Positions 1 through 64,000 of a DNA stretch of 64,000 nt are shown piece by piece; the stretch's first letter is position 1; each line of letters starts with the position of its first letter. Source of the stretch: Squalus acanthias. Its lineage: Eukaryota. The stretch spans positions 11,532,001 through 11,596,000 of the forward strand of contig CM059432.1 of the NCBI GenBank assembly GCA_030390025.1. The letters run 5' to 3'. A model generated the notes under the pieces. That model had not been told where the DNA came from, did not search any database, and saw only the letters and a list, made by a program, of their open reading frames with translations. The position numbers and the translations under genes were made by a program.

Positions 1-770
1 TTCCCCAAGGGGCCTCCCACCACAAGATTGCTGATTAGTCCTTCCTCATTACACAACACCCAGTCCAGGATGGCCTCCCCTCTAGTTGGTTCCTCAACAT
101 ATTGGTTTAGGAAACCATCCCTTAAACACTCTAGGAAATCCTCCTCCACCGTATTGCTTCCAGTTTGAGTAGCCCAATCTATATGCATATTAAAGTCACC
201 CATGATAACTGCTGCGCCTTTTTTGCATGCACCTCTGATTTCCTGTTTCATACCCTCCCCCACCTCACTACTACTGTTTGGAGGTCTGTACACAACCCCC
301 ACTAACGTTTTCTGCCCTTTGGTGTTCTGCAGCTCAACCCATATTGATCCCACATCCTCCAAGCTAATGTCCTTCCTAGCTATTGCATTAATCTCCTTTT
401 TAACCAGCAATGCTACCTCACCCCCTTTTCCTTTTATTCTATCCTTCCTGAATGTTGAATACCCCTGGATATTCAGTTCCCAGCCTTGATTGTTCTGGAG
501 CCACGTCTCTGTAATCCCAATCACATCATATCCGTTAACATCAATTTGCACAGTCAATTCATCCACCTTATTACGGATACTCCTTGCATTAAGACACAGA
601 GCCTTTAGGCTTGTTTTATTAACACCCTTTGTCCTTTTAGACTTATGATTTAGTATGGCCCTTTGTGTTTCTTGCCTTTGTTTACTCGGATTTCCCTTAT
701 TGTTTCTCACCCTTCTAACATTTGTTTCTGACTGCATATTACTTCCCCCTGTTTCGCTACATAGGTTCCC
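1..770 (-). mobile_element. CR1 LINE fragment, APE endonuclease region
   Basis: Minus strand encodes WVELQNTKGQKTLVGVVYRPP and AVIMGDFNMHIDW motifs, interrupted by stops. Confidence 0.85.
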
Positions 771-773
771 ATT

Positions 774-920
774 CAATGTGATAATGACCAGATAATCTGT
801 TTTAGTGATGTTGATTGAGGAATAAATATTGGCCAGGACACCGGGAATAACTCCCCTGCTCTTCTTCTAAATAGTGCCAGGTAGCAGAGAGGGCCTCGGT
901 TTAACGTCTCATCCGAAAGA
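774..920 (-). mobile_element. SacSINE1-like DeuSINE fragment
   Basis: Matches the central Deu domain of the fuller copies at 11266, 12488 and 56010. Confidence 0.75.
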
Positions 921-1003
921 CTGATGCTGTGCTGGTGTTAAGCTGATCTTAGCTGAGGCAGAGGTAACTGTGATACGGTTGGACACAGCATTCCTGAGTT
1001 ATA

Positions 1004-1865
1004 CATAGAGTCATAGAGTTATACAGCACAGAAAGAGGCCCTTCGGCCCATCGTGTCCGCGCCGGCCATCAAGCCCTGTCTATTCTAATCCCATTTTCCA
1101 GCACTTGGTCCGTAGCCTTGTATGCTATGGCGTTTCAAGTTCTCATCTAAATGCTTCTTGAATGTTGTGAGGGTTCCTTCCTTTACCACCCTTTCAGGCA
1201 GTGAGTTCCAGATTCCAACCACCCTCTGGGTGAAAAAGTTTTTCCTCAAATCCCCTCTAAACCTCCTGTCCCTTACCTTGAAACTATGCCCCCTGGTTAT
1301 TGACCCCTCTACTAAGGGGAAAAGTTCCTTTCTATCTACCCTATCTATGCCCCTCATAATTTTGTACGCCTCAATCAGGTCCCCCCTCAGCCTTCTCTGC
1401 TCTAAGGAAAACAACCCCAGCCTGCCCAGTCTCTCTTCATAGCTGAAGCGCTCCAGCCCAGGTAACATCCTGGTGAATCTCCTCTGCACCCTCTCCAATG
1501 CAATCACATCCCTCCTATAGTGTGGTGACCAGAACTGCACACAGTACTCCAGCTGTGGCCTAACTAGCGTTTTGTACAGCTCCATCATAACCTCCTTGCT
1601 CTTATATTCTATGCCTCGGCTAATGAAGGCAAGTATCCCATATGCCTTTTTAACCACCTTATCTACCTGTCCTGCTGCCTTCAGGGATCTATGTACATGC
1701 ACACCAAGGTCCCTCTGATCCTCTGTCCTTCCTAGGGTCCTACCATTCATTGTGTATTCCCTTGCCTTGTTAGTCCTCTCAAAACGCATCACCTCACACT
1801 TTTCAGGGTTAAATTCCATTTGCCACTGTTCTGCCCATCTGACCAACCCGTCTATATCGTCCTGT
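1004..1865 (-). mobile_element. CR1 LINE, 5'-truncated, young family
   Basis: ORF 1085-2086 carries the CR1 RT C-terminus (LYKTLVRPQLEYCVQFWSP...RRLRGDLIE...FFTQRVV) and an 8-bp repeat tail. Near-identical to 3445-4111. Confidence 0.92.
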
Positions 1866-2194
1866 CTATACGGAGGAAACCACCCAATGTTCCCACTCCC
1901 GGTGACACTAGTAGAAATGTACGTACATGAAGGGTGGGTGTCGCCAGGCTCAGATTTAATTGCATTGGCTCCCACAACCTGGTGACTTGTCATCTCAAAC
2001 TTCTGACGTGAATAATGGCCACTTGAGTGAGTAACCAGAGACCGACTGCCACCTGTGGAATAGCTCTCCAGTGACGGAGTCAGCACCTTCAGAAGAGGGT
2101 AGAAATATTAGGTCGATGATTCAATGGTATAAAAACCAACACTTTAGGCTGAGGTGCCTTGTAAATTTAGAACTTAATCTCACGTAGGGAATTT

Positions 2195-2575
2195 CATAAG
2201 AATTTAAGACATAGGAGCAGGAGTAGGCCATACGGCCCCTCGAGCCTGCTCCGCCATTCAATAAGATCATGGCTGATCTTCGACCTCAACACAACTTTCC
2301 CGCCCGATCTCCATATCCCTTGATTCCCCTAGTGCCCAAAAATCTATTGTTCTCTGTCTTGGATATATTCAACGACTGAGCCTCCACAGCCCTCTGGAGT
2401 AGAGAATTCCAAAGATTCACAACCCTCTGAATGAAGGAATTTCTCCTCATCTCAGTCCTAAACGGCCGACCCCTTATCCTGAGACTATGGCCCCTGGTTC
2501 TAAACTCTCCAGCCAGGGGCAACAGCCTCTCAGCATCTACCTCGTCAAGCCCTCTAAGAATTTTGTACGTTTCAG
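2195..2575 (-). mobile_element. CR1 LINE 3' end
   Basis: RTRGHSLRIRGRPFRTEMRRN motif plus the typical 3' UTR hairpin and tail. Confidence 0.85.
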
Positions 2576-2744
2576 GACGATCGCTCGTCCCAGTTTTAAG
2601 ATATTTAATTTTAAGATTCACAATACAATAAACTGGAAAAATAAAACTGGCCATACACGTGAGTAAAAATATAATGTTTTTAAGGATATACAGGAGAAAG
2701 TCATGAAGAAATGTCGAAGGAAAGTAGTAAAACCTAGATTTAAG

Positions 2745-3185
2745 TGACTAAGACTGAACAGTCTGGGGCACGTTTCTCGAGAAAAAAGAAGACTGAGAGC
2801 TGACCTGATTGAGGTCTTTAAAATTATGAAGGGGTTTGTTAGGGTAGACGTAGAGAAGATGTTTCCACTTGTGGGGAAGAGCAAAACTAGGGACCATAAA
2901 TATAAGATAGTCACTAATAAATCCAATAAGGAATTCAGGAGAAACTTCTTTACTCAGAGAGTGGTGAGAAGGTGGAACTCACTACCACAGGGAGTGGTTG
3001 AGGCAAATAGCACAGATGCATTTAAGCGGAAGCTGGATAGGTACACGATGAAGAAAGATATGTTGATAGGGTGAGATGAAGTAATTAGAGTGGGAGGAGG
3101 CTTGTGTGGAGAATAAACACCGGCACAGTCTAATTGGGCCGAATGACCTGTTTCTGTGCTGTAACTTCCATGTAATTCAATATGT
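2745..3185 (+). mobile_element. CR1 LINE 3' end
   Basis: ORF 2826-3074 with the FRRNFFTQRVV motif and 3' UTR. Confidence 0.85.
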
Positions 3186-3254
3186 AAGTGGTTAACCTGG
3201 GTCATTGGAGTAAGCTTAAAGGAAGTTAATTTTTTTTTAAGAAATAGAAAGAGA

Positions 3255-5620
3255 AAGAAAGAAAGAAAGAAAAAGGGAGTATGAAAAGAAACTTGCAAGG
3301 GATATCAAAATCAATACGAAGAATTTTTGCAGTTACATTAGGAAAAAGAGGGCGGTCAGGAGCAATGTTGGCCCCTTAAAAACTGAAAGTGGTGATATTG
3401 TCAGTGACAATGGGGGAAATGGCGGACATGTTGAATAATTACTTTAGAGTCATAGATAGAGTTATACAGCACAGAAAGAGGCCCTTCGGCCCATTGTGTC
3501 TGCGCCGGCCATCAAGCCCTGTCTATTCTAATCCTATTTTCCAGCACTTGGTCCGTAGCCTTGTATGCTATGGCGTTTCAAGTGCTCATCTAAATGCTTC
3601 TTGAATGTTGTGAGGGTTCCTGCCTCTACCACCCTTTCAGGCAGTGAGTTCCAGATTCTAACCACCCTCTGGGTGAAAAAGTTTTTCCTCAAATCCCCTC
3701 TAAACCTCCTGCCCCTTACCTTGAAACTATGCCCCCTGGTTATTGACCCCTCTACTAAGGGGAAAAGTTCCTTTCTATCTAGCCTATCTATGCCCCTCAT
3801 AATTTTGTACACCTCAATCAGGTCCCCCCTCAGCCTCCTCTGCTCTAAGGAAAACAACCCCAGCCTGTCCAGTCTCTCTTCATAGCTGAAACGCTCCAGC
3901 CCAGGTAACATCCTGGTGAATCTCCTCTGCACCCTCTCCAATGCAATCACATCCTTCCTATAGTGTAGCGACCAGAACTGCACACAGTATTCCAGCTGTG
4001 GCCTAACTAGCGTTTTGTACAGCTCCATCATAACCTCCCTGCTCTTATATTCTATGCCTCGGCTGATGAAGGCAAGTATCCCATATGCCTTCTAAACCAC
4101 CTTATCTACCTTTGCGTCAGTACTTACAGTAGAAGAAGAGGATAGCATGCCGGAAATCCCAAAGAAACTAATATTGAATCGGGGACAGGGACTCAATAAA
4201 ATTACCGTAAGTAAAATAACAGTAATGAAGAAAATAATGGCGAGTGACAAATCCCCAGGGCCAGATGGTTTCCATCTCAGGGTTTTAAAGGAAGTAGGTG
4301 AGCACATTGCAGATGCCCTAATTATAATCTTCCAAAGTTCTCTAGATTCAGGAACCATCCCTTTAGATTGGAAAATTGTGCATGTCATTCCGCTTTTTAA
4401 GAATGGTGAGAGAGGGAAACCAGGGAATTATAGACCAGTTAGCCTAACATCTGTTGTCGGGAAATTGCTGGGGTCTATAATTAAGGATAGGGTGACTGAA
4501 CATCTCAAAAATGTTCAATTGATCAGACAGAGCCAGCATGGATTTGTGAAAGATAGTTCATGCCTGACAAACCTGATTGAATTTTTTGAAGAGGTGACTA
4601 AAGTAGTGGACAGGGGATTGTCTGTAGATGTTATTTATATGGACTTCCAGAAGGCATTTGATAAAGTCCTATATAAGAGACTGTTATCTAAGGTAGAAGC
4701 CCACGGAATTGAGGGCAAATTATTGACCTGGTTAAGAAATTAGCTGAGCGGCAAGAGACAGAGTAGAGATAATGGGTAGGTACTCAAATTAGCAGGATGT
4801 GACTAGTGGTGTACAGCAGGGATCTGTGTTGGGGCCTCAACTATTCACAATATTTATTAACGACTTAGATGATGTCATAGAAAGTCATATATCCAAATTT
4901 GCCAATGACACAAAGATAGGCGGCATTGTAGGCAGTGTGGATGAAAGCATAAAATTACAAAGGGATATTGATAGATTAAGCGAATGGGCAAAACTGTGGC
5001 AAATGGATTTCAATGTAAGCAAATGTGAGGTCATCCACTTTGGACCTAAAAAGGATAGAACAGGGTACTTTCTAAATGGTGAAAAGCTAAAACAGTGGAT
5101 GTCCAAAGAGACTTGGGATTCAGGTACATAGATCATTAAAATGTCATGAACAGGTACAGAAAATAATCAAAAAGGCTAATGGAATGCTGGCCTCTATATT
5201 AGGGTTGTATTCTTTAGAATTTAGAAGGTTAAGGGGTGATCTGATCGAAGTTTTCAGGATATTAAGAGGAACTGATAGGGTAGATAGAGAGAAACTATTT
5301 CCACTGGTTGGGGATTCTAGGACTAGGGGGCATAAGTCTAAAAATTAGAGCCAGACCTTTCAGGAGTGACATTAGGAAACACTTTTACACACAAAGGGTG
5401 GTAGAAGTTTGGAGCTCTCTTCTGCAAACGACAATTGATGCAAGATCAATTGTTAATTTTAAATCGGAGATTGATAGCTTTCTGTTAACCAAAGGTATTA
5501 AGAGAGATGGGCCAAAGGCGGGTATATGGAGTTAGGTCGCAGATCAGCCATGATCTCATTGAATGGCGAAACAGGCTCGAGGGGCTGAATGGCCTCCTCC
5601 TGTTCCTAGGTTCCTATGTA
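3255..5620 (+). mobile_element. CR1 LINE (RT domain, degenerate), interrupted by a younger minus-strand CR1
   Basis: ORFs 4147-4743 ([29 protein letters not shown]), 4799-5131 (QGSVLGP, FANDTK) and 5308-5535. Confidence 0.9.
3445..4111 (-). mobile_element. CR1 LINE 3' part nested in the + strand CR1
   Basis: ORF 3534-4031. The host sequence reads through (aataattacttt...gcgtcagt) when this copy is removed. Confidence 0.92.
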
Positions 5621-6014
5621 AGAATACTCGCACTTTGTTAGTAGCCGAGCCTCTCATCTCTGGTCCTGAAAGCTGTGCCTGACTCATTAATTCAGCAGAT
5701 CGGCAGCACCCGAAAGAAAACAACAATGTAATCCCTTTCACATCCTGACGGACCTGCCAACTATTTCCAGCATTTGCGCTTCTCATTTTGGATTTCTAAC
5801 AACAACTTGAGTTATGGCTGACAGGAGGGGAGAATAGATTGTTTTGTTTCATTCACACGCCCCCTCCCCCCACGCCCCCTCCTCTCCCCTTTTTTGCACT
5901 CATATTTCCTCCTTAATCCAGGTGCGGGAAGTCACTTTCTGTTACAATGTAGCAAATGAAGCAATGTAGCAAATAGGTATGAGAGAATGTAGCTCTCCAA
6001 CAAGAGAGAGTCTA

Positions 6015-6697
6015 ACCACCTCCCCATGACATTCAATGGCATTACCATCGTCAAATCCCCCAACATCAACATCCTGGGGGGTCACCATTGACCAGAAACT
6101 TAACTGGACCAGCTACACAAATACTGAGCAGGTCAGAGGCTGGGTATTCTGTGGCGAGTGACTCACCTCCACCACCTACAAGGCACAAGTCAGGAGTGTG
6201 ATGAAATATTCTCCACTTACCTGGATGAGTGCAGCTCCAACAACACTCAAGAAGCTCGACACCATCCAGGACAAAGCGGCCCGCTTGATTGGCACCCATC
6301 CAACTTTAAACATTCACTCCCTCCACAACCGATGTAATGTGTCTGCAGTGTGTACCGTCTACAAGATGCACTGCAGCAACTCGCCAAGGCTTCATCGACA
6401 GCACCTCCAAAACCCGCAACCTCTACTGGGCAGCAGGTGCATTGGAGCACCACCATCTCCCAAGTTCCCTTCCAAGTCACACACCATCCTGACTTGGAAA
6501 TACATCATTGTTCCTTCATCGTCGCTGGATCAAAATCCTGGAACTCTCTCCTTAACAGCACTGTGGGAGTACCTTCACCACACGGACTGCAGTGGTTCAA
6601 GAAGGCGGCTCACCACCACCTTCTCAAGGGCAATTAGGGATGGGCAATAAATGCTGGCCTTGCCAGCGATGCCCACATCCCGTGAACGAATAAATTA
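6015..6697 (+). mobile_element. Non-LTR retrotransposon 3' end, second CR1/L2-group family
   Basis: YKAQVRSVM(E/K)YSPL-W...KKLDTIQDKAARLI is an RT C-terminal motif, followed by an aataaatgctggccttgccagcga tail. Other copies at ~18945-19210(-), 33075-33160(-), 38420-38615(-), 48305-48788(+) and 53085-53342/55497-55645(+). Confidence 0.75.
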
Positions 6698-6727
6698 AAT
6701 AGAATGATGCAGTGTAGCAAATAGTTA

Positions 6728-7960
6728 TAGAAATCATAGAATCATAGACATTTACAGCACAGAAGGAGGCCATCCAGCCTATCGTGTCTGTGCCAGCCGA
6801 AAAAAAGCTATACAGCCTAATCCCACTTTCCAGCTCTTGATCCGTAGCCCTGTAGGTGATGGCACTTCAAGTGCATATCCAAGTACTTTTTAAATGTGAT
6901 GAGGGTTTCTGCCTCTACCACCCTTTCAGGCAGTGAGTTCCAGACCCCCACCACCCTCTGGGCGAAAAAAGTTCTCCTTAACTCCCCCTCTAATCCTTCT
7001 ACCACTCATTTTAAATCTATGCCCCTGGTTATTGACCTCTTTGCTAAGGAAAATAGGTCCTTCCTATCCACTCTATCCAGGCCCCTCATCATTTTATACA
7101 CCTCAATTAAGTCTCCTCTGTTCCAAAGAAAACAACCCCAGCCTATCCAATCTTGCAAGGGGGTTGGAGTACAAGAGTAAGGAAGTCTTACTACAATTGT
7201 ACAGGGCTTTGGTGAGACCACACCTGGAGTACTGTGCACAGTTTTGGTCTCCTTATCGGAGGAAGGAGATACTTGCCTTGGAGGCGGTGCAATTGAATGT
7301 TCACTAGATTGATCCCTGGGATGAGAGGGTTGTCCTATAAGGAGAGATTGAGTAGATTGGGCCTATACTCTCTGGAGTTTAGAAGAATGAGAGGTGATCT
7401 CATTGAAACATATAAGATACTGAGGGGGATTGACAGGGTAGATGCTGAGAGGTTGTTTCCCCTGGCTGGAGAGTCTAGAACTAGGGGGCATAGTCTCAGG
7501 ATAAGGGGTCGGCCATTTAAGACTGAGATGAGGAGGAATTTCTTCACACAGAGGGTTGTAAATCTTTGGAATTCTCTACCCCAGAGGGCTGTGGCTACTG
7601 AGTTATTGAGTATATTCAAAAGTGAGAAGTCTCACAACACCAGGTTATAGTCCAACAGCTTTATTTGAAATCACAAGCTTTTGGAGAGCTGCTCCTTCGT
7701 CAGGTGAAGTTATATTCAAGGCTGAGATGGATAGATTTTTGGACTCCAGGAGAATCAAGGGATATGGGGATCGGACGGGAAAATGGAGGTGAGGTCGAAG
7801 ATCAGCCGTGATCTTATTGAATGGCGGAGCAGGCTCGAGGGGCCAAACGGCCAACACCTGCTCCTAATTCTTAAGTTCTTATGTTCCTCATGGCTAAAAT
7901 TCTCCAGTCCTGGCAACACCCTCGTAAATCTTCTCTGTTCCCTCTCTAGTGCAATCACAG
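6728..7960. mobile_element. Nested CR1 cluster: minus CR1 (6728-7152 and 7885-7958) split by a plus CR1 (7153-7885)
   Basis: CR1 C-terminal ORFs on both strands; the minus copy resumes after the tail of the plus copy. Confidence 0.85.
7620..7710 (-). mobile_element. Short Penelope-like terminal fragment (family A) with a degenerate hammerhead motif
   Basis: Flanked by TSD tatattcaa (7611-7619 / 7711-7719) inside a CR1. Minus strand reads tcac-CTGACGA-a-ggagc...ctcc-AAAA-gctt-gtga, with the GAAA core mutated. Confidence 0.75.
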
Positions 7961-8039
7961 TGTTATGAGAGAATGTAGCAAACGGTGCAGTGTAGCGAGA
8001 GAATGTTGCAAATTATGCAGTGTAGCAAATGAGTGAAGA

Positions 8040-8700
8040 GAGAAATCGACGGGCGTTTGGACCACGTTGTATGATCTCTCTCTCTCTCTCTTTCTCCCAG
8101 GCATTGAAGAGCGAGTCATATGATTGGATTTAATAAGAAGCCGCTGCAAGAGGCTGGTGTGTGAATTGTGGAGATTCCAGTGTGGTGGAGGCGATGATGA
8201 TGATGATGCGGCTGGAGAAGATGATGATTCTCCTCTTATTCCTCCCCCCGATGGTTTAGGATTGATCCGGTGTTACAATCCCCCCTTTCCATTCCCAGCC
8301 AGAGCTGCTGAGACCATGGCAGAGCAATGCGCCCAGACCCCGGCGGCAGCCTCGGCAGCAGTCGAGCTGGACGCGCAGGAGCTGTCCCTGGAGCAGATTC
8401 TCAAGCTGTACAACCAGCCGCTGAACGAGGAGCAGGCGTGGGCCGTCTGCTACCAGTGCTGCGGCACTCTGCGGCGGCACCGGCGGCGGCGCCCACCCCC
8501 CGATCCCGCCGGGGACTGGCACCCGTTCTGGGGCAGGCTGAGCGGGGCCAGGGCGGTCATCCTGCACCGGGACGGCAACATCAGCATCCGAGCCGATTCA
8601 GGTATGAAATGCGCCGTGTTAATAAAGAGCTGAGTGTTCAGTAAAACCCCCCCAGATGGTCTTGACAAGAGGGGCAGGGTTAGCATCTCAGGCGCGCCAG
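8040..8700 (+). promoter_or_regulatory. CpG-rich first-exon / 5' UTR region of SPIRE1, with (TC)n at ~8074-8095 and (GAT)n at ~8193-8228
   Basis: High GC and CpG density over the coding exon relative to its flanks. Non-repetitive sequence directly after the TE cluster. The TSS cannot be determined from sequence. Confidence 0.55.
8316..8601 (+). CDS. SPIRE1: SPIRE1 (protein spire homolog 1) coding exon 1, N-terminal part of the KIND domain
   Basis: ATG at 8316 in a strong Kozak context (accATGg). Translation contains ELSLEQILKLYNQPLNEEQAWAVCYQCCGTL, matching the SPIRE KIND start; Y-N-Q-P and CYQCC fit SPIRE1 rather than SPIRE2. Ends in a phase-1 donor TCAG|gtatga (gt at 8602-8603). CpG-rich. 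Confidence 0.93.
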
Positions 8701-8742
8701 TTACATAAGAAATCTGTGTAGAAATAGATTAATAAACATTTA

Positions 8743-8907
8743 TAGAAATAATGTTTATTAATTTATTTCTAGAAATGTTTACTAATTTATTTTTAGATAT
8801 GTTTATTAATTTATTTCAAGAAATGTTTATTAATTTATTTCTAGAAATATTTATTTTATTTCCTGAAATGTTTATTAATTTATTTCCTGAAATGTTTATT
8901 AATTTAA
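8743..8907. repeat. AT-rich minisatellite, ~7 copies of a ~24-bp unit gaaatgtttattaatttatttc(t/c)
   Basis: Directly visible; explains the repetitive ORF MFINLFLE at 8751-8948. Confidence 0.9.
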
Positions 8908-9226
8908 CCATTAAACAAGAGGAATCCGCATCAATGCCTCTACTGTAAGAAAGGTTTGATTTAAACCCAGAATTAAATAAGTTAAGATAAGGTACTGTAG
9001 GAAATGGGTTCGGTAAATATATACAGTACTAGGTATAGAACAGGCAGGATTTATTCGGCAAATCCTCAAGTGCCAGTGTTTAAAAGAGGGAAAACAGATG
9101 GGAGACAAGAGTGGCTGGTTTGAAAGGCGAAGCGGATGGGGCGGCAGAATCAGCATTAACAAGAGGCCTCTGAAATTAACCCGGTGCCTGGTCCGGGAGC
9201 AAAAGACATCACATCGCAGGGAGGTG

Positions 9227-9234
<8 letters not shown>

Positions 9235-9257
<23 letters not shown>

Positions 9258-9260
9258 TAT
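9235..9260. repeat. (AT)n microsatellite
   Basis: Directly visible. Confidence 0.95.
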
Positions 9261-9924
9261 CTTTAAAAAAAAAGAAAGTGAAGTATTGAAAAATAAACCC
9301 CAAAAGAAAAATCAACAAAGCCGGAATAAATTGGTCCAGGCAGCACACAGCACAAGGGAGAGTCAATCGGCAGCCAGCTTTCATTGTGACAGCAAGATTA
9401 TTCCTGAGGCCGCAGCAATATCAGTCCCGCCTCGGTAAACAAGCTGGGAACTCGAGAGATGGGCAGGGAACAGTAAAAATAATAATAATCATCATTCATA
9501 AAAAAGAACAAAGACTGATAAATGGACCAGTAATAAGCAGGGTAAAAGTGGGGGAAATACCAATCATCTAATAAAGGCTTTAATTCAATTATTTTCAAAA
9601 AAAAATTAATTCAGAATAATAAGCTAATCCATCGGTTTTCAGTTCATGTAGAAACAGAGGACTGAATCGACAAATGACATAAAAACATCATTATTATTAT
9701 TATTCAGTCATCCTGATTCTAGGTAACAGCAGCCCCCTGTGTGTATTATGGGTAAAGCCACTCGTTTTCATGAGAAAAACAAACTGAATGCAGGAGTGGA
9801 TCTCCCTCCCCCAAACACTGGAATTCCCTGTAATAAAATCGGAATTTGACTCAGTAAATGACTGGCTCGGAACATAATTATTAACAACAGGCCGCCACAA
9901 GGCAGCCGGAAGTAGGAACATAAT

Positions 9925-10165
9925 AAAAGAAAGACTTGCATTTATATAGCGCCTTTCACGACCACCGGACATCTCAAAGCGCTTTACAGCCAATGAAATA
10001 CGTTTTTTTTTTAAGTGGAGTCACTGTTGTGGAAACGCGGCAGCCAATTTACGCACAGCAAGGCCCCACAAAAAGCAATGTGATAATGACCAGATAATCT
10101 GTTTTTATTATGTTGGATGAGCGATAAATATTGGCCCCAGGACACCGGGGAGAACTCCCTGGCTA
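9925..10165 (-). mobile_element. SacSINE1-like DeuSINE 3' half
   Basis: Reverse of the L2-type tail (aaaggcgctatataaatgcaagtc) plus Deu-domain sequence. Confidence 0.8.
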
Positions 10166-10394
10166 CAATAGCTACGACCTGTACTTTTATGGCATCTTTA
10201 ACATAGTAAAATTCACAGAAGTGGGGAAAGAAATAACTGGACAAGGAGCAGTCTTGGGATGGGTGGGGCGTTGGTGACTGAAGCGAAACTCAAAGAGATA
10301 GGTTTTAAGGAGTCTTTTAAGGAAGGAAGGAAGGTAGCAGTGGAGTGACAGGAGAAATGATGTAAAGGAGGGCAGAGTTGGAAGGAACAGAATT

Positions 10395-11130
10395 GGAATA
10401 TGGGAACTGGAGTAGGCCCTTGAGCCTGTTCCGTCATTCATTTACCTCGTGTACCTCAACTCCATTTACCCGCCTTCGTTCCACATCACTTGATACCTTG
10501 ACCCAACAAAAATCTATCTCTGTATTGAAAATTTCAATTGACCCCCCCCCGCCCCCCCCAGCATCCGCAGCCTTTTGGGGAGCGAGTTCCAGATCTCCAC
10601 CACCCCTTGTGTGGAAAAACTGTTTTCTAATTTCACTCCTAAATGGCCGAGCTCTAATTTTAAGATTATGGCCCCTTGTTCTGGATTTTGCCCATCAGAG
10701 GAAATAGTTTCTCTGTATCGACCCTATGGAATCTCTTAATCTTCTAAACTCAAGAGAAGACAGGCAAGTTTATGCAGCCTGTCCTCATAATTTACATAGA
10801 AACATAGAAAATAGGAGCAGGAGTAGGCCATTCGGCCCCTCGAGCCTGCTCCGCCATTAAATGTGATCATGGCTGATCATCCAAATTCAGTACCCTGTCC
10901 CTGCTTTCTCCCCATATCCCTTGGTCCCTTTAGCCTTAAGAAATATATCTAACTCCTTCTTGAATATATTTAATGAATTGGCCTCAACTGCCTTCTGTGG
11001 TAGAGAATTCCACAGGTTCACCACTCTCTGGGTGAAGAAATTCCTCCTCATCTCAGTCCTAAATGGCTTACCCCTTATCCTTAGACTGTGACCTCTTTAA
11101 GCTCTGGTATCATTCTGGTGAATCGGCGTT
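10395..11130 (-). mobile_element. Two nested CR1 3' fragments
   Basis: CR1 3' UTR hairpins at ~10400 and ~10795 with antisense RT C-terminal motifs. Confidence 0.8.
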
Positions 11131-11265
11131 GTATTCTTTTAATACCCTGGGGTGAAAACCATCAAGTTCTGGAGCTGTGTCTATCTGAAGTCCCATTATT
11201 TTCTCCATTACCATTTGTTTTAATTGTTAAATCCACTAAGTTCCTCCCCTTCACTTATTTTTTGG

Positions 11266-11725
11266 TGTCAACCATGGCTCAGTGGGTAGCACTCTCTCCT
11301 CTGAATCAGCAGGTTTGTGGGTTCAAGCCCCGCTCCAGAGACTTGACTATATAATTTAGGCTGGCACTACAGTGCAATATTAAGGGAGTGCTACTGTCTG
11401 AGGGGCCGTCTTTTGGATAAGATCGTAAACCGAGACCCTGTGTGCCCTCTCAGGCAGACAAAGAGATCCCCACGGCACTATTCGAAGAGGAGCAGGGGAG
11501 TTCTCTCGGTGTCCTGGCCAATATTTATCCCTCAACCAACATCACTGAAAACAGATGATCTGTTTATTTATTTCATTGCAGTTTGCGGAACCTTGATGTG
11601 TGCAAATTAGCTGCTGTTTCCCACATTACAACAGTGACTACACTTCAAAAGTACGTCATTGGCTGTAAAGCGCTTTGGGACGTCCTGAGGTCATGAAAGG
11701 CGCTTTATAAATACAATTCTTTCTT
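11266..11725 (+). mobile_element. SacSINE1-like DeuSINE, near full length
   Basis: tRNA-like head with A box (tggctcagtggg) and B box (ggttcaagccc), Deu central domain, L2-like tail. Confidence 0.85.
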
Positions 11726-12487
11726 GCTTTGTTCCCTTGTACCGCTAGTATTTTATCCTCTTCACCCACTATGAAAATGGATACAAAGTCCACATTTAAC
11801 AAGTCTGCCATTTTCTTCTTATCCATTATAATCTTGCCTGCATCTGTCTTCAATGGGCCCACGTTCCCCTTTACCGCTCTTGTTCTCTTAATATATTTAT
11901 AAAAACGTTTGCTGTTGGCTTTGATATCCCTGGCAATTTTTTTTCCATATTCCTTTTTGCACCTCTGATTACTTTCCTTTGTATCCCTTTGTTGCTTTTT
12001 CCATCTCTCCCAGTATGCTGGGTTTCCACTTTTCCTTGCATTTGTGTAAGCGCTTTCTTTTAGCTCGATTACTGTCTCTTACCTCGTTTGTTGACCATAG
12101 TTGCTTAACCACACAAGTAGAGCCTTTGCCTTTTAGGGGTATGTGCTACTTTTGTATCATAGCAAATACTTCTTTGAATACTTCCCGCTGTTTGTCTGTA
12201 GGTTTACCCATTAACAGTTTAGCCCAGTTTACTGTGGTCAGTTTATTTCTAGTTTGCTTTACTTTAAATTTAACACCTTGGTTTGTGAGTCTCCCTCCTC
12301 ACTCTCAAACCTAATATCAAATTCAGTCATTTTATGGTAACTATTTGTAAGATGCTCCCTCACCGTCAGATTGTTAAATAATTCTATTTCGTTACTCATC
12401 ACTAAATCCAGTCTGGCCAATTCCTTTTTTGGTTCTAAAACGTATTGTTCGAGAAAACTATTCTGAATACATTCAAGAAATTCAAAT

Positions 12488-12950
12488 GTGTCAGCCAGTG
12501 GCTCAGTGGGTAGCACTCTCTCCTCTGAGTCAGAAGGTTGTGGGTTCAAGTCCCCACTCCAGAGGCTTGAGCACAAAAATCTAGGCTGACACTCCCAGTG
12601 CAGTGCTGAGGGAGTGCTACACTGTCAGAGGTGCCGCCTTTCGGATGAGACATTAAACCGAGGTACCCGTCTGCCCTCTCAGCGGAGTGTAAAAGATCCC
12701 ACGGCCACTATTTCGAAGAAGAGCGGGGGGAGTTCTCCCCGGTGTCCTGGGGCCAATATTTATCTCTCAACCAACATCACTAAAGTAGTTTATCCAGTCA
12801 TTATCACATTGCTGTTTGTGGGAGCTTGCTGTGCGCCAATTGGCGGCTGTGTTTCCTACGTTACAACAGTACTTCATTGGCCATAAAGCGTTTTGGGACG
12901 TCCTGAGGTTGTGAAAGGCGCTATATAAATGCAAGTTCTTTGTTTTTTTT
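12488..12950 (+). mobile_element. SacSINE1-like DeuSINE, near full length
   Basis: A/B boxes, Deu domain (gaggtgccgcctttcggatgagacattaaaccgagg), tail aaaggcgctatataaatgcaag. Confidence 0.88.
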
Positions 12951-13349
12951 ATTCCCTTTACCACTTGTGCTATGCTGCTTCGCCCAGTCTATGTGAAAAT
13001 TAAAATCTCCCATTATAACCACTTTGTTTTTGCTATCAATATCGCTGTCCTTTCTAAAGATCTTAGCGACTGGAAGACTTAGCTTCTAATCGTGCTCCGG
13101 TTGTAGCCAGCCAGGTCTCTGGAATCGCTGCTACATCATACCTTTTAAGCCGAATTTGTGCTTCTAACTCACTTGTTTGATTTCTTATGCCACGTGCATT
13201 TGTGTACAGAGCCCTTATCTGGGTAACTGTTCCCACCCTGCTCTTATTAGCTGCTGGTCTTTTTTATCACACATTTTGACTTAAAGTGAGGATTTTCCCT
13301 CCCTTCCCCCCCCCCCCCCCCCCCCGCCCCCCAACTAGTTTAACTCTTA

Positions 13350-13667
13350 TGATAGCAAAATACTGCGGATGCTGGAAATCCGAAATAACAACAGAAAATG
13401 CTGGAAAAACTCAGCAGGCCAGGCAGCATCCGTGAAGAGAGAAACAGAGTTAACGTTTCAGGTCGAAGACCTTTCGTCAGAACTGGGAAAAAAGCAGGAA
13501 ATGAAATAGATTTAAAGCAAGGATAAAGCTGGGAAAAGGGGGAGGGGATGAAAGAACAAAAGGAGAGATTGAGAGACATTAAGAGATGATCAAGGCAAGA
13601 GGAGGAGTTAATGTGACAGGTTGAGGCTAAAAGAAGTGTGAAATGCACTGGCAGAATGAAGGACAGC
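13350..13667 (-). mobile_element. Penelope-like terminal fragment (family B) with hammerhead motif
   Basis: 13-bp TSD agtttaactctta (13337-13349 / 13668-13680). Shares cagaaaatgctgga...ctcagc...cagcatc...gagttaacgtttcaggtc with the copies at ~27200 and ~59210. Confidence 0.8.
13448..13484 (-). ncRNA. Minimal type I hammerhead ribozyme motif (family B, intact core)
   Basis: Minus strand: AGTT-CTGACGA-A-AGGTC-TTC-GACCT-GAAA-CG-T-T-AACT. Stem I AGTT/AACT, stem II AGGTC/GACCT, palindromic ACGT helix III, putative GUU cleavage triplet. Confidence 0.75.
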
Positions 13668-13699
13668 AGTTTAACTCTTACCCCACTGCCCTATTTACC

Positions 13700-14920
13700 C
13701 TTGGGAGGGGAAAGGAGGTTACAGAAGTAAGGAAGGGCAAGGCCATGGAGGGACTTGTAGTTGAGGACAAGGATTTTTAAATTGATGCAGAACCAATGGA
13801 GGTTGGTGAGGACAGGGTGATTGGGTAGTGGGACTGAGTACTGATGGAGTATTGGACAGTGGAGTTTCGAACAAGTTGCTGTTTGTGAATGGTAAAAACT
13901 GGGAGATGGGCATGGAGAGCTTTGGAGTAAATAAGTCTGGAGGTGACAAAGGCAGCAGTAGGACACAATTAAATAGACACTGGACAGAGGCCCAGGCTCC
14001 TGGTGCCCGAACGCCTCCATTTAAAAATTCTCATGCTCGTGTTCAAATCCCCCCATGGCCTCGCACCCTCCCTATCTTGGTATCCTTCTCAAGCCCTTCA
14101 GCCCTCTGAGATCTCTGCTTTCCTCCAACTCTCGCCTCTTGTCCAGCCCCCATTTCCTTCACCCCACCATTGGCAGCCGTGCCTTCAGCTGTCTGGGCCC
14201 CCCAAGCTCTGGAGCTCCCTCCCTAAACCTCTCCGCCTTTCTCTCTCCTCCCTGAAGACCCTCCTTTAAAAACCTACCACTTCGACCAAGCTTTTGGTCA
14301 CCTGTCCTAATGTCTCCTTCTTTGGCTCAGTGTCAATCTTTGCCTGATTACACTCCTGGGAAGCGCCTTGGGATGTTTTACCACATTAAAGGCGTTATAT
14401 AAATGCAAGCTGTTGTTGTTGTTGTTGTTGTATAGATGCTCAAGGCACGATCATATAGGTAAGAGTGGAACCAAGCAAGGGGAGTCCCACCACTCATCGG
14501 AGGAGGATGGTGGAATTGATCGGGTCAAAAGCTGTAGAGAGGTCAAACAGGAAAGGATAATGCACCACGGTCATTGTCACAGAGAATATTGCTTGCAACT
14601 TTGCTTAGAGGCATTTCAGTACAGGGGAGGGAAGGAAACTCATTGGAGGGATTCGCACAGAGAGTCGGGCATGGACCTGGGAGGTGACAACATATTCTTG
14701 GGCGAGGAAAGGGAGACTGGAGATGGGTAGCAGTTAGCAAAGGACGGAGGAGATAAGGGTGTTTTTTTTGATGAGAGGGGCAATGATCGCGGAGCGACTG
14801 AGGAGAGGGAACCATTTTGAACGTTGGCTGACATGGGGGTCAGGAAGGGAAGTTCAGTGGTCAGGTGGTTAGTGGGAAAGGGCTTCAAGAAGCAGGAGTC
14901 CAATCTCGTGGCTAAGATGA
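13700..14920. mobile_element. L2 LINE fragments: minus 13700-14000, plus 14010-14430 with (ttg)n tail, minus 14430-14920
   Basis: PVLTNLHW...KILVLNYKSLHGLA and GSRAFSC motifs; tail aaaggcgttatataaatgcaagctgttgttg. Confidence 0.8.
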
Positions 14921-15099
14921 TATTAGACAGCTCTTAAGCCTTGACTTGTGACTTTCTCCTGAGTTGGGTATGTAGATTCTGTGTTGTTATGGAAACTGGT
15001 TTAAAATGCCACGCGGCAGCTTCTTCTATATGGAGACTCTTCGCTAAGTGAGCATTGGTTGACATATGTGATTTATATAGAACTCTCCGGTTTATACAC

Positions 15100-16172
15100 A
15101 GATTTAAGGTAATTGACAGAAGAACCAGGGGGAGATGAGGAGATATTTTTTGTGCAGTGAGTTATGATGATTTGGAATGCGCTGTCTGACGTAAGAAAAC
15201 TACTATGCACTTGGTCTAAGCGTTAAACAAAGCTTTAATCAACTGTTTTTCAACATGGAATCTAGTTGTGTCCTTCACTAGTTCCTGTTAAAGAATGTCC
15301 CGAGCAAGCTGGGCCCATGCCCGAGTATTTATACTCTCCCTGGACAGCGCCACCAGCAGGCCGCCCAGTATTATTTCATAAGTCATTTCCACATGAATGA
15401 CAAGATTCATGTCACTGCCTGAAAGGGTGGGGGAAGCAGATCCAGTGGTAACTTTCAAAAGTGAATTGGATAAAGACTTCGTAGGATCATAGAAACTTAC
15501 CGCACAGAAGGAGGCCATTCGGCCCTTCGTGCCGGCTCTTTGAAAGAGCAGTCGTGCTCAGTCCCACATCCCCGCTTTTTGTCCGTAACCCTGTGAGCTC
15601 CTCATCCTCCAGTATCTGTCCAACTCCCTTTTAAAATTATTGATGGAATCGGCTTCCATCACCTGTTCGGGCGGAGCGTTCCAGATCCCGACAACTCTGA
15701 GTGCAAAAAATTCTCCTCATCTCCCCTCTAGATCTTTTGCCAATGATTTTAAATCTATGACCTCTGGTTATTGACCCACTCGCCAGAGGGAACTGCCTTT
15801 CTCTGTCGTCTGCTCTATCAAGATGCGGAGATGCCTATCAAAACCTCTCACCATCTTGAAAACCTCTATTAGGTCACCTCTTAACCTTCCGTGTTCCAAG
15901 GAGAACAGTCTGAACTTTTCCAACTTCTTGTAATTGAAGTCCCTCATCCCTGGGAACCTCCTGGTAAACCTCCTCTGCAGCCTTTCTGAGGCCTTTACAT
16001 CTTTCCTGAAGTGTGGCGCCCAGAATCGTCAACAATACTCCAGCTGAGGCCTAACCAGTGATTTACTTGAAGAAAAGGAAAACATTGCAGGGCTGTGGGG
16101 AAAGAACAGGGGGAGTGGGACTAAATTGGAGAGCTCTTTCAAAGAGCCGGCACAGGCACGATGGGTCGAACA
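15100..16172. mobile_element. Plus CR1 3' end split by the solo LTR and by a minus CR1 (15486-16060)
   Basis: CR1 3' motifs resume at ~16063 after the minus copy. Confidence 0.75.
15187..15414 (-). mobile_element. Solo LTR (228 bp) inserted in a CR1 3' fragment
   Basis: Termini TGAC...GTCA and 5-bp TSD ctgtc/ctgcc. Minus-strand TATAAATA and ATTAAA signals lie in the expected order. The CR1 motif ggaatgcgctgcctgaaaggg is restored on removal. Confidence 0.7.
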
Positions 16173-16597
16173 GCTACTCTGAATGTGATTCACAGAATGT
16201 CTACCCTGCCGGATGACACACTATTATTTGTCGTACATCAGGACTATGCAAGTGCGACATCTCAGCGTGTTTCATTACTTCCCCCTCTCCTGAAGATGCT
16301 ATTAACTGGGTTATAGTCCCACAGGAAACGGCGGCCTCTCCAGTTGTTTTTGACCCAAATACTCTTCCTTGTTCATTAATCTAGATAGTGTCTTTTGGTG
16401 GGCTATTTGACAACAGAAGCATCATATTCAAATTAGATCCCACCCTCGGGCAACATCCACACAACATTCTGGCACGAGTAATCCTAGCGGATTTTTCCCA
16501 ACCCAGGGCATGAATGGCCAATTGTTGCCCGAGCTCCGATCAGCTATCTCATTACAGACCAGGGATTGAACCTGGGACCTCTGTTCTGTATATTCCC

Positions 16598-17445
16598 ACA
16601 TCTCACAACACACCGCGCCAACACCACACCGCATCACACAACACACCGCACCAACACGACACTCCACCCACGCTCACACCAACACCACAGCGCACCATGC
16701 CACACCCACACCACACCACACCAACACCACACTGTACCGTGCCACACCAACATCGCACCACACCGTATCACAGCACACCGCACCACACCAACACCACACC
16801 CACATCACACCACACTATACCGTACCACACCGTATCACAGCACACTGCACCACACCCACATCACAGCACACTGTACCGTACCACACCCACATCACAGCAC
16901 ACTGTACCGTACCACACCGTATCACAGCACACTGTACCGTACCACACCAACATCACACCACACTGTACCGTACCACACCCACATCACACCACACTGTACC
17001 GTACCACACCAACATCGCACCACACCGTATCACAGCACACCGCACCACACCAACACCACACCCACATCACAGCACACTGTACCGTATCACACCACACTGT
17101 ACCGTACCACACCAACACCACACCACACCACACTGTACCGTACCACACCACACTGTACCATACCACACCCACATCACACCACACTGTACCGTACCACATC
17201 AACATCGCACCACACTGTACCGTACCACACCAACATCGCACCACACCGTATCACAGCACACCGCACCACACCAACACCACACCCACATCACAGCACACTG
17301 TACCGTACCACACCACATCACACCACACTGTACCGCACCACACCACACTGTACCGTACCACACCCACATCACACCACACTGTACCGTACCACATCAACAT
17401 CGCACCACGCCAACACCACATCACATCACATCACATCACATCATA
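16598..17445. repeat. Complex pentamer-based simple repeat (CACAC / CACTG / TACCG / TACCA / CATCA units)
   Basis: Directly visible; generates the stop-free H/T/P-rich ORFs 16514-17512 and 16566-17516. Confidence 0.93.
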
Positions 17446-18179
17446 CATTTATTCCCAGGCTATTATGGGAGTTCCTGCTAATGTGTTTAATGGTTATATT
17501 GTCAAATCCTGAATGAGATGCTGTCAGATGTAAATCCAGCTCTGGACGATGAGCACCAGGTACATTGCATGTTATCTGATCTGCTTAAAGTCTAAAACAG
17601 GACTGCAGACTGTGACAGTAACTGTACGGGAGACAAGGCAACCTAGATTCCATGTAATTCTATGTATTCAGTGGGTCACAGAAGCAGCTGGAGAATAATA
17701 TACCGACAGTGTGCGCTGAACCACTCATAATGTGTGATGGGAGGAGCTGTAAATCAGAAGTGACAAGTGATCATACATTTATCATTACGTAATTAAACCT
17801 GTAATGGAAATGCCAGTGACTTTACATACAATATCCCATTTCTGCAGGCTGTCATTTTAAGAACATTGGCCTTTTGCCATGGGCTTGGAATTTAACCAAG
17901 GATGTTGCTGGCCTGTTCCCTTGGATGTTAAAACTGCTGTAATGGGAAGACCGTCGCACTGGCGCTCTGGAAGGATGAGAAACGATGGGCTGAAGGGCCT
18001 TCTTCGTTCGTACTTCCCTTGCGGCCAGTGACTTCCGTCGGGGATGAATGGTGCTTGCCGACAAATGAGTCCCATCACGTGTGCTGCAAGAAGCACGGCT
18101 GATGTACGGCGCAGACTGATGGGATTTGTCTTGTCAGTGGCAGCAGGGAATATGTCGGAAGAATCAGACTCTCACTTGG

Positions 18180-18180
<1 letters not shown>

Positions 18181-18227
<47 letters not shown>
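18181..18227. repeat. (CA)n microsatellite
   Basis: Directly visible. Confidence 0.95.
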
Positions 18228-18229
<2 letters not shown>

Positions 18230-18294
18230 TCATACAGACTTCTAATCCAAGTAACCAGGCTGAGAGCTCCTGCTGTGTACGGCTTAGTGCTAAA

Positions 18295-18510
18295 CTGCAC
18301 TTTGAGTACATAATCTAGGCAGACACTTCAGTGCAGTACCGAGGGAGTACTGTATTGTCAGAGCTGCCAGCTTTTTGGATAAGACATTACGCTGCGGCCC
18401 CATTGGCCTGCTCGGATGGATGTAAAAGATCCCATGGCACTTTTTCTTTTTGAAGGAGAGTGGGGTGGGGGGGGGGGGGGGGGGGGGGGGGGAGTTCTTC
18501 CGATGTCCAA
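18295..18510 (+). mobile_element. DeuSINE fragment
   Basis: cagtgcagtaccgagggagt...ggatgtaaaagatcccatggcact. Confidence 0.7.
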
Positions 18511-19211
18511 CAAGAGTGTGCACGGCACACGATCCACCCAGTTCTTCACTCTAAATTGCATCGGGGTGCTACGTACGCCTATAGGACCCCGACTTGTGTA
18601 CAGCAATGAGGCTCCTGCCTGATTCAGGCGGGTGCCTTGGCCGCCCAATTGAAAGACCCAGTAAATATGGCAGCGGAGCGGTAACAGGACTGCAATTTTT
18701 AACTCCGCTACCACTCCACCAGTCAGGCCCGACTTAAAATCGTCTCTTCTGTGTCGTAACCTATTTCCGAACTCTTTTTGAGGGCCCGAGTTTTGGCTAA
18801 TTCCGCTCCTTCCGCCCTCTACTCATTCCGTTATATCCTTTATCTCTGGCACTTTGAGCCAGAGCACTATTCAGGACTCAAGTATAGAAGCATTAGCCTC
18901 TGGATTACTATAGAAGCTAACCTTCTACTCTCTCTGTCGATTTTTTTTTTACTCATTCGGGGGCTGCGGGCGTCGTTGGCAAGGCCAGCATTTATTGCCC
19001 ATCCCTAATTGGCCTTGAGAAGGTGGTGGTGAGCTGCGGTCCGTGTGGTGAAGGTACTTTGGTAAAACTGAATGGCTTGCTTGGGAAGTTAAGAGTCAAC
19101 CACATTGCTGTGGGTCTGAAGTCACATAATAATGGCAAAATACTAATGTTCTTTTAGGGTTTTTAAAGGCAATCCGGTAGTTACATGGTCACCGTTGCTG
19201 ATACTAGCTTT

Positions 19212-19970
19212 TCAGCCCCTCGAGCCTGTTCCGCCATTCAGTGAGATCAGGGCTGACCCGCGACCTAACTCCATATACCTGCCTTTGCCCCGTATCCCTT
19301 AAAGCCTTTGGTTAACAGAAATCTATCAATCTCAGATTTAAAATTAACAATTGATCTAGCATCAGTTGCTGTTTGTGGAAGAGAGTTCCAAACTTCTACC
19401 ACCCTTTGTGTGTAGAAGTGTTTTCTAACTTCACTCCTGTGTAATTGCTCTTCATAATTTAACCCTTGGGGGGAAAAATTCAGTATCGCCCCATTTGGGG
19501 CACAATTATCAGCCGGGTGCAGAGATTAGCGCCTGGCGCTAATTATCGCCTCCGACTGCAAACTTGGCTTTTATCGCCCCTGGAGGTGATTGGAGCACTA
19601 AATCAGGCGCTACACATCTGTCTTAAGGCGCAAAGGCCGAGGAGCGAGGCGCTACCTCAGAGCGCTGGCGAAGCTCATGTGATGTCAGTCAGCAATGGAA
19701 CAGAGACACAATGGCCCCGGCCAGTTCTTAAAGGGGAGGGTTGATCTTGCTCTCCATCCACACCCTGCTCATTGCAGCCTTGAATATCGGCCTGGAGAGA
19801 CCTGTACATCAAATCTGCTGGGAAGAACAATGGAGAGAACCAGGGAAAGAGCTCAGAGAGCAGCCCCCACAGTCTCTTCTAAATAGATGCAAGGAAGGAC
19901 AAATCAAAATGAACCTGCAAAGTGCTGCTCAGTACCCAAAACTCCTTCACACAGCGTTGAATCTCTCCAG

Positions 19971-20009
<39 letters not shown>

Positions 20010-21020
20010 AATGCGTGGTGCAAAAATGTCACCAACAAAAAAAAGCAGGAAGCGTTCGCCTTTAAATAGTGCTCCCCCAGTCCCTTCCTGACTGCAAAAC
20101 GCTCCCCTCAACCTGTCGTTGCTAGCGGCAGGCGGTAAGGCAGGGGGCGCCACTTAATATCCGCTCCGGGGCGCTACCGGGGCGTTGCGCACTCGACTGA
20201 TGTCACGATCTGCCGGCGCAGGAGATCATGGCAGTAGTGTTTAGCGCCGCTGCAAAATGTCTAGTTAATTTCGCGAGCGGCGCAAACATCGCCGCGCCCA
20301 AGCGCTAGTTGCTTTGCGCCCCATTAGCGCCCTCTTAAGGCGCTAACGGGAGGCGCAACCAACTGAATTTTTCCCCCTTGGAGTCCAGGTATCATTCTGG
20401 TAAATCTACACTGCACTCCCTCCAAGGCCAATATATCGTTCCTAAGGTGTGGTGCCCAGAACTGCTCTCCGTACTCCAGGTGTGGTCTAACCAGGGTTTT
20501 GTATAGCTGTAGCATAACTTCTACCCTCTTGTACTCTAGTCCTCTAGATATAAAGGCCAGCATTCCATTAGCCTTTTTGATTATTTTCTGTACCTGTCCA
20601 TGACATTTTAATGATCTATGTACATGGACCCTTAAGTCTCTTTGGACCTCCACTATTTCTAGCTTTCCACCATTTAGAAAGTACTCTGATTTATCTTTTT
20701 TAGGTCCAAAGTGGATGACCTCATACTTGAATATATTGAAATCCATTTGCCACAGTTTTGACCATTCACTTAATCTACTAATATCTCTTTGTAATTTTAT
20801 GCTTCCATTTACACTGCTTACGATGCCGCCTACCTTTGTCATCGGCAAACTTGGATATGTGGCTCTGTATCCCATCATCTAAGTTGTTAATAAATATGGT
20901 GAATAGTTCAGGTCCCAAAACAGATCCCTGTAGGACACCACTAGTCACATCCTGCCAATTAGAGTACCTGCCCATTATCCCTACTCTCTGTCTCTTGCCG
21001 CTCAGCCAGTTTCCTAACCA
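19212..21020 (-). mobile_element. CR1 LINE (RT to 3' UTR), interrupted by a MITE
   Basis: ORFs 20324-20878 and 20778-20975 (QGSVLGP, FADD). Confidence 0.87.
19469..20377. mobile_element. Non-autonomous DNA transposon (PIF/Harbinger-like MITE), 909 bp
   Basis: Perfect 16-bp TIR gggggaaaaattcagt / actgaatttttccccc and 3-bp TSD ttg (19466-68 / 20378-80). The host CR1 is restored on removal. Confidence 0.88.
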
Positions 21021-21029
21021 GTGCTCCCA

Positions 21030-21868
21030 GCAAAATTCTTACAGGGCTTGACAGGGTAGATGCAGGGAGGATGATTCCCCTGGCTGAGGAGTCTAGAACC
21101 AGGGGTCACAGTCTCAGAATAAGGGGTCGGCCATTTAGGACTGAGATGAGGAAAATTTCTTCACTCAGAGGGTGGTGAATCTTTGGAATTCTCTACCCCA
21201 GAGGGCTGTGGAGGCTCAGTCGTTGAGTATATTCAAGACAGAGATCGATAGATTTTTGAATATTAAGGGAATCAAGGTATATGGGGATAGTTCAGGAAAG
21301 TGAAGATGAGGTAGAAGATCAGACTTGATCTCATTGAATGGCGGAGCAGGCTCGAAGGGCCAAATGGCCTACACCTGCTCCTATTTCTTATGTTCTTATG
21401 CTCTCATCTCTGTTTTCTGAACAAATACATAATAACATAAGAATTAGGAGCAGGAGTAGGCCATACGGCCCCTCGAGCCTGCTCCGTCATTCAGTAAGAT
21501 CATGGCTGATCTTTGACCTCAACTCCACTTTCTCGCCCGATCCCCATATCCCTTGATTCCCCTGGAGTCCAAAAATCTATCTATCTCAGCCTTGAATATA
21601 CTCAAAGACTCAGCATTCACAGCCCTCTGGGGTAGAGAATTCCAAAGATTCACAACCCTCTGAGTGAAGAAATTCTTCCTCATCTCAGTCTTAAATGGCC
21701 GACCCCTTATCCTGAGACTATGTCCCCTAGTTCTAGACACTCCAGTCCAGGGGAGACAACCTCTCAGCATCTACCCTGTCAATCCCTTTCAGAATCTTGT
21801 ATGTTTCAATGAGATCACCTCTCATTCTTCTAAACTCTAGAGAGTATAGGCCCAATCTACACAATCTA
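21030..21868. mobile_element. Tail-to-tail CR1 3' ends (plus 21030-21400, minus 21432-21868)
   Basis: Same-family 3' sequences in opposite orientation, about 30 bp apart. Confidence 0.87.
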
Positions 21869-21926
21869 TGATCTTGTTACCCGTTTGAAGATACATTCTC
21901 AGTCCTCTCTAACAGGTAAATTGTTG

Positions 21927-22073
21927 GGATCACAAGCTTTCGGAGCGCTGCTCCTTCGTCAGGTGAAGAAGGAGCAGGGCTCCGAAAGCTTGTGATTTCA
22001 AATAAAGCTGTTGGACTATAACCTGGTGTTGTGCGACTTCTCACTTTTGTCCAACACCGGCATCTCCGCATCA
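21927..22073. mobile_element. Penelope-like family A mini-insertion with an inverted 5' segment and hammerhead motifs
   Basis: 13-bp TSD aggtaaattgttg (21914-21926 / 22074-22086). Intact minus-strand motif at 21930-21966 (TCAC-CTGACGA-A-GGAGC-AGC-GCTCC-GAAA-GC-T-T-GTGA) abuts a 5'-clipped plus-strand copy. Confidence 0.82.
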
Positions 22074-22409
22074 AGGTAAATTGTTGTTCTGTACAGTAAC
22101 TTTACCTTGCATACAGGTGTGTCTCAGGTGTATTGCAATCCTGTGACCTTATCTGTAAACATTAGGATAGATTTGTACCTCGTAACCGGTGCCTGGAATG
22201 TGCTGGTGGAACCTGGCAGAAGTGGTATTTGCTGACGGTCAACACTGGCCACATACCAGCTGTAGACTGAATCTCGTAAAATCCGCTTCATGTTTCGGGC
22301 ACGGCGCACCTCACGAGCCAGAGCGTAGGAGCCAACCAGAGCTTTAGGTCTCTGTGTCCTTGTGTTCTGTCGTGATATTTTAATCCGGGGCTACTAAAGG
22401 ACCCACCCC

Positions 22410-22615
22410 CAAGAAAAGAAAGAAGAACTTGCATTTATATAGCGCCTGTCACGACCTCAAGACGTTCCCAAAGTGCTTTACAGCCAACAAAGTACTTTTT
22501 GAAGCGTAGTCACTGTTGTCATGTAGGAAACGTAGCAGCCAATTTTACATACAGCAAGATCCCACAAACAGCGATGTGACAATGCCCAGATAATCTGGGT
22601 TTTTTTTTTTAGCGA
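22410..22615 (-). mobile_element. DeuSINE 3' fragment
   Basis: Reverse L2-like tail and 3' domain. Confidence 0.75.
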
Positions 22616-23194
22616 TGAAGCGCTTTGTTTGAGGAAGGCAGAAATCCACTTCGGATAATCCTGCCAGTGGCATCTCACCCTTGACTCCCGGAAAATGTTG
22701 AGGGGGCCCCAGAGACAGAGCACGTAGCTGAAGAATCTGAAATATTTCAGCTGAATTATGTGGGTAACTTTACGAGTTTGTGCTGGCGACAGTTAGCCTC
22801 GCCCGGCGATGTGTGCGTCGGGAAGTTGTGCTCACGCTGCCCGTGATTTTTTTCCATTTAATGGACGGAAAATTGATGATTGCCTGGCTGGGATTTTCCC
22901 GATTTTAGTGTGTGGCTGTTGGGCCAGGCTGTCTGCCGGCAGTGGGAATCGGCTCGATTCGATTTTTAGAGAACTGATGTAAAGTGTGAACATCTTTTAC
23001 CTTTTAAACTCTGTTTTATCGCCCGGTCTCTCTGGACCATACACTTTTCATGGGCGAGACAAAGTGGCTGGAAACCTTCCAGGACATGTGTGCTGGGAAT
23101 GCGCACCACTAAATGTGAAAGAGCAGCCTGGGGTGACCAGCTGTCTGATGTTTCCTTTGTGGGGAGACACTGGAGTCTCGATTTTCTGATAGTG

Positions 23195-23776
23195 TTCAAG
23201 TAACACGAGTTAGGCCGCAGCTCTAGAATACTGCGTGCAGTTCTGGTCACCACGTTACAGGAAAGATGCGATTGCACTACAGGGGGTACAGAGGAGATTT
23301 ACGAGGATGTTGCCAGGACTGGGGAATTTTAGCTATGAGGAAAGATTGGATAGGCTGGGGTTGTTTTCTTTGGAACAGAGAAGGCTGAGGGGAGACTTAA
23401 TTGAGGTGTATAAAATTATGAGGGGCCGAGATAGAGTGGATAGGAAGGACCTATTTCCCTTAGCAGAGGGGTCAATAACCAGGGGCCATAGATTTAAAGT
23501 AATTGGTGGGAGGTTTAGAGGGGATTTGAGGAGAAATTTCTTCACCTAGAGGGTGGTGGGGGCCTGGAACTCACTGCCTGAAAGGGTGATAGAGGCAGAG
23601 ACCCTCATCACATTTAAAAAGCACTTGGATGTGCACTTGAAGTGCCGTAACCTACAGGGCTACGGACCAAGTGCTGGAAAGTGGGATTAGGCTGGATAGC
23701 TCTTTGTCGGCCGGCGCGGACAAGATGGGCCGAATGGCCTCCTTCTGTGCTGTACATTTCCATGATTCTATGATTC
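23195..23776 (+). mobile_element. CR1 LINE 3' end
   Basis: ORF 23235-23549 (QFWSP...RRLRGDLIEVYKIM). Confidence 0.88.
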
Positions 23777-23999
23777 ACACCAATCATAAAATCTAAGGCC
23801 GTGGCCTCCACCTGGTGACTCCTGAGTTTAATACAGTTAAGATCTGGAACTCACTGTGTGGGGAACCAATGGATTTGGTTTGTCCTAATATAACTTTCAA
23901 GATTGAAACATTCTCTCCCACACGATCATATGTCTCCATAACCACAACTCGTAGGGTTTACATACATAGGATTACATGTAAACCCTGCAAGTTGCAGTT

Positions 24000-24460
24000 T
24001 CAGAGTGCTGGCAAGGCGAGCTTTGAAGTAAGCAAGTCTGGAGGTGACAAAGGCAGCAGGGCTGGAGGAGGTTACAGAGATGGGGAAGGGATGAGGTCAA
24101 GAAGGGATTTGAACTCGAGGATGAGAATTTGGAGGGGTTGGGGGGACCGGACACCAGGGTAGGTCGAAGAGCACAGGAGTGATGGATGAGTGGGACTTAC
24201 TGCTGGTAAGGATACGGGTGGCAAAGTTTTGGATGAGTTGAAGTTTATGGTGGGTGCCAGATGTGAAGCCGGCCGGCAGAACATTGGAATAGTTGAGTCT
24301 GGAGGTAACAAAAGCATGGACGAGGAATTTTACAGCGTTGTCTTTCAAGAGTAGAAACGGTCTGTGTTGTGGAAATAGGTGGTCTTTGTGATAGACAGGA
24401 TATGGGGTCGGATGCTCAGCTCGGGGTCAAATAGGATGCTGAGGGTGCGAATAGTCCAGC
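24000..24460 (-). mobile_element. L2 LINE fragment
   Basis: LVHAFVTSRLNYSN...KLQLIQNFATRIL...SITPVL motif. Confidence 0.82.
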
Positions 24461-24539
24461 TTCAGTGAAAGTGATTTCTGTATATGGACACTCAAATCCC
24501 TTTGCTCCTCCACAGTTCCTAGTCTCTCACTATGAAGCA

Positions 24540-25200
24540 AATGGAATGGACGGGCAGACAGGTGGCAGATGCAGTTAAATGTGCATAAGTGTGAAGTAAT
24601 ACATTATTAGAGGAAAAAACAAGAATGAGAATATACACTTAATGGAAAGACACAAAAGGTTGTTGATGAGCAAAGAGACATAGGTGTTCAAAATCATAAT
24701 TTCCTGAAAGTGTGCGTGCAGGTAGATAAAGGCATAAAAAGGCCAATAAAATTTTGGGTTTTATAAATAGGGGCATAGAGTGCAAGAGCCAAAGTTTAAT
24801 GATGAATTTGTACAAAAGATTAAGCCACAGTTAAATTATTGTTTATAGGTTTGGAAACCCCATTGTGGAAAAGACATTAAGGTCATAGATTCACCAGGAT
24901 GATGTGAGGGATGAGAAACTGTAGTTATGAGGAGAGACTCGAGACACTGGGACTATTTCCACTGGCGCAGAGAAGGCTGATGTTTTAAAATTATGAAGAG
25001 TTTTGATAGAGTGACTAAGGAAAGACTGTCTCTCTGGTTGGGGAGTCAGTGATGAGGGCCCATCAGTATAAAATTATCACGAAGAGAGGTGAGGAGAAAT
25101 TTCTTTACATGGAAGTTTGTTGGCACGTGGGATGCTTTTTCATAGGGAGTGGTTGGAGCAGAGGCCATTGCTTATTTTATGGGAAAATTGCATAATATTG
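24540..25200 (+). mobile_element. Old degenerate CR1 fragment
   Basis: Decayed KCEVIH / RGIEYK / RRNFFT motifs. Confidence 0.7.
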
Positions 25201-26077
25201 GTTAGTTGTGTAATCTATTATTGGTTATGTGGTGGCATTGCGTTGCAAATATATTGCTAAGGAAACTAGTTATTTAAAAAATAATAATCATGCGTCTGGG
25301 ATGTGTTAAAGGCTGCAGCAACACATTTGGGGTTGATTGAGTCTGTAAACTGTTCAAACTTGACTCTCACAGTTTGTTCTCATCAAACCCCTCAATTGTG
25401 TTCTGACTTTCGACACATTCCCAGCCTTCCTTTCCTCATAATAGAATAACGTGAAAGATTTTGCTAATGGAACTCAGCCATTCAGACCTGGAAGATGCCA
25501 AGGTCGATCCCTGGTCTGTGCTGAATTAGCAGGAATCACTACAGCGCATCAGGGGTGGGCACTGAGGCCTCAAGGGCAGGAGCACTAAAGCCAGCTGTAG
25601 GGCACTTGGAGATGTCCTGTCTGAGATCACCTAACCCAGCCCATCACTGGGCTTTCAACCCGGGAGCTTCATGGTCTATACATCTCCGTTTCACACTGGG
25701 TAATCCCTTGACCCACTGAGGTATTCAAGGTGCTACGGTGAATTCATTTAATTCTTGTACAATGTGGTAGGTAGGCACCAGCAAGAAAGCTTGGGTTTAA
25801 TATAATATGGACAATGTTTGCTCCCTGCTGCCCCTAGACCACCCCCTCTTCAGCCTGTCACGAGTCAACATGTGATGGCAGCCTGGTGATAACTCTTCCT
25901 CTGATATTCCTTACACTTCTCAGGAGAGTTTTGACCTTTCACTTAATGCCTTTTGCACAGCAGTGTAGCTGAGATAGGGAACGTGACAGAGTAGGAGCAT
26001 CAAATCCACATCCCTCCTGACTATGGCCACTAATGTTCTTCTCCAATAGGTTGCTCTACTGTGCAGTTGAAGAATAC

Positions 26078-26845
26078 TTTACATAGTATTTACTGCACAG
26101 AAACAGGCCGTTCGGCCCAACAGGTCCATGCCGGTGTTTATGCTCCACACATGCCTCCTCCTCAAACCCTTCTTCATCTAATCCTATTAACATACCCTTC
26201 TATTCCTTTCTCCCTCATGTTTTTATCTAGCTTCCCCTTAAATGCATCTGTGCTATTCGCCTCAACCACTCCCTGTGGTAGCGAGTTCCACATTCTCACC
26301 ACTCTCTGGGCAAAGAAGTTTCTCCTGAATTCCCTATTGGATTTATTTGTGATTATCTTATATTTATAGCCCCTAGTTCTGCAACTAGAAACATCTCTAC
26401 GTCTACCCTATCAAACTCTTTCATAACCTTAATGATCTCTATCAGGTCACCCCTCAGTCTTCTCTTTTCTAGAGAAAAGAGCCCCAGCCTGTTCAATCAT
26501 TCCTGATAGAGAAAACCTCTCCGTTCGGATATTATTCTGGTAATTTTTTTTGCACCTTCTCCAGTGCCTCTATATCTGTGCACAGTACTCCAAGTGTGGT
26601 CTAACCAAGGTTCTATACAAGTTTAACATAACTTCTCTGCTTTTCAATTCTATCCCTCTAGAAATGAGCCCCAGTAGTTTGTTTGCTTTTTTTCTGGCCT
26701 TATTAACCTGCGTCACTACTTTTAGTGATTTGTGTATCTGTACCCCGGATCCCTTTGTTCCTCTAACTCATTTAGACACTTATTTTCCAAGAACTATGTG
26801 GCCTCCTTGTTCTTCCTACCAAAATGCACACTTACCTACACTTTT
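26078..26845 (-). mobile_element. CR1 LINE 3' part
   Basis: Antisense RT C-terminus and 3' UTR. Confidence 0.83.
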
Positions 26846-27197
26846 GAAGAATGCTTTTATAGTGCCAGTCCACTCCCTTAGTCGATAATCAATACTTTCA
26901 TTCATAACTAATCTTCTATCGATAATTTAAAACGTCATATTTGGCACTCATTTCTTGCTCATCACGCTTCAAATATCACATTTAAATTCCTATATCATAC
27001 TTCAAAACAGTATAAAGAAGCAGAACAACTCTCTGGTGCCAGAATGTCTGCAGCCTCTATATTAACTTGCCCAATGTTTAATAATCAGCTGTCAAACTTT
27101 GTAGCTTTAAACAAGCACATACCTACATTTTTAACAGAAGAATGATACATTTTGTTTTACGTTATGTAACATTTCAGTCCGAATAAAGCCGTGAATC

Positions 27198-27322
27198 CTC
27201 TGAAATAAAACCAGAAAATGCTGGACACACTCAACATGTCCAGCAGCATCTGTCTCAATAGAGAGAGAGAGAGAGAAAAAAACAGAGTTAAAGTTTCAGG
27301 TCAATGACCTTTCATCAGCAAT
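27198..27322 (-). mobile_element. Penelope-like family B fragment with partly decayed hammerhead (27286-27322)
   Basis: Minus strand CTGATGA-A-AGGTC-ATT-GACCT-GAAA; stem I and helix III are degraded. Confidence 0.7.
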
Positions 27323-27743
27323 CTGCATCCTCTAACTTGCTGTGAGCAATGTCACAGGATATCTGCTCGTACATGCATGTATAAAAGTCATCCGTCCATC
27401 TAAATTCAGATGTCACATTTCAAAGTGGTTACCAAATAAATGGAGTCATTTTGTGCTGTTTTTGCCTCTTGATAAAGAAAGAACTTGCATTTCTATAGCG
27501 CCTTTCTCGACCTCCGGCCGTCCCAAAGCGCTTTTCAGCCACCTAAGTGCTATTGCAGTGTCGTCGCTGTTGTCATGGTGATAACCTGGTGTCCCTGCAG
27601 GGCAGGGGTGGGGCAGGAATCCCAGGAAGCTTCCAATCTACAGAAATGTCCTTCAGCGACTGCCCTCCAATTGATCTCAGGATGTCTTTATTTAAACAAC
27701 TTTCACACATGGAGTTCCTGAACAAAGGCCTTAAAGGGACAGG

Positions 27744-28113
27744 ATGTGGAGATGCCGGCGTTGGACTGGGGTGGACAAAAATGAGAAGTCGCACAACACC
27801 AGGTTATAATCCAACAGATTTATTTAATTTTACAAGCTTTCGGAGCTGTCGCTCCTTCCTCAGGTAAGTTAGCAGTGAGAGAATCTCCCAGAATTCACAA
27901 TTTAAACACAGACAAAATCTATTCAAATATTTCCCTACATCAAAGACACACTAAGAGCACAGCCAAGACAATGAGATGTGTCCCAAGGAAATTGTGAATT
28001 CTGGGAGATTCTCTCACTGCTAACTTACCTGAGGAAGGAGCGACAGCTCCGAAAGCTTGTAAAATTAAATAAATCTGTTGGACTATAACCTGGTGTTGTG
28101 CGACTTCTCATTT
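27744..28113. mobile_element. Palindromic Penelope-like family A element: 127-bp inverted arms around an 85-bp spacer
   Basis: Arms 27777-27903 and 27989-28115, with one mismatch seen. 13-bp TSD ttaaagggacagg / ttaaagagacagg (27731-27743 / 28114-28126). Confidence 0.85.
28025..28062 (+). ncRNA. Minimal type I hammerhead ribozyme motif, sense to the SPIRE1 pre-mRNA (mirror copy on minus at 27830-27867)
   Basis: TTAC-CTGAGGA-A-GGAGC-GACA-GCTCC-GAAA-GC-T-T-GTAA. Stem I TTAC/GTAA covaries with TCAC/GTGA in other copies. Confidence 0.75.
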
Positions 28114-28540
28114 TTAAAGAGACAGGCCAGCCTCCTCAGCATCAAAACCAGGCTCCAGAATTCAAACTACCTGTGAGCAGTGACACAGGGAGATTAGCTA
28201 GTATTTAAAATCAACGCACTAAATGTGTCTTTTGTTTAAGGAGAGTGGTCTGCCACCTGTACGGAAAATCAGCCTGTCTGAAAGGTTGGAAATCCAGTGA
28301 CGCCTCTTACCACTGTATCTGTTTTGTGGCGATTTTTAGAATTCTAAATCCCCACATCATCGCTGTGCAATGAATCTCATTTTCTGTCCTACTTAAACCA
28401 GTCTGTCATCGTAATGTTTTTGAATCTAGGTTAGACCATCTGAGCCGGCCACAGCTAAAGCAAATGCAAGCTGATAGAGAGAGCCCGTGTTCCCATCCAG
28501 CCTTGCTGACTCTGCACGACCAGTGGAACTAGACAATAAT

Positions 28541-29279
28541 GGCCCGTATTTTCTGATCCCTACGGGTGTGTACAAGCTGTGTACACACCCGTAGGGACCT
28601 CGTAAGTGCTGGTTTCACTGAAAACCGGTATTTCTGATCTGTCAAGAATTCTCTTGACAGATCGCACGCCTGCCCGGGAGAAGGGCCTCTGCGGGGGGAG
28701 AGTTCCGCTTTCTGCAGAACCTCCGCCCGCAGAAAACCCTGAAAAATCTTACGCCTGGTAAAAGCAGGCAGAAGACCTGCTTTTACCAGCATAAGAGTTT
28801 AAAAAAGTAAAAAACATTTTTTTTCACTCATTTATAATTTTAAAATAGCTTTTTTAAAAAAGGTAACTTTATTTTTAGCCCCGTAAAAAACTTTAATTTT
28901 TTTTCAAAAATTAAATTTTGAATTTAATGTAATTTTAACTCATGTTAAAAACGTGATTTAAAAAAAATGTATTTAATGTTTTGATGTGTTTTTTCAGTGA
29001 TCTCCATTCATACTTTTGACGGGTCTAAGCTGAGAGACCTGTCAAAAAAGTGTGAAGGGGGATTCCCTTCTTTCATTGGTTCGCCATGGCCCACGTGATC
29101 CCAGGGACGCTTGCGAACCGCCTGCGCCCCTGGGATACCTGGGCCTCTGCGCATTTCGTAGAGCAGAGGCCCAGGAGCGGAAATGTCCGGACCTCCAGAG
29201 CCCTCGGGTAAGGGCGTAGATTTTTTTCCAGATCGGAGGCCTCCGCACGCAGGAAGCCTCCCATCGGAAAATACGGGCC
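28541..29279. mobile_element. Harbinger-like MITE (~740 bp), copy 1
   Basis: TIR ggcccgtattttc / gaaaatacgggcc, AT-rich centre, GC-rich subtermini. An inverted sister copy lies at 51546-52315. Confidence 0.85.
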
Positions 29280-29504
29280 AAAGATTTTGATTCCCAGCTG
29301 AGTCAAAGACCCTCATCTGCCCCCGCCCCCCGCCCAGTCTGGAGTGTGGTTCATAGGATCTTGGTTGGTTTACAAGGTGAGGTAAATTGATTATAATGGA
29401 ATCTTGTACTTCAGATGGGTGGTTGGGGGGGAGGGGGCGGGGGTGAAGGTGGCGGGAAGAAGGGAACAATTGATTCAATCGGCTGAGTTCATTACTGGCG
29501 TATC

Positions 29505-30826
29505 TCGTATTACATAGAGTGTATGGCACAGAAACAGGCCATTCGGCCCCACAGGTATGTGCCGGCGTTTATGCTCCACACGAGCCTCCTCCCGCCCTCC
29601 TCTTCATCTAGCTGCCCCTTAAATGCAGCTGTGCTATTCATCCCAACTTCTCCCTGTGGTAGCGCATTCCACATTCCCACCACTCTCTGGGTAAAGAGGT
29701 TTCTCCTGAATTCATTGACCAATGACCACCCCAGTGGTCGGAGAGCAAGCTGCTGCTCAGCTGCCTTGACCTCCTCCCTGACGTAGACTATACGTTGGAT
29801 GAGTGCCCCCTCTGAGGATTATAAAAAGCATAGAAATCTTAGTAATGAGATCATTAACACATTATGTAGGTATGAAATTCTTAGAGGGCTTGACAGGGTA
29901 GATGCTGAGAGGCTGTTTCCCCTGGCTGGAGAGTCACAAACCAGGGGTCACAGTCTCGGGATAAGGGGTCAGCCATTTAGGACTGAGATGAGGAGAAATT
30001 TCTTCACTCAGAGGGTGGTAAATCTTTGGTATTCTCTCCCCCAGAGGGCTGTGGATGCTCAGTCGTTGAGTATACTCAAGGCTGAGAGCGATAGATTTTT
30101 GGACACTAAGGGAATCAAGGGATAGGGCGTGAAGGTGGAGTTGAGGTAGAAGATCAGCCATGCTCTTATTCAATGTCGGAGCAGACTCGAGGGGCCGTAT
30201 AGCCTATTCCTGCTCCTAATTCTTATGTTCTTATGTGAATTGCTCTGGTATTTTAACTAATCCTTTAACCCAATGGTCCCTGTTGCATAATATTTCAGTA
30301 GTTGATTTGGGTCGACTCTTTTTCTAATTTTGAGCATCTCGCCCACGCGCTGTTTGCCTGCCTCGCAGCGCTGCTCATGAACCATGTGTTATAAGAAGGC
30401 TTGAGTGACCGACTCTTCCTTGTGGTTTTTGCTGCCTGCTGTTTAGAAACATAGAAAAATAGGAGCAGGAGTAGGCCATTCGGCCCTTCGAGCCTGCTCC
30501 GCCATTCAATATGATCATGGCTGATCCTCTATCTCAATACCATATTCCCGCTCTCTCCCCAGAGACGCCTTTTGTGTCTAGAAATCTATCTATCTCCTTC
30601 TTAAATATACTCAACGACTGAGCCTCCACAGCCCTCTGTGGTAGAGAATCCCACAGGTTCCCCACCCTCTGAGTGAAGAAATTTCTCCTCATCTCCGTCC
30701 TAAATGTCCTTCCCCGTATCCTGAGACTGTGACCCCTCATTCTAGACCCCCCTACCCAGCCAGGGGAAACATCCTACCTGCATCCAGTCTGTCTAGCCCT
30801 GTCAGAATTTTATACGTTTCAATGCG
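29505..30826. mobile_element. CR1 3' fragments (minus 29510-29716, plus 29868-30236, minus 30443-30826)
   Basis: FFTQRVV motifs and CR1 3' UTR hairpins. Confidence 0.82.
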
Positions 30827-31639
30827 ATTTATACGTTTGGAATATTTATGGGCTGGTTTCTGTGGTATTTCACTTCCTGCCCGCCACATGACGGCACGGG
30901 CAAAAAACAGGAACTCACCATGTGGGCAATTGTCACACTGCTCTCCTGACATAACTTAGACCGACACACTGAGTTGCGATCAAGCGTGCGGCACTGCCGC
31001 TGGGTGACTGGGTTGTACGGGATCCTTCTGTGTAGATATAGGAAATAATTTGGATAATGGACTAGAGGGAACGTTTTATGCAGTTGTTAATTAGAGTCCC
31101 TTACAAAATGTGTGTGATTAATATAAGCATTCCATTTGGTAGCTCAGTTGATTAGATTTAATATAATTTCCTCTTATAATTGCGCTATTCTGCAGATGAA
31201 TCTACAGGTGTGGCTCGCAATTTCAAGCACCATAGAGAGCTCTTTCACAATATACAGAACTCAAAACCTATTATCATACATGCCAACCATTTAATTATTC
31301 AGCATCATTGCTTAGTGTCGCCTTTTAAAGACGCCCTTTAAGGTTGCAGTAGGAGCTGTGTACATAGAGAGGAGGCAGGATGTCTCCCCAGTGATTGAGT
31401 AAGAGACTCTTTGGCTTGTGTGAACGACTGCTCATGAGTTCCGCTTCATTCACTCTTATGAAAGAACTGCTATAATTCCCCACTCTGTTTCTTCAGGAGC
31501 AAGAGAACCCATTTCACTGAGTCACATTGATAGGAGATTAAATAGGTGGAGCGGAGTAGATACAGACTGCTGAATGAGCAGGCTCCAGGGGCGAAATGTC
31601 CTTTTCCCATTCCAAAGTTTCTTCTATTCTTGCACTTGC

Positions 31640-33820
31640 AAACTATCCATCCTTGACCCCTCTGCCCATGCGCACTACTACCCAATCTCCATTTCCTTTC
31701 CAAAGTCCTTGAATGTGTTGTCAACTCCCAAATCCGAGCCCATCTTTCCTGCAGTTCCATATTTGAATCTCTCCAATCAGGTTTCTGCCCCTGCCACAGC
31801 AACAAAATGGCCCTAACCAAAGTCACAAATGACATCCTCTGTGACTATGACCATGGTGCATTAGCCCTTCTCAACCTCTCTGCAGCCTTTGACATGGTCA
31901 ACTATACCCTCCTCCTCCCAACAGCTCCCTTCCAATGTCCAGCTCAGTAGGACTATCCTCGCTTGGTTCTACTTTTACTAGAGTATCTCCGGCAATGGCT
32001 TCCCTTCCCACCCCCGCCCATTATCTCTGGAGTTCCCCCCCAAGGATCTTGGCCTCCTCCTCTTCCTCATCTACATGCTGCCACTTGGCGACATCATCTG
32101 TGGACACAGGGGGTCAGCGTCTACATCTATGCTGATGAAACCCAGCTATACCGCTCCACAATCTCTTTCGATCCCTCCACTGCCTTTATATTTTGAGACT
32201 GTTTATCTGACATCCAGTCTTGTCTGAGCCACAATTCCTTCAACTAAATATTAGCGAGACCAAAGCCATCGTCTTTGGCCCCCAGCACAAACTCCGTATC
32301 CTTACTACTTCCAACTCCGTAACATCGCCCGTCTCCGCCCCTGCCTCAGCTCATCCGCTGCTGAAACCCTCATCCATGCCTTTTGTTAACTCTAGACTTG
32401 ACTATTCCAACGCACTCCTGACTGGCCTCCCACATTCCACCCTACGTAAACTTGAGGTCATCCAAAACTGGGCTGCCCGTGTCCTAACTCGCACCAAGTC
32501 CCGTTCACCCATCACCCCTGTGCTCGCTGACCTACATTGGCTCCCGGTTAAGCAGCGCCTCGATTTCAAAATTCTCATCCTTGTTTTCAAATCCCTCCAT
32601 GGCCTCGGCCCTTCCTATCTCTGTAATCTCCTCCAGCCCCCCCCCCCCCCCCCCCCCCCCCCCCCGAGATATCTGCGCTCCTCTAATTCTGCCCTCTTGA
32701 GCATCTCTGATTATAATCGCTCAACCTTTGGTGGCCGTGCCTTCTGTTGCCTAGGTCCTAAGCTCTGGAATTCCCTGCCTAAACCTCTCCGCCTCTCTAC
32801 CTCTCTTTCCTCCTTTAAGACGCTCCTTAAAACCTACCTCTTTGACCAAGCTTTTGGTCACCTGCCCTAATTTATCCTTATGTGGCTCGGTGTCGAATAT
32901 GTTGTCTTAAAATACTCCTGTGAAGCGCCTTGGGACGTTTTACTACATTAAAGGCGCTATATAAATACAAGCTGTTGTTGTTACCACCGATTCCAACCCC
33001 CTCCCTAGCCACTGTCTCAAGCTGACCAGAATGTTCGCAATCTCGGCGCCCTATTCGACCCTGAGCTGATCATTTTTTTAAATCCATTCACGGGACGTCG
33101 CTGGCAAGGCCAGCATTTATTGCCCGTCCCTAACTGCCCTTGAGAAGGTGGTGGTGAGCCGCTCCTATATCCTCTCCACCGCCAAGGCTGCCTGTTTCCA
33201 CCCCCCCCCCCCCCCCGGAACATCGTCCGCCTCTGCCCCTCAGCTGCTGAAGCTCACCCGTGCCTTTCTCCCATCCAGACTCGACTATTCCAACGCTCTC
33301 TTGGCCGGCCTCCCATTGTCGACCCTCCTGTAAACTTCAGCACCTCCAACACTCTGCGAGCCGTATCCTATCCAGCACCAAGTCCCGCTCACCCGTTAGT
33401 CCTGTCCTCCGCTGATCTACTTTGGTTCCCAGTCCCCCTAATGCCTCAGATTTAACATTCTCACACTTGTGCTTACATTCCAACAGGACCTTGCTTTACC
33501 CTATCTCTGTAATCTCCTCCTGCCCTGCAAACTCTCCATGCCTCTGACTCGGGCCTCTTGGGCGGCCATGCCTTCAGCTGCCTAGGTCCAACAGTTTGAC
33601 ATTCTTTCCATAAATCCCTCTGCCTCTCCACCTCCCCGCTGCTCCTTTTCAGACCCTCTTTAAAGCCCATCTCTTCAGCCAAGCTTTTGGTTACCTTTCC
33701 TACTATCTCCTTCTTTGGCTGACATTCATTTTTTTCCTTAAGCCTTACTGAAGTGCCTTGGAGGGGCGTTTCCTTTTGATAAAGGCACTATATAAATGCA
33801 AGATGTTGTTGTTGTTGTGT
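31640..33820 (+). mobile_element. L2 LINE, old copy with a younger L2 3' end (~32305-32983) nested
   Basis: GVPPQGS, YADETQLY, LQLNISETKAIVF, SRLDYSNALL, ITPVLADLHWLPV and FKTLLKTYLF motifs; two (ttg)n tails. Confidence 0.87.
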
Positions 33821-34032
33821 TGAGTCTCTTCGCCGGGAGCAAGCGGAAGTCAAGCGCAAGGAGCGCACGTCAACCCAAGCACCCCACCCACCCGCCCCTT
33901 CAACCACCGTCTGCCCCACCTGTGACAGAGACTGTAGGTCCCGCATTGGACTCATCAGTCACCTGAGAACTCATTTTTAATGTGGAAGCAAGTCATCCTC
34001 GGTTCCGAGGGACTGCCTAAGAAGAAGATGAT
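33821..34032 (+). mobile_element. RTE-clade LINE 3' end
   Basis: CPTCDRDCRSRIGLISHLRTH C-terminus and (gaa)n tail; same family as 61212-63018. Confidence 0.85.
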
Positions 34033-34251
34033 TTTAAGAAGAAGTGATTTGATTCCGAAGTAACTGGTGTGATTGACATTGGCTTGACTGATGTGAGCAA
34101 GGATCGTACAATAGATTTCTTTGGGTGCAACACTGAACTCTGTTGTTTTGTTGCTTGCAATGAAAGCTGTGCCTTGTAGCATTACTGCAATGTCTTGATA
34201 AAAATCTATTATTGTAAAATTATCTTGTTTAACTTTATTTTTCTTTTCTAG

Positions 34252-34286
34252 ATAAAGGGGAAGCGATCCGGTGCACCGAACCAGAG
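34252..34286 (+). CDS. SPIRE1: SPIRE1 coding exon 2 (35-nt small exon, (D)KGEAIRCTEPE)
   Basis: Strong acceptor tttattttcttttctag| and donor GAG|gtaagc. Phase 1 in, phase 0 out, in frame with exon 1. Length and C-x-E-x-E ending match my recollection of mammalian SPIRE1 exon 2 (GKLGYSQCMETE). Confidence 0.85.
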
Positions 34287-34549
34287 GTAAGCATTTGCTG
34301 AAGTGCTCAAAGGCTTACTGATTATCCTGTGCAGGAGGATCTACTGACAATTTTCTCCTTTTTCCTCCTTCTCCCCTTTTCCTTTCCTAACTTGATTAAA
34401 TCTAAACTCCAACTCTTACTCTGTAGATCTGCTTGCAGATTTTTAAATCCATTACAAAGGGCTGAGACTTCTTTCCCCATGTCAGAAGGAAATGGAAAAA
34501 TTGGGGTTAATTTTGAATTTGGTTGATCGTGTAAATCAGCCGCCCGTTA

Positions 34550-36066
34550 TAAATAGGAACAGGAGTGGGCTATTCAGCCCCTCGAACCTGTTTCGCCATT
34601 CAACGAGATCATGGCTGATCTGTATCCTAACTCCATTTACCTGCATTGGCTCTATATCCCTTGGTCTCCTTACCTAAGGAAGGACATACTTGCCATAGAG
34701 GGAGTGCAACGCAGGTTCACCAGACTGATTCCTGGGATGGGGGGATTGTCTTATGAGGAGAGATTGAGTAGACTAGGCCTATATTCTCGAGAGTTTAGAA
34801 GAATGAGAGGTGATCTCATTGAAACATACAAAATTCTTACAGGGCTTGACAGGGTAGATGCAGGGAGGATGTTTCTTTCCCCTGGCTGGAGAGTCTAGAA
34901 CCAGGGGGTCACAGTTTCAGAATAAGGGGTCGGCCATTTAGGACTGAGATGAGGAGAAATTTCTTCACTCAGAGGGTGGTGAATCTTTGGAATTATCTAC
35001 CCCATAGGGCTGTGGAGGCTCAGTCATTGAGTATATTCAAGACAGAGATCGATAGATTTTTGATTATTAAGGGAATCAAGGGATATGGGGATAGTTCAGG
35101 AAAGTGGCGATGAGGTAGAATATCAGCCATGATCTTATTAAATGGCGGAGTAGGCTCAAAGGGCCAAATGGCCTACTCCTGCTCCTATTTCTTATGTTCT
35201 TATACCCTTTGCTAGCAAAAAACTATCGCTCTCAGATTTAAAATTATTAATTGAGCTGGCATCTACTGTTTTGTGTGGGAGAGAGTTCCACACATCTACC
35301 ACCCTTTGCGTGAAGAAGTGTTTCCTAACTTCTCGCCTGAATGGCCTGGCTCTGATTTTAAGGTTATGTCCCCTTGTCCTAGACGCCCCCCTCGCGCCCC
35401 CCCCCCCCCACCAAGGGAAAAGTTTCTCTCTATATCTATACCTACCTTTTTCCATTCAAATGGTGTTACCAATTCCTTTCAAAATCCTAAAAAACTCAAA
35501 TCAAATCACCCCTTAACCTTCTATATTCCAGGGAATATTAGCCTAGTTTATGTAATCACTCCTCATAATCTAACCCTTGGGTCCCTGGTAACATTCTGGT
35601 CAATCTGCGTTGCACTCCTTCCAAGGCCAATATATCTTTTCTAAGGTGCGGTGCCCAGAACTGTACACTGTGCTCCAGATGTGGTCTAACCAGGGCTTTG
35701 TATAGCTGGAGCAAAACTTCCTCTCCTTTATATTCTAGCCCTCTAGTTATAAAGGCTAACATTCCATTAGCCTTTTGTTGATTATGTTTTGTATTTGACT
35801 GCTACATTTTTGTGATCTTTGTACACGGACCTTTGAGTCTCTTTGGACCTCCACTATTCCTAGCTTTTCACCATTTAAATAATGCTCGGACCTATATTTT
35901 TTGGTCCAGAATGGATGACCTCCCATTCGCCTGTGGTGAAATCATCTGCCACAGTTTTGCCCACTCAATTAATCTATCAATGTCTCTTTGTAATTTTATG
36001 CTCCCGTCTAAACTGCTTGCAATGCCACTAATCTTTGTGTCTTCGGCAAACTTGGATATATGGCTC
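34550..36066. mobile_element. Minus CR1 (34550-34660, 35200-36066) split by a plus CR1 (34660-35200)
   Basis: RT C-terminal ORFs on both strands; the host resumes after the insert tail. Confidence 0.85.
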
Positions 36067-36450
36067 TCTTGATTTTCCATTTCCAGTTGTTCGCTTGCTT
36101 GATTTACGCCAGTTGTTTTTCTTTTTTTGAAGACGTTAAACCAAACTTCCTTGATTACTACTCCGCTACTCTCGGAAATATTTGGGCCATTGTTATGTGG
36201 TGCCTGCTGGCTTTTGTTGGACAAAAAAGAAACAAGGGTCTGGGAGCTTCAATTCACAGCCTTGACTAACATTCCAATGCAGCTGCCCTTTTAGTTTGGT
36301 TGGATTTTTACCAGATCTTGGCTGGGCTCCTGAATGGTTTACTGTGTAGCAGCAGAGTGCTTAATCTGTGGGAACGGTAAAGAAAAACGTGTGTTTGTGC
36401 TACCAGAACTCAGTCTGATGTCCAAGCCATGTAAAAGGTGACGGTCTTGT

Positions 36451-37075
36451 GGGCTGGATTTTCCTCTGTGATCCTGCCCAATTTTGGTTGGGGCACCAAC
36501 AATGGAAAATGGAGCTTAATCCGACAGCGAGGCTTACCACCGACTCCCAGCCTTGTGCTCCATTTCCCGGTCCGCTGGGACATGACATCCTGCTGGCCTC
36601 CCAATCAGTTGCATGTAAATGCCAGCGGGGAGGGCAAACAGCGCTACCTGGCCCATTTCCCCTCCCTCGGACTGCCCGGTTGTAATAGGTTGCGGTAGGC
36701 CCAGGTTAGTGACGAGACATCCGTGAATTTTCTTAATGGTGTGGGTGGGGGGGTGGAAGAGACCCCAAGCATTTAGCTTTGTAGGTCACGGTCTTGGTTG
36801 GTTTGTTCATCTTCAAGGCTTTTCTACCCCTTGAACCTCCCTCGCCGCCTGTTTGGTTGCTGCAGCGATGGTCCTGTTGCAGCACCGCCCCGATTTCTGT
36901 GTGTTGCCGTGGTGGGCGGGCTCCCACTAGGTGGCAGGTGTCGTGCCAGGAGCCCGTCCTGCATTGCAAACGGCTCCTGACCCAGGAAAACGGGGCAGGC
37001 TTACAGTGGGGTTGGAGCGGGCAGTCCGAAGTCCTGTCCCGCTGCTCCTCTTGATGCAGGATGGAAATCCAGACT
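36451..37075. mobile_element. GC-rich MITE-like element, probably Harbinger-related
   Basis: Imperfect TIR ggctggattttcc / ggaaatccagac; no clean TSD seen. Confidence 0.5.
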
Positions 37076-37264
37076 TAGACCTTGGACTCGAGGGAGTTTT
37101 GGCAACAAGCCAGTGCCCCACTCTGAGTACCACGCACCAACCAGCCACATCTGTCAATAAACCAATCCCCTTTCTGCCTCCCAGTGCCAAGCTTTGTACT
37201 TCTGGTGAGGGTGGGAACAGCAGAGTCTGAGACCTAAGCTTATTAAAAGAGCATTGTAAGTACT

Positions 37265-38985
37265 AAGAACATAAGAACATAAGAAATAGGAGCAGGAGTA
37301 GGCCACTTGGCCCCTCGAGCCTGCTCTGCCATTCAATGAGATCATGGCTGATCTTGGGCTCAAAGCCACTTCCCCGCCCGCTCCCCATAACCCTTCACTC
37401 CTTTATCTTGCTAAAATCTGTCTATCTCCACCTTAAATGTATTTAATGACCCAGCCTCCACAGCTCTCTGGAGCAGAGAATGCCACAGATTTACAACCCT
37501 CAGAGAAGAAATTCCTCCTCATCTCAGTTCTAAAAGGGCGACCCCTTTATTCTGAAACTATGCCCCCGAGTTCTAGATTTCCCCACGAGGGGAAACATCC
37601 TCTCTGCATCTACCTTGTCGAGCCCCCCTCGGTATCTTAAAGCGAACAATACTGCTCCATGACTGTGGCATTTTTGTGATACAAACCAGTGTTATCATAT
37701 AAAGATGTAGGATACTGCAGCTGTAGGAACTGAGGTTTATATGGGATGATCCCGAGGGAAGTTGGGTAAGAACGTAAGAATTCGGAGCAGGAGTCGGCCA
37801 TACGGCTCTTTGAGCCTGCTCCGCCATTCAGTAAGATCATGGCTGATCTTCGACCTCAACCCCACCTTTCCGCGCTATCCCCATATCCCTCGATTCCCTT
37901 AGTATCCAGGTAAGGCAGGAAAATGTTGCTGGAAGACTGGAAGGTAGAAAGTGTGACACCCCTGTTTGAAAAAAGGAGACCGAGATAAGCCGGGAAATTA
38001 TAGCCCAGTTAGCCTTCATTTCAGTTGTTGGTAAATTGCTAGTCTCACTAATGCTGGATGAAGTTACTCAGCACTCGGAGAAACATGAGCTGATCAATGC
38101 CAATCAGCGCGGATTTCTGAAAGGCAGGTCGTGCCTGACCAACTTTGTTTAATTTCTTTAAAGAGTTCTGTAGAGAATAGATAAAGAGAAATTCAGTAGA
38201 AGTGATCGATACGGATTTTCAAAAAAACTTTTGATAAGGTACCAGACAAAGAGATGGTTGGAGCAAAGGATAGGGATAAAAGTACATTTCATAGATCGGA
38301 AATATGTGACATTTAGTGTTCACACGGGTCAGTTTTTGGGCCATTCTCATTTACGAGAACGTAACTGATCTGGACTTGAGTAATTAAGCGAACAATATGA
38401 AAATTTGTTGATAACTTTTTTTTTATTAATTCCCGGGATGTGGGAGGTAGCTGGCAGTGCCAGCATTTATTGCCCATCCCTAATTGCCCTTTGATACAAC
38501 TGTGTGGCTTGCTGGGCCATTTCAGAGAGCAGTTAAGAGTCAACCACATTGCTGTAAGTCTGGCCTCACATATAGGCCAGACCGGGTAAGGACGGCAGAT
38601 TTCCTTCCCTAAAGCAAATTAGGGGAACGGCAAATTGTGATGAAGATCTGACACGTACCTGTGCAGCAGGACATACCTAGGCTAACCGGATAGACAGATA
38701 GGTGGCGAGTGCCGTTCAACGTAGAGGGATATAAAATAATACATTTTGGAATTAAGATTAGGTAAAGGAAATACACCTTAAATGGTAATATTTTATAAAG
38801 AGTAGAGATGCAGATCCTTGGTTTTGTATCTATTTTCTACATATAGAATGTAAAAGCAAGTAGCTAATAGTGAACCTTTACAAGACATTAGTTAGGTTGC
38901 AGTTGGAGTATTGTGTGAAGTTTTGGTCATCCTATTATAAGCAGAATGTAAAAGCGAAGGAAAAGGTGTGGGCGTAGATTCAGTG
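37265..38985. mobile_element. CR1 fragments (minus 37265-37640 and 37768-37905; old plus copy 37908-38985)
   Basis: 3' UTR hairpins plus decayed NYSPVSL / QRGF / DFQK motifs. Confidence 0.75.
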
Positions 38986-39634
38986 GGCTGTACTGGGGCG
39001 AGAGGTCACAGTTAAAACGGAACTGTGCAAAGACTTTTTCTGCCAGTTTAATGATTGCCTGAGTGGCACGAGTGAGCTCCAGCAGAGTGTGTCGGTGGTG
39101 TTAGAACCAACACGTTCTTTGTCTTTCATTCCCTGAGCAAAGTCAACTTTTCTGCCGGAAAGCCTGCGTTTTCCCACGCCGGCCCGTCTTTTATCTCCGT
39201 GTGGTACTTTCCATCCTCGTTACTTTAGTTATTCTGTTATTTTATGATTTGTCAGTACACAGAGGAAAAAATATGCGGAGGCATATATATTATAATGAGC
39301 CACATCAACCAAGGGCAAAACGTTTGGTGTGATCACATAGAAAAATAAATGCGGTGCGATCGAGGCAGCGACTGTACAGTAAAATTACTTGAACTTATTT
39401 CCGTATTCTTCAAATTGAAGTTAAAACATTGTTTACAATAAATCTACTTTTTTTGGTTTATGAAAGTGTTCTTGTTCAGACTGCATCGCAGGAAATGAAG
39501 GCATGGAGTAGCTGATGTAACCGGATCTGTTTGTGATCTGATCGCGTCGATTGAATGTCTAGCGAGAGGTCTGCAACCACCATAGTTTAAAAAAAAAAAA
39601 GAGAATTCTCTGATGCTGTAGGTTTGTGTAACCT

Positions 39635-39966
39635 CTGTTTCCACTTATGGGGGAGGAAAGAGTCCAAAACTAGGGGTCATCAATATAAGATAGTCACTAA
39701 TAAATCTAATAAGGAATTCGGGAGAAATGTCTTTACCCAGAGAGTGGTTAGGATGTGGAACTCGCTACCACAAGGAGCAGTTGAGGCAAATAGTATAGAT
39801 GCATTTAAAGGGGAAGCCGGATAAACACATGAGGGAGAAAGGAATAGAAAGATATGCTGATAGGGTGAGATGAAGTAGAGTGGGAGGAGGCTCGTGTGGA
39901 GCATAAACACCGGCACGGACCAGTTGGGCCGAATGGCCTATTTTTGTGATGTAAATTCTATGTAAC
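39635..39966 (+). mobile_element. CR1 LINE 3' end
   Basis: ORF 39624-39824 and 3' UTR. Confidence 0.83.
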
Positions 39967-40330
39967 CTCCACCTTTACTCTGTTAGATTTGCGTCATTTC
40001 CTGTTATGTTATTAATACCGGTCTCTAGAGAGCAACATAGACATCACAAAACCTCTGTCTGCCATTGTCGACGTCTTTTGTCTTACAGATGAAATTTAGC
40101 GAGTAATTTATTCTGCAATATCAGCGGTCGATCTGTTTGAAACTAATCGGGTGAAAGTAAGATTTTAGAACAGGCTTGCTAGCCCTGATGTTGAAAGTTC
40201 AGCCTACAAGAATGAGCGTGTTATTTTTATATCCAATACTGTCTATATCTGAACTCTAGATAAAAATGGCCAGCCCTGCCTATTGAGACTCGCCCATTTA
40301 ATGCCACAGGTCTGACTGCGTAGACACACT

Positions 40331-40646
40331 GGGGGCGATTTTAACCCTACTCGCTCAACAGAAACCTGGCGGGTGGGCAGTTGAAATCTCCCTGGCTCTT
40401 ACCTGTCCAAAAGCCGCCATGATCGCAGCCAACGTTCCCTTCAATTGTTTTTTGGGTGAGCGGTCCCAAAATAACGCACCTTTTTTTTCCTATTTAAAAG
40501 CCGGTGATCCGGCTGCGCGGACGCGCCCGGAGCCAACAGGGTCCTTCTTTACATATACATGTTGTGGCTCGATGACCTCGTTGAGACCCGACTGTAATTT
40601 TAACTCCGGCCTGAGCGGGGCAGCCACCTGGAGTTAAAATCGGGGC
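40331..40646. mobile_element. Short MITE-like element
   Basis: Inverted termini gggggcgattttaac / gttaaaatcgggg, resembling the ends of other G-rich MITEs in this window. Confidence 0.55.
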
Positions 40647-41331
40647 AGTGCCGATGTTCTGCTCCCCCCCCAACGTTTCACGCAAGTCAGTGCCAATGTA
40701 CAAAAGAATGATTAATCCTCAGCGGTAATTAATGTTGCATTTGGTCTATATGAAGTCATTAATTACGAGTAGGTCTTATATTTATATTACAACGACTTGC
40801 GCTAACATAGCACCTTTAACGTTGAAAAGCGTCCCACGGCGAGGTGTGATGGGGGGGGGGGGGGCAAAAAATATATATTTGTAATATAAATGTAGAGCCT
40901 GTTTAATATGAATATGTTTTATATTCACATTACAAATATTCGAGAGTATTGCTGCAAGGAATAACCTGTTTTAGATTGCATCTATCCATTAACATCCTTA
41001 CTAATTAGGCCTGCAGAGGATGTGGCATTTTATTTCCCAGATAACTCGACCTGGGTCAGTGTGTTGAGCATCAATACATTCTGATCTGTACTTCCCTTTA
41101 TCTAAATCCTCTGCCTGCCATTCCCTCTACAACTTAATATTAAAAATGCATGTCCACATAGCTTGCTGTGAGCCTTAAACTGGAAAGGAGCAAATTAGGA
41201 CTGCAAATGAGATTGATCACAACCTCGCTCTCTGTAAGACTGCGTGTTCCTAACATATGTTCCCCACATCCATATTCCATTAACTTCCAAATTATAACTT
41301 GCTCCCCCAGACATTTTATATCACAGTCAAC

Positions 41332-41524
41332 TTGTTGTTTCGTATGATGGGAAAAGCTTATTATGGGATGTCTAGTTTGGCTGTCCATTCGATGGCCTCC
41401 TGAGATGCCGAGTGGAGAAATGAGGTGCCTCCCGCAACAGATCTCAGTGGGCAGGTTGGTGCGATGTGTTCCACGGTCTGGGACTCGTGGCCACAGTCGC
41501 ACTTCGGGTCGTCCCCCCATCTAG
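41332..41524 (-). mobile_element. Vingi (Ingi/I-group) LINE 3' end
   Basis: Minus strand encodes the C-terminal zinc knuckle PKCDCGHESQTVEHIAPTCP...EAIEW. (caa) tail; TSD cagtcaac(t) at 41324-41331 / 41525-41532. Confidence 0.75.
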
Positions 41525-41878
41525 CAGTCAACTGTTTCTCAGCTAGTCAAAGCGGGCATCTTTTTCAGCCTGTTTAATATCCTGCTCACTTTTTGAAAAG
41601 GAAGCTCTTGTGAAGATGAGCCCATTGTACAAGTTCCCATCAGAACAGCATTTCCTTTTCTGTTTTGGTTGCTTCCCAGATTGAGTATTGACTGCCAATG
41701 GGAATTTTTGGCTTATAATTCAGAAATGATTGATGGAGTACCCTTGTCGAGGGAAATTATATCTAATTTTTTTTTTGCTTATAGCATTCGAGCATTTTTT
41801 TTTTCCTTTTCTATAATACTTTGGTTTTGGCACACTTCCAGTCAACTTCATGGATTGAATGGTCAACGCCTATTTTGC

Positions 41879-41968
41879 TTTAGGGTAAAGTGTAACTCGG
41901 GTTTTAGGGTAAAGTGTAACTCGGGTTTTAGGGTAAAGTGTAATTCAGGTTAAGTGTAATTCGGGTTA
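41879..41968. repeat. 24-bp tandem repeat tttagggtaaagtgtaactcgggt, 3 copies plus a partial copy
   Basis: Directly visible. Confidence 0.9.
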
Positions 41969-42019
41969 CCAGCCCTATCTTTTTAATAAGTGGCCCTGCA
42001 TTCCTAGCGGGAATTGGTT

Positions 42020-42717
42020 AGCCCTACAACCCTCCGAGATCTCTGCACTCCTCCAATTCTGGCCTCTTGCGCATCCCCGATTTTAATCGCTCCACCATTG
42101 GTGGCTGTGCCCTCAGCTGCCAAGTCCCAAAGCTCTGGAATTCCTTCCCTAAACTCTCCGCCTCTCTGCCTCTCTCTCCTCCTTTAAGACGCTCCTTAAA
42201 ACCTACCTCTTTGACCAAGCTTTTGGTCATCTGAGCTAATATCTCCTTATGTGGCTCGGTGTCCAATTTTGGTTGATAATGCTCCTGTGAAGCGCCTTGG
42301 GACGTTTTACTATGTCAACAACAACAACAACTTGTATTTATATAGCACCTTTTAACGTAAAACTTCCCAAGGTGCTTCACAGGAGTATTATAAGACACAA
42401 AATTTGACACCGAGCCACATAAGGAGAAATTAGGGCGGGTGACCAAAAGCTTGGTCAAAGAGGTAGGTTTTAAGGAGCGTCTTAAAGGAGGAAAGAGAGG
42501 CAGAGAGGTTTAGGCAGGGAATTCCAGAGATTAGGGCCTAGGCAACAGAAGACACGGCCGCCAATGGTTGAGTGATTATAATCAGGGATGCTCAAGAGGG
42601 CAGAATTAGAAGGATGCAAATATATATCTTGGGGGGGGTGGGTGGTTGTGGGGCTGAAGGAGATTACAGAGATTGGGAGGGGTTAAAGGCGCTATATAAA
42701 TACATGTTGTTGTTGTC
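42020..42717. mobile_element. Plus L2 3' end with a minus L2 3' end (42316-42682) inserted in its tail
   Basis: The host tail resumes at ~42683 (taaaggcgctatataaat...gttgttg). Confidence 0.85.
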
Positions 42718-43004
42718 ATGTGATGGAACCTCCAGGAATACATCCAACCAGAGTTGGCAACCCTACTTAGGCCCTATGCCCAGCCATCTCTTGGATCAGA
42801 CAGGGCTAGGCAGCAAAGGTAACGAGAACCAGTGTAAGGAGGTTAGAAGTTTTTGCTAGGGGCGGGGGACAGTACTGGAGATCTTCCGGTTGCTGTTGTT
42901 TAACAGTCCAACTTTGCCTGACATTCCTCCCTGTTTCCAGGCACTAGGATCTGCCCGTGGGAGGGAGTGCCGGGGGTGGGTGGGGGGATGGTGGGTGGCG
43001 GTGC

Positions 43005-43210
43005 TAGGGTTCCCAACTCTGGTTGGGCATATTCCTGGAGGTGACCTCCTTATAATTAATAGACAAAAATGGTTCAAAGAAAATGTTTTTCAAAAGACAA
43101 CGCTTCATTGCCCTTGTGACTTTTCTCCTGGCTGGCTCGCAGCAGTGTCCTGGAGGTTAGTCTTAAGTTCCTGCAGACTCCAGGGCAATCCTGGAGCGTT
43201 GGCGACCCTA
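43005..43210. mobile_element. Small MITE with tagggtt(g/c)ccaac-type termini (hAT-like)
   Basis: TIR tagggttcccaac / gttggcgacccta; TSD not clear. Confidence 0.6.
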
Positions 43211-44057
43211 GAAGGGTGCGTGTCCGGCCTCTGTTGGTGAACTGAAGCTGGAAATACTGCTGGGTTCAGGTCATTGCAGGTGGCGTGCACTTCAAGTGCT
43301 TTGCCACCAGGCGTGGGGTGGGGGGGTTGCCCCTTGTATGTTTGGACTTTCTGACTATAAATTCCGTGGTAGTGCTTGGATTAGTGTTGTGGATCTTGAA
43401 GTCTATCCTATAACTGAACTTCTCAAACAATCTAACCGACAGGGAGCAGATTTTTTAGAAGCCAAGGTAAGCCTATAACAAATACGTCATACAGATTACA
43501 GATGCCTGTGTTTTTAAAAAAAAAGTTCACCAAGGTATTTAGTACGAATGCATTAAGCGTTTTATATGGGAGCAGCTCTGGTCAAAAAATATACCTGGCG
43601 TAGATTTAGTGCACATGCCTGAATTACTTTGGGGAAATTAGTGTGGGAGTAGAGGGGAGTTGTTGCCTTGGGGCTTTCCTGAATGTTAATTGACTGTTAA
43701 AATAGGCAGCAGACATCATTATTGTTTCCAGAGCCATTGCTGTAGTTCCAAATCAGTGGAGGCAAGATTTGCCTCATTTGGATCAGGCTTTGTTGCAGGA
43801 AACCCAGCCTGCAGGCCCGATGTGGGCTTATCGATTTTTTCCTCTGGTGGCCTGAAGAGCTTCCTCAGGATTTATGCTCAACTAATGTACCGGCCAATAT
43901 CAATAGTCGTTACTTCGCACCCAAGTGATTCAGCTAATTAAACATTTATTTTTTTTAGCACTTCATTTTGCTTTAATAATTCAATAATCCGGAGCGGGTG
44001 GCGATTAACATGATGGACAGGCACCAGGGGTTAAGTCTTTGCTGCTAGTGTGGAAAA

Positions 44058-45130
44058 TGGTCACAGTCTAAGGATAAGGGGTAAGTCATTTAGGACAGAA
44101 ATGAGGAGGAATTTCTTCACCCAGAGAGTGGTGAACCTGTGGAATTCTCTACCACAAAAGGCAGTAAAGGCCAATTCATTAAATAGATTCAAGAAGGAGT
44201 TGGATATATTTCTTAAGGCTAAAGGGATCAAGGGATATGGGGAGAAAGCAGAGCCAGGGTTCTGAATTTGGATGATCAGCCATGATCGCATTGAATGGCG
44301 GAGCAGGCTCGAGGGGCCGAATGGCCTACTCCTGCTCCTATCTTCTATGATTCTATGATTCTAGGCAAGTTTAACAAGTATGAGTGGATTCCATCCCGGC
44401 TGCAAATTCTACTCCCCTTTATTCTTAAGAACTTTAGAAATAGGAGCAGGATTCGGCCATACAGCCCATCGAGCTCACTGCGCCATTTACTAAGATCATG
44501 GCTGAACTTCTACATCAACTCCACCTTCCCGCACTATCTCCATATCCCTTGATTCCCCTTAGTGCCCAAAAATCTATCGATCACCGTCTTGAATATACTC
44601 ATCGACTGAGCATCTCAGTCCTAAATGGTCGACTCCTTATCCTGAGACTGTGACCCCTGGTTCTAGACTCTCCAGCCAGGGGAAACAGCCTCTCAGCATC
44701 TACCCTGTCAAGCCCTCTAAGAATTTTAAATGTTTCAATGAGATCACCTCTCACTCTTCTAAACTCCAGAGAATATAGGCCCAATCTACTCAATCTCTCC
44801 TCATAGGACAACCCTCTCATCCCAGGAATCAATCTAGTGAAACTTCATTGCACCCCCTCTAGGGCAAGTATATCCTTCCTTGTGTAAGGAGACCAAATCT
44901 GTACACCATACTCCAGGTGTGGTCTCACCAAAGCCCTGTATAATTGCAGATAGACTTCCTTACTCTTATACTCTAACCCCCTTGCAATAAAGGCTAACAT
45001 GTCATTTGCCTTCCTAATTGCTTGCTGTACCTGCATGTTAACTTTCTGTGATTCATGTACAAGAACCTCAAAATCCCTCTGAATACCAACATTTACTAGT
45101 CTCTCACCTTTTAAAAATATTCTTCATTTC
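44058..45130. mobile_element. CR1 3' ends, plus 44058-44362 and minus 44432-45130
   Basis: ORFs 44050-44265, 44599-44832 and 44845-45036. Confidence 0.85.
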
Positions 45131-45199
45131 CATTCTTTCTTACTTCTGCAGTTGTTAGACCATGTGAGCGTGTCCTGGTCTGTTATTTATGGCATTTCA

Positions 45200-45628
45200 T
45201 CTGTGGCTCAGTTGGTAGCACACTCTCCTCTGGGTCAGAAGGTTGTGGGTTCAAGTCCCACTCCAGAGACTTGAGCACATAATCCAGGCTGACATTGCAA
45301 CATAGTACTGAGGGAGTGCTGCACTGTCAGAGGTGCCATCTTTCAGATGAGATGTTGAACCGAGGCCTCATATGCACTCTCTGGTGGATGTAAAAGATCC
45401 TATGGCACTATTTCAGAGAAGAGCAGGGGAGTTCTCCCTGGTGTCGTGGCCAACATTTATCCCTCAACCAACATCACTAAAAACAAAGGACCTTTATGTG
45501 TGCAAATTGGCTACGCGTTTCCTACATTACAACAGTGCAATGCAGGAAACGGGGTACGTCATTGGCTGTAAAGCTTGTTGGGATGTCCTGAGGTCATGAA
45601 AGGCGCTATATAAATGCAAGTCTTTCTC
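45200..45628 (+). mobile_element. SacSINE1-like DeuSINE
   Basis: A/B boxes, Deu domain and L2-like tail. Confidence 0.87.
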
Positions 45629-45745
45629 CAGGTACCAGGTATGACCTAATTACATTGCATAGACATGAACATTCTTTGCTGAGGCAAAAAATGAAAAAGT
45701 TAATGGCCTTAAGTATATGGCAGTGAAAAGGCACAACAGCAGAGC

Positions 45746-46060
45746 TCACAGAATCACAGAATCCCCACAATGCAGATAGAGGCCATTTCAGCCCATCGAG
45801 CTTGCACCGACACATATCCCACCCTATCCCCATAACCCCACGTATTTAATCCCCCTAACACTAAGGGTCAATTTATCATGGCCAAATCAACCTAACCCGC
45901 ACATCTTTGGACTGTGGGAGGAAACCGGAGCACCCGGAGGAAACCCACGCAGACACGGGGAGAATGTGCAAACTCCACACAGACAGTCACCCGAGGCCGG
46001 ATTCGAACCCGGGTCCCTGGCACTGTGAGGCAACAGTGCTAACCACTATGCCACCGTGCC
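45746..46060 (-). mobile_element. HE1-type V-SINE (elasmobranch tRNA-derived SINE with CR1-derived tail)
   Basis: Minus strand ggcacggtggcatagtggttagcactg...ggttcgaatcc head, V domain (gtctgcgtgggtttcctccgggtgctccggtttcctcccacagtccaaaga) and (attctgtg)n tail. Confidence 0.9.
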
Positions 46061-46093
46061 ATCATGCAAAGCAACATTAAACTGCCCTGTCGT

Positions 46094-47412
46094 TAAGAAC
46101 ATAAGAATTAGGAGAAGGAGTAGACCATGCGGCCCCTCGAGCCTGCTCCACCATTCAATAAGATCATGGCTGATCTTCGACCTCAATGCCGATTTCCCCT
46201 AGAGTCCTATGTTCCTAGTCCAAAAATCTATCTATCTCAGCCTTGAATATACTCAACGATTCAGCATCCACAGCCCTCTGGAGTAGCAAATTCCAAAGAT
46301 TCACATCGCTCTGAGTGAAGAAATTCCTTCTCATCTCAATCTTAAATGGGCAACCCCTTATCCTGAGACTATGCCCCCTCGTTCTAGACTCTCCAGCCAA
46401 GGGTCAGAAGGTGGGTAGTGGTGTTCCACAAGGATCAGTGCTGGGACCACTGCTGTTCACAATTTACATTAACGATTTAGACTTTGGAATCAAAAACACA
46501 ATTTCTAAATTTGCGGATGACACCAAATTGGGGGGGATAGTCAATACTGAGGAGGACTGCAACAAGTTACAGGAGGACATTAATAAACTTTAAGAATGGG
46601 CATATAATTGGCAAATGAAGTTCAACACAGATAAATGTGAGGTATTACATTTTGGTAGGAAGAATAGGGAGGTCACTTATTACTTGGAGGGTGCGAGTCT
46701 AGGTGGGGTAAAGGTACAAAGGGATCTAGGAGTACAAATACACAAATCACTAAAAGTCGCGACACAGGTTAGCAAGGCCATAAAAAAGCAAACCAAGCAC
46801 TAGGGTTTATTTCTAGAGGGATAGAATTGAAAAGTAGGGAAGTTATGCTAAACTTATATCGAACCTTGGTTAGACCACACTTGGAATACTGCGTACAGTT
46901 CTGGTCGCCATATTATAAAAAGGGTATAGAGGCACTGGAGAGGGTGCAGAGAAGATTTACAAGGATGATACCAGAAATGCAAGGGTATACATATCAGGAA
47001 AGGATGAATAGGCTGGGTCTCTTTTCGCTTGAAAAAAGAAGGCTGAGGGGTGACCTAATAGAGGTCTTTAAAATTATGAAAGGTTTTGATAGAGTGGATA
47101 CAGAGAGAATGTTTCCACTTGTGGGGAAGAGCATAACTATGAGGCCATCAATATAAGATAGTCACCAAGAAATCCAATAGGGAATTCAGAAGTAACCTCT
47201 TTACCCAGAGAGTGGTGAGAGTGTGGAACTCGCTACCACAGGGAGTGGTTGAAGCGAATAGTGTAGATGCATTTAAGGGGCGGTTAGAGAAGCATATGAG
47301 GGAGAAGGGAATAGAGGGTTATGCTGATAGATTTAGATGAGGAAAGACGGGAGGAGGCTCGTGTGGAGCATAAACGCCGGCATGGACTGGTTGTGCCGTA
47401 TATCCCATGTAA
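46094..47412. mobile_element. CR1 minus 3' end (46094-46400) joined to a plus CR1 RT-to-3' fragment (46400-47412)
   Basis: GVPQGSVLGP...FADDTKL and later CR1 motifs. Confidence 0.88.
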
Positions 47413-48049
47413 TAATCACAGATAATCTGGTTGGTTTTCTGCAACTTGGCCACGTTCAAACGTACATTCCATTGCTGAATGGCAGTGGAATGAGGTGCCA
47501 TTGTATGTTTTGAGGAACCGGGAAGTCGGTCTCCAGATTGGAAACCACCCGTTCTGGTGGCTGCTGCCTCGGCCTTTCACTATGCCATTGATTTTATAAT
47601 AAATCTTCTGCCACTCCCTGTCTGAATTCTTTTGCCTTATGGCTCAATTCTCTGTTCTACTTGCAACCGAACAGCAGAATTGATTGAGCTGGGGCTGTGG
47701 TTTTTTTTTTCTGGTATTTCTTTTTCTTGTCAGCAGCCGCAGCTACTGTTGTGACCTGCCGCCGATTTGAGATTGGGAGTCAGAAAATGAAATCTCCCTC
47801 CCCGCAGCACCCCTTACTAAGGCTCATCGAGTTCCCTCAGAAAACCAGATATTCATTGTTTACTAAGTAACAATGATCTGCTCGCTGCCTCAGAGGAGAG
47901 TCTTTGCTTTCCTGTCTTGCCAAAAGCCTGCCTTCACATCCGGATTTTTTTTTTTTTTGTTGACTCCATTGGGCTAGGGTCAGTTTGGATTAACCTGCAC
48001 CAGTATTCAGCATGCGGCCGATCTGCTTTTCTGGGATTAGAGTCCGATT

Positions 48050-48788
48050 TAAACTCTGGAATTCCCTCCCTAAACTCTCTCCGCCGCTGTTTTAGGATAT
48101 TCCTTAGAACCTCCCTCTTTGACCAAGCTTTTTGGTCGCCTGTCCTGATATCTCCTTCTGTGGCTCGGTGTCAACATTTTGTTTTGATAACGCTCCTGTG
48201 AAGCGCCCCGGGACGTTTTACTACATTAAAGGGGCTATAGAAATGCAAGTAGTTGTTGTTGTAATGATTGGGATTCGACTATAAGGTATGGAATTGGGTC
48301 GTTGGGTTCAAAGCTCAAGAAGCTCGACGCCATGCAGGACAAAGCAGGCCCGCTTGATTGGGACCCCATCCGCCACCTTCAACATTCACTCCCTCCACCA
48401 CCGGCGCACCGTGGCTGTAGTGTGTACCATCTACAAGATGCACTGCAGCAACTCGCCAAGGCTTCTTCGGCAGCACCTCCCAAACCCGCGACCTCTTCCA
48501 CCTAGAAGGACAAGGGCAGCAGGCGCATGGGAACACCACCACCTCCAAGTTCCCCTCCAAGTCACACACCATCCTGACTTAGAAGTATATCACCGATCCT
48601 TCATCGTCGCTGGGTCAAAATCCTGGAACTCCCTCCCTAACAGCACTGTGGGAGTACCTTCACCACGCGGACTGCAGCGGTTCAAGAAGGCGGCTCACCA
48701 CCACCTTCTCAAGGGCAACTAGGGATGGGCAATAAATGCTGGCATTGCCAGCGACGCCCACATCCCATAAACGAATAAAAAAAAAAAG
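48050..48788 (+). mobile_element. L2 tail (48050-48263) followed by the second CR1/L2-group LINE 3' end (48305-48788)
   Basis: Same motifs as 14010-14430 and 6015-6697 respectively. Confidence 0.8.
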
Positions 48789-49666
48789 CTCACTCCTCTC
48801 CGGTTTACTCGGGACACTGCTTTTATATTGGTTTTAGCGCCACTGGCTCCCAATCCTAAGATCCGGTGTAGCTGGCGGCACCAGCCAAGTAACTTCAGCG
48901 ATTCAGGCAAAATTACTCTGGTGTGGCCGGCTGCGCAGAATGAAGACGCCAGGAACCAGCGGCAGTCGACTACACTCTCGACTCCTCTGGCTCAGGGCTC
49001 CCTGCTGTCAATTACCACCTTTTCTTTACAAAAAAAAAAGGAGCTGGATGAATTACTAGTTACGAACAAGATTATAAGGATATAAACACAGATGAAGGAG
49101 ATTGAATGCTGTGTGTGGGACATGCTGGCTCCTGAACTGTTGGCACCGTGGGAATATCACACTGGCTGAGGGTATATAGCTCGATGGGAATGCTGCTATT
49201 TTGCTTGATTGCTGGAAAGAAGAAAGAAAGACTTACATTTCTATAGCGCCTTTCACAACATTCCAAAATGCTTTACAGCCAATGAAGTACTTTTTGAAGT
49301 GTAGTCACTGTTGCAATGTAGGAAACGTGGCAGCCAATGTGTGCACAGCAAGCTCCCACAAACAGCACTGACCTTGCCATGGCCAAGTGCTCTGACAACG
49401 CTACCAGTACCAGTCTGGCAATCGCACTGACACTAGCGTATGTATTGCCTTGTTTGGTACTAGTCTGTTGTTTTATTGATCTATCACTAAACAAATTGTA
49501 CTTGCCCCCCCCCCCCACCACCAACCCTCCATTCAAACCTACTTTCTTAAAACTGGACGTTTCCTCTGCCTCTGAGTCTGTGGATGAAGCATCGGCTGTC
49601 AGACCCGTGCGTTCTGTGGCCGACACTGCTCACATCATTGGCTGCAGCATCATGAAAAGTAATATA

Positions 49667-50021
49667 CAGGAAACTCTCGTTTAAACGGCACCTAAATATC
49701 CGAAATTCTCTAATAACCGGCAGAATTCATACTCCAAAAACTACAGTATACAGTCGTTTATAAGTTTTGTTTTACTGTTAAGTAATTAAAGAGTTATGGA
49801 TTACCCTCAACTGGAATTACTGTACTTAATCAAGCATCTTCCACCATCCATTTAACACAACATTCTGTAGGTGAGTACCCAATTATACTGCACATTTCTT
49901 GATTTTTTTATTTCTGTTTGTTAAAAATAGCCTCGGTAGACATACCTCTCCGTTATCCGGAATTTTTAATCAACCGGCACCATCCCGGTCCCGTCGGTGC
50001 CGGATACCAAAGAGTTTCCTG
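49667..50021. mobile_element. Tc1/mariner (Tigger/pogo-like) MITE, 355 bp
   Basis: TA TSD (49665-66 / 50022-23), TIR caggaaactct / agagtttcctg, and repeated subterminal motif (aaccggca). Confidence 0.82.
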
Positions 50022-50601
50022 TATAATTGGATGCTATTTCACTGCCGAATTTTCCCTTTTTGGTGAGGGACATTTTGCCGACTGCTTTCACGTTAGTGAA
50101 TGCCAGCGGTTTCTCCCGCTTGTGCACTGACATCTCCGAAACAATGGCATGCAAAATGTATACCAAAAGCTGAGGGCCAGTGACGGATTAGTTGAACATA
50201 TTTTTCTTTTTGAGATAAACACAACGCAATTCCTTGAGGCGTTCTGGCAGGGGGGCAGCATGTTATCAGGCCTCAGCTGTTCGGTTGCGGAGATTTTAAT
50301 GCCTCTCTGGGCAGAGGTTGGGCTTCATTATCTGATGCTCGATCTAGATTTATTGGCATTGATTTGAAGATTTCTACTAATGTCTCTTCTTTCCACTCAA
50401 ATCCTAATTTTGGGGATTTCTTTTCATTTCCTGGGGTTCAGCGACGCATTTAGCAAAGATATGAAAATAAGAACAAGAAAATACTCTCAGGCCCATGAAT
50501 GCCAACCCTGCTCACGAGGTGGTGGTACCTCGTGACCTGCCTTCTCCAACCACTCCTAATGTTAACTCTTGCTGGAGGGGAAATAAAAGCCCAGTGAACT
50601 A

Positions 50602-50990
50602 TCTTGTTGTTTCCTATGACGGGAAAAGCTTATTATGGGATGTCTAGTTTGGCTGTCCATTCGATGGCCTCCTGAGATGCCGAGTGGAGAAATGAGGTGC
50701 CTCCCGCGACAGATCTCAGTGGGCCGGTTGATGCGATGTGTTCCATGGTCTGGGACTCGTGGCCACAGTCGCACTTCGGCGTCGTCCCTCATCTTCCACT
50801 TGTGGATCTGGTGGGCGCATCGTCTGTGCCCTGTGTGGATTGGGTTGAGCGCTGTCCACACTGTCTCCGAGGGAGGTCGAAGCCAGGGACCTCTGCTGCT
50901 GGGTCAGTGATAAGGTGTTGGTTCTTTACGTTGCATGCGTCCCACGATTCAGTCCATCTGCATGAATATTGGCTGCTGTTTCCCAGAATG
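50602..50990 (-). mobile_element. Vingi LINE 3' part, longer copy
   Basis: ITDPAAEVPGFDLPRRQ / WTALNPIHTGHRRCAHQIHKW plus the CDCGH knuckle. Near-identical to 41332-41524 where they overlap. Confidence 0.78.
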
Positions 50991-51545
50991 GCCGGCGCGA
51001 TTTTAAGCGCTTCCGTGGTGGGCTTTTCCAACTCTGCGTGAATGGGAAGGCCGATGCTGCTCGTGATTTTTTATGACTATCTTATTTCCTGCGTATTTGC
51101 GCCGAGAGACATGCGTGATCGGGACGTAAAAGATCGAGGAAACTCGGACGCAAGTGCGTTACGCACGTAATCATGCTAAGCCCGCATTTCCACGCTCTCT
51201 TACGCTCGTCTTATCGATCCCTGCGCTCGAGAGCACCTCGGCCCATTAGAATGGCTCCGCTCCCAGGCCCTTCACCCGAATTTCCTGCAATTGCACTGTT
51301 TGAAAACGGGTGTAAAATTAAGCCCAGAATTTTAGGTGCTGCAGGAAGCGAAGTCGCTTCGCTGGTGTTTTATTGCGAAGTTAGATAAAAGTTATCCTCA
51401 CCGAAACCTGCGCTGTCTTTTCTGTTTCTTTGAACGCATGTTTACGGCATCATTATAAGTTCCATTAAAAAGCATGCGTGCTTGCATGTTCTCAAACACG
51501 CTGTGCCCGATGTGCGTGAATCATTGTTCGACGGTTTAAAACTTT

Positions 51546-52315
51546 GGCCCGTATTTTCCGATCGGAGGCTTCCTGCGTGCGGAGGCCTCCGATCTGGAAA
51601 AAATCTACGCCCTTACCCGAGGGCTCCGGAGGTCCGGACATTTCCGATCCTGGGCTTCTGCTCTATGAAATACGCAGAGGCCCAGGTATCCCGGGGGCGC
51701 AGGCGGTTCGCAAACGTCCCTGGGATCACGTGGGCCATGGGGAACCAATGGGAGAAGGGAATCCCCCTTCATACTTTTGACAGGTCTCTCAGCTTAGACC
51801 CGTCAAAAGTATGAATGGAGATCACTGAAAAAACACATCAAAACATTAAATACATTAAAAAAAACAATCCCGTTTTTGAAATTAGTTAAAATTACATTAA
51901 ATTAAATATTTTTAACAAATTAAATTTTTTGAAAAAAATATTAAAGTTGTTTACAGGGCTAAAAATAAACTTACCTTTTTTAAAAGTATTTTTAAATTAT
52001 AAATGAGTGGGGGGAAAAATATTCTTTTTTTACTTTTTTAAACTCTTATGCTGGTAAAAGCAGGCCTGTGTGCTTTTATCAGGCGTAAGATTTTTAAAGG
52101 TTTTCAGCGGGCGGAGGTTGTGCAGAAAGCGGAACACTCCACCCGCGGAGGCCCTTCTCCCGGGCAGGCGGAGGATCTGTCAAGAGAATTTTTGACAGAT
52201 CGGAAGTGCCGGTTTTCAGTGGAAGCGCTTCGCATGTCTGAAACCGGCACTTGCGAGGCCCCTAAGGGTGTGCACACAGCTCGTACACACCCGTAGGCGT
52301 CGGAAAATACGGGTC
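51546..52315. mobile_element. Harbinger-like MITE, copy 2 (inverted relative to 28541-29279), inside a larger CpG-rich MITE-like region (~50990-52800)
   Basis: TIR ggcccgtattttcc / ggaaaatacgggtc and 3-bp TSD ttt / ttt. Confidence 0.85.
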
Positions 52316-53342
52316 TTTAATTATCATACTTACAGCAGGAATATACGGGGCGCGTTTGGTGCTTTCCTCGGGCCCCGATAGTTTACCATGATTTGCGCCC
52401 ATTTTTTTTTTTAACGTTCTGGCATACGTTAATCAGATTGGCAGGAAATTTGGGTGTAAATAGACATCGGCAAACTGGCCGCACGAACACGCGTAATTTA
52501 GGGTGTAACTTCCCGATTACGTCCCCCCGCCCCCGCCACAGGAAATTTCATCCCCTTGTGTCTAATTTCAGGAAAAACCTTCGGGAAACCTCTTTCCAAC
52601 TCCACAGGCGAGAGTTTCCTCGGCCTTCGCCCAGGCTCGCTGGATCACGTGGGCCCAGTGGATAAGGAGAATAGTGCGGCCAGAGTGCATGCCTGTAAAA
52701 GGAAGCCACTCGATTTTCCGACTGCTTAATTTAAATGGGGCGTAAATTGGGTGGGCTCCTTTGCAGGTGTGCACTCCGACTGCCTAAATCTCCGATATTT
52801 GCTGCACCTCAACAATCCAGTGCAGCGTGACGCAGATCCAGAAAAGTCTCCCCTCATAAGTCAACTCAGCAAGCTCCAGGAGACCATAGTTGCCCGTGAT
52901 CACTAGGCAAACCTAATTTACTGATACGTCCCCAGTGTTCTCCTCACTCGGGAACCTGTCCAATCCCTTCTTAAAGGTATGTAGTTTATTCGTCTCATCC
53001 AGCAAGAACCATTTGGCAGAAAATAAATACTTCCTGGTACCTGACCTGGCTCTTTGCCAACATACCTTAACCAGCCACCACCTTAAGCATTCACTCCCTC
53101 CACCACCGGCGCACCGTGGCTACAGTGTGTACCATCTGCAAGATGCACTGCAGCAACTCGCCAAGGCTTCTTCGACAACACCTCCTAAACCCACGACCTC
53201 TACCACCTAGAAGGACAAGGGCAGCAGGCGCATGGGAACACCACCACCTCCAAGTTCCCCTCCAAGTCACACACCATCCTGACTTGGAAATATATCGCCG
53301 TTCCTTCATCGTCGCTGGGTCAAAATCCTGGAACTCCCTACC

Positions 53343-55497
53343 TACTTCCTCTAGGGCATAAAAACCCAAAAGGAAAAGTGATCCAACCATGGCTAACAAA
53401 AGAAATTAAAGCTAGTATTAAGTCAAAGGAGGAAGCTTATAAAGTTGCCAGAAAAAGCGGTCAGCCTGAGGATTGGGATCTTCTTAGAAATCAGCAAAGG
53501 GGGACCAAGAAATTGATAAAGAAAGAGAAAATGGAATATGAGCACAAACTAGCAAAAAATATAAAAACGGATTGTAAAAGCTTCTATAGGTATGTGAAAA
53601 GGAAAAGACTGGCGAAGGTAAATGTAGGTCCTTTACAGTCAGAGACGGGAGAATTTATAATGTGGAATGAGGAAATGGCAGAGAAATTAAATAAATACTT
53701 TGTTTCTGTCATCACGGAGGAAGACACAAAAAACCTCCCAGAAATACGAGAAAACCAAGGGTGTGGTGAGAATGAGGACAATGCTCGGCACAACATCGAG
53801 GGCCGAAGGGCCTGTACTGTGCTGTACTGTTCTATGTTCTATGTTAACTTAAAAGAAATTACTATTAGTATAAAAACAGTACTAGCAAAATTAATGGGAC
53901 TAAAAGTCGATAAATCCCAAGGACCAGATGACCTACATCCTAGGGTTTTGAAAGAGGTGGCCATTGAGATAGTGGACGCATTGGTTGTCATCTTCCAAAA
54001 TTCTATAGATTCTGGAATGGTTCCTGCAGATTGGAGGATAGCAAATGTAACCCCGCTATTTAAGAAAGGCGGGAGAGAGAAAACGGGAAACTACAGACCT
54101 GTTAACCTCACATCAGTAGTTGGGAAAATGCTGGAATCTATTATAAAGGATGCAATAACTGGGCACTTAGAAACTAATAGTAAGATTGGGCAGAGTCAAC
54201 ATGGATTTATGAAAGGGAAATCCTGTTTAACAAAGCTATTGGAGTTCTTTGAGGATGTAACTAGTGGAGTAGACAAAGGGGAACCTGGTAGATGTGGTGT
54301 ATCTGGCTTTTCAGAAGGCCTTCGATAAGGTCCCACACAAGAGGTTGGTGAACAAAGTTAGGGCACATGGAATTGGGGGTAATATACCAGCATGGATTGA
54401 GAATTGGTTAACAGACAGAAAACAAAGAGTAGGGATAAACGGGTCTTTTTCAGGATGGCAGGCTGTGACTAGTGGGGTACTGCAAGGATCGGTGCTTGGG
54501 CCCCAGCTATTCACAATCTATATCAATGATTTGGATGAGGGGACTAAATGTAACATTTCCAAATTTGCTGATGATACAAAGCTAGGTGGCAGTATCAGTT
54601 GTGAAGAGGATGTGAAGAGGCTTCAAGGGGATCTCGACAGGCTCAGTGAGTGGGTGAGAAATGGCAGATGGAATATAATGTGGATAAATGTGAAGTTATC
54701 CACTTTGGTAGAAAAAACAGAAAGGCAAAGTATTTCTTAAATGGTGAAAGATTGGGGAATGCAGATGCTCAAAGGGACCTGGGTGTCCTTGTACATGAGT
54801 CACTGAAAGTGAATGTGCAGGTGCAGCAAGCCATTAGGAAGGCAAATGGTATGCTGGCCTTCATTACAAGAGGATTTGAGTACAGGAGTAAAGAAGTCTT
54901 ACTCCAATTATATAGGGTCTTGGTGAGACCACACCTGGAGTACTGTGTACAATTTTGGTCTCCTTAGCTAAGGAAGGATATACTTGCCATAGAGGGAGTG
55001 CAACGAAGGTTCACGAGATTGATTCCTGGGATGGCGGGACTGTCGTATGAGAAGAGATTGAGTAAACTAGGCCTGTATTCTCTTGAATTCAGAAGAATGA
55101 GAGGGATCTCATTGAAGCATACAAAATTATTACAGGGCTTGATAGGGTGGATGCTGGGAGAGTGTTTCCCTTGGCTGGGGAGTCTAGAACCAGGGGCCAC
55201 AGCCTCAGGATAAAGGGTAGGCCATTCAGGACTGAGATGAGAAGAAATTTCTTCACACAGAGAGTGGTGAATCTTTGGAATTCTCTACCCCAGAGGGCGG
55301 TGGAGGCTCAGTTATTGGGTATATTCAAAACAGAAGTCGATAGATTTCTGACTAGTAAGGGCATCAAGTGATATGGCGATAGGGCTGGTGAATGGAGTTG
55401 AGGCAGAAGATCAGCCATGATCTCATTGAATGGCGGAGCAGACTCGAAGGGCCGAATGGCCGACTCCTGCTCCTATTTCTTATGTTATTTATGTTCT
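53343..55497 (+). mobile_element. CR1 LINE, ~2.1 kb 5'-truncated and frameshifted, with a small CR1-tail insert at ~53780-53845
   Basis: ORFs 53378-54328, 54294-54740, 54650-54967 and 55147-55371. Nested in another LINE 3' end (53085-53342 / 55497-55645). Confidence 0.92.
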
Positions 55498-56009
55498 AAC
55501 AGCGCTGTGGGAGTACCTTCACCACACGGACTGCAGCGGTTCAAGAAGGCGGCTCATCACCATCTTCTCAAGGGAAATTGGGGATGGGCAATAAATGCTG
55601 GCCTTGCCAGCGACGCCCACATCCCAGGAACGAATAAAAAAAATACCGGCCCTGCCTTGATTTGCGCTATCATTTCGCATTGTAGATATTTTTTGCAAAT
55701 CTTAACACATCCAAACCTTTCATAACTTTAAAAACCTCCAATCCGATCCCGTCTGAACCTATGAATGGAAACTTCCTCGGAGATGCTCTTGTTCCGGCAT
55801 TGTAATTTTGCTGGAAGTGCTGGCATGCCCAGTTTCTGGCGCTTTTCCGGTGAAGTTACGGCGGTGGAGCGGGAACGGCTCCTGAAGAAATTCCTGGCCT
55901 ATGCTTCCGCAAAAAGTGAGCAACAGCTCCCCATTTTAAATAGTGGCCAAAGTCTTCACACCTTTCATTCTGAGTTGATGCATATTGAAAATTAGTGCCC
56001 AGCAGGGTG

Positions 56010-56468
56010 TCAAAAAGAAAGACTTGAATTTATATAGCGCCTTTCACGACCACTGGACATCCCACAGCGCTTTGCAGCCAATGAAGCATTTTTTGAAGTG
56101 CAGTCACTGTTGTAATGTAGGAAACGCAGCAGCCAACTTGCGCACAGCAAGCTCCCACAAACAGCAATGTGATAATGACCAGATAATCTGTTTTTAGTGA
56201 TGTTGGTTGGGGGATAAATATTGGCCAGAACACCGATGATAACTCCCCTGCTCTTCTTCGAAATAGTGCCGTGGGATCTTTTACGCCCACCTGAGAGAGC
56301 AGACGGAGCCTCGGTGTAACGTCTCATCCGAAAGACGGCACCTCCGACAGTGCAGCACTCCCTCAGCACTGCACTGGGAGTGTCAGCCTGGATTTTTGTG
56401 CTCAAGTCTCCAGAGTGGGACTTGAACCCACAACCTTTTGACTCAGAGCCACGGCTAACACTGCTGTC
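56010..56468 (-). mobile_element. SacSINE1-like DeuSINE
   Basis: B box, Deu domain and tail on the minus strand. Confidence 0.88.
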
Positions 56469-56599
56469 AGTGGGATTCCTTGTCACATGCAGTATTTAGA
56501 TCGCTAATTTTTTTTTCTAGAGTGTGAGAGGCACATTTATTTGTATTACTAAAATAATAATAATGGGAAAGAAGGTCACTTTGTTTTGAATGCATGGGA

Positions 56600-57410
56600 T
56601 ATGAGAGGTTTTTGATGGATTAGATAGGGAGAAACTGTTTCCACTGGCAGGGGAGTGGGTCGGCAACTAAAGGACACAGATTTAAGATAATTGGCAAAAA
56701 ATCCAGGGCGGTGGTGGGGGGGGGGGGGGGGGGTGGTGGGGGGGTGGGGGGGGGAGGATATTGGGAGAATTTATTTATTTTACACAGCAAGTTGTCGTGA
56801 TCTGGACCGCATTGCCTGGAAGGTTGGTGGAAGCAGAATCAATTTCAAAAGAGAATTGGATAAATACTTGAAAAGGAGAAACTTGGACTAATTGGAGAGC
56901 TCTTTCAAAGAGCCGGCACAGTCACAATGGGCCGAATGGCCTCCTTCTGTGCTGTATGGTTCGATGATATTAATAGGAGAGCGCTTCCCTGCTGCTTGGA
57001 AACTCTTGACATTTCAGGCCAGCCAGGAGGAAGTTGGGCAAGGTCTTCAAATTAACATAGAAACATAGAAGAGCAGGAGTAGGAGTCGGCCATTCGGCCC
57101 TTCGAGCCTGCTCCGCCATTCAATACGATCATGGCTGATCATAGGACAGAAATGAGGAGGAATTTCTTCACCCAGAGAGTGGTGAACCTGTGGAATTCTC
57201 TACCACGGAAGGCAGTTGAGGCCAATTCATTAAATATATTCAAGAAGGAGTTGGATATATTTCTTAAGGCTAAAGGGATCAAGGGATATGGGGAGAAAGC
57301 AGGGACAGGGTACTGAATTTGGATGATCAGCCATGATCGCATTGAATGGCGGAGCAGGCTCGAGGGGCCGAATGGCCTACTCCTGCTCCTATCTTCTATG
57401 TTTCTATGTG
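56600..57410. mobile_element. CR1 3' fragments (plus 56600-56970; minus tail 57055-57141 fused to plus 57142-57410)
   Basis: CR1 3' UTR hairpins and the FFTQRVV motif. Confidence 0.8.
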
Positions 57411-58024
57411 TCTAGAACATGGATCAGACACTCGGCACAGGCCAGCAGGTGTGACAGCCTCCACCAGGCTGAGTCAAACCAGCTCAACTGGCAGCCGCAC
57501 ATTCCTGAGTGTAGACCAACCTACGCGAGTGAAACCCTGTTCAACCGAAATGCTCCCAAATGAAATTTCCGAGTAATCGAATGAGGAGAATGCACCCCGC
57601 CCTTTTATATAAATAGCTCAAGTCATCTAATGCTGTGTTGTCTGTCACGGAACTTGAAAAGTCAGCTTTTTGTTTTGCCTCGAGAACTGAAGACATATCT
57701 GTGGTTCGCCAGAAATAGGTTTCCGATCTGATAACAAAGGTGCAGAGCTCAATTCACTTTCATTGAAATCCGAGCCCCCATGAATCTATACCAGGAAACG
57801 TGTGTGGGATGTCAAACTGTAGCTCTTTAATGAACTATTGATAGGCACCTCCAGTAGGCTGATTGCGTAGATCCTTTATTAGCCTCTGCAGGTACCCAGC
57901 AGCAGGTACTTAATCAGATCTGAAAACCACCGTGAAACTAGATATATTCTTGACGTATATTTTTGCTAGGTTCATAATTTGCAGCAGTCTCGTGAAACTT
58001 TTATTTATCACAAATATAACTATA

Positions 58025-59085
58025 GTGTCAGCCAGTGGCTCAGTGGGTAGCACCCTCGCCTCTGAGTCAGAAGGTTGTGGGTTCATAGCCCCACTCCAGA
58101 GACTTGAGCACAAAAGTCTAGGCTGACACTCCCAGTGCAGTACTGAGGCAGTGCTGCACTGTCGGAGGTGCCGTCTTTCAGATGAGACTTTAAACTGAGG
58201 CCCCTGTCTGCTCTCTCAGGTGAATGTAAAAGATCCCATGGCATTATGGGGATTAAAGCAGGATTTGGATGATCAGCCATGATCGTATTGAATGGTGGAG
58301 CAGGCTCGACGGGCCGAATGGCCTACTCCTGCTCCTAGATTCTATGTTTCTATGTTTCTATATTATTTCGAAGAAGAGCAGGGGAGTTATCTCCGGTGTC
58401 CTGGCCAATATTTATCTCTCAATCAACATCACTAAAACTGATTATCTGAGATTAGATTGGCAGCTAACATAAAATGGAATCCAAAAGCCTTCTGTAGGCA
58501 TATAAATAATAAACGGGTAGGAAGAGAAGGGATGGGGCCGATTAGGGACCAAAATGGAGACCTGCATATGGAGGCAGAGGGCATGGCTGAGGTACTAAAT
58601 GAGTACTTTGCATCTGTCTTTACCAAGAAAGAAGATGCTGCCAAAATCATAGTGAAAGAGGAGGTAGTTGAGATACTGGATGGGATAAAAATTGATAAAG
58701 AGGAGGTACAAGAAAAGCTAGCTGTACTTAAAGTAGGTAAGTCACCAGGACCAGATGGGATGCATCCTAGGATGCTGAGGTAAGTAAAAATGGAAATTGC
58801 GGAGGTACTGGCCATAATCTTCCAATCCCCCTTAGATACAGGGGTAGTGCCAGAGGACTGGAGAATTGCAAATGTTACACCCTTGTTCAAAAAAGGGTGT
58901 AGGGATAAACCCAGCAACTACACGCCAGTCCGTTTAACCTCGGTAGTGGGGAAGCTTTTAGAATCGATAATGCGGGACAAAATTAACAGTGACTTGGACA
59001 AGTGTGGATTAATTAAGGAAAGCCAGCACGGATTTGTTAAAGGCAAATCGTGTTTAACCAGCCTGATTGAGTTTTTTGTTGTGGT
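58025..59085 (+). mobile_element. DeuSINE (58025-58450, split by a CR1 tail at ~58250-58360) followed by a CR1 internal fragment (58450-59085)
   Basis: SINE boxes; ORFs 58457-58783 and 58790-59113 (KSPGPDGMHP, QHGFVKGKSCLT). Confidence 0.83.
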
Positions 59086-59206
59086 AACTGAGCTGTTAAT
59101 TCTATGTAACTAGTCAGCTTCTCTGCTCACTGATAATTCAATTTCAATCTGAGACTAAGAACCTGAACTTCCAGACCTCCAGAAATACTTCACAGCCTTT
59201 GAATTG

Positions 59207-59319
59207 TTTTAAAAAAAAATAAAAACAGAAAATGCTGGAAACGCTCAGCGGGTCAGGCAGCATCCGTGGAGAGAGAAACAGAGTTAACGCTTCAGGTCGA
59301 AGACCCTTCGTCAGAACTT
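59207..59319 (-). mobile_element. Penelope-like family B fragment with hammerhead motif (59282-59318, GAAA mutated to GAAG)
   Basis: TSD-like tttgaattg on both sides. Minus strand AGTT-CTGACGA-A-GGGTC-TTC-GACCT-GAAG-CG-T-T-AACT. Confidence 0.75.
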
Positions 59320-59978
59320 TTTGAATTGCAGTTTCTTTTTTTTTTGTAGGCAAATGTGACGAGTCAATTTGTGCACTACAGGGTTTCACCAACAGCGAAT
59401 TAGATAAATGATCAACTAACCTATTTTGGTGGTGTTGGTTGAGGGAGGGCTGTTAGGCAGGACACCAGGAGAACTCACCTGCTCTTCCTTGAATACAGTA
59501 GTGGGATAATTCTATATTCACCTGAGTGGCAAATGAGAGTCAGCACGGATTTGTTAAAGGCAAATTGTGTTTGACTAACTTGATTGAGTTCTTTGATGAA
59601 GTAACGGAGAGGGTTGATGAGGGAAGTGCAGTTGATGTGTATATGGACTTTCAAAAATCATTTCAGAAAGCACCACATAATAGACTTGTTAGCAAAATTG
59701 AAGCCCATGGGATTAAAGGGACAGTGGCAGCGCTGATACGAGATTGGCTAAGGGACAGAAAGCAGAGAGTCGCGGTGGACCGGTTGTTTTTCAGAAGGAG
59801 GGAAGTATACAGTGGTATTCCCCACAGGGTCGGTATTAGGACCACTGGTTCTTTTTGATATATATCAATGACCTGGACTTGGGTATACAGGGCATAATTT
59901 CTAAGTTTGCAGTTGACACGAAAACTCGGAAATGTAGTAAACAATGAGGAGGATAGTAACAGACTTTAGGAGGACTAT

Positions 59979-60825
59979 GGGGCGTGATCTTGCCAGCCCT
60001 GGGGAGGCGGGATTTGGAGGCGGGACTGTCGGGAAAATGGCAGAATCTGGGAGCGGGTACCCATCTCGCCCCCAACCCGTCTCCGTGCCATCTCCCAGGA
60101 GGCGGGTAGCCGACCTGCGCCGGGTCCCGTCTCCTGGAGGCGGGAAGGGGATTACAGCCACTTAACTGCCTATTAACAGGTAGTTAACAGGCAGTTAAGA
60201 GGATTATCCCCATTTTTCCAACAGAGGCATGGGCATCCCGACGTCGGGAAACCCCGCCAGGGTCACCGAGGCGAGCAGTGGGTCTGCGGGGGTCGGAGGG
60301 GTGCAAAAGTGCGCTGTGGAGCTAAGTGATGGGTGCAAGTGTGGAGAGGTAAGTATGTGAGGTGAGTGGAAAGCGATAGAAAATATTTACTTACCTTTGT
60401 TTCTTCCTGCAGGCTTCAACAGTTGGGGATGCGGAGAGTCTCGCATCTCACCGGCAGAGATGACAGAATGGCTGCTGCATTCTCCGATGCAACATTCATC
60501 TAATTTCTGCTCACAAAAGAGGTTTGATGAGTCTTGAGTACAAGGACTCATCAAACAACAGAGAATGTCAGTGTTTGACAGCTTCACAGAGCTGTCAAAC
60601 GATGACAATTCATCTGTCAAAAATTTTTGATAGATGAAACGTCATACGCTGACGTTCTCTGCAGTCGGCTTCCCCTTAATTGGCCTGCTCAGCCCGCTGG
60701 GCGGGCTTAACAAGGTCAATCAAGGGAAAATAGCGTGGGTTGGCCACAAGTCGATGGAGGCGGGGCTAAAACCCGACAAGCAGCAGTCCCGCCTCCAACG
60801 CACCCCCATTGACAAAATCGCCCCC
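59979..60825. mobile_element. Harbinger-like MITE (~850 bp) inserted in CR1
   Basis: Imperfect TIR ggggcgtgatcttg / caaaatcgccccc. The CR1 sequence (aggaggac...atagatagactggtg) resumes after it. Confidence 0.68.
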
Positions 60826-61211
60826 ATAGATAGACTGGTGAAATGGGCGGACACGTGGTGGATGAAATTTAACGCAGAGAAGTGCGAAGTGATACATTTT
60901 GGTAGGAAGAATGAGGAGAGTCAATATAAACTAAATGGTACAATTTTAAAGGGGGTGCAGGAACAGAGAGACCTGGGGGTGTATTAACACAAATATTTGA
61001 AGGTGGCAGGACAAGTTGAGAAGGCTGTTTAAAAAAAAAACATATGGGATCCTTGGCTTTATTTAATAGAGGAATAGAGTACAAAAGCAAGGAAGTTATG
61101 CTAAACCTTTATAAAACACTGGTTAGGCCTCTGCTGGAGTATTGTGTTCAACTCTGGGCATCACACTTTAGGAAGGATGTCAAGGCCGCGGAGAGGGTGC
61201 AGAAAATATTT

Positions 61212-63018
61212 TCTCTCTTCTCTTAGGCAGTCCCTCGGAACCGAGGATGACTTGCTTCCACATTAAAAATGAGTTCTCAGGTGACTGATGAGTACAATGC
61301 GGGACCTACAGTCTCTGTCACAGGTGGGGCAGACGGTGGTTGAAGGGGCGGGTGGGTGGGGTGCTTGGGTTGACGTGCGCTCCTTGTGCTGCTTGTGCTT
61401 GGTTTCCGCTTGCTCCCGGCGAAGAGACTCGAGGTGTTCGGCGCCTTCCCGGATGCTTCTCCTCCACTTTGTGCGGTCTTGGGCCAGGGATTCCCAGGTG
61501 TCGGTGGGGATGTTGCACTTTTTCAAGGAGGCTTTGAGGGTGTCCTTGAAGCGTTTCCTCTGCCCACCTGGGGCTCTCTTGCCGTGTCGGAGCTCCGAGT
61601 AGAGCGCTTGTTTTGGGAGTCTCGTATCGGGCATGCGGACGATGTGACCCGTCCATCGGAGCTGATCGAGCGTGGTCAAAGCTTCGATGCTGGGGATGTT
61701 GGCCTGAGCGAGAACACTGACGTTGGTGTGCCTATCCTGCCAATGGATTTGCAGGATCTTGTGGAGGCAGCTTTGGTGGTATCTCTCCAGTGCTTTGAGG
61801 TGCCTGCTGTACATGGTCCATGTCTCTGAGGCATACAGCAGGGCGGGTATCACTGCTGCTCTGTAGACCATGAGCTTAGTGCCGGGTTTGAGGTCCTGGT
61901 CTTCAAACACTCTCTTCCTCAGGCGACCGAAGGGTGCACTGGCACACTGAAGGCGGTGTTGGACTTCGTCATCGACGTCTGCCCTTGTTGACAGTAGGCT
62001 CCTGAGGTATGGAAAGTGGTCCACGTTGTCCAAGGCCTTGTCGTGGATTTTGATAATCGGGGGGTAGTACTGTGTGGCGGGGGCAGGTTGGTAGAGGACC
62101 TTTGTCTTAGGGATGTTTAGTGTAAGGCCCATGCTCTCATATGCTTCGGTGAAGGTGTTGACGATGGTTTGGAGTTCGACCTCCGAGTGAGTGCAGACTG
62201 CAAGCGTCGTCTGCATACTGTAATTCGACGACAGAGGATGGGACGACCTTGGATCTGGACTGGAGGCGACGGAGGTTGAACAATTTCCCGTTTGTTGTGT
62301 AAATTAGCTCCACTCCAGCGGGGAGCTTACCAAGGGTGAGATGGAGCATTGCAGCAAGGAAGATCGAGAAGAGCGTTGGTGCGATGACACAGCCTTGCTT
62401 GACCCCGGTCCGTACGTGAATTGGGTCTGTGGTGGAACCGTTGGTCAGGATCACAGCTTGCATGTCGTCGTGAAGCAGGCGGAGGATGGTGACAAACTTT
62501 TGAGGGCAGCCAAATTTGAGGAGGACACTCCATAATCCCTCACAGGTTGACAGTGTTGAAGGCTTTTGTGAGATCAAAGAAGGCCATGTACAGTGGTTGG
62601 TGCTGTTCCCTGCATTTCTCTTGTAATTGACGCGCGGTGAAGATCATGTCCATTGTGCCCCTTAGTGGGCGGAATCCGCATTGCGACTCTGGGAGGAGCT
62701 CTTCGGCCACTGGGAGAAGGCGATTGAGGAGGATTCTTACGATGACTTTCCCTGTGGCAGACAGCAGGGAAACTCCTTTGTAATTACCAGTCAGACTTGT
62801 CACCTTTCTTGAAGATGGTCACAATTACGGCGTCTCTGAGATCCCCTGGCATGCTCTCCTCCTTCCAGATAAGAGAAATGAGTTCATGAATTCGCACCAG
62901 TAGTGCCTCTCCGCCATGTTTTAGTGCCTCGGCAGGGATTCCATCTGCTCCTGAGGCCTTGTTGTTGTTCAGTTGTCGGATGGTCTTTTCAACCTCATGC
63001 CGGGCTGGGGTTGTGCTG
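61212..63018 (-). mobile_element. RTE-clade (BovB-like) LINE, 5'-truncated and frameshifted
   Basis: ORFs 62540-62803 (NYKGVSLLS, ESQCGFR, DLTKAF), 62137-62577 (GVKQGCVIAPTLF, LQYADD) and 61263-62216 (FPYL, LYASETW, CPTCDRDC). Confidence 0.93.
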
Positions 63019-63254
63019 GTTATTTACTAGAATGGGGATGGGGGACTTCAGCTATGTGGAGAAGCTGGGGTTGTTCTCCTTAGAGCAGAGAAGGTTAAGA
63101 AGAGATTTGATAGAGGTTTTCAAAATCATGAATGGTTTTGATAGAGTAAATAAGGAAAAACTGTTTCCAGTGGCAAAAGGGTTGGTAACCAGAGGACACA
63201 GATTTAAGGTGATTGGCAAAAGAATCAGAGGCGACATGAGGTTCTGGACTCTCC

Positions 63255-64000
63255 GACCATCGGGTCATAATCTACGGATAACGGGTAAACCATTTAGGAC
63301 AGAAATGAGGAGGAATTTCTTCACCCAGAGAGTGGTGAACCTGTGGAATTCTCTACCACAGAAGGTAGTTGAGGCGAAGTCATTAAATATATTCAAGGAT
63401 GAGTTAGATATATTTCTTAAAGCTAAAGGTATCAAGGGATATGGGGAGAAGGCAGGTACAGGGTACTGAGTTTAGATGATCAGCCATGATCTCATCGAAT
63501 GGCGGAGCAGGCTCAAGGGGCCGAATGGCCTACTCCTGCTCCTATCTTCTATGTTTCTATGTTTCTATATTTTTTTACGCAGCGAGTTGCTGTGATCTGG
63601 AATGCACTGCCTGAAAGGGCGGTTTAGAATAATGAGAGTTGATCTCATTGAAATGTATAAGATTCTGAGGGGGATTGACAGGGTAGATGCTGAGAGATTG
63701 TTTCCCCAGCCTGGGGAGTCTAGAACCAGGGTCACAGTCTCAGAATAAGGGGTCGACCATTTAGGACAGAGATGAGGAGAAAGTTCTTCACTCAAAGGGT
63801 TGTGAATCTTTGGAATTCTCTACCCCAGAGGCGCTGTGGATGCTCAGTCGTTGAGTATATTCAAGACAGAGATTGATAAACTTTTGGGAACTAAGTGAAT
63901 TAAGGGATATGGGGATCGGGCGGGAAGGTGGAGTTGTGGTAGAAGATCAGTCATGATCTTCTTGAATGGCGGAGCAGGCTCGAGGGGCCGAGTGGCCTAC
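63255..64000 (+). mobile_element. Two further CR1 3' ends (63255-63568 and 63625-64000, the latter cut by the window end)
   Basis: FRTEMRRNFFTQRVV motifs and 3' UTR hairpins. Confidence 0.85.

What the first reader, a model, noticed from the sequence alone, without database searches (positions are those of the whole stretch)
7620..59319. Two families of hammerhead-bearing Penelope-like mini-insertions with covarying stems
Seen: six loci (7620, 13350, 21927, 27198, 27744, 59207) share CTGAnGA-A-stem II-GAAA-NN-T-T. Stem I covaries (TCAC/GTGA, TTAC/GTAA, AGTT/AACT) and stem II covaries (GGAGC/GCTCC, AGGTC/GACCT). Helix III is a 4-nt palindrome (AGCT or ACGT). All have an extra A after A9 and a U at the cleavage position (CUU or GUU). 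Established: palindromic helix III in minimal hammerheads allows dimeric cleavage, and an extra nucleotide after A9 occurs in a natural viroid hammerhead. Inference: about one motif per 10 kb here suggests a very large genomic ribozyme load in this shark.
Basis: partly seen in the sequence, partly recalled or inferred. Interest (0 to 1): 0.7.

Follow-up and report, generated by a model that had tools for sequence, protein, structure and literature searches.

The report
Shark Penelope stubs with minimal hammerheads
These short repeats are terminal stubs of very abundant Penelope-like jumping genes in a shark-type genome and carry a small hammerhead RNA motif of an already published kind; most are mutated or predicted to fold shut, and many start at the motif's front edge, likely because copying ran off the start of the element's RNA.

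Summary
The motifs are real: six insertions between target-site duplications hold seven hammerhead-shaped motifs plus a partial eighth arm (4 strict-descriptor hits versus none in 200 shuffles). Only 4 of 7 are intact. Three of those are predicted to be locked in fold-back hairpins, so about one motif per 64 kb is intact and free, not one per 10 kb. Family A is tied to a shark reverse transcriptase + GIY-YIG polyprotein of Neptune type through two outside sequences. Family B could not be tied to an ORF, but shows the Penelope signature of two 3' ends 28 nt apart. Extra nucleotide after A9, palindromic helix III, U at the cleavage site, thousands of copies and inverted pairs were all published for Penelope-like elements in 2014, so this is a new member of a known kind. 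One feature goes beyond the papers read: 4 of 8 arms, and hundreds of family B copies in public contigs, start a few bases before the core rather than at the cleavage site. This suggests run-off copies of an uncut transcript. This scan already noted that idea elsewhere in this genome and in other shark-type genomes. Activity was not tested.

The parts
7620..7710 (-). Family A stub, 91 bp, no tail, inserted in the end of a CR1-type LINE; starts 7 nt before C3
   Evidence: 9-nt duplication at 7611-7619 and 7711-7719; junctions
7671..7707 (-). Minimal hammerhead with G12 changed to A and one broken stem II pair; predicted inactive
13350..13667 (-). Family B copy, 318 bp: pyrimidine-rich upstream region, hammerhead, 3' part with tail (about 13350-13381)
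   Evidence: 13-nt duplication at 13337-13349 and 13668-13680; 3' loose ends pile at 13354 and 13382
13448..13484 (-). Intact minimal hammerhead, family B; the only intact motif not inside a fold-back; predicted cut after 13452
21927..22073 (.). Family A head-to-head insertion: inverted arm 21927-21968 (minus) joined to a direct arm 21968-22073 (plus) that starts inside the core and ends in a shortened tail
   Evidence: 13-nt duplication at 21914-21926 and 22074-22086
21930..21966 (-). Intact minimal hammerhead, family A, predicted locked in the fold-back; arm starts 6 nt before C3
27202..27323 (-). Older family B stub with decayed hammerhead (27286-27322); starts 5 nt before C3
   Evidence: imperfect 10-nt duplication at 27192-27201 and 27324-27333
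27744..28113 (.). Family A (second subfamily) inverted pair: left arm 27744-27988 (minus) with tail, right arm 27990-28113 (plus) without tail; 125 of 126 nt identical
   Evidence: 13-nt duplication with 1 mismatch at 27731-27743 and 28114-28126
27830..27867 (-). Intact minimal hammerhead, left arm, predicted locked in the hairpin
28025..28062 (+).
59207..59319 (-). Family B stub, 113 bp, no tail; hammerhead 59282-59318 with A15.1 changed to G; starts 5 nt before C3
   Evidence: 9-nt duplication at 59198-59206 and 59320-59328

Best explanation
The six loci are short insertions of the hammerhead-bearing terminal repeat of shark Penelope-like retrotransposons, most likely made when the element's enzyme cut AT-rich DNA, started copying inside an uncut RNA at one of two nearby sites, and ran off the RNA's front end just ahead of the ribozyme. 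Shown: duplications of 9-13 nt, two 3' ends about 30 nt apart, head-to-head arms with the tail on one side, the ribozyme-shaped motif, family A's position behind an RT + GIY-YIG ORF, and the clustering of 5' ends a few bases before C3. Taken from the anole element (PMC11167929): internal priming at two sites, need for ORF sequence downstream of the tail, use of unprocessed RNA, protein-assisted cleavage. Inferred: the transcript starts at the ribozyme's front edge, so priming at the front tail gives a stub of roughly 90-145 bp that keeps the whole motif; longer arms (13350, 27744) would come from priming at the rear repeat with ordinary 5' truncation. In the parent RNA the motif would cut slowly, as a dimer through the 4-nt palindrome; in the stubs it is likely passive baggage. 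Identity as Penelope-like stubs about 0.9 (family A 0.95, family B 0.85); the run-off step about 0.55.
For: Duplications at all 6 loci, 4 perfect and 2 with one mismatch. Two 3' ends in public contigs: family B 13354 (264 and 447 contigs in runs X1, X2) and 13382 (156, 231); family A 27743 (101, 125) and an inner end at 27772 or its mirror 28110 (24 and 56 in X1; 67 in X2). ORF link: locus L001 has a family A-like motif 209 nt behind a peptide matching the C-terminus of P0130 (E 7e-12); P0130 has RVT_1 (5e-9), DKG, CX4CxxC and Y..YIG motifs; shark protein P0139 runs from the endonuclease (93 of 109 identical to P0130) into a translation of the family A ribozyme and tail (E 2e-6 to 9e-6 against three window loci). 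5' ends: 4 of 8 arms start 5-7 nt before C3 (simulated chance 0.0004 if uniform, 0.013 if steeply exponential). Family B contigs with long, diverse, AT-rich flanks end at 13482-13483 (133 in X1; 153 and 201 in X2) and no pile is listed at the cleavage site 13451-13452. No arm in the window starts at the cleavage site (0 of 8).
Against: No RNA start was observed; contigs cannot show one. Family B has no ORF link (negative) and the window holds no Penelope ORF fragment. Only 24 of 1076 loose-end rows were shown and 24 of 533, and alignment trimming or subfamilies with other upstream sequence can shift or inflate such piles (the ends at 13485-13491 are at least partly of that kind). For family A the contig evidence for a 5' pile is thin (7 and 4 contigs at 28027). 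An extra G, expected from copying a cap, is seen at 1 of 3 duplication-defined 5' ends. An initiator-like word sits at the family B edge, but such words occur 7 times in 183 nt upstream, and none sits at the edge of the window's family A copies. In D. virilis the transcript starts at 371 and C3 is at 496, if both papers count on the same record, so a start at the ribozyme edge is not general.
Confidence: 0.6

Rival explanations
1. Same elements, but all stubs come from priming at the rear repeat, and the enzyme tends to stall or let go just after passing the folded or protein-bound ribozyme, so the 5' peak marks a roadblock and not an RNA start.
For: Heavy 5' truncation is typical of these elements (PMC8557442); one arm starts inside the core and three extend 39-187 nt upstream; no RNA start shown.
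Against: The ends fall after the structure has been copied through, within a 3-nt band in two unrelated families. The anole protein needs ORF sequence downstream of the tail, which a rear repeat would lack unless another copy follows (PMC11167929).
Confidence: 0.22
2. The stubs are a separate non-autonomous family (SINE-like or retrozyme-like) copied from short master RNAs or self-cleaved circles, borrowing the Penelope enzyme.
For: Defined ends and very high copy number; rare tandem joins of 100 and 131 nt in contigs; animal retrozymes are reported to derive from these terminal repeats (10.64898/2026.07.22.740005).
Against: None of the 6 loci is a direct tandem array; no arm starts at the cleavage site; stubs are colinear with longer arms that run into the ORF's downstream region.
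Confidence: 0.1
3. The motifs are an active genome-wide ribozyme load that cuts host pre-mRNAs, possibly kept by selection.
For: 4 of 7 cores intact; core positions show no variant at 10% or more in family B contigs apart from N7; the three single-arm copies downstream of the KIND exon are all antisense to it, as avoidance would predict (n = 3, not significant).
Against: 3 of 7 decayed; 3 of 4 intact ones predicted locked in hairpins; single minimal motifs showed no cleavage and dimers low cleavage in vitro (PMC4209133); the anole motif needs the element's protein (PMC11167929); young age explains the conservation.
Confidence: 0.06
4. The motifs are chance look-alikes in repeats unrelated to Penelope-like elements.
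For: The bare pattern is not enriched; Rfam finds no hammerhead.
Against: 4 strict hits against 0 in 200 shuffles; fit to the published minimal consensus; ORF link for family A.
Confidence: 0.02

Closest known systems
Minimal hammerheads (min-HHR) in terminal repeats of metazoan Penelope-like elements (Cervera and De la Pena 2014, PMC4209133; main text parts 1-2 of 4 and supplement parts 1-2 of 3 read)
   Same: Type I topology, short helix I, extra nucleotide between 9 and 10.1, palindromic helix III, U17 in many listed examples, U-rich upstream flank, several covarying families per genome, mostly solo copies, opposite-strand pairs 100-700 bp apart, thousands per genome (about 4,000 coelacanth, 9,000 Xenopus).
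   Different: No cartilaginous fish found in the supplement file searched (one of its files could not be searched). Family B often has A10.1-U11.1 in place of G-C. Density here would extrapolate to far more copies. The 5' end cluster is not described in the parts read.
Neptune/Nematis-type endonuclease-bearing Penelope-like elements (PMC8557442 passages; PMC3846280 part 1 and passages)
   Same: RT followed by a CX2-5CxxC linker and GIY-YIG domain (family A partner P0130); inverted 5'-truncated arm, 30-40 bp tail on one end, 9-13 bp duplications.
   Different: Here only ORF-less stubs are present; clade placement rests on the linker motif, no tree was built; family B's ORF is unidentified.
Poseidon element PAc of Anolis carolinensis (PMC11167929, parts 1-2 of 4 read)
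   Same: Two adjacent priming sites that define the tail, AT-rich targets, uncleaved RNA as template.
   Different: Different clade; its ORF starts inside the ribozyme, whereas no such start codon is evident in these motifs; the passages read do not describe stubs with a fixed 5' end.
Non-LTR retrozymes of animals (10.64898/2026.07.22.740005, part 1 of 5 and passages)
   Same: Type I hammerheads, non-coding, related to Penelope terminal repeats, reported in one chondrichthyan.
   Different: Retrozymes are defined by tandem arrays; these loci are dispersed single or head-to-head insertions with tails and duplications.

Membership tests
min-HHR of metazoan PLEs | Core CUGANGA, GAAA and UH with stems I and II | tested here: met
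   4 of 7 motifs fully; 2 with one core change; 1 without stem I
min-HHR of metazoan PLEs | [quoted passage not shown] | tested here: met
   7 of 7; described in PMC4209133
min-HHR of metazoan PLEs | Palindromic helix III allowing a dimer | tested here: met
   5 of 7; self-duplex only -1.7 to -2.5 kcal/mol
min-HHR of metazoan PLEs | G10.1-C11.1 pair | tested here: inconclusive
   Met in family A; family B has A-U (2 copies) or G-U (1); both also occur in published rows
min-HHR of metazoan PLEs | Self-cleavage as dimer or with protein help | not testable with these tools
   Needs a cleavage assay
EN+ Penelope-like elements | Terminal repeat lies behind an RT + GIY-YIG ORF (family A) | tested here: met
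   L001 and P0139 link to P0130. GIY-YIG Pfam scores are just under the cut-off (best E 2.5e-4, 3 of 12 members)
EN+ Penelope-like elements | Terminal repeat lies behind an RT + GIY-YIG ORF (family B) | tested here: inconclusive
   No hit in weak searches; no genome was held
EN+ Penelope-like elements | Optional 30-40 bp tail (two 3' ends) | tested here: met
   28 nt in family B, about 29-39 nt in family A; tail on one arm only at 27744-28113
EN+ Penelope-like elements | Inverted 5'-truncated arm and target-site duplication | tested here: met
   2 of 6 loci inverted; duplications at 6 of 6, two imperfect
Neptune/Nematis clades | CX2-5CxxC linker before the endonuclease | tested here: met
   P0130 residues 505-513; family A partner only
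Neptune clade | Placement in an RT phylogeny | not tested
   No reference Penelope proteins were in hand
Non-LTR retrozymes | Tandem direct repeats each with a complete hammerhead | tested here: not met
   0 of 6 loci; only rare tandem joins in contigs

The most novel reading that the evidence does not exclude
The stubs are a fossil record of a strong-stop-like step in Penelope replication: the transcript starts at the ribozyme's front edge, the enzyme primes at the front tail and runs off the RNA's 5' end, and a jump to an RNA 3' end made by the rear ribozyme would rebuild a full element with the ribozyme core as its terminal redundancy; the tens to hundreds of thousands of stubs would be aborted jumps.
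Probability: 0.3. Interest if true: 0.6.

Novelty: new member of a known kind. Interest (0 to 1): 0.3.

Why it matters
As ribozymes these are expected: they extend a published family to sharks, at a density that may exceed the counts published for other vertebrates. The useful part is the insertion geometry. How Penelope-like elements rebuild their terminal repeats, and what the ribozyme is for, is open. A very large set of stubs with fixed 3' ends and a likely fixed 5' end makes the question testable from genome data plus one 5' RACE experiment.

Tried and rejected
Rfam scan: no hammerhead family among 12 matches. Bare-pattern enrichment: not significant. Pattern scans: 0 in viral contigs, 0 in prokaryote genomes, 1 in metagenomes. 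Protein search with the L001 frame that mixes bacterial and endonuclease residues returned mostly the bacterial host protein family. Family B translation found no relatives (atlas scores 0.87 or less). P0130 found no locus in viral contigs and no solved relative better than E 0.49. The structure model of the endonuclease region was too poor to search (mean pLDDT 41). A profile of 10 family A partner proteins found no ORF fragment in the window. A covariance model built on the motifs found only its own training copies and the partial arm at 21957-22002; three further matches at E 0.4-2.8 were taken as chance. The folding lines mis-parsed the loop for 5 of 8 motifs and were redone; only the shuffle counts are used. 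The runs guessed as RNA (X7, X14) cover the part downstream of the cut site more deeply than the core, relative to DNA runs; contig depth cannot show cleavage, so this was set aside. A splice-acceptor reading of the family B edge was rejected because duplications and AT-rich flanks, not a constant exon, abut the 5' ends. Luense et al. on dimer cleavage could not be read; only its title and a review's summary were seen.
Full report
Observation. All six loci are present. A descriptor requiring the core, stem II and stem I finds 4 motifs (C3 at 13480, 21962 and 27863 on the minus strand, 28029 on the plus strand) and, with one core mismatch allowed, two more (7703, 59314). The seventh (27318) keeps the core boxes but has lost stem I pairing. 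The strict count of 4 compares with 0 in each of 200 dinucleotide shuffles, whereas the bare pattern is not enriched (11 against 6.8). Rfam does not recognise the motifs. A covariance model built from these seven and one outside motif finds in addition only a partial arm at 21957-22002. All 7 have the extra A after A9 and U17; 5 of 7 have a palindromic helix III. On an alignment of 7 distinct rows, 60 of 63 stem cells pair and 7 of 9 pairs change on both sides, above shuffled and slid controls for pairing and score. The rows come from about four lineages and the register was chosen by hand, so this illustrates covariation and does not prove it.

Anatomy. Each locus is an insertion between target-site duplications of 9-13 nt, four perfect and two with one mismatch. 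Four are single arms of 91, 318, 122 and 113 bp. Two are head-to-head pairs (21927-22073, 27744-28113); in the larger one the arms are 125 of 126 nt identical and only the left arm carries a 3' extension of about 33 nt. The rest of the window is rich in LINE fragments and holds a KIND-domain exon on the plus strand near 8315-8600 (that this is a Spire gene is my recall). No whole genome was held, so I laid Logan contigs of 4 of the 20 runs listed on two loci. Family B shows two piles of 3' ends, 13354 and 13382; family A shows 27743 and an inner end 29-39 nt away. This is the optional tail described for Penelope-like elements (PMC8557442, passages; PMC3846280, part 1 and passages) and explained by two priming sites in the anole element (PMC11167929, parts 1-2 of 4). 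Summed depth over the motifs is about 70,000 to 1,700,000 times that of a unique flank; allowing up to 31-fold overcounting gives a floor of roughly 2,000-55,000. The tool warns that this is no copy number, so I take only that both families are very abundant.

Link to an ORF. One metagenome contig (L001) matched a joint pattern of both families. It holds a family A-like motif and downstream sequence, 209 nt behind a frameshifted peptide. That peptide retrieved P0121, which retrieved 25 proteins, most of them named shark records. P0130 has an RT domain (E 5e-9), DKG, a CX4CxxC linker and a Y..YIG motif; relatives score GIY-YIG just under the cut-off (3 of 12 members). A predicted shark septin isoform, P0139, begins with this endonuclease (93 of 109 residues identical to P0130) and continues into a translation of the family A ribozyme and tail that matches three window loci at E 2e-6 to 9e-6. 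Family A is thus the terminal repeat of an RT + GIY-YIG element with the linker that marks Neptune and Nematis; no tree was built. For family B every search for an ORF was negative but weak, and the window has no ORF fragment of the family A partner. Its assignment rests on the tail, the duplications and the motif.

Are the motifs likely to work where they sit? Three of seven are damaged. Three of the four intact ones lie in fold-backs predicted at -243 and about -72 kcal/mol on the strands folded. The remaining one (13480) is antisense to the KIND exon, has no same-family partner within 13 kb, and is predicted to prefer a competing helix (stem I probability 0.43). Published tests found no cleavage by a single minimal motif and low cleavage by dimers (PMC4209133), and the anole motif cleaves only with the element's protein. 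Motif density (one per 9 kb, range 4-23) therefore overstates any working load.

What goes beyond the papers read. Four of 8 arms start 5-7 nt before C3 and none at the cleavage site (simulated chance 0.0004 under uniform truncation, 0.013 under a steep exponential). In contigs, family B copies with long, diverse, AT-rich flanks end at 13482-13483 in numbers of the same order as the 3' ends (133 against 264 and 156 in X1; 153 and 201 against 447 and 231 in X2), and no pile is listed at the cut site; only 24 of 1076 rows were shown. The simplest reading is that the template was uncut and began at the ribozyme's edge: priming at the front tail, where the downstream protein-binding sequence is complete, would run off the RNA's start and leave a stub. 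I noted this, before looking up earlier notes. Against it: no RNA start was observed; an extra G appears at 1 of 3 duplication-defined ends; initiator-like words are too common upstream to count; family A's contig evidence is thin; and in D. virilis the start lies about 125 nt before C3, if PMC2377424 (parts 1-2 of 4) and the table in PMC4209133's supplement count on the same record. A search for Penelope with untemplated, capped, strong-stop or run-off listed 16 of 18 papers, none on this point by title or abstract start; searches listed no paper on shark Penelope hammerheads. Subscription papers and repeat databases were not searchable, and shark Penelope-like repeats as such are known (10.1101/443036, passages). 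Earlier unreviewed notes of this scan describe the same cap run-off idea in this genome and in others; they are not independent support, and one reports arms starting at the cut site, which I did not see here.

Comparison and verdict. The extra nucleotide, the palindrome, many families per genome, solo copies, opposite-strand pairs and counts in the thousands are in PMC4209133, and its alignment lists many U17 examples. The loci are not retrozymes, since none is a tandem array (10.64898/2026.07.22.740005). Verdict: real, a new member of a known kind, with one testable mechanistic lead. Interest 0.3.

Noticed in passing
window 8315-8601 (+): Coding exon with a KIND domain (Pfam E 1e-20), ending at a GT donor; likely the first exon of a Spire gene (gene name recalled). 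No second exon was found with short motifs.
   Followed up: partly
window 5680-5805 (+): Decayed stretch resembling the 3' part of family B (74% over 62 nt); no recognisable hammerhead in the model search.
   Followed up: partly
window 21154-21674: Two CR1-type LINE ends joined tail to tail, 247-nt arms 27 nt apart, giving spurious microRNA hits in Rfam.
   Followed up: no
window 42247-42420: Another hairpin-forming inverted repeat of about 175 nt (weak Rfam microRNA hit), possibly a MITE or a paired SINE.
   Followed up: no
window 16500-17500: About 1 kb minisatellite built of 25-31-nt units.
   Followed up: no
window 61263-62643 (-): Long open frames of an RT-encoding LINE (RTE-like by recall); other LINE RT fragments at 1085-2107, 4096-4743, 32211-32870 and 53189-54740.
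   Followed up: no
L001 520-1000: A shark-like Penelope end (endonuclease C-terminus, downstream region, hammerhead) sits inside an otherwise bacterial-looking marine metagenome contig, interrupting a bacterial ORF; most likely a chimeric assembly, not tested.
   Followed up: partly
P0139, P0131, P0132, P0142 (named shark records): Several predicted shark host proteins (septin 5a, XRCC5, PPP1R12A-like, follistatin-related 5 isoforms) include Penelope endonuclease pieces: exonised insertions or annotation artefacts.
   Followed up: no
window 13430-13436 (-): Family B has a pyrimidine tract followed by CAG-ATG in most contig copies just downstream of the ribozyme, resembling a splice acceptor with a start codon; the frame through the tail is open in the 13350 copy.
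   Followed up: partly

What the first reader, a model, noticed from the sequence alone, without database searches (positions are those of the whole stretch)
27744..28113. Palindromic mini-element carrying a hammerhead ribozyme on each strand inside SPIRE1 intron 1
Seen: 127-bp inverted arms (one mismatch) around an 85-bp unique spacer, bounded by a 13-bp TSD. Each arm holds TTAC-CTGAGGA-A-GGAGC-GACA-GCTCC-GAAA-GCTT-GTAA, so one motif is sense to the pre-mRNA. Established: Penelope-like elements carry minimal type I hammerheads in their pseudo-LTRs and often insert with an inverted 5' segment. Inference: this is either a one-off inverted insertion or a non-autonomous, non-coding hairpin family. 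In the transcript the long duplex and the ribozyme fold are mutually exclusive, which could give a folding switch or a Dicer/ADAR substrate.
Basis: partly seen in the sequence, partly recalled or inferred. Interest (0 to 1): 0.75.

Follow-up and report, generated by a model that had tools for sequence, protein, structure and literature searches.

The report
Head-to-head Penelope stub, shark SPIRE1 intron
This hairpin in the first intron of a shark-type SPIRE1 gene is one young insertion of two back-to-back ends of a very abundant repeat, likely a Penelope-like jumping gene; the layout is already described for that class, and the small ribozyme motif it carries is predicted to be locked shut in the gene's RNA, so it is ordinary.

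Summary
The palindrome is real: arms match at 126 of 127 bases, each carries a minimal type I hammerhead, and it lies in intron 1 of a shark-type SPIRE1-like gene. Two details were wrong or missing. The 85-bp spacer is not unique: it is the upstream body of the left copy and is highly repeated in related DNA runs. A 33-nt one-sided tail, the Penelope-like element (PLE) hallmark, went unmentioned. So it is a 245-nt 5'-truncated PLE end joined head-to-head to a 127-nt tail-less copy. One contig in each of four runs shows the empty site, confirming the target duplication (12 of 13 match). Other copies show head-to-head joints at other breakpoints, which argues for repeated one-off inversions, not a fixed hairpin family. 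In the pre-mRNA the ribozyme fold costs 60-67 kcal/mol against the duplex, so no switch is expected. Inverted repeat plus tail plus duplication, and paired hammerheads on opposite strands, are in print. This scan has noted the same layout many times on other DNA (42 notes, at least 11 genomes). Likely mechanism: both target nicks prime copying from two RNA start sites. Cleavage, editing and small RNAs are untested.

The parts
27731..27743 (+). Target site duplication, left copy (matches the empty allele)
   Evidence: contigs of X1 and X2 join 27737 to 28121, leaving one copy (table 8)
27744..27776 (-). 33-nt PLE-type tail, present on the minus-strand copy only
   Evidence: 101 (X1) and 125 (X2) contigs leave the family sequence before 27743 into unlike flanks (table 7); 30-40 bp one-sided tail described in PMC8557442
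27777..27903 (-). Left arm: pseudo-LTR part of the minus-strand copy
27830..27867 (-). Minimal type I hammerhead motif, antisense to SPIRE1
27876..27906 (-). TATA-like box (27906-27901) 30 nt upstream of an initiator-like TCACT (A at 27876); candidate pseudo-LTR promoter, complete only in this copy (inferred)
27904..27988 (-). 'Spacer': upstream body of the minus-strand copy, high-copy in organism A; 5'-truncated near 27985-27988
   Evidence: depth; loose ends before 27991 repeat the spacer end in element sense; loose ends behind 27985 show the family continues with other letters
27989..28115 (+). Right arm: inverted, more truncated, tail-less copy
   Evidence: ends at the same family position as the copy at 7615-7712
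28025..28062 (+). Minimal type I hammerhead motif, sense to SPIRE1; predicted cut after 28058 (CUU triplet), AGCU palindrome 28054-28057, extra A at 28036
   Evidence: features as in PMC4209133
28114..28126 (+). Target site duplication, right copy, one substitution at 28120
8316..8600 (+). Context: SPIRE1-like coding exon 1 (KIND domain start)
34254..34289 (+). Context: SPIRE1-like exon 2
   Evidence: 12 of 12 residues identical to P0002

Best explanation
This is a single young insertion made of two truncated copies of the same repeat end joined head to head, likely left by a Penelope-like retrotransposon, and its ribozyme motif is predicted to be locked in a long duplex in the SPIRE1 pre-mRNA. 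Shown: a 245-nt copy with a 33-nt tail (27988 to 27744, minus strand), a 127-nt tail-less copy (27989-28115, plus strand), both 3' ends facing outward onto a duplicated target, an empty site in four runs, a high-copy family, and other head-to-head joints at other breakpoints. Inferred (about 0.6): the element's protein cut both target strands about 11-13 bases apart; each 3'-OH primed reverse transcription on element RNA, one at the end of the tail and one 33 nt inside it; the two short cDNAs were joined to each other by repair. Both copies reach upstream of the predicted pseudo-LTR start (by 112 and 27 nt), so the template likely began further upstream. Inferred (about 0.85): during SPIRE1 transcription the antisense arm is made first and captures the sense arm as it emerges, so the motif never folds; the insertion is likely a neutral passenger.
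For: Layout matches the PLE insertion unit in print: inverted 5'-truncated copy, 30-40 bp tail at one end (PMC8557442), 8-10 bp duplications and a 31-bp tail (PMC3846280), paired minimal hammerheads 100-700 bp apart on opposite strands (PMC4209133). Empty site: one contig in each of 4 of 4 runs joins the flanks. Same window: 21929-22072 is an inverted piece plus tailed copy between exact 13-bp repeats at 21914-21926 and 22074-22086, and 7615-7712 ends at the tail-less position. Of 15 joints shown (83 more not shown), 10 join a left-arm to a right-arm position, at 10 different breakpoint pairs, 1-4 contigs each; 2 of 2 joints are head-to-head at 27945, not 27988. The anole PLE protein cuts and extends both strands and starts at two sites that bound the tail (PMC11167929). 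Folding: whole element -242.8 kcal/mol, motif alone -11.6, forcing the motif costs 60-67 kcal/mol. 7 of 9 motif pairs change on both sides across 6 distinct copies.
Against: No reverse transcriptase or GIY-YIG coding sequence was linked to this family; no genome was held and the insert has stops in all three sense frames except short stretches, so PLE membership rests on layout and motif. The joints have only 20-28 letters on the short side. Contigs show presence, not absence, so recurrence of this exact junction is not excluded. The copy at 21929 ends its inverted piece just after the hammerhead, not at the tail-less site, so the two-start-site rule is not strict. PMC3846280 favours self-priming on an antisense template instead. 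The covariation count leans on two families, so few independent events. Folding values are equilibrium predictions.
Confidence: 0.85

Rival explanations
1. Same insertion, but the mirror copy arose by self-priming or fold-back of one cDNA (or copying of an antisense template), not by priming from both target nicks.
For: Proposed in PMC3846280 from palindromes at inverted junctions (passages). Arms are 126 of 127 identical, as copying one from the other would give. Some joints are symmetric (27867 to 28025, 27874 to 28018).
Against: Here the junction is asymmetric by 85 nt with no evident shared bases on the arm side; 8 of the 10 head-to-head joints shown are asymmetric; the right arm stops at a position that a separate non-inverted copy also uses (7615), as a second start site would give.
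Confidence: 0.3
2. The arm-spacer-arm unit is a non-autonomous hairpin family that moves as a whole.
For: The element is short, non-coding and clean; the spacer is high-copy.
Against: Family contigs continue behind 27985 with other letters in all four runs, and the spacer is collinear with the left arm (loose ends before 27991). Head-to-head joints vary in breakpoint.
Confidence: 0.05
3. The hairpin has a host role in SPIRE1: a folding switch that gates ribozyme cleavage of the intron.
For: One motif is sense in intron 1; conserved intronic hammerheads with a proposed splicing role exist in amniotes (PMC6155905, passages).
Against: Empty site in all four runs, including two of the best-matching organism: not conserved. 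Ribozyme fold 60-67 kcal/mol uphill. A comparable minimal motif did not cleave as a monomer (PMC4209133); the descriptor finds no second intact plus-strand motif in the window.
Confidence: 0.02
4. The insertion is a passenger but its 127-bp duplex is edited by ADAR or diced into small RNAs that act on the family.
For: Near-perfect duplex predicted; the single mismatch is A opposite C in the plus-strand transcript; siRNAs matched inverted regions of rearranged Penelope copies in transgenic Drosophila (PMC3681739, passages).
Against: No read-level RNA data; intronic RNA is usually short-lived and nuclear (general knowledge); many similar palindromes would make this one redundant.
Confidence: 0.25

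Closest known systems
Insertion units of endonuclease-bearing Penelope-like elements with an inverted pseudo-LTR and one tail (Adineta vaga Pen2a_Av, PMC3846280; scheme in PMC8557442 Fig. 2; Drosophila virilis Penelope, PMC2377424; passages read in each)
   Same: Head-to-head inverted 5'-truncated copy, 33-nt tail at one end, short target duplication with empty site, TATA-like plus TCACT motifs.
   Different: No ORF; only 372 nt; duplication 11-13 bp against 8-10 bp in the rotifer examples.
Minimal hammerheads of metazoan PLE pseudo-LTRs (Cervera and De la Pena 2014, PMC4209133; parts 1-2 of 4 read)
   Same: Type I core, 4-bp helix I, extra base between 9 and 10.1, G10.1-C11.1, palindromic 15-16 positions, two motifs on opposite strands within 100-700 bp.
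   Different: Helix II is 5 bp, against 7-8 bp in the Schistosoma families; activity untested.
Poseidon element PAc of Anolis carolinensis (Frangieh et al. 2024, PMC11167929; parts 1-2 of 4 read)
   Same: Two 3' end positions that bound a tail; hammerhead upstream of them.
   Different: In PAc the ORF starts at stem II; here an ATG follows the tail in family contigs (loose ends). The parts read do not address how the inverted copy forms.
Metazoan non-LTR retrozymes (bioRxiv 10.64898/2026.07.22.740005, part 1 of 5 and passages read)
   Same: Short, non-coding, type I hammerhead, PLE-derived.
   Different: Retrozymes are tandem arrays with same-strand motifs; this has one motif per strand and cannot release a unit.

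Membership tests
EN+ PLE insertion unit | Inverted 5'-truncated copy joined at the 5' end (head to head) | tested here: met
EN+ PLE insertion unit | 30-40 bp tail at one end only | tested here: met
   33 nt, 27744-27776; family end at 27743 in 101 and 125 contigs
EN+ PLE insertion unit | Short target site duplication | tested here: met
   12 of 13 match; empty site with one copy in X1 and X2
EN+ PLE insertion unit | Hammerhead motif in the pseudo-LTR | tested here: met
EN+ PLE insertion unit | Family linked to an ORF with PLE reverse transcriptase and GIY-YIG endonuclease | not testable with these tools
   no genome held; pattern scans of metagenome and viral contigs found nothing
Minimal type I hammerhead of PLEs | Core CUGANGA, GAAA, UH; helix I and II; extra base after A9; palindromic helix III remnant | tested here: met
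   sequence; pairs; features from PMC4209133
Minimal type I hammerhead of PLEs | Self-cleavage, as a dimer or with protein help | not testable with these tools
   needs bench assay; canonical dimer fold -20.7 kcal/mol is not the lowest-energy dimer (-28.2)
Rfam hammerhead families | Score at a family's gathering threshold | tested here: not met
   0 hits in the window; no hammerhead among 7 hits at E up to 10 in 27600-28300
Non-LTR retrozyme | Tandem units with at least two same-strand hammerheads | tested here: not met
   one motif per strand, no tandem unit
MITE-like hairpin family | Same arm-spacer-arm unit at many loci | tested here: inconclusive
   positive evidence points away (family continues otherwise, joints vary); absence of the junction elsewhere cannot be shown from contigs
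Domesticated intronic hammerhead (RECK type) | Conserved at the orthologous site across species | tested here: not met
   empty site in organisms A, B and C

The most novel reading that the evidence does not exclude
The donor is a young, lineage-restricted, ORF-less Penelope mini-family of about 260 nt with a fixed 5' end some 16-19 nt beyond this copy's break, and its palindromes are built afresh at each insertion by priming from both target nicks at the two tail-bounding start sites. This still-polymorphic copy, with a known empty site, would then be a clean substrate for testing how PLE inverted repeats form, a step that the papers read leave open.
Probability: 0.25. Interest if true: 0.45.

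Novelty: new member of a known kind. Interest (0 to 1): 0.17.

Why it matters
As a locus it matters little: one of many such stubs, absent from other individuals or close relatives. Its value is as a record of PLE integration: two outward-facing 3' ends at the two tail boundaries, an asymmetric junction and a known empty site fit priming from both strands, which the anole in vitro work makes testable. It also warns that paired intronic hammerheads in sharks are retroelement debris by default.

Tried and rejected
Own genome: none held, so no genome-wide count of the junction. Rfam: no hammerhead hit; the plant microRNA hits are below gathering and reflect any long hairpin. Pattern scans: spacer and arm motifs in metagenome contigs and arm motif in viral contigs: 0 matches. 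No RNA holder listed; X7 and X11 are only guessed to be RNA, are contigs, and hold family sequence that cannot be assigned to this locus. No listed piece bridges 27988/27989 with 31 letters a side (32 pieces shown, 1328 not shown, longest kept; X1 read to about 55%): a blank, not proof. No contig of X6 or X8 lay on 27872-28003 at 85% likeness: a hint of lineage restriction only. Whether X1 or X2 also hold the filled allele was not seen (32 pieces shown, 72821 not). Lunse et al. (PMC5785218) is not held; its dimer result is known only through a review passage (PMC6765202). Earlier-finding look-ups by sequence gave nothing. A symmetric cut in the short inverted repeat around the target was considered and does not fit the duplication ends exactly. 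Searches for a printed dual-priming model listed none by title or term count; supplements and parts 3-4 of PMC11167929 were not read and may bear on this.

Full report
Observation. The window holds an inverted repeat with arms 27777-27903 and 27989-28115, 127 nt, 85 nt apart, differing at one pair, 27809/28083. A descriptor for minimal hammerheads finds 4 sites in the window (28029 +, 27863 -, 21962 -, 13480 -) and none in any of 200 shuffles made in blocks of two bases. The flanks carry a direct repeat at 27731-27743 and 28114-28126 that matches at 12 of 13 positions. Between the left repeat and the left arm lie 33 nt (27744-27776) with no mirror partner, which the finding did not describe.

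Host gene. Translation of 8316-8600 matches Pfam KIND (E 8e-21) and human Spire-1 chains in the PDB. The 38 best hits are 'spire homolog 1' or '1-like' proteins of sharks, rays and skates, up to 88% identical. With those proteins, exon 2 maps to 34254-34289 (12 of 12 residues). The element thus lies in intron 1 of a plus-strand SPIRE1-like gene of a cartilaginous fish, and the right-arm motif is sense.

Family and true anatomy. Two other members lie in the window. One, 21929-22072, is a 40-nt inverted piece fused to a tailed copy between exact 13-bp repeats (21914-21926, 22074-22086); the other, 7615-7712, is a single copy that ends where the right arm ends. No genome was held, so public runs were used (24 listed; 6 laid). 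On 27300-28600, runs X1 and X2 (organism A, two studies) give summed contig depth of about 0.85-1.3 million over 27872-27959 against 3-11 over 28224-28487. This is no copy number, but the spacer is plainly a repeat. On 27904-28050, loose ends before 27991 repeat the end of the spacer read in element sense, so in the family the spacer precedes the arm: it is the body of the left, minus-strand copy. Behind 27982-27985, contigs of all four runs go on with a shared stretch of about 19 letters that this locus lacks. The element is therefore a 245-nt copy with tail (27988 to 27744) joined at its 5' end to a 127-nt tail-less copy (27989-28115).

Empty site and age. One contig in each of 4 of 4 runs joins the two flanks: 27737 to 28121 in X1 and X2, 27739 to 28122 in X6 (organism B) and X8 (organism C). 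The X1 and X2 join leaves exactly one copy of the repeat, with the left copy's base, so the duplication is real and 28120 changed later. The X1 contig differs from the window at 5 of 650 bases; those of X6 and X8 at 20 and 19 bases plus 8 gap positions in about 650 aligned. Whether organism A is the window's own species is not shown; the insertion is either polymorphic or younger than a very recent split. Three private changes are visible (27809, 27929, 28120) in 383 bases. I do not convert this to years.

One-off or hairpin family. Of 15 joints shown (83 not shown), 10 join a left-arm to a right-arm position, each pair different, each in 1-4 contigs, with 22-28 letters on the short side; one is the empty site and four involve other repeats. 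Both joints are head-to-head at 27945. These read as other loci with their own inversions. Four of the ten have both ends within 15 nt of an initiator-like TCACT (A at 28016, mirrored at 27876) that lies 30 nt behind a TATA-like box; I checked this after an earlier AI note suggested it (e1-8639351). This copy does not follow that pattern: its two halves reach 112 and 27 nt upstream of that point.

The ribozyme. The motif has the traits given for PLE minimal hammerheads: 4-bp helix I, an extra base after A9, G10.1-C11.1 and a palindromic remnant of helix III (PMC4209133, parts 1-2 of 4 read). The predicted cut is after 28058. Across 6 distinct copies in the window, 7 of 9 pairs change on both sides and 92.6% of cells pair, against 19-47% when slid; most of the signal is the contrast between two families. 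Rfam does not detect it. That paper found no cleavage for one monomer and low cleavage for dimers; the anole motif cleaved only with the element's protein (PMC11167929, parts 1-2 of 4 read). Folded alone the motif forms (stem II probability 0.98-0.99 for transcripts ending by 28075), but with the left arm present stem II falls to about 1e-17 and forcing the fold costs 60-67 kcal/mol. The antisense arm is transcribed first and 36 nt of the right arm can pair before the motif emerges, so kinetics would likely favour the duplex as well (inference). This is a lock, not a switch. The only route to a folded motif is a short transcript from the left copy's candidate promoter, antisense to SPIRE1 (inferred, untested).

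Mechanism. Both copies point their 3' ends outward at the duplicated target, one ending at the tail end and one 33 nt inside. The anole PLE protein cuts and extends both strands and starts at two sites that bound the tail. The simplest reading is priming from both nicks followed by joining of two short cDNAs (about 0.6). The printed alternative is self-priming on an antisense template (PMC3846280, passages). Three searches listed no paper that states the dual-priming model for PLEs; unread supplements may. Earlier notes of this scan state the same idea; they are not independent support.

What is known. The inverted copy, the one-sided 30-40 bp tail (PMC8557442, passages), short duplications, inverted terminal repeats of variable size in Drosophila Penelope (PMC2377424, passages) and dual minimal hammerheads 100-700 bp apart on opposite strands are all in print. 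It is not a retrozyme array (bioRxiv 10.64898/2026.07.22.740005, part 1 and passages) and not a conserved intronic hammerhead (PMC6155905, passages). siRNAs from inverted Penelope copies are reported in transgenic flies (PMC3681739, passages), so the Dicer idea is precedent rather than novelty, and untested here. The one defining PLE feature not tested is a linked reverse transcriptase plus GIY-YIG ORF. The scan holds 42 notes with the same key words in at least 11 genomes.

Open point. Beyond the shared 19 letters, the five loose-end consensus rows (1-10 contigs each) disagree with one another. That may mark a fixed 5' end of a family of about 260 nt, or only thin data. No contig of organisms B and C lay on the spacer, a blank only.

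Verdict. Real, young, ordinary: a new member of a known kind. Interest 0.17.

Noticed in passing
window 21914-22086: Second member of the same broad family: 40-nt inverted hammerhead piece fused to a tailed copy, exact 13-bp target duplication; the tail has a short internal deletion relative to the main element.
   Followed up: partly
window 7615-7712 (-): Tail-less single copy of the family, inserted into another repeat, with a duplication of about 9 bp; ends at the same position as the right arm.
   Followed up: partly
window 13456-13480 (-) and 27294-27318 (-): A second family of minimal hammerheads with a different stem II; the 13480 copy passes the descriptor, the 27318 copy is decayed.
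   Followed up: partly
behind window 27985 (table 7): Family contigs share about 19 more letters and then diverge between runs: possible fixed 5' end. That stretch has 8 bases complementary to part of the tail.
   Followed up: partly
before window 27743 (table 7): Loose-end consensus in X1 and X2 ends in CAT, so an ATG follows the tail in element sense, as expected if the tail leads into the next unit's ORF.
   Followed up: no
window 27904-27936 (table 7): Loose ends show at least two variant subfamilies in the spacer region.
   Followed up: no
window 27727-27743 with 28127-28128: The empty target is framed by a 5-bp inverted repeat; the duplication ends are not exactly symmetric within it.
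   Followed up: partly
window 28540-29450: Several short perfect hairpins (for example 28557-28597, 28755-28789, 29138-29175) inside a repeat whose ends at 28540-28557 and 29263-29280 are inverted; high-copy in all four runs at 28532-28600.
   Followed up: no
window 16488-17516: Low-complexity repeat of about 1 kb that reads as His/Thr/Pro-rich open frames.
   Followed up: no
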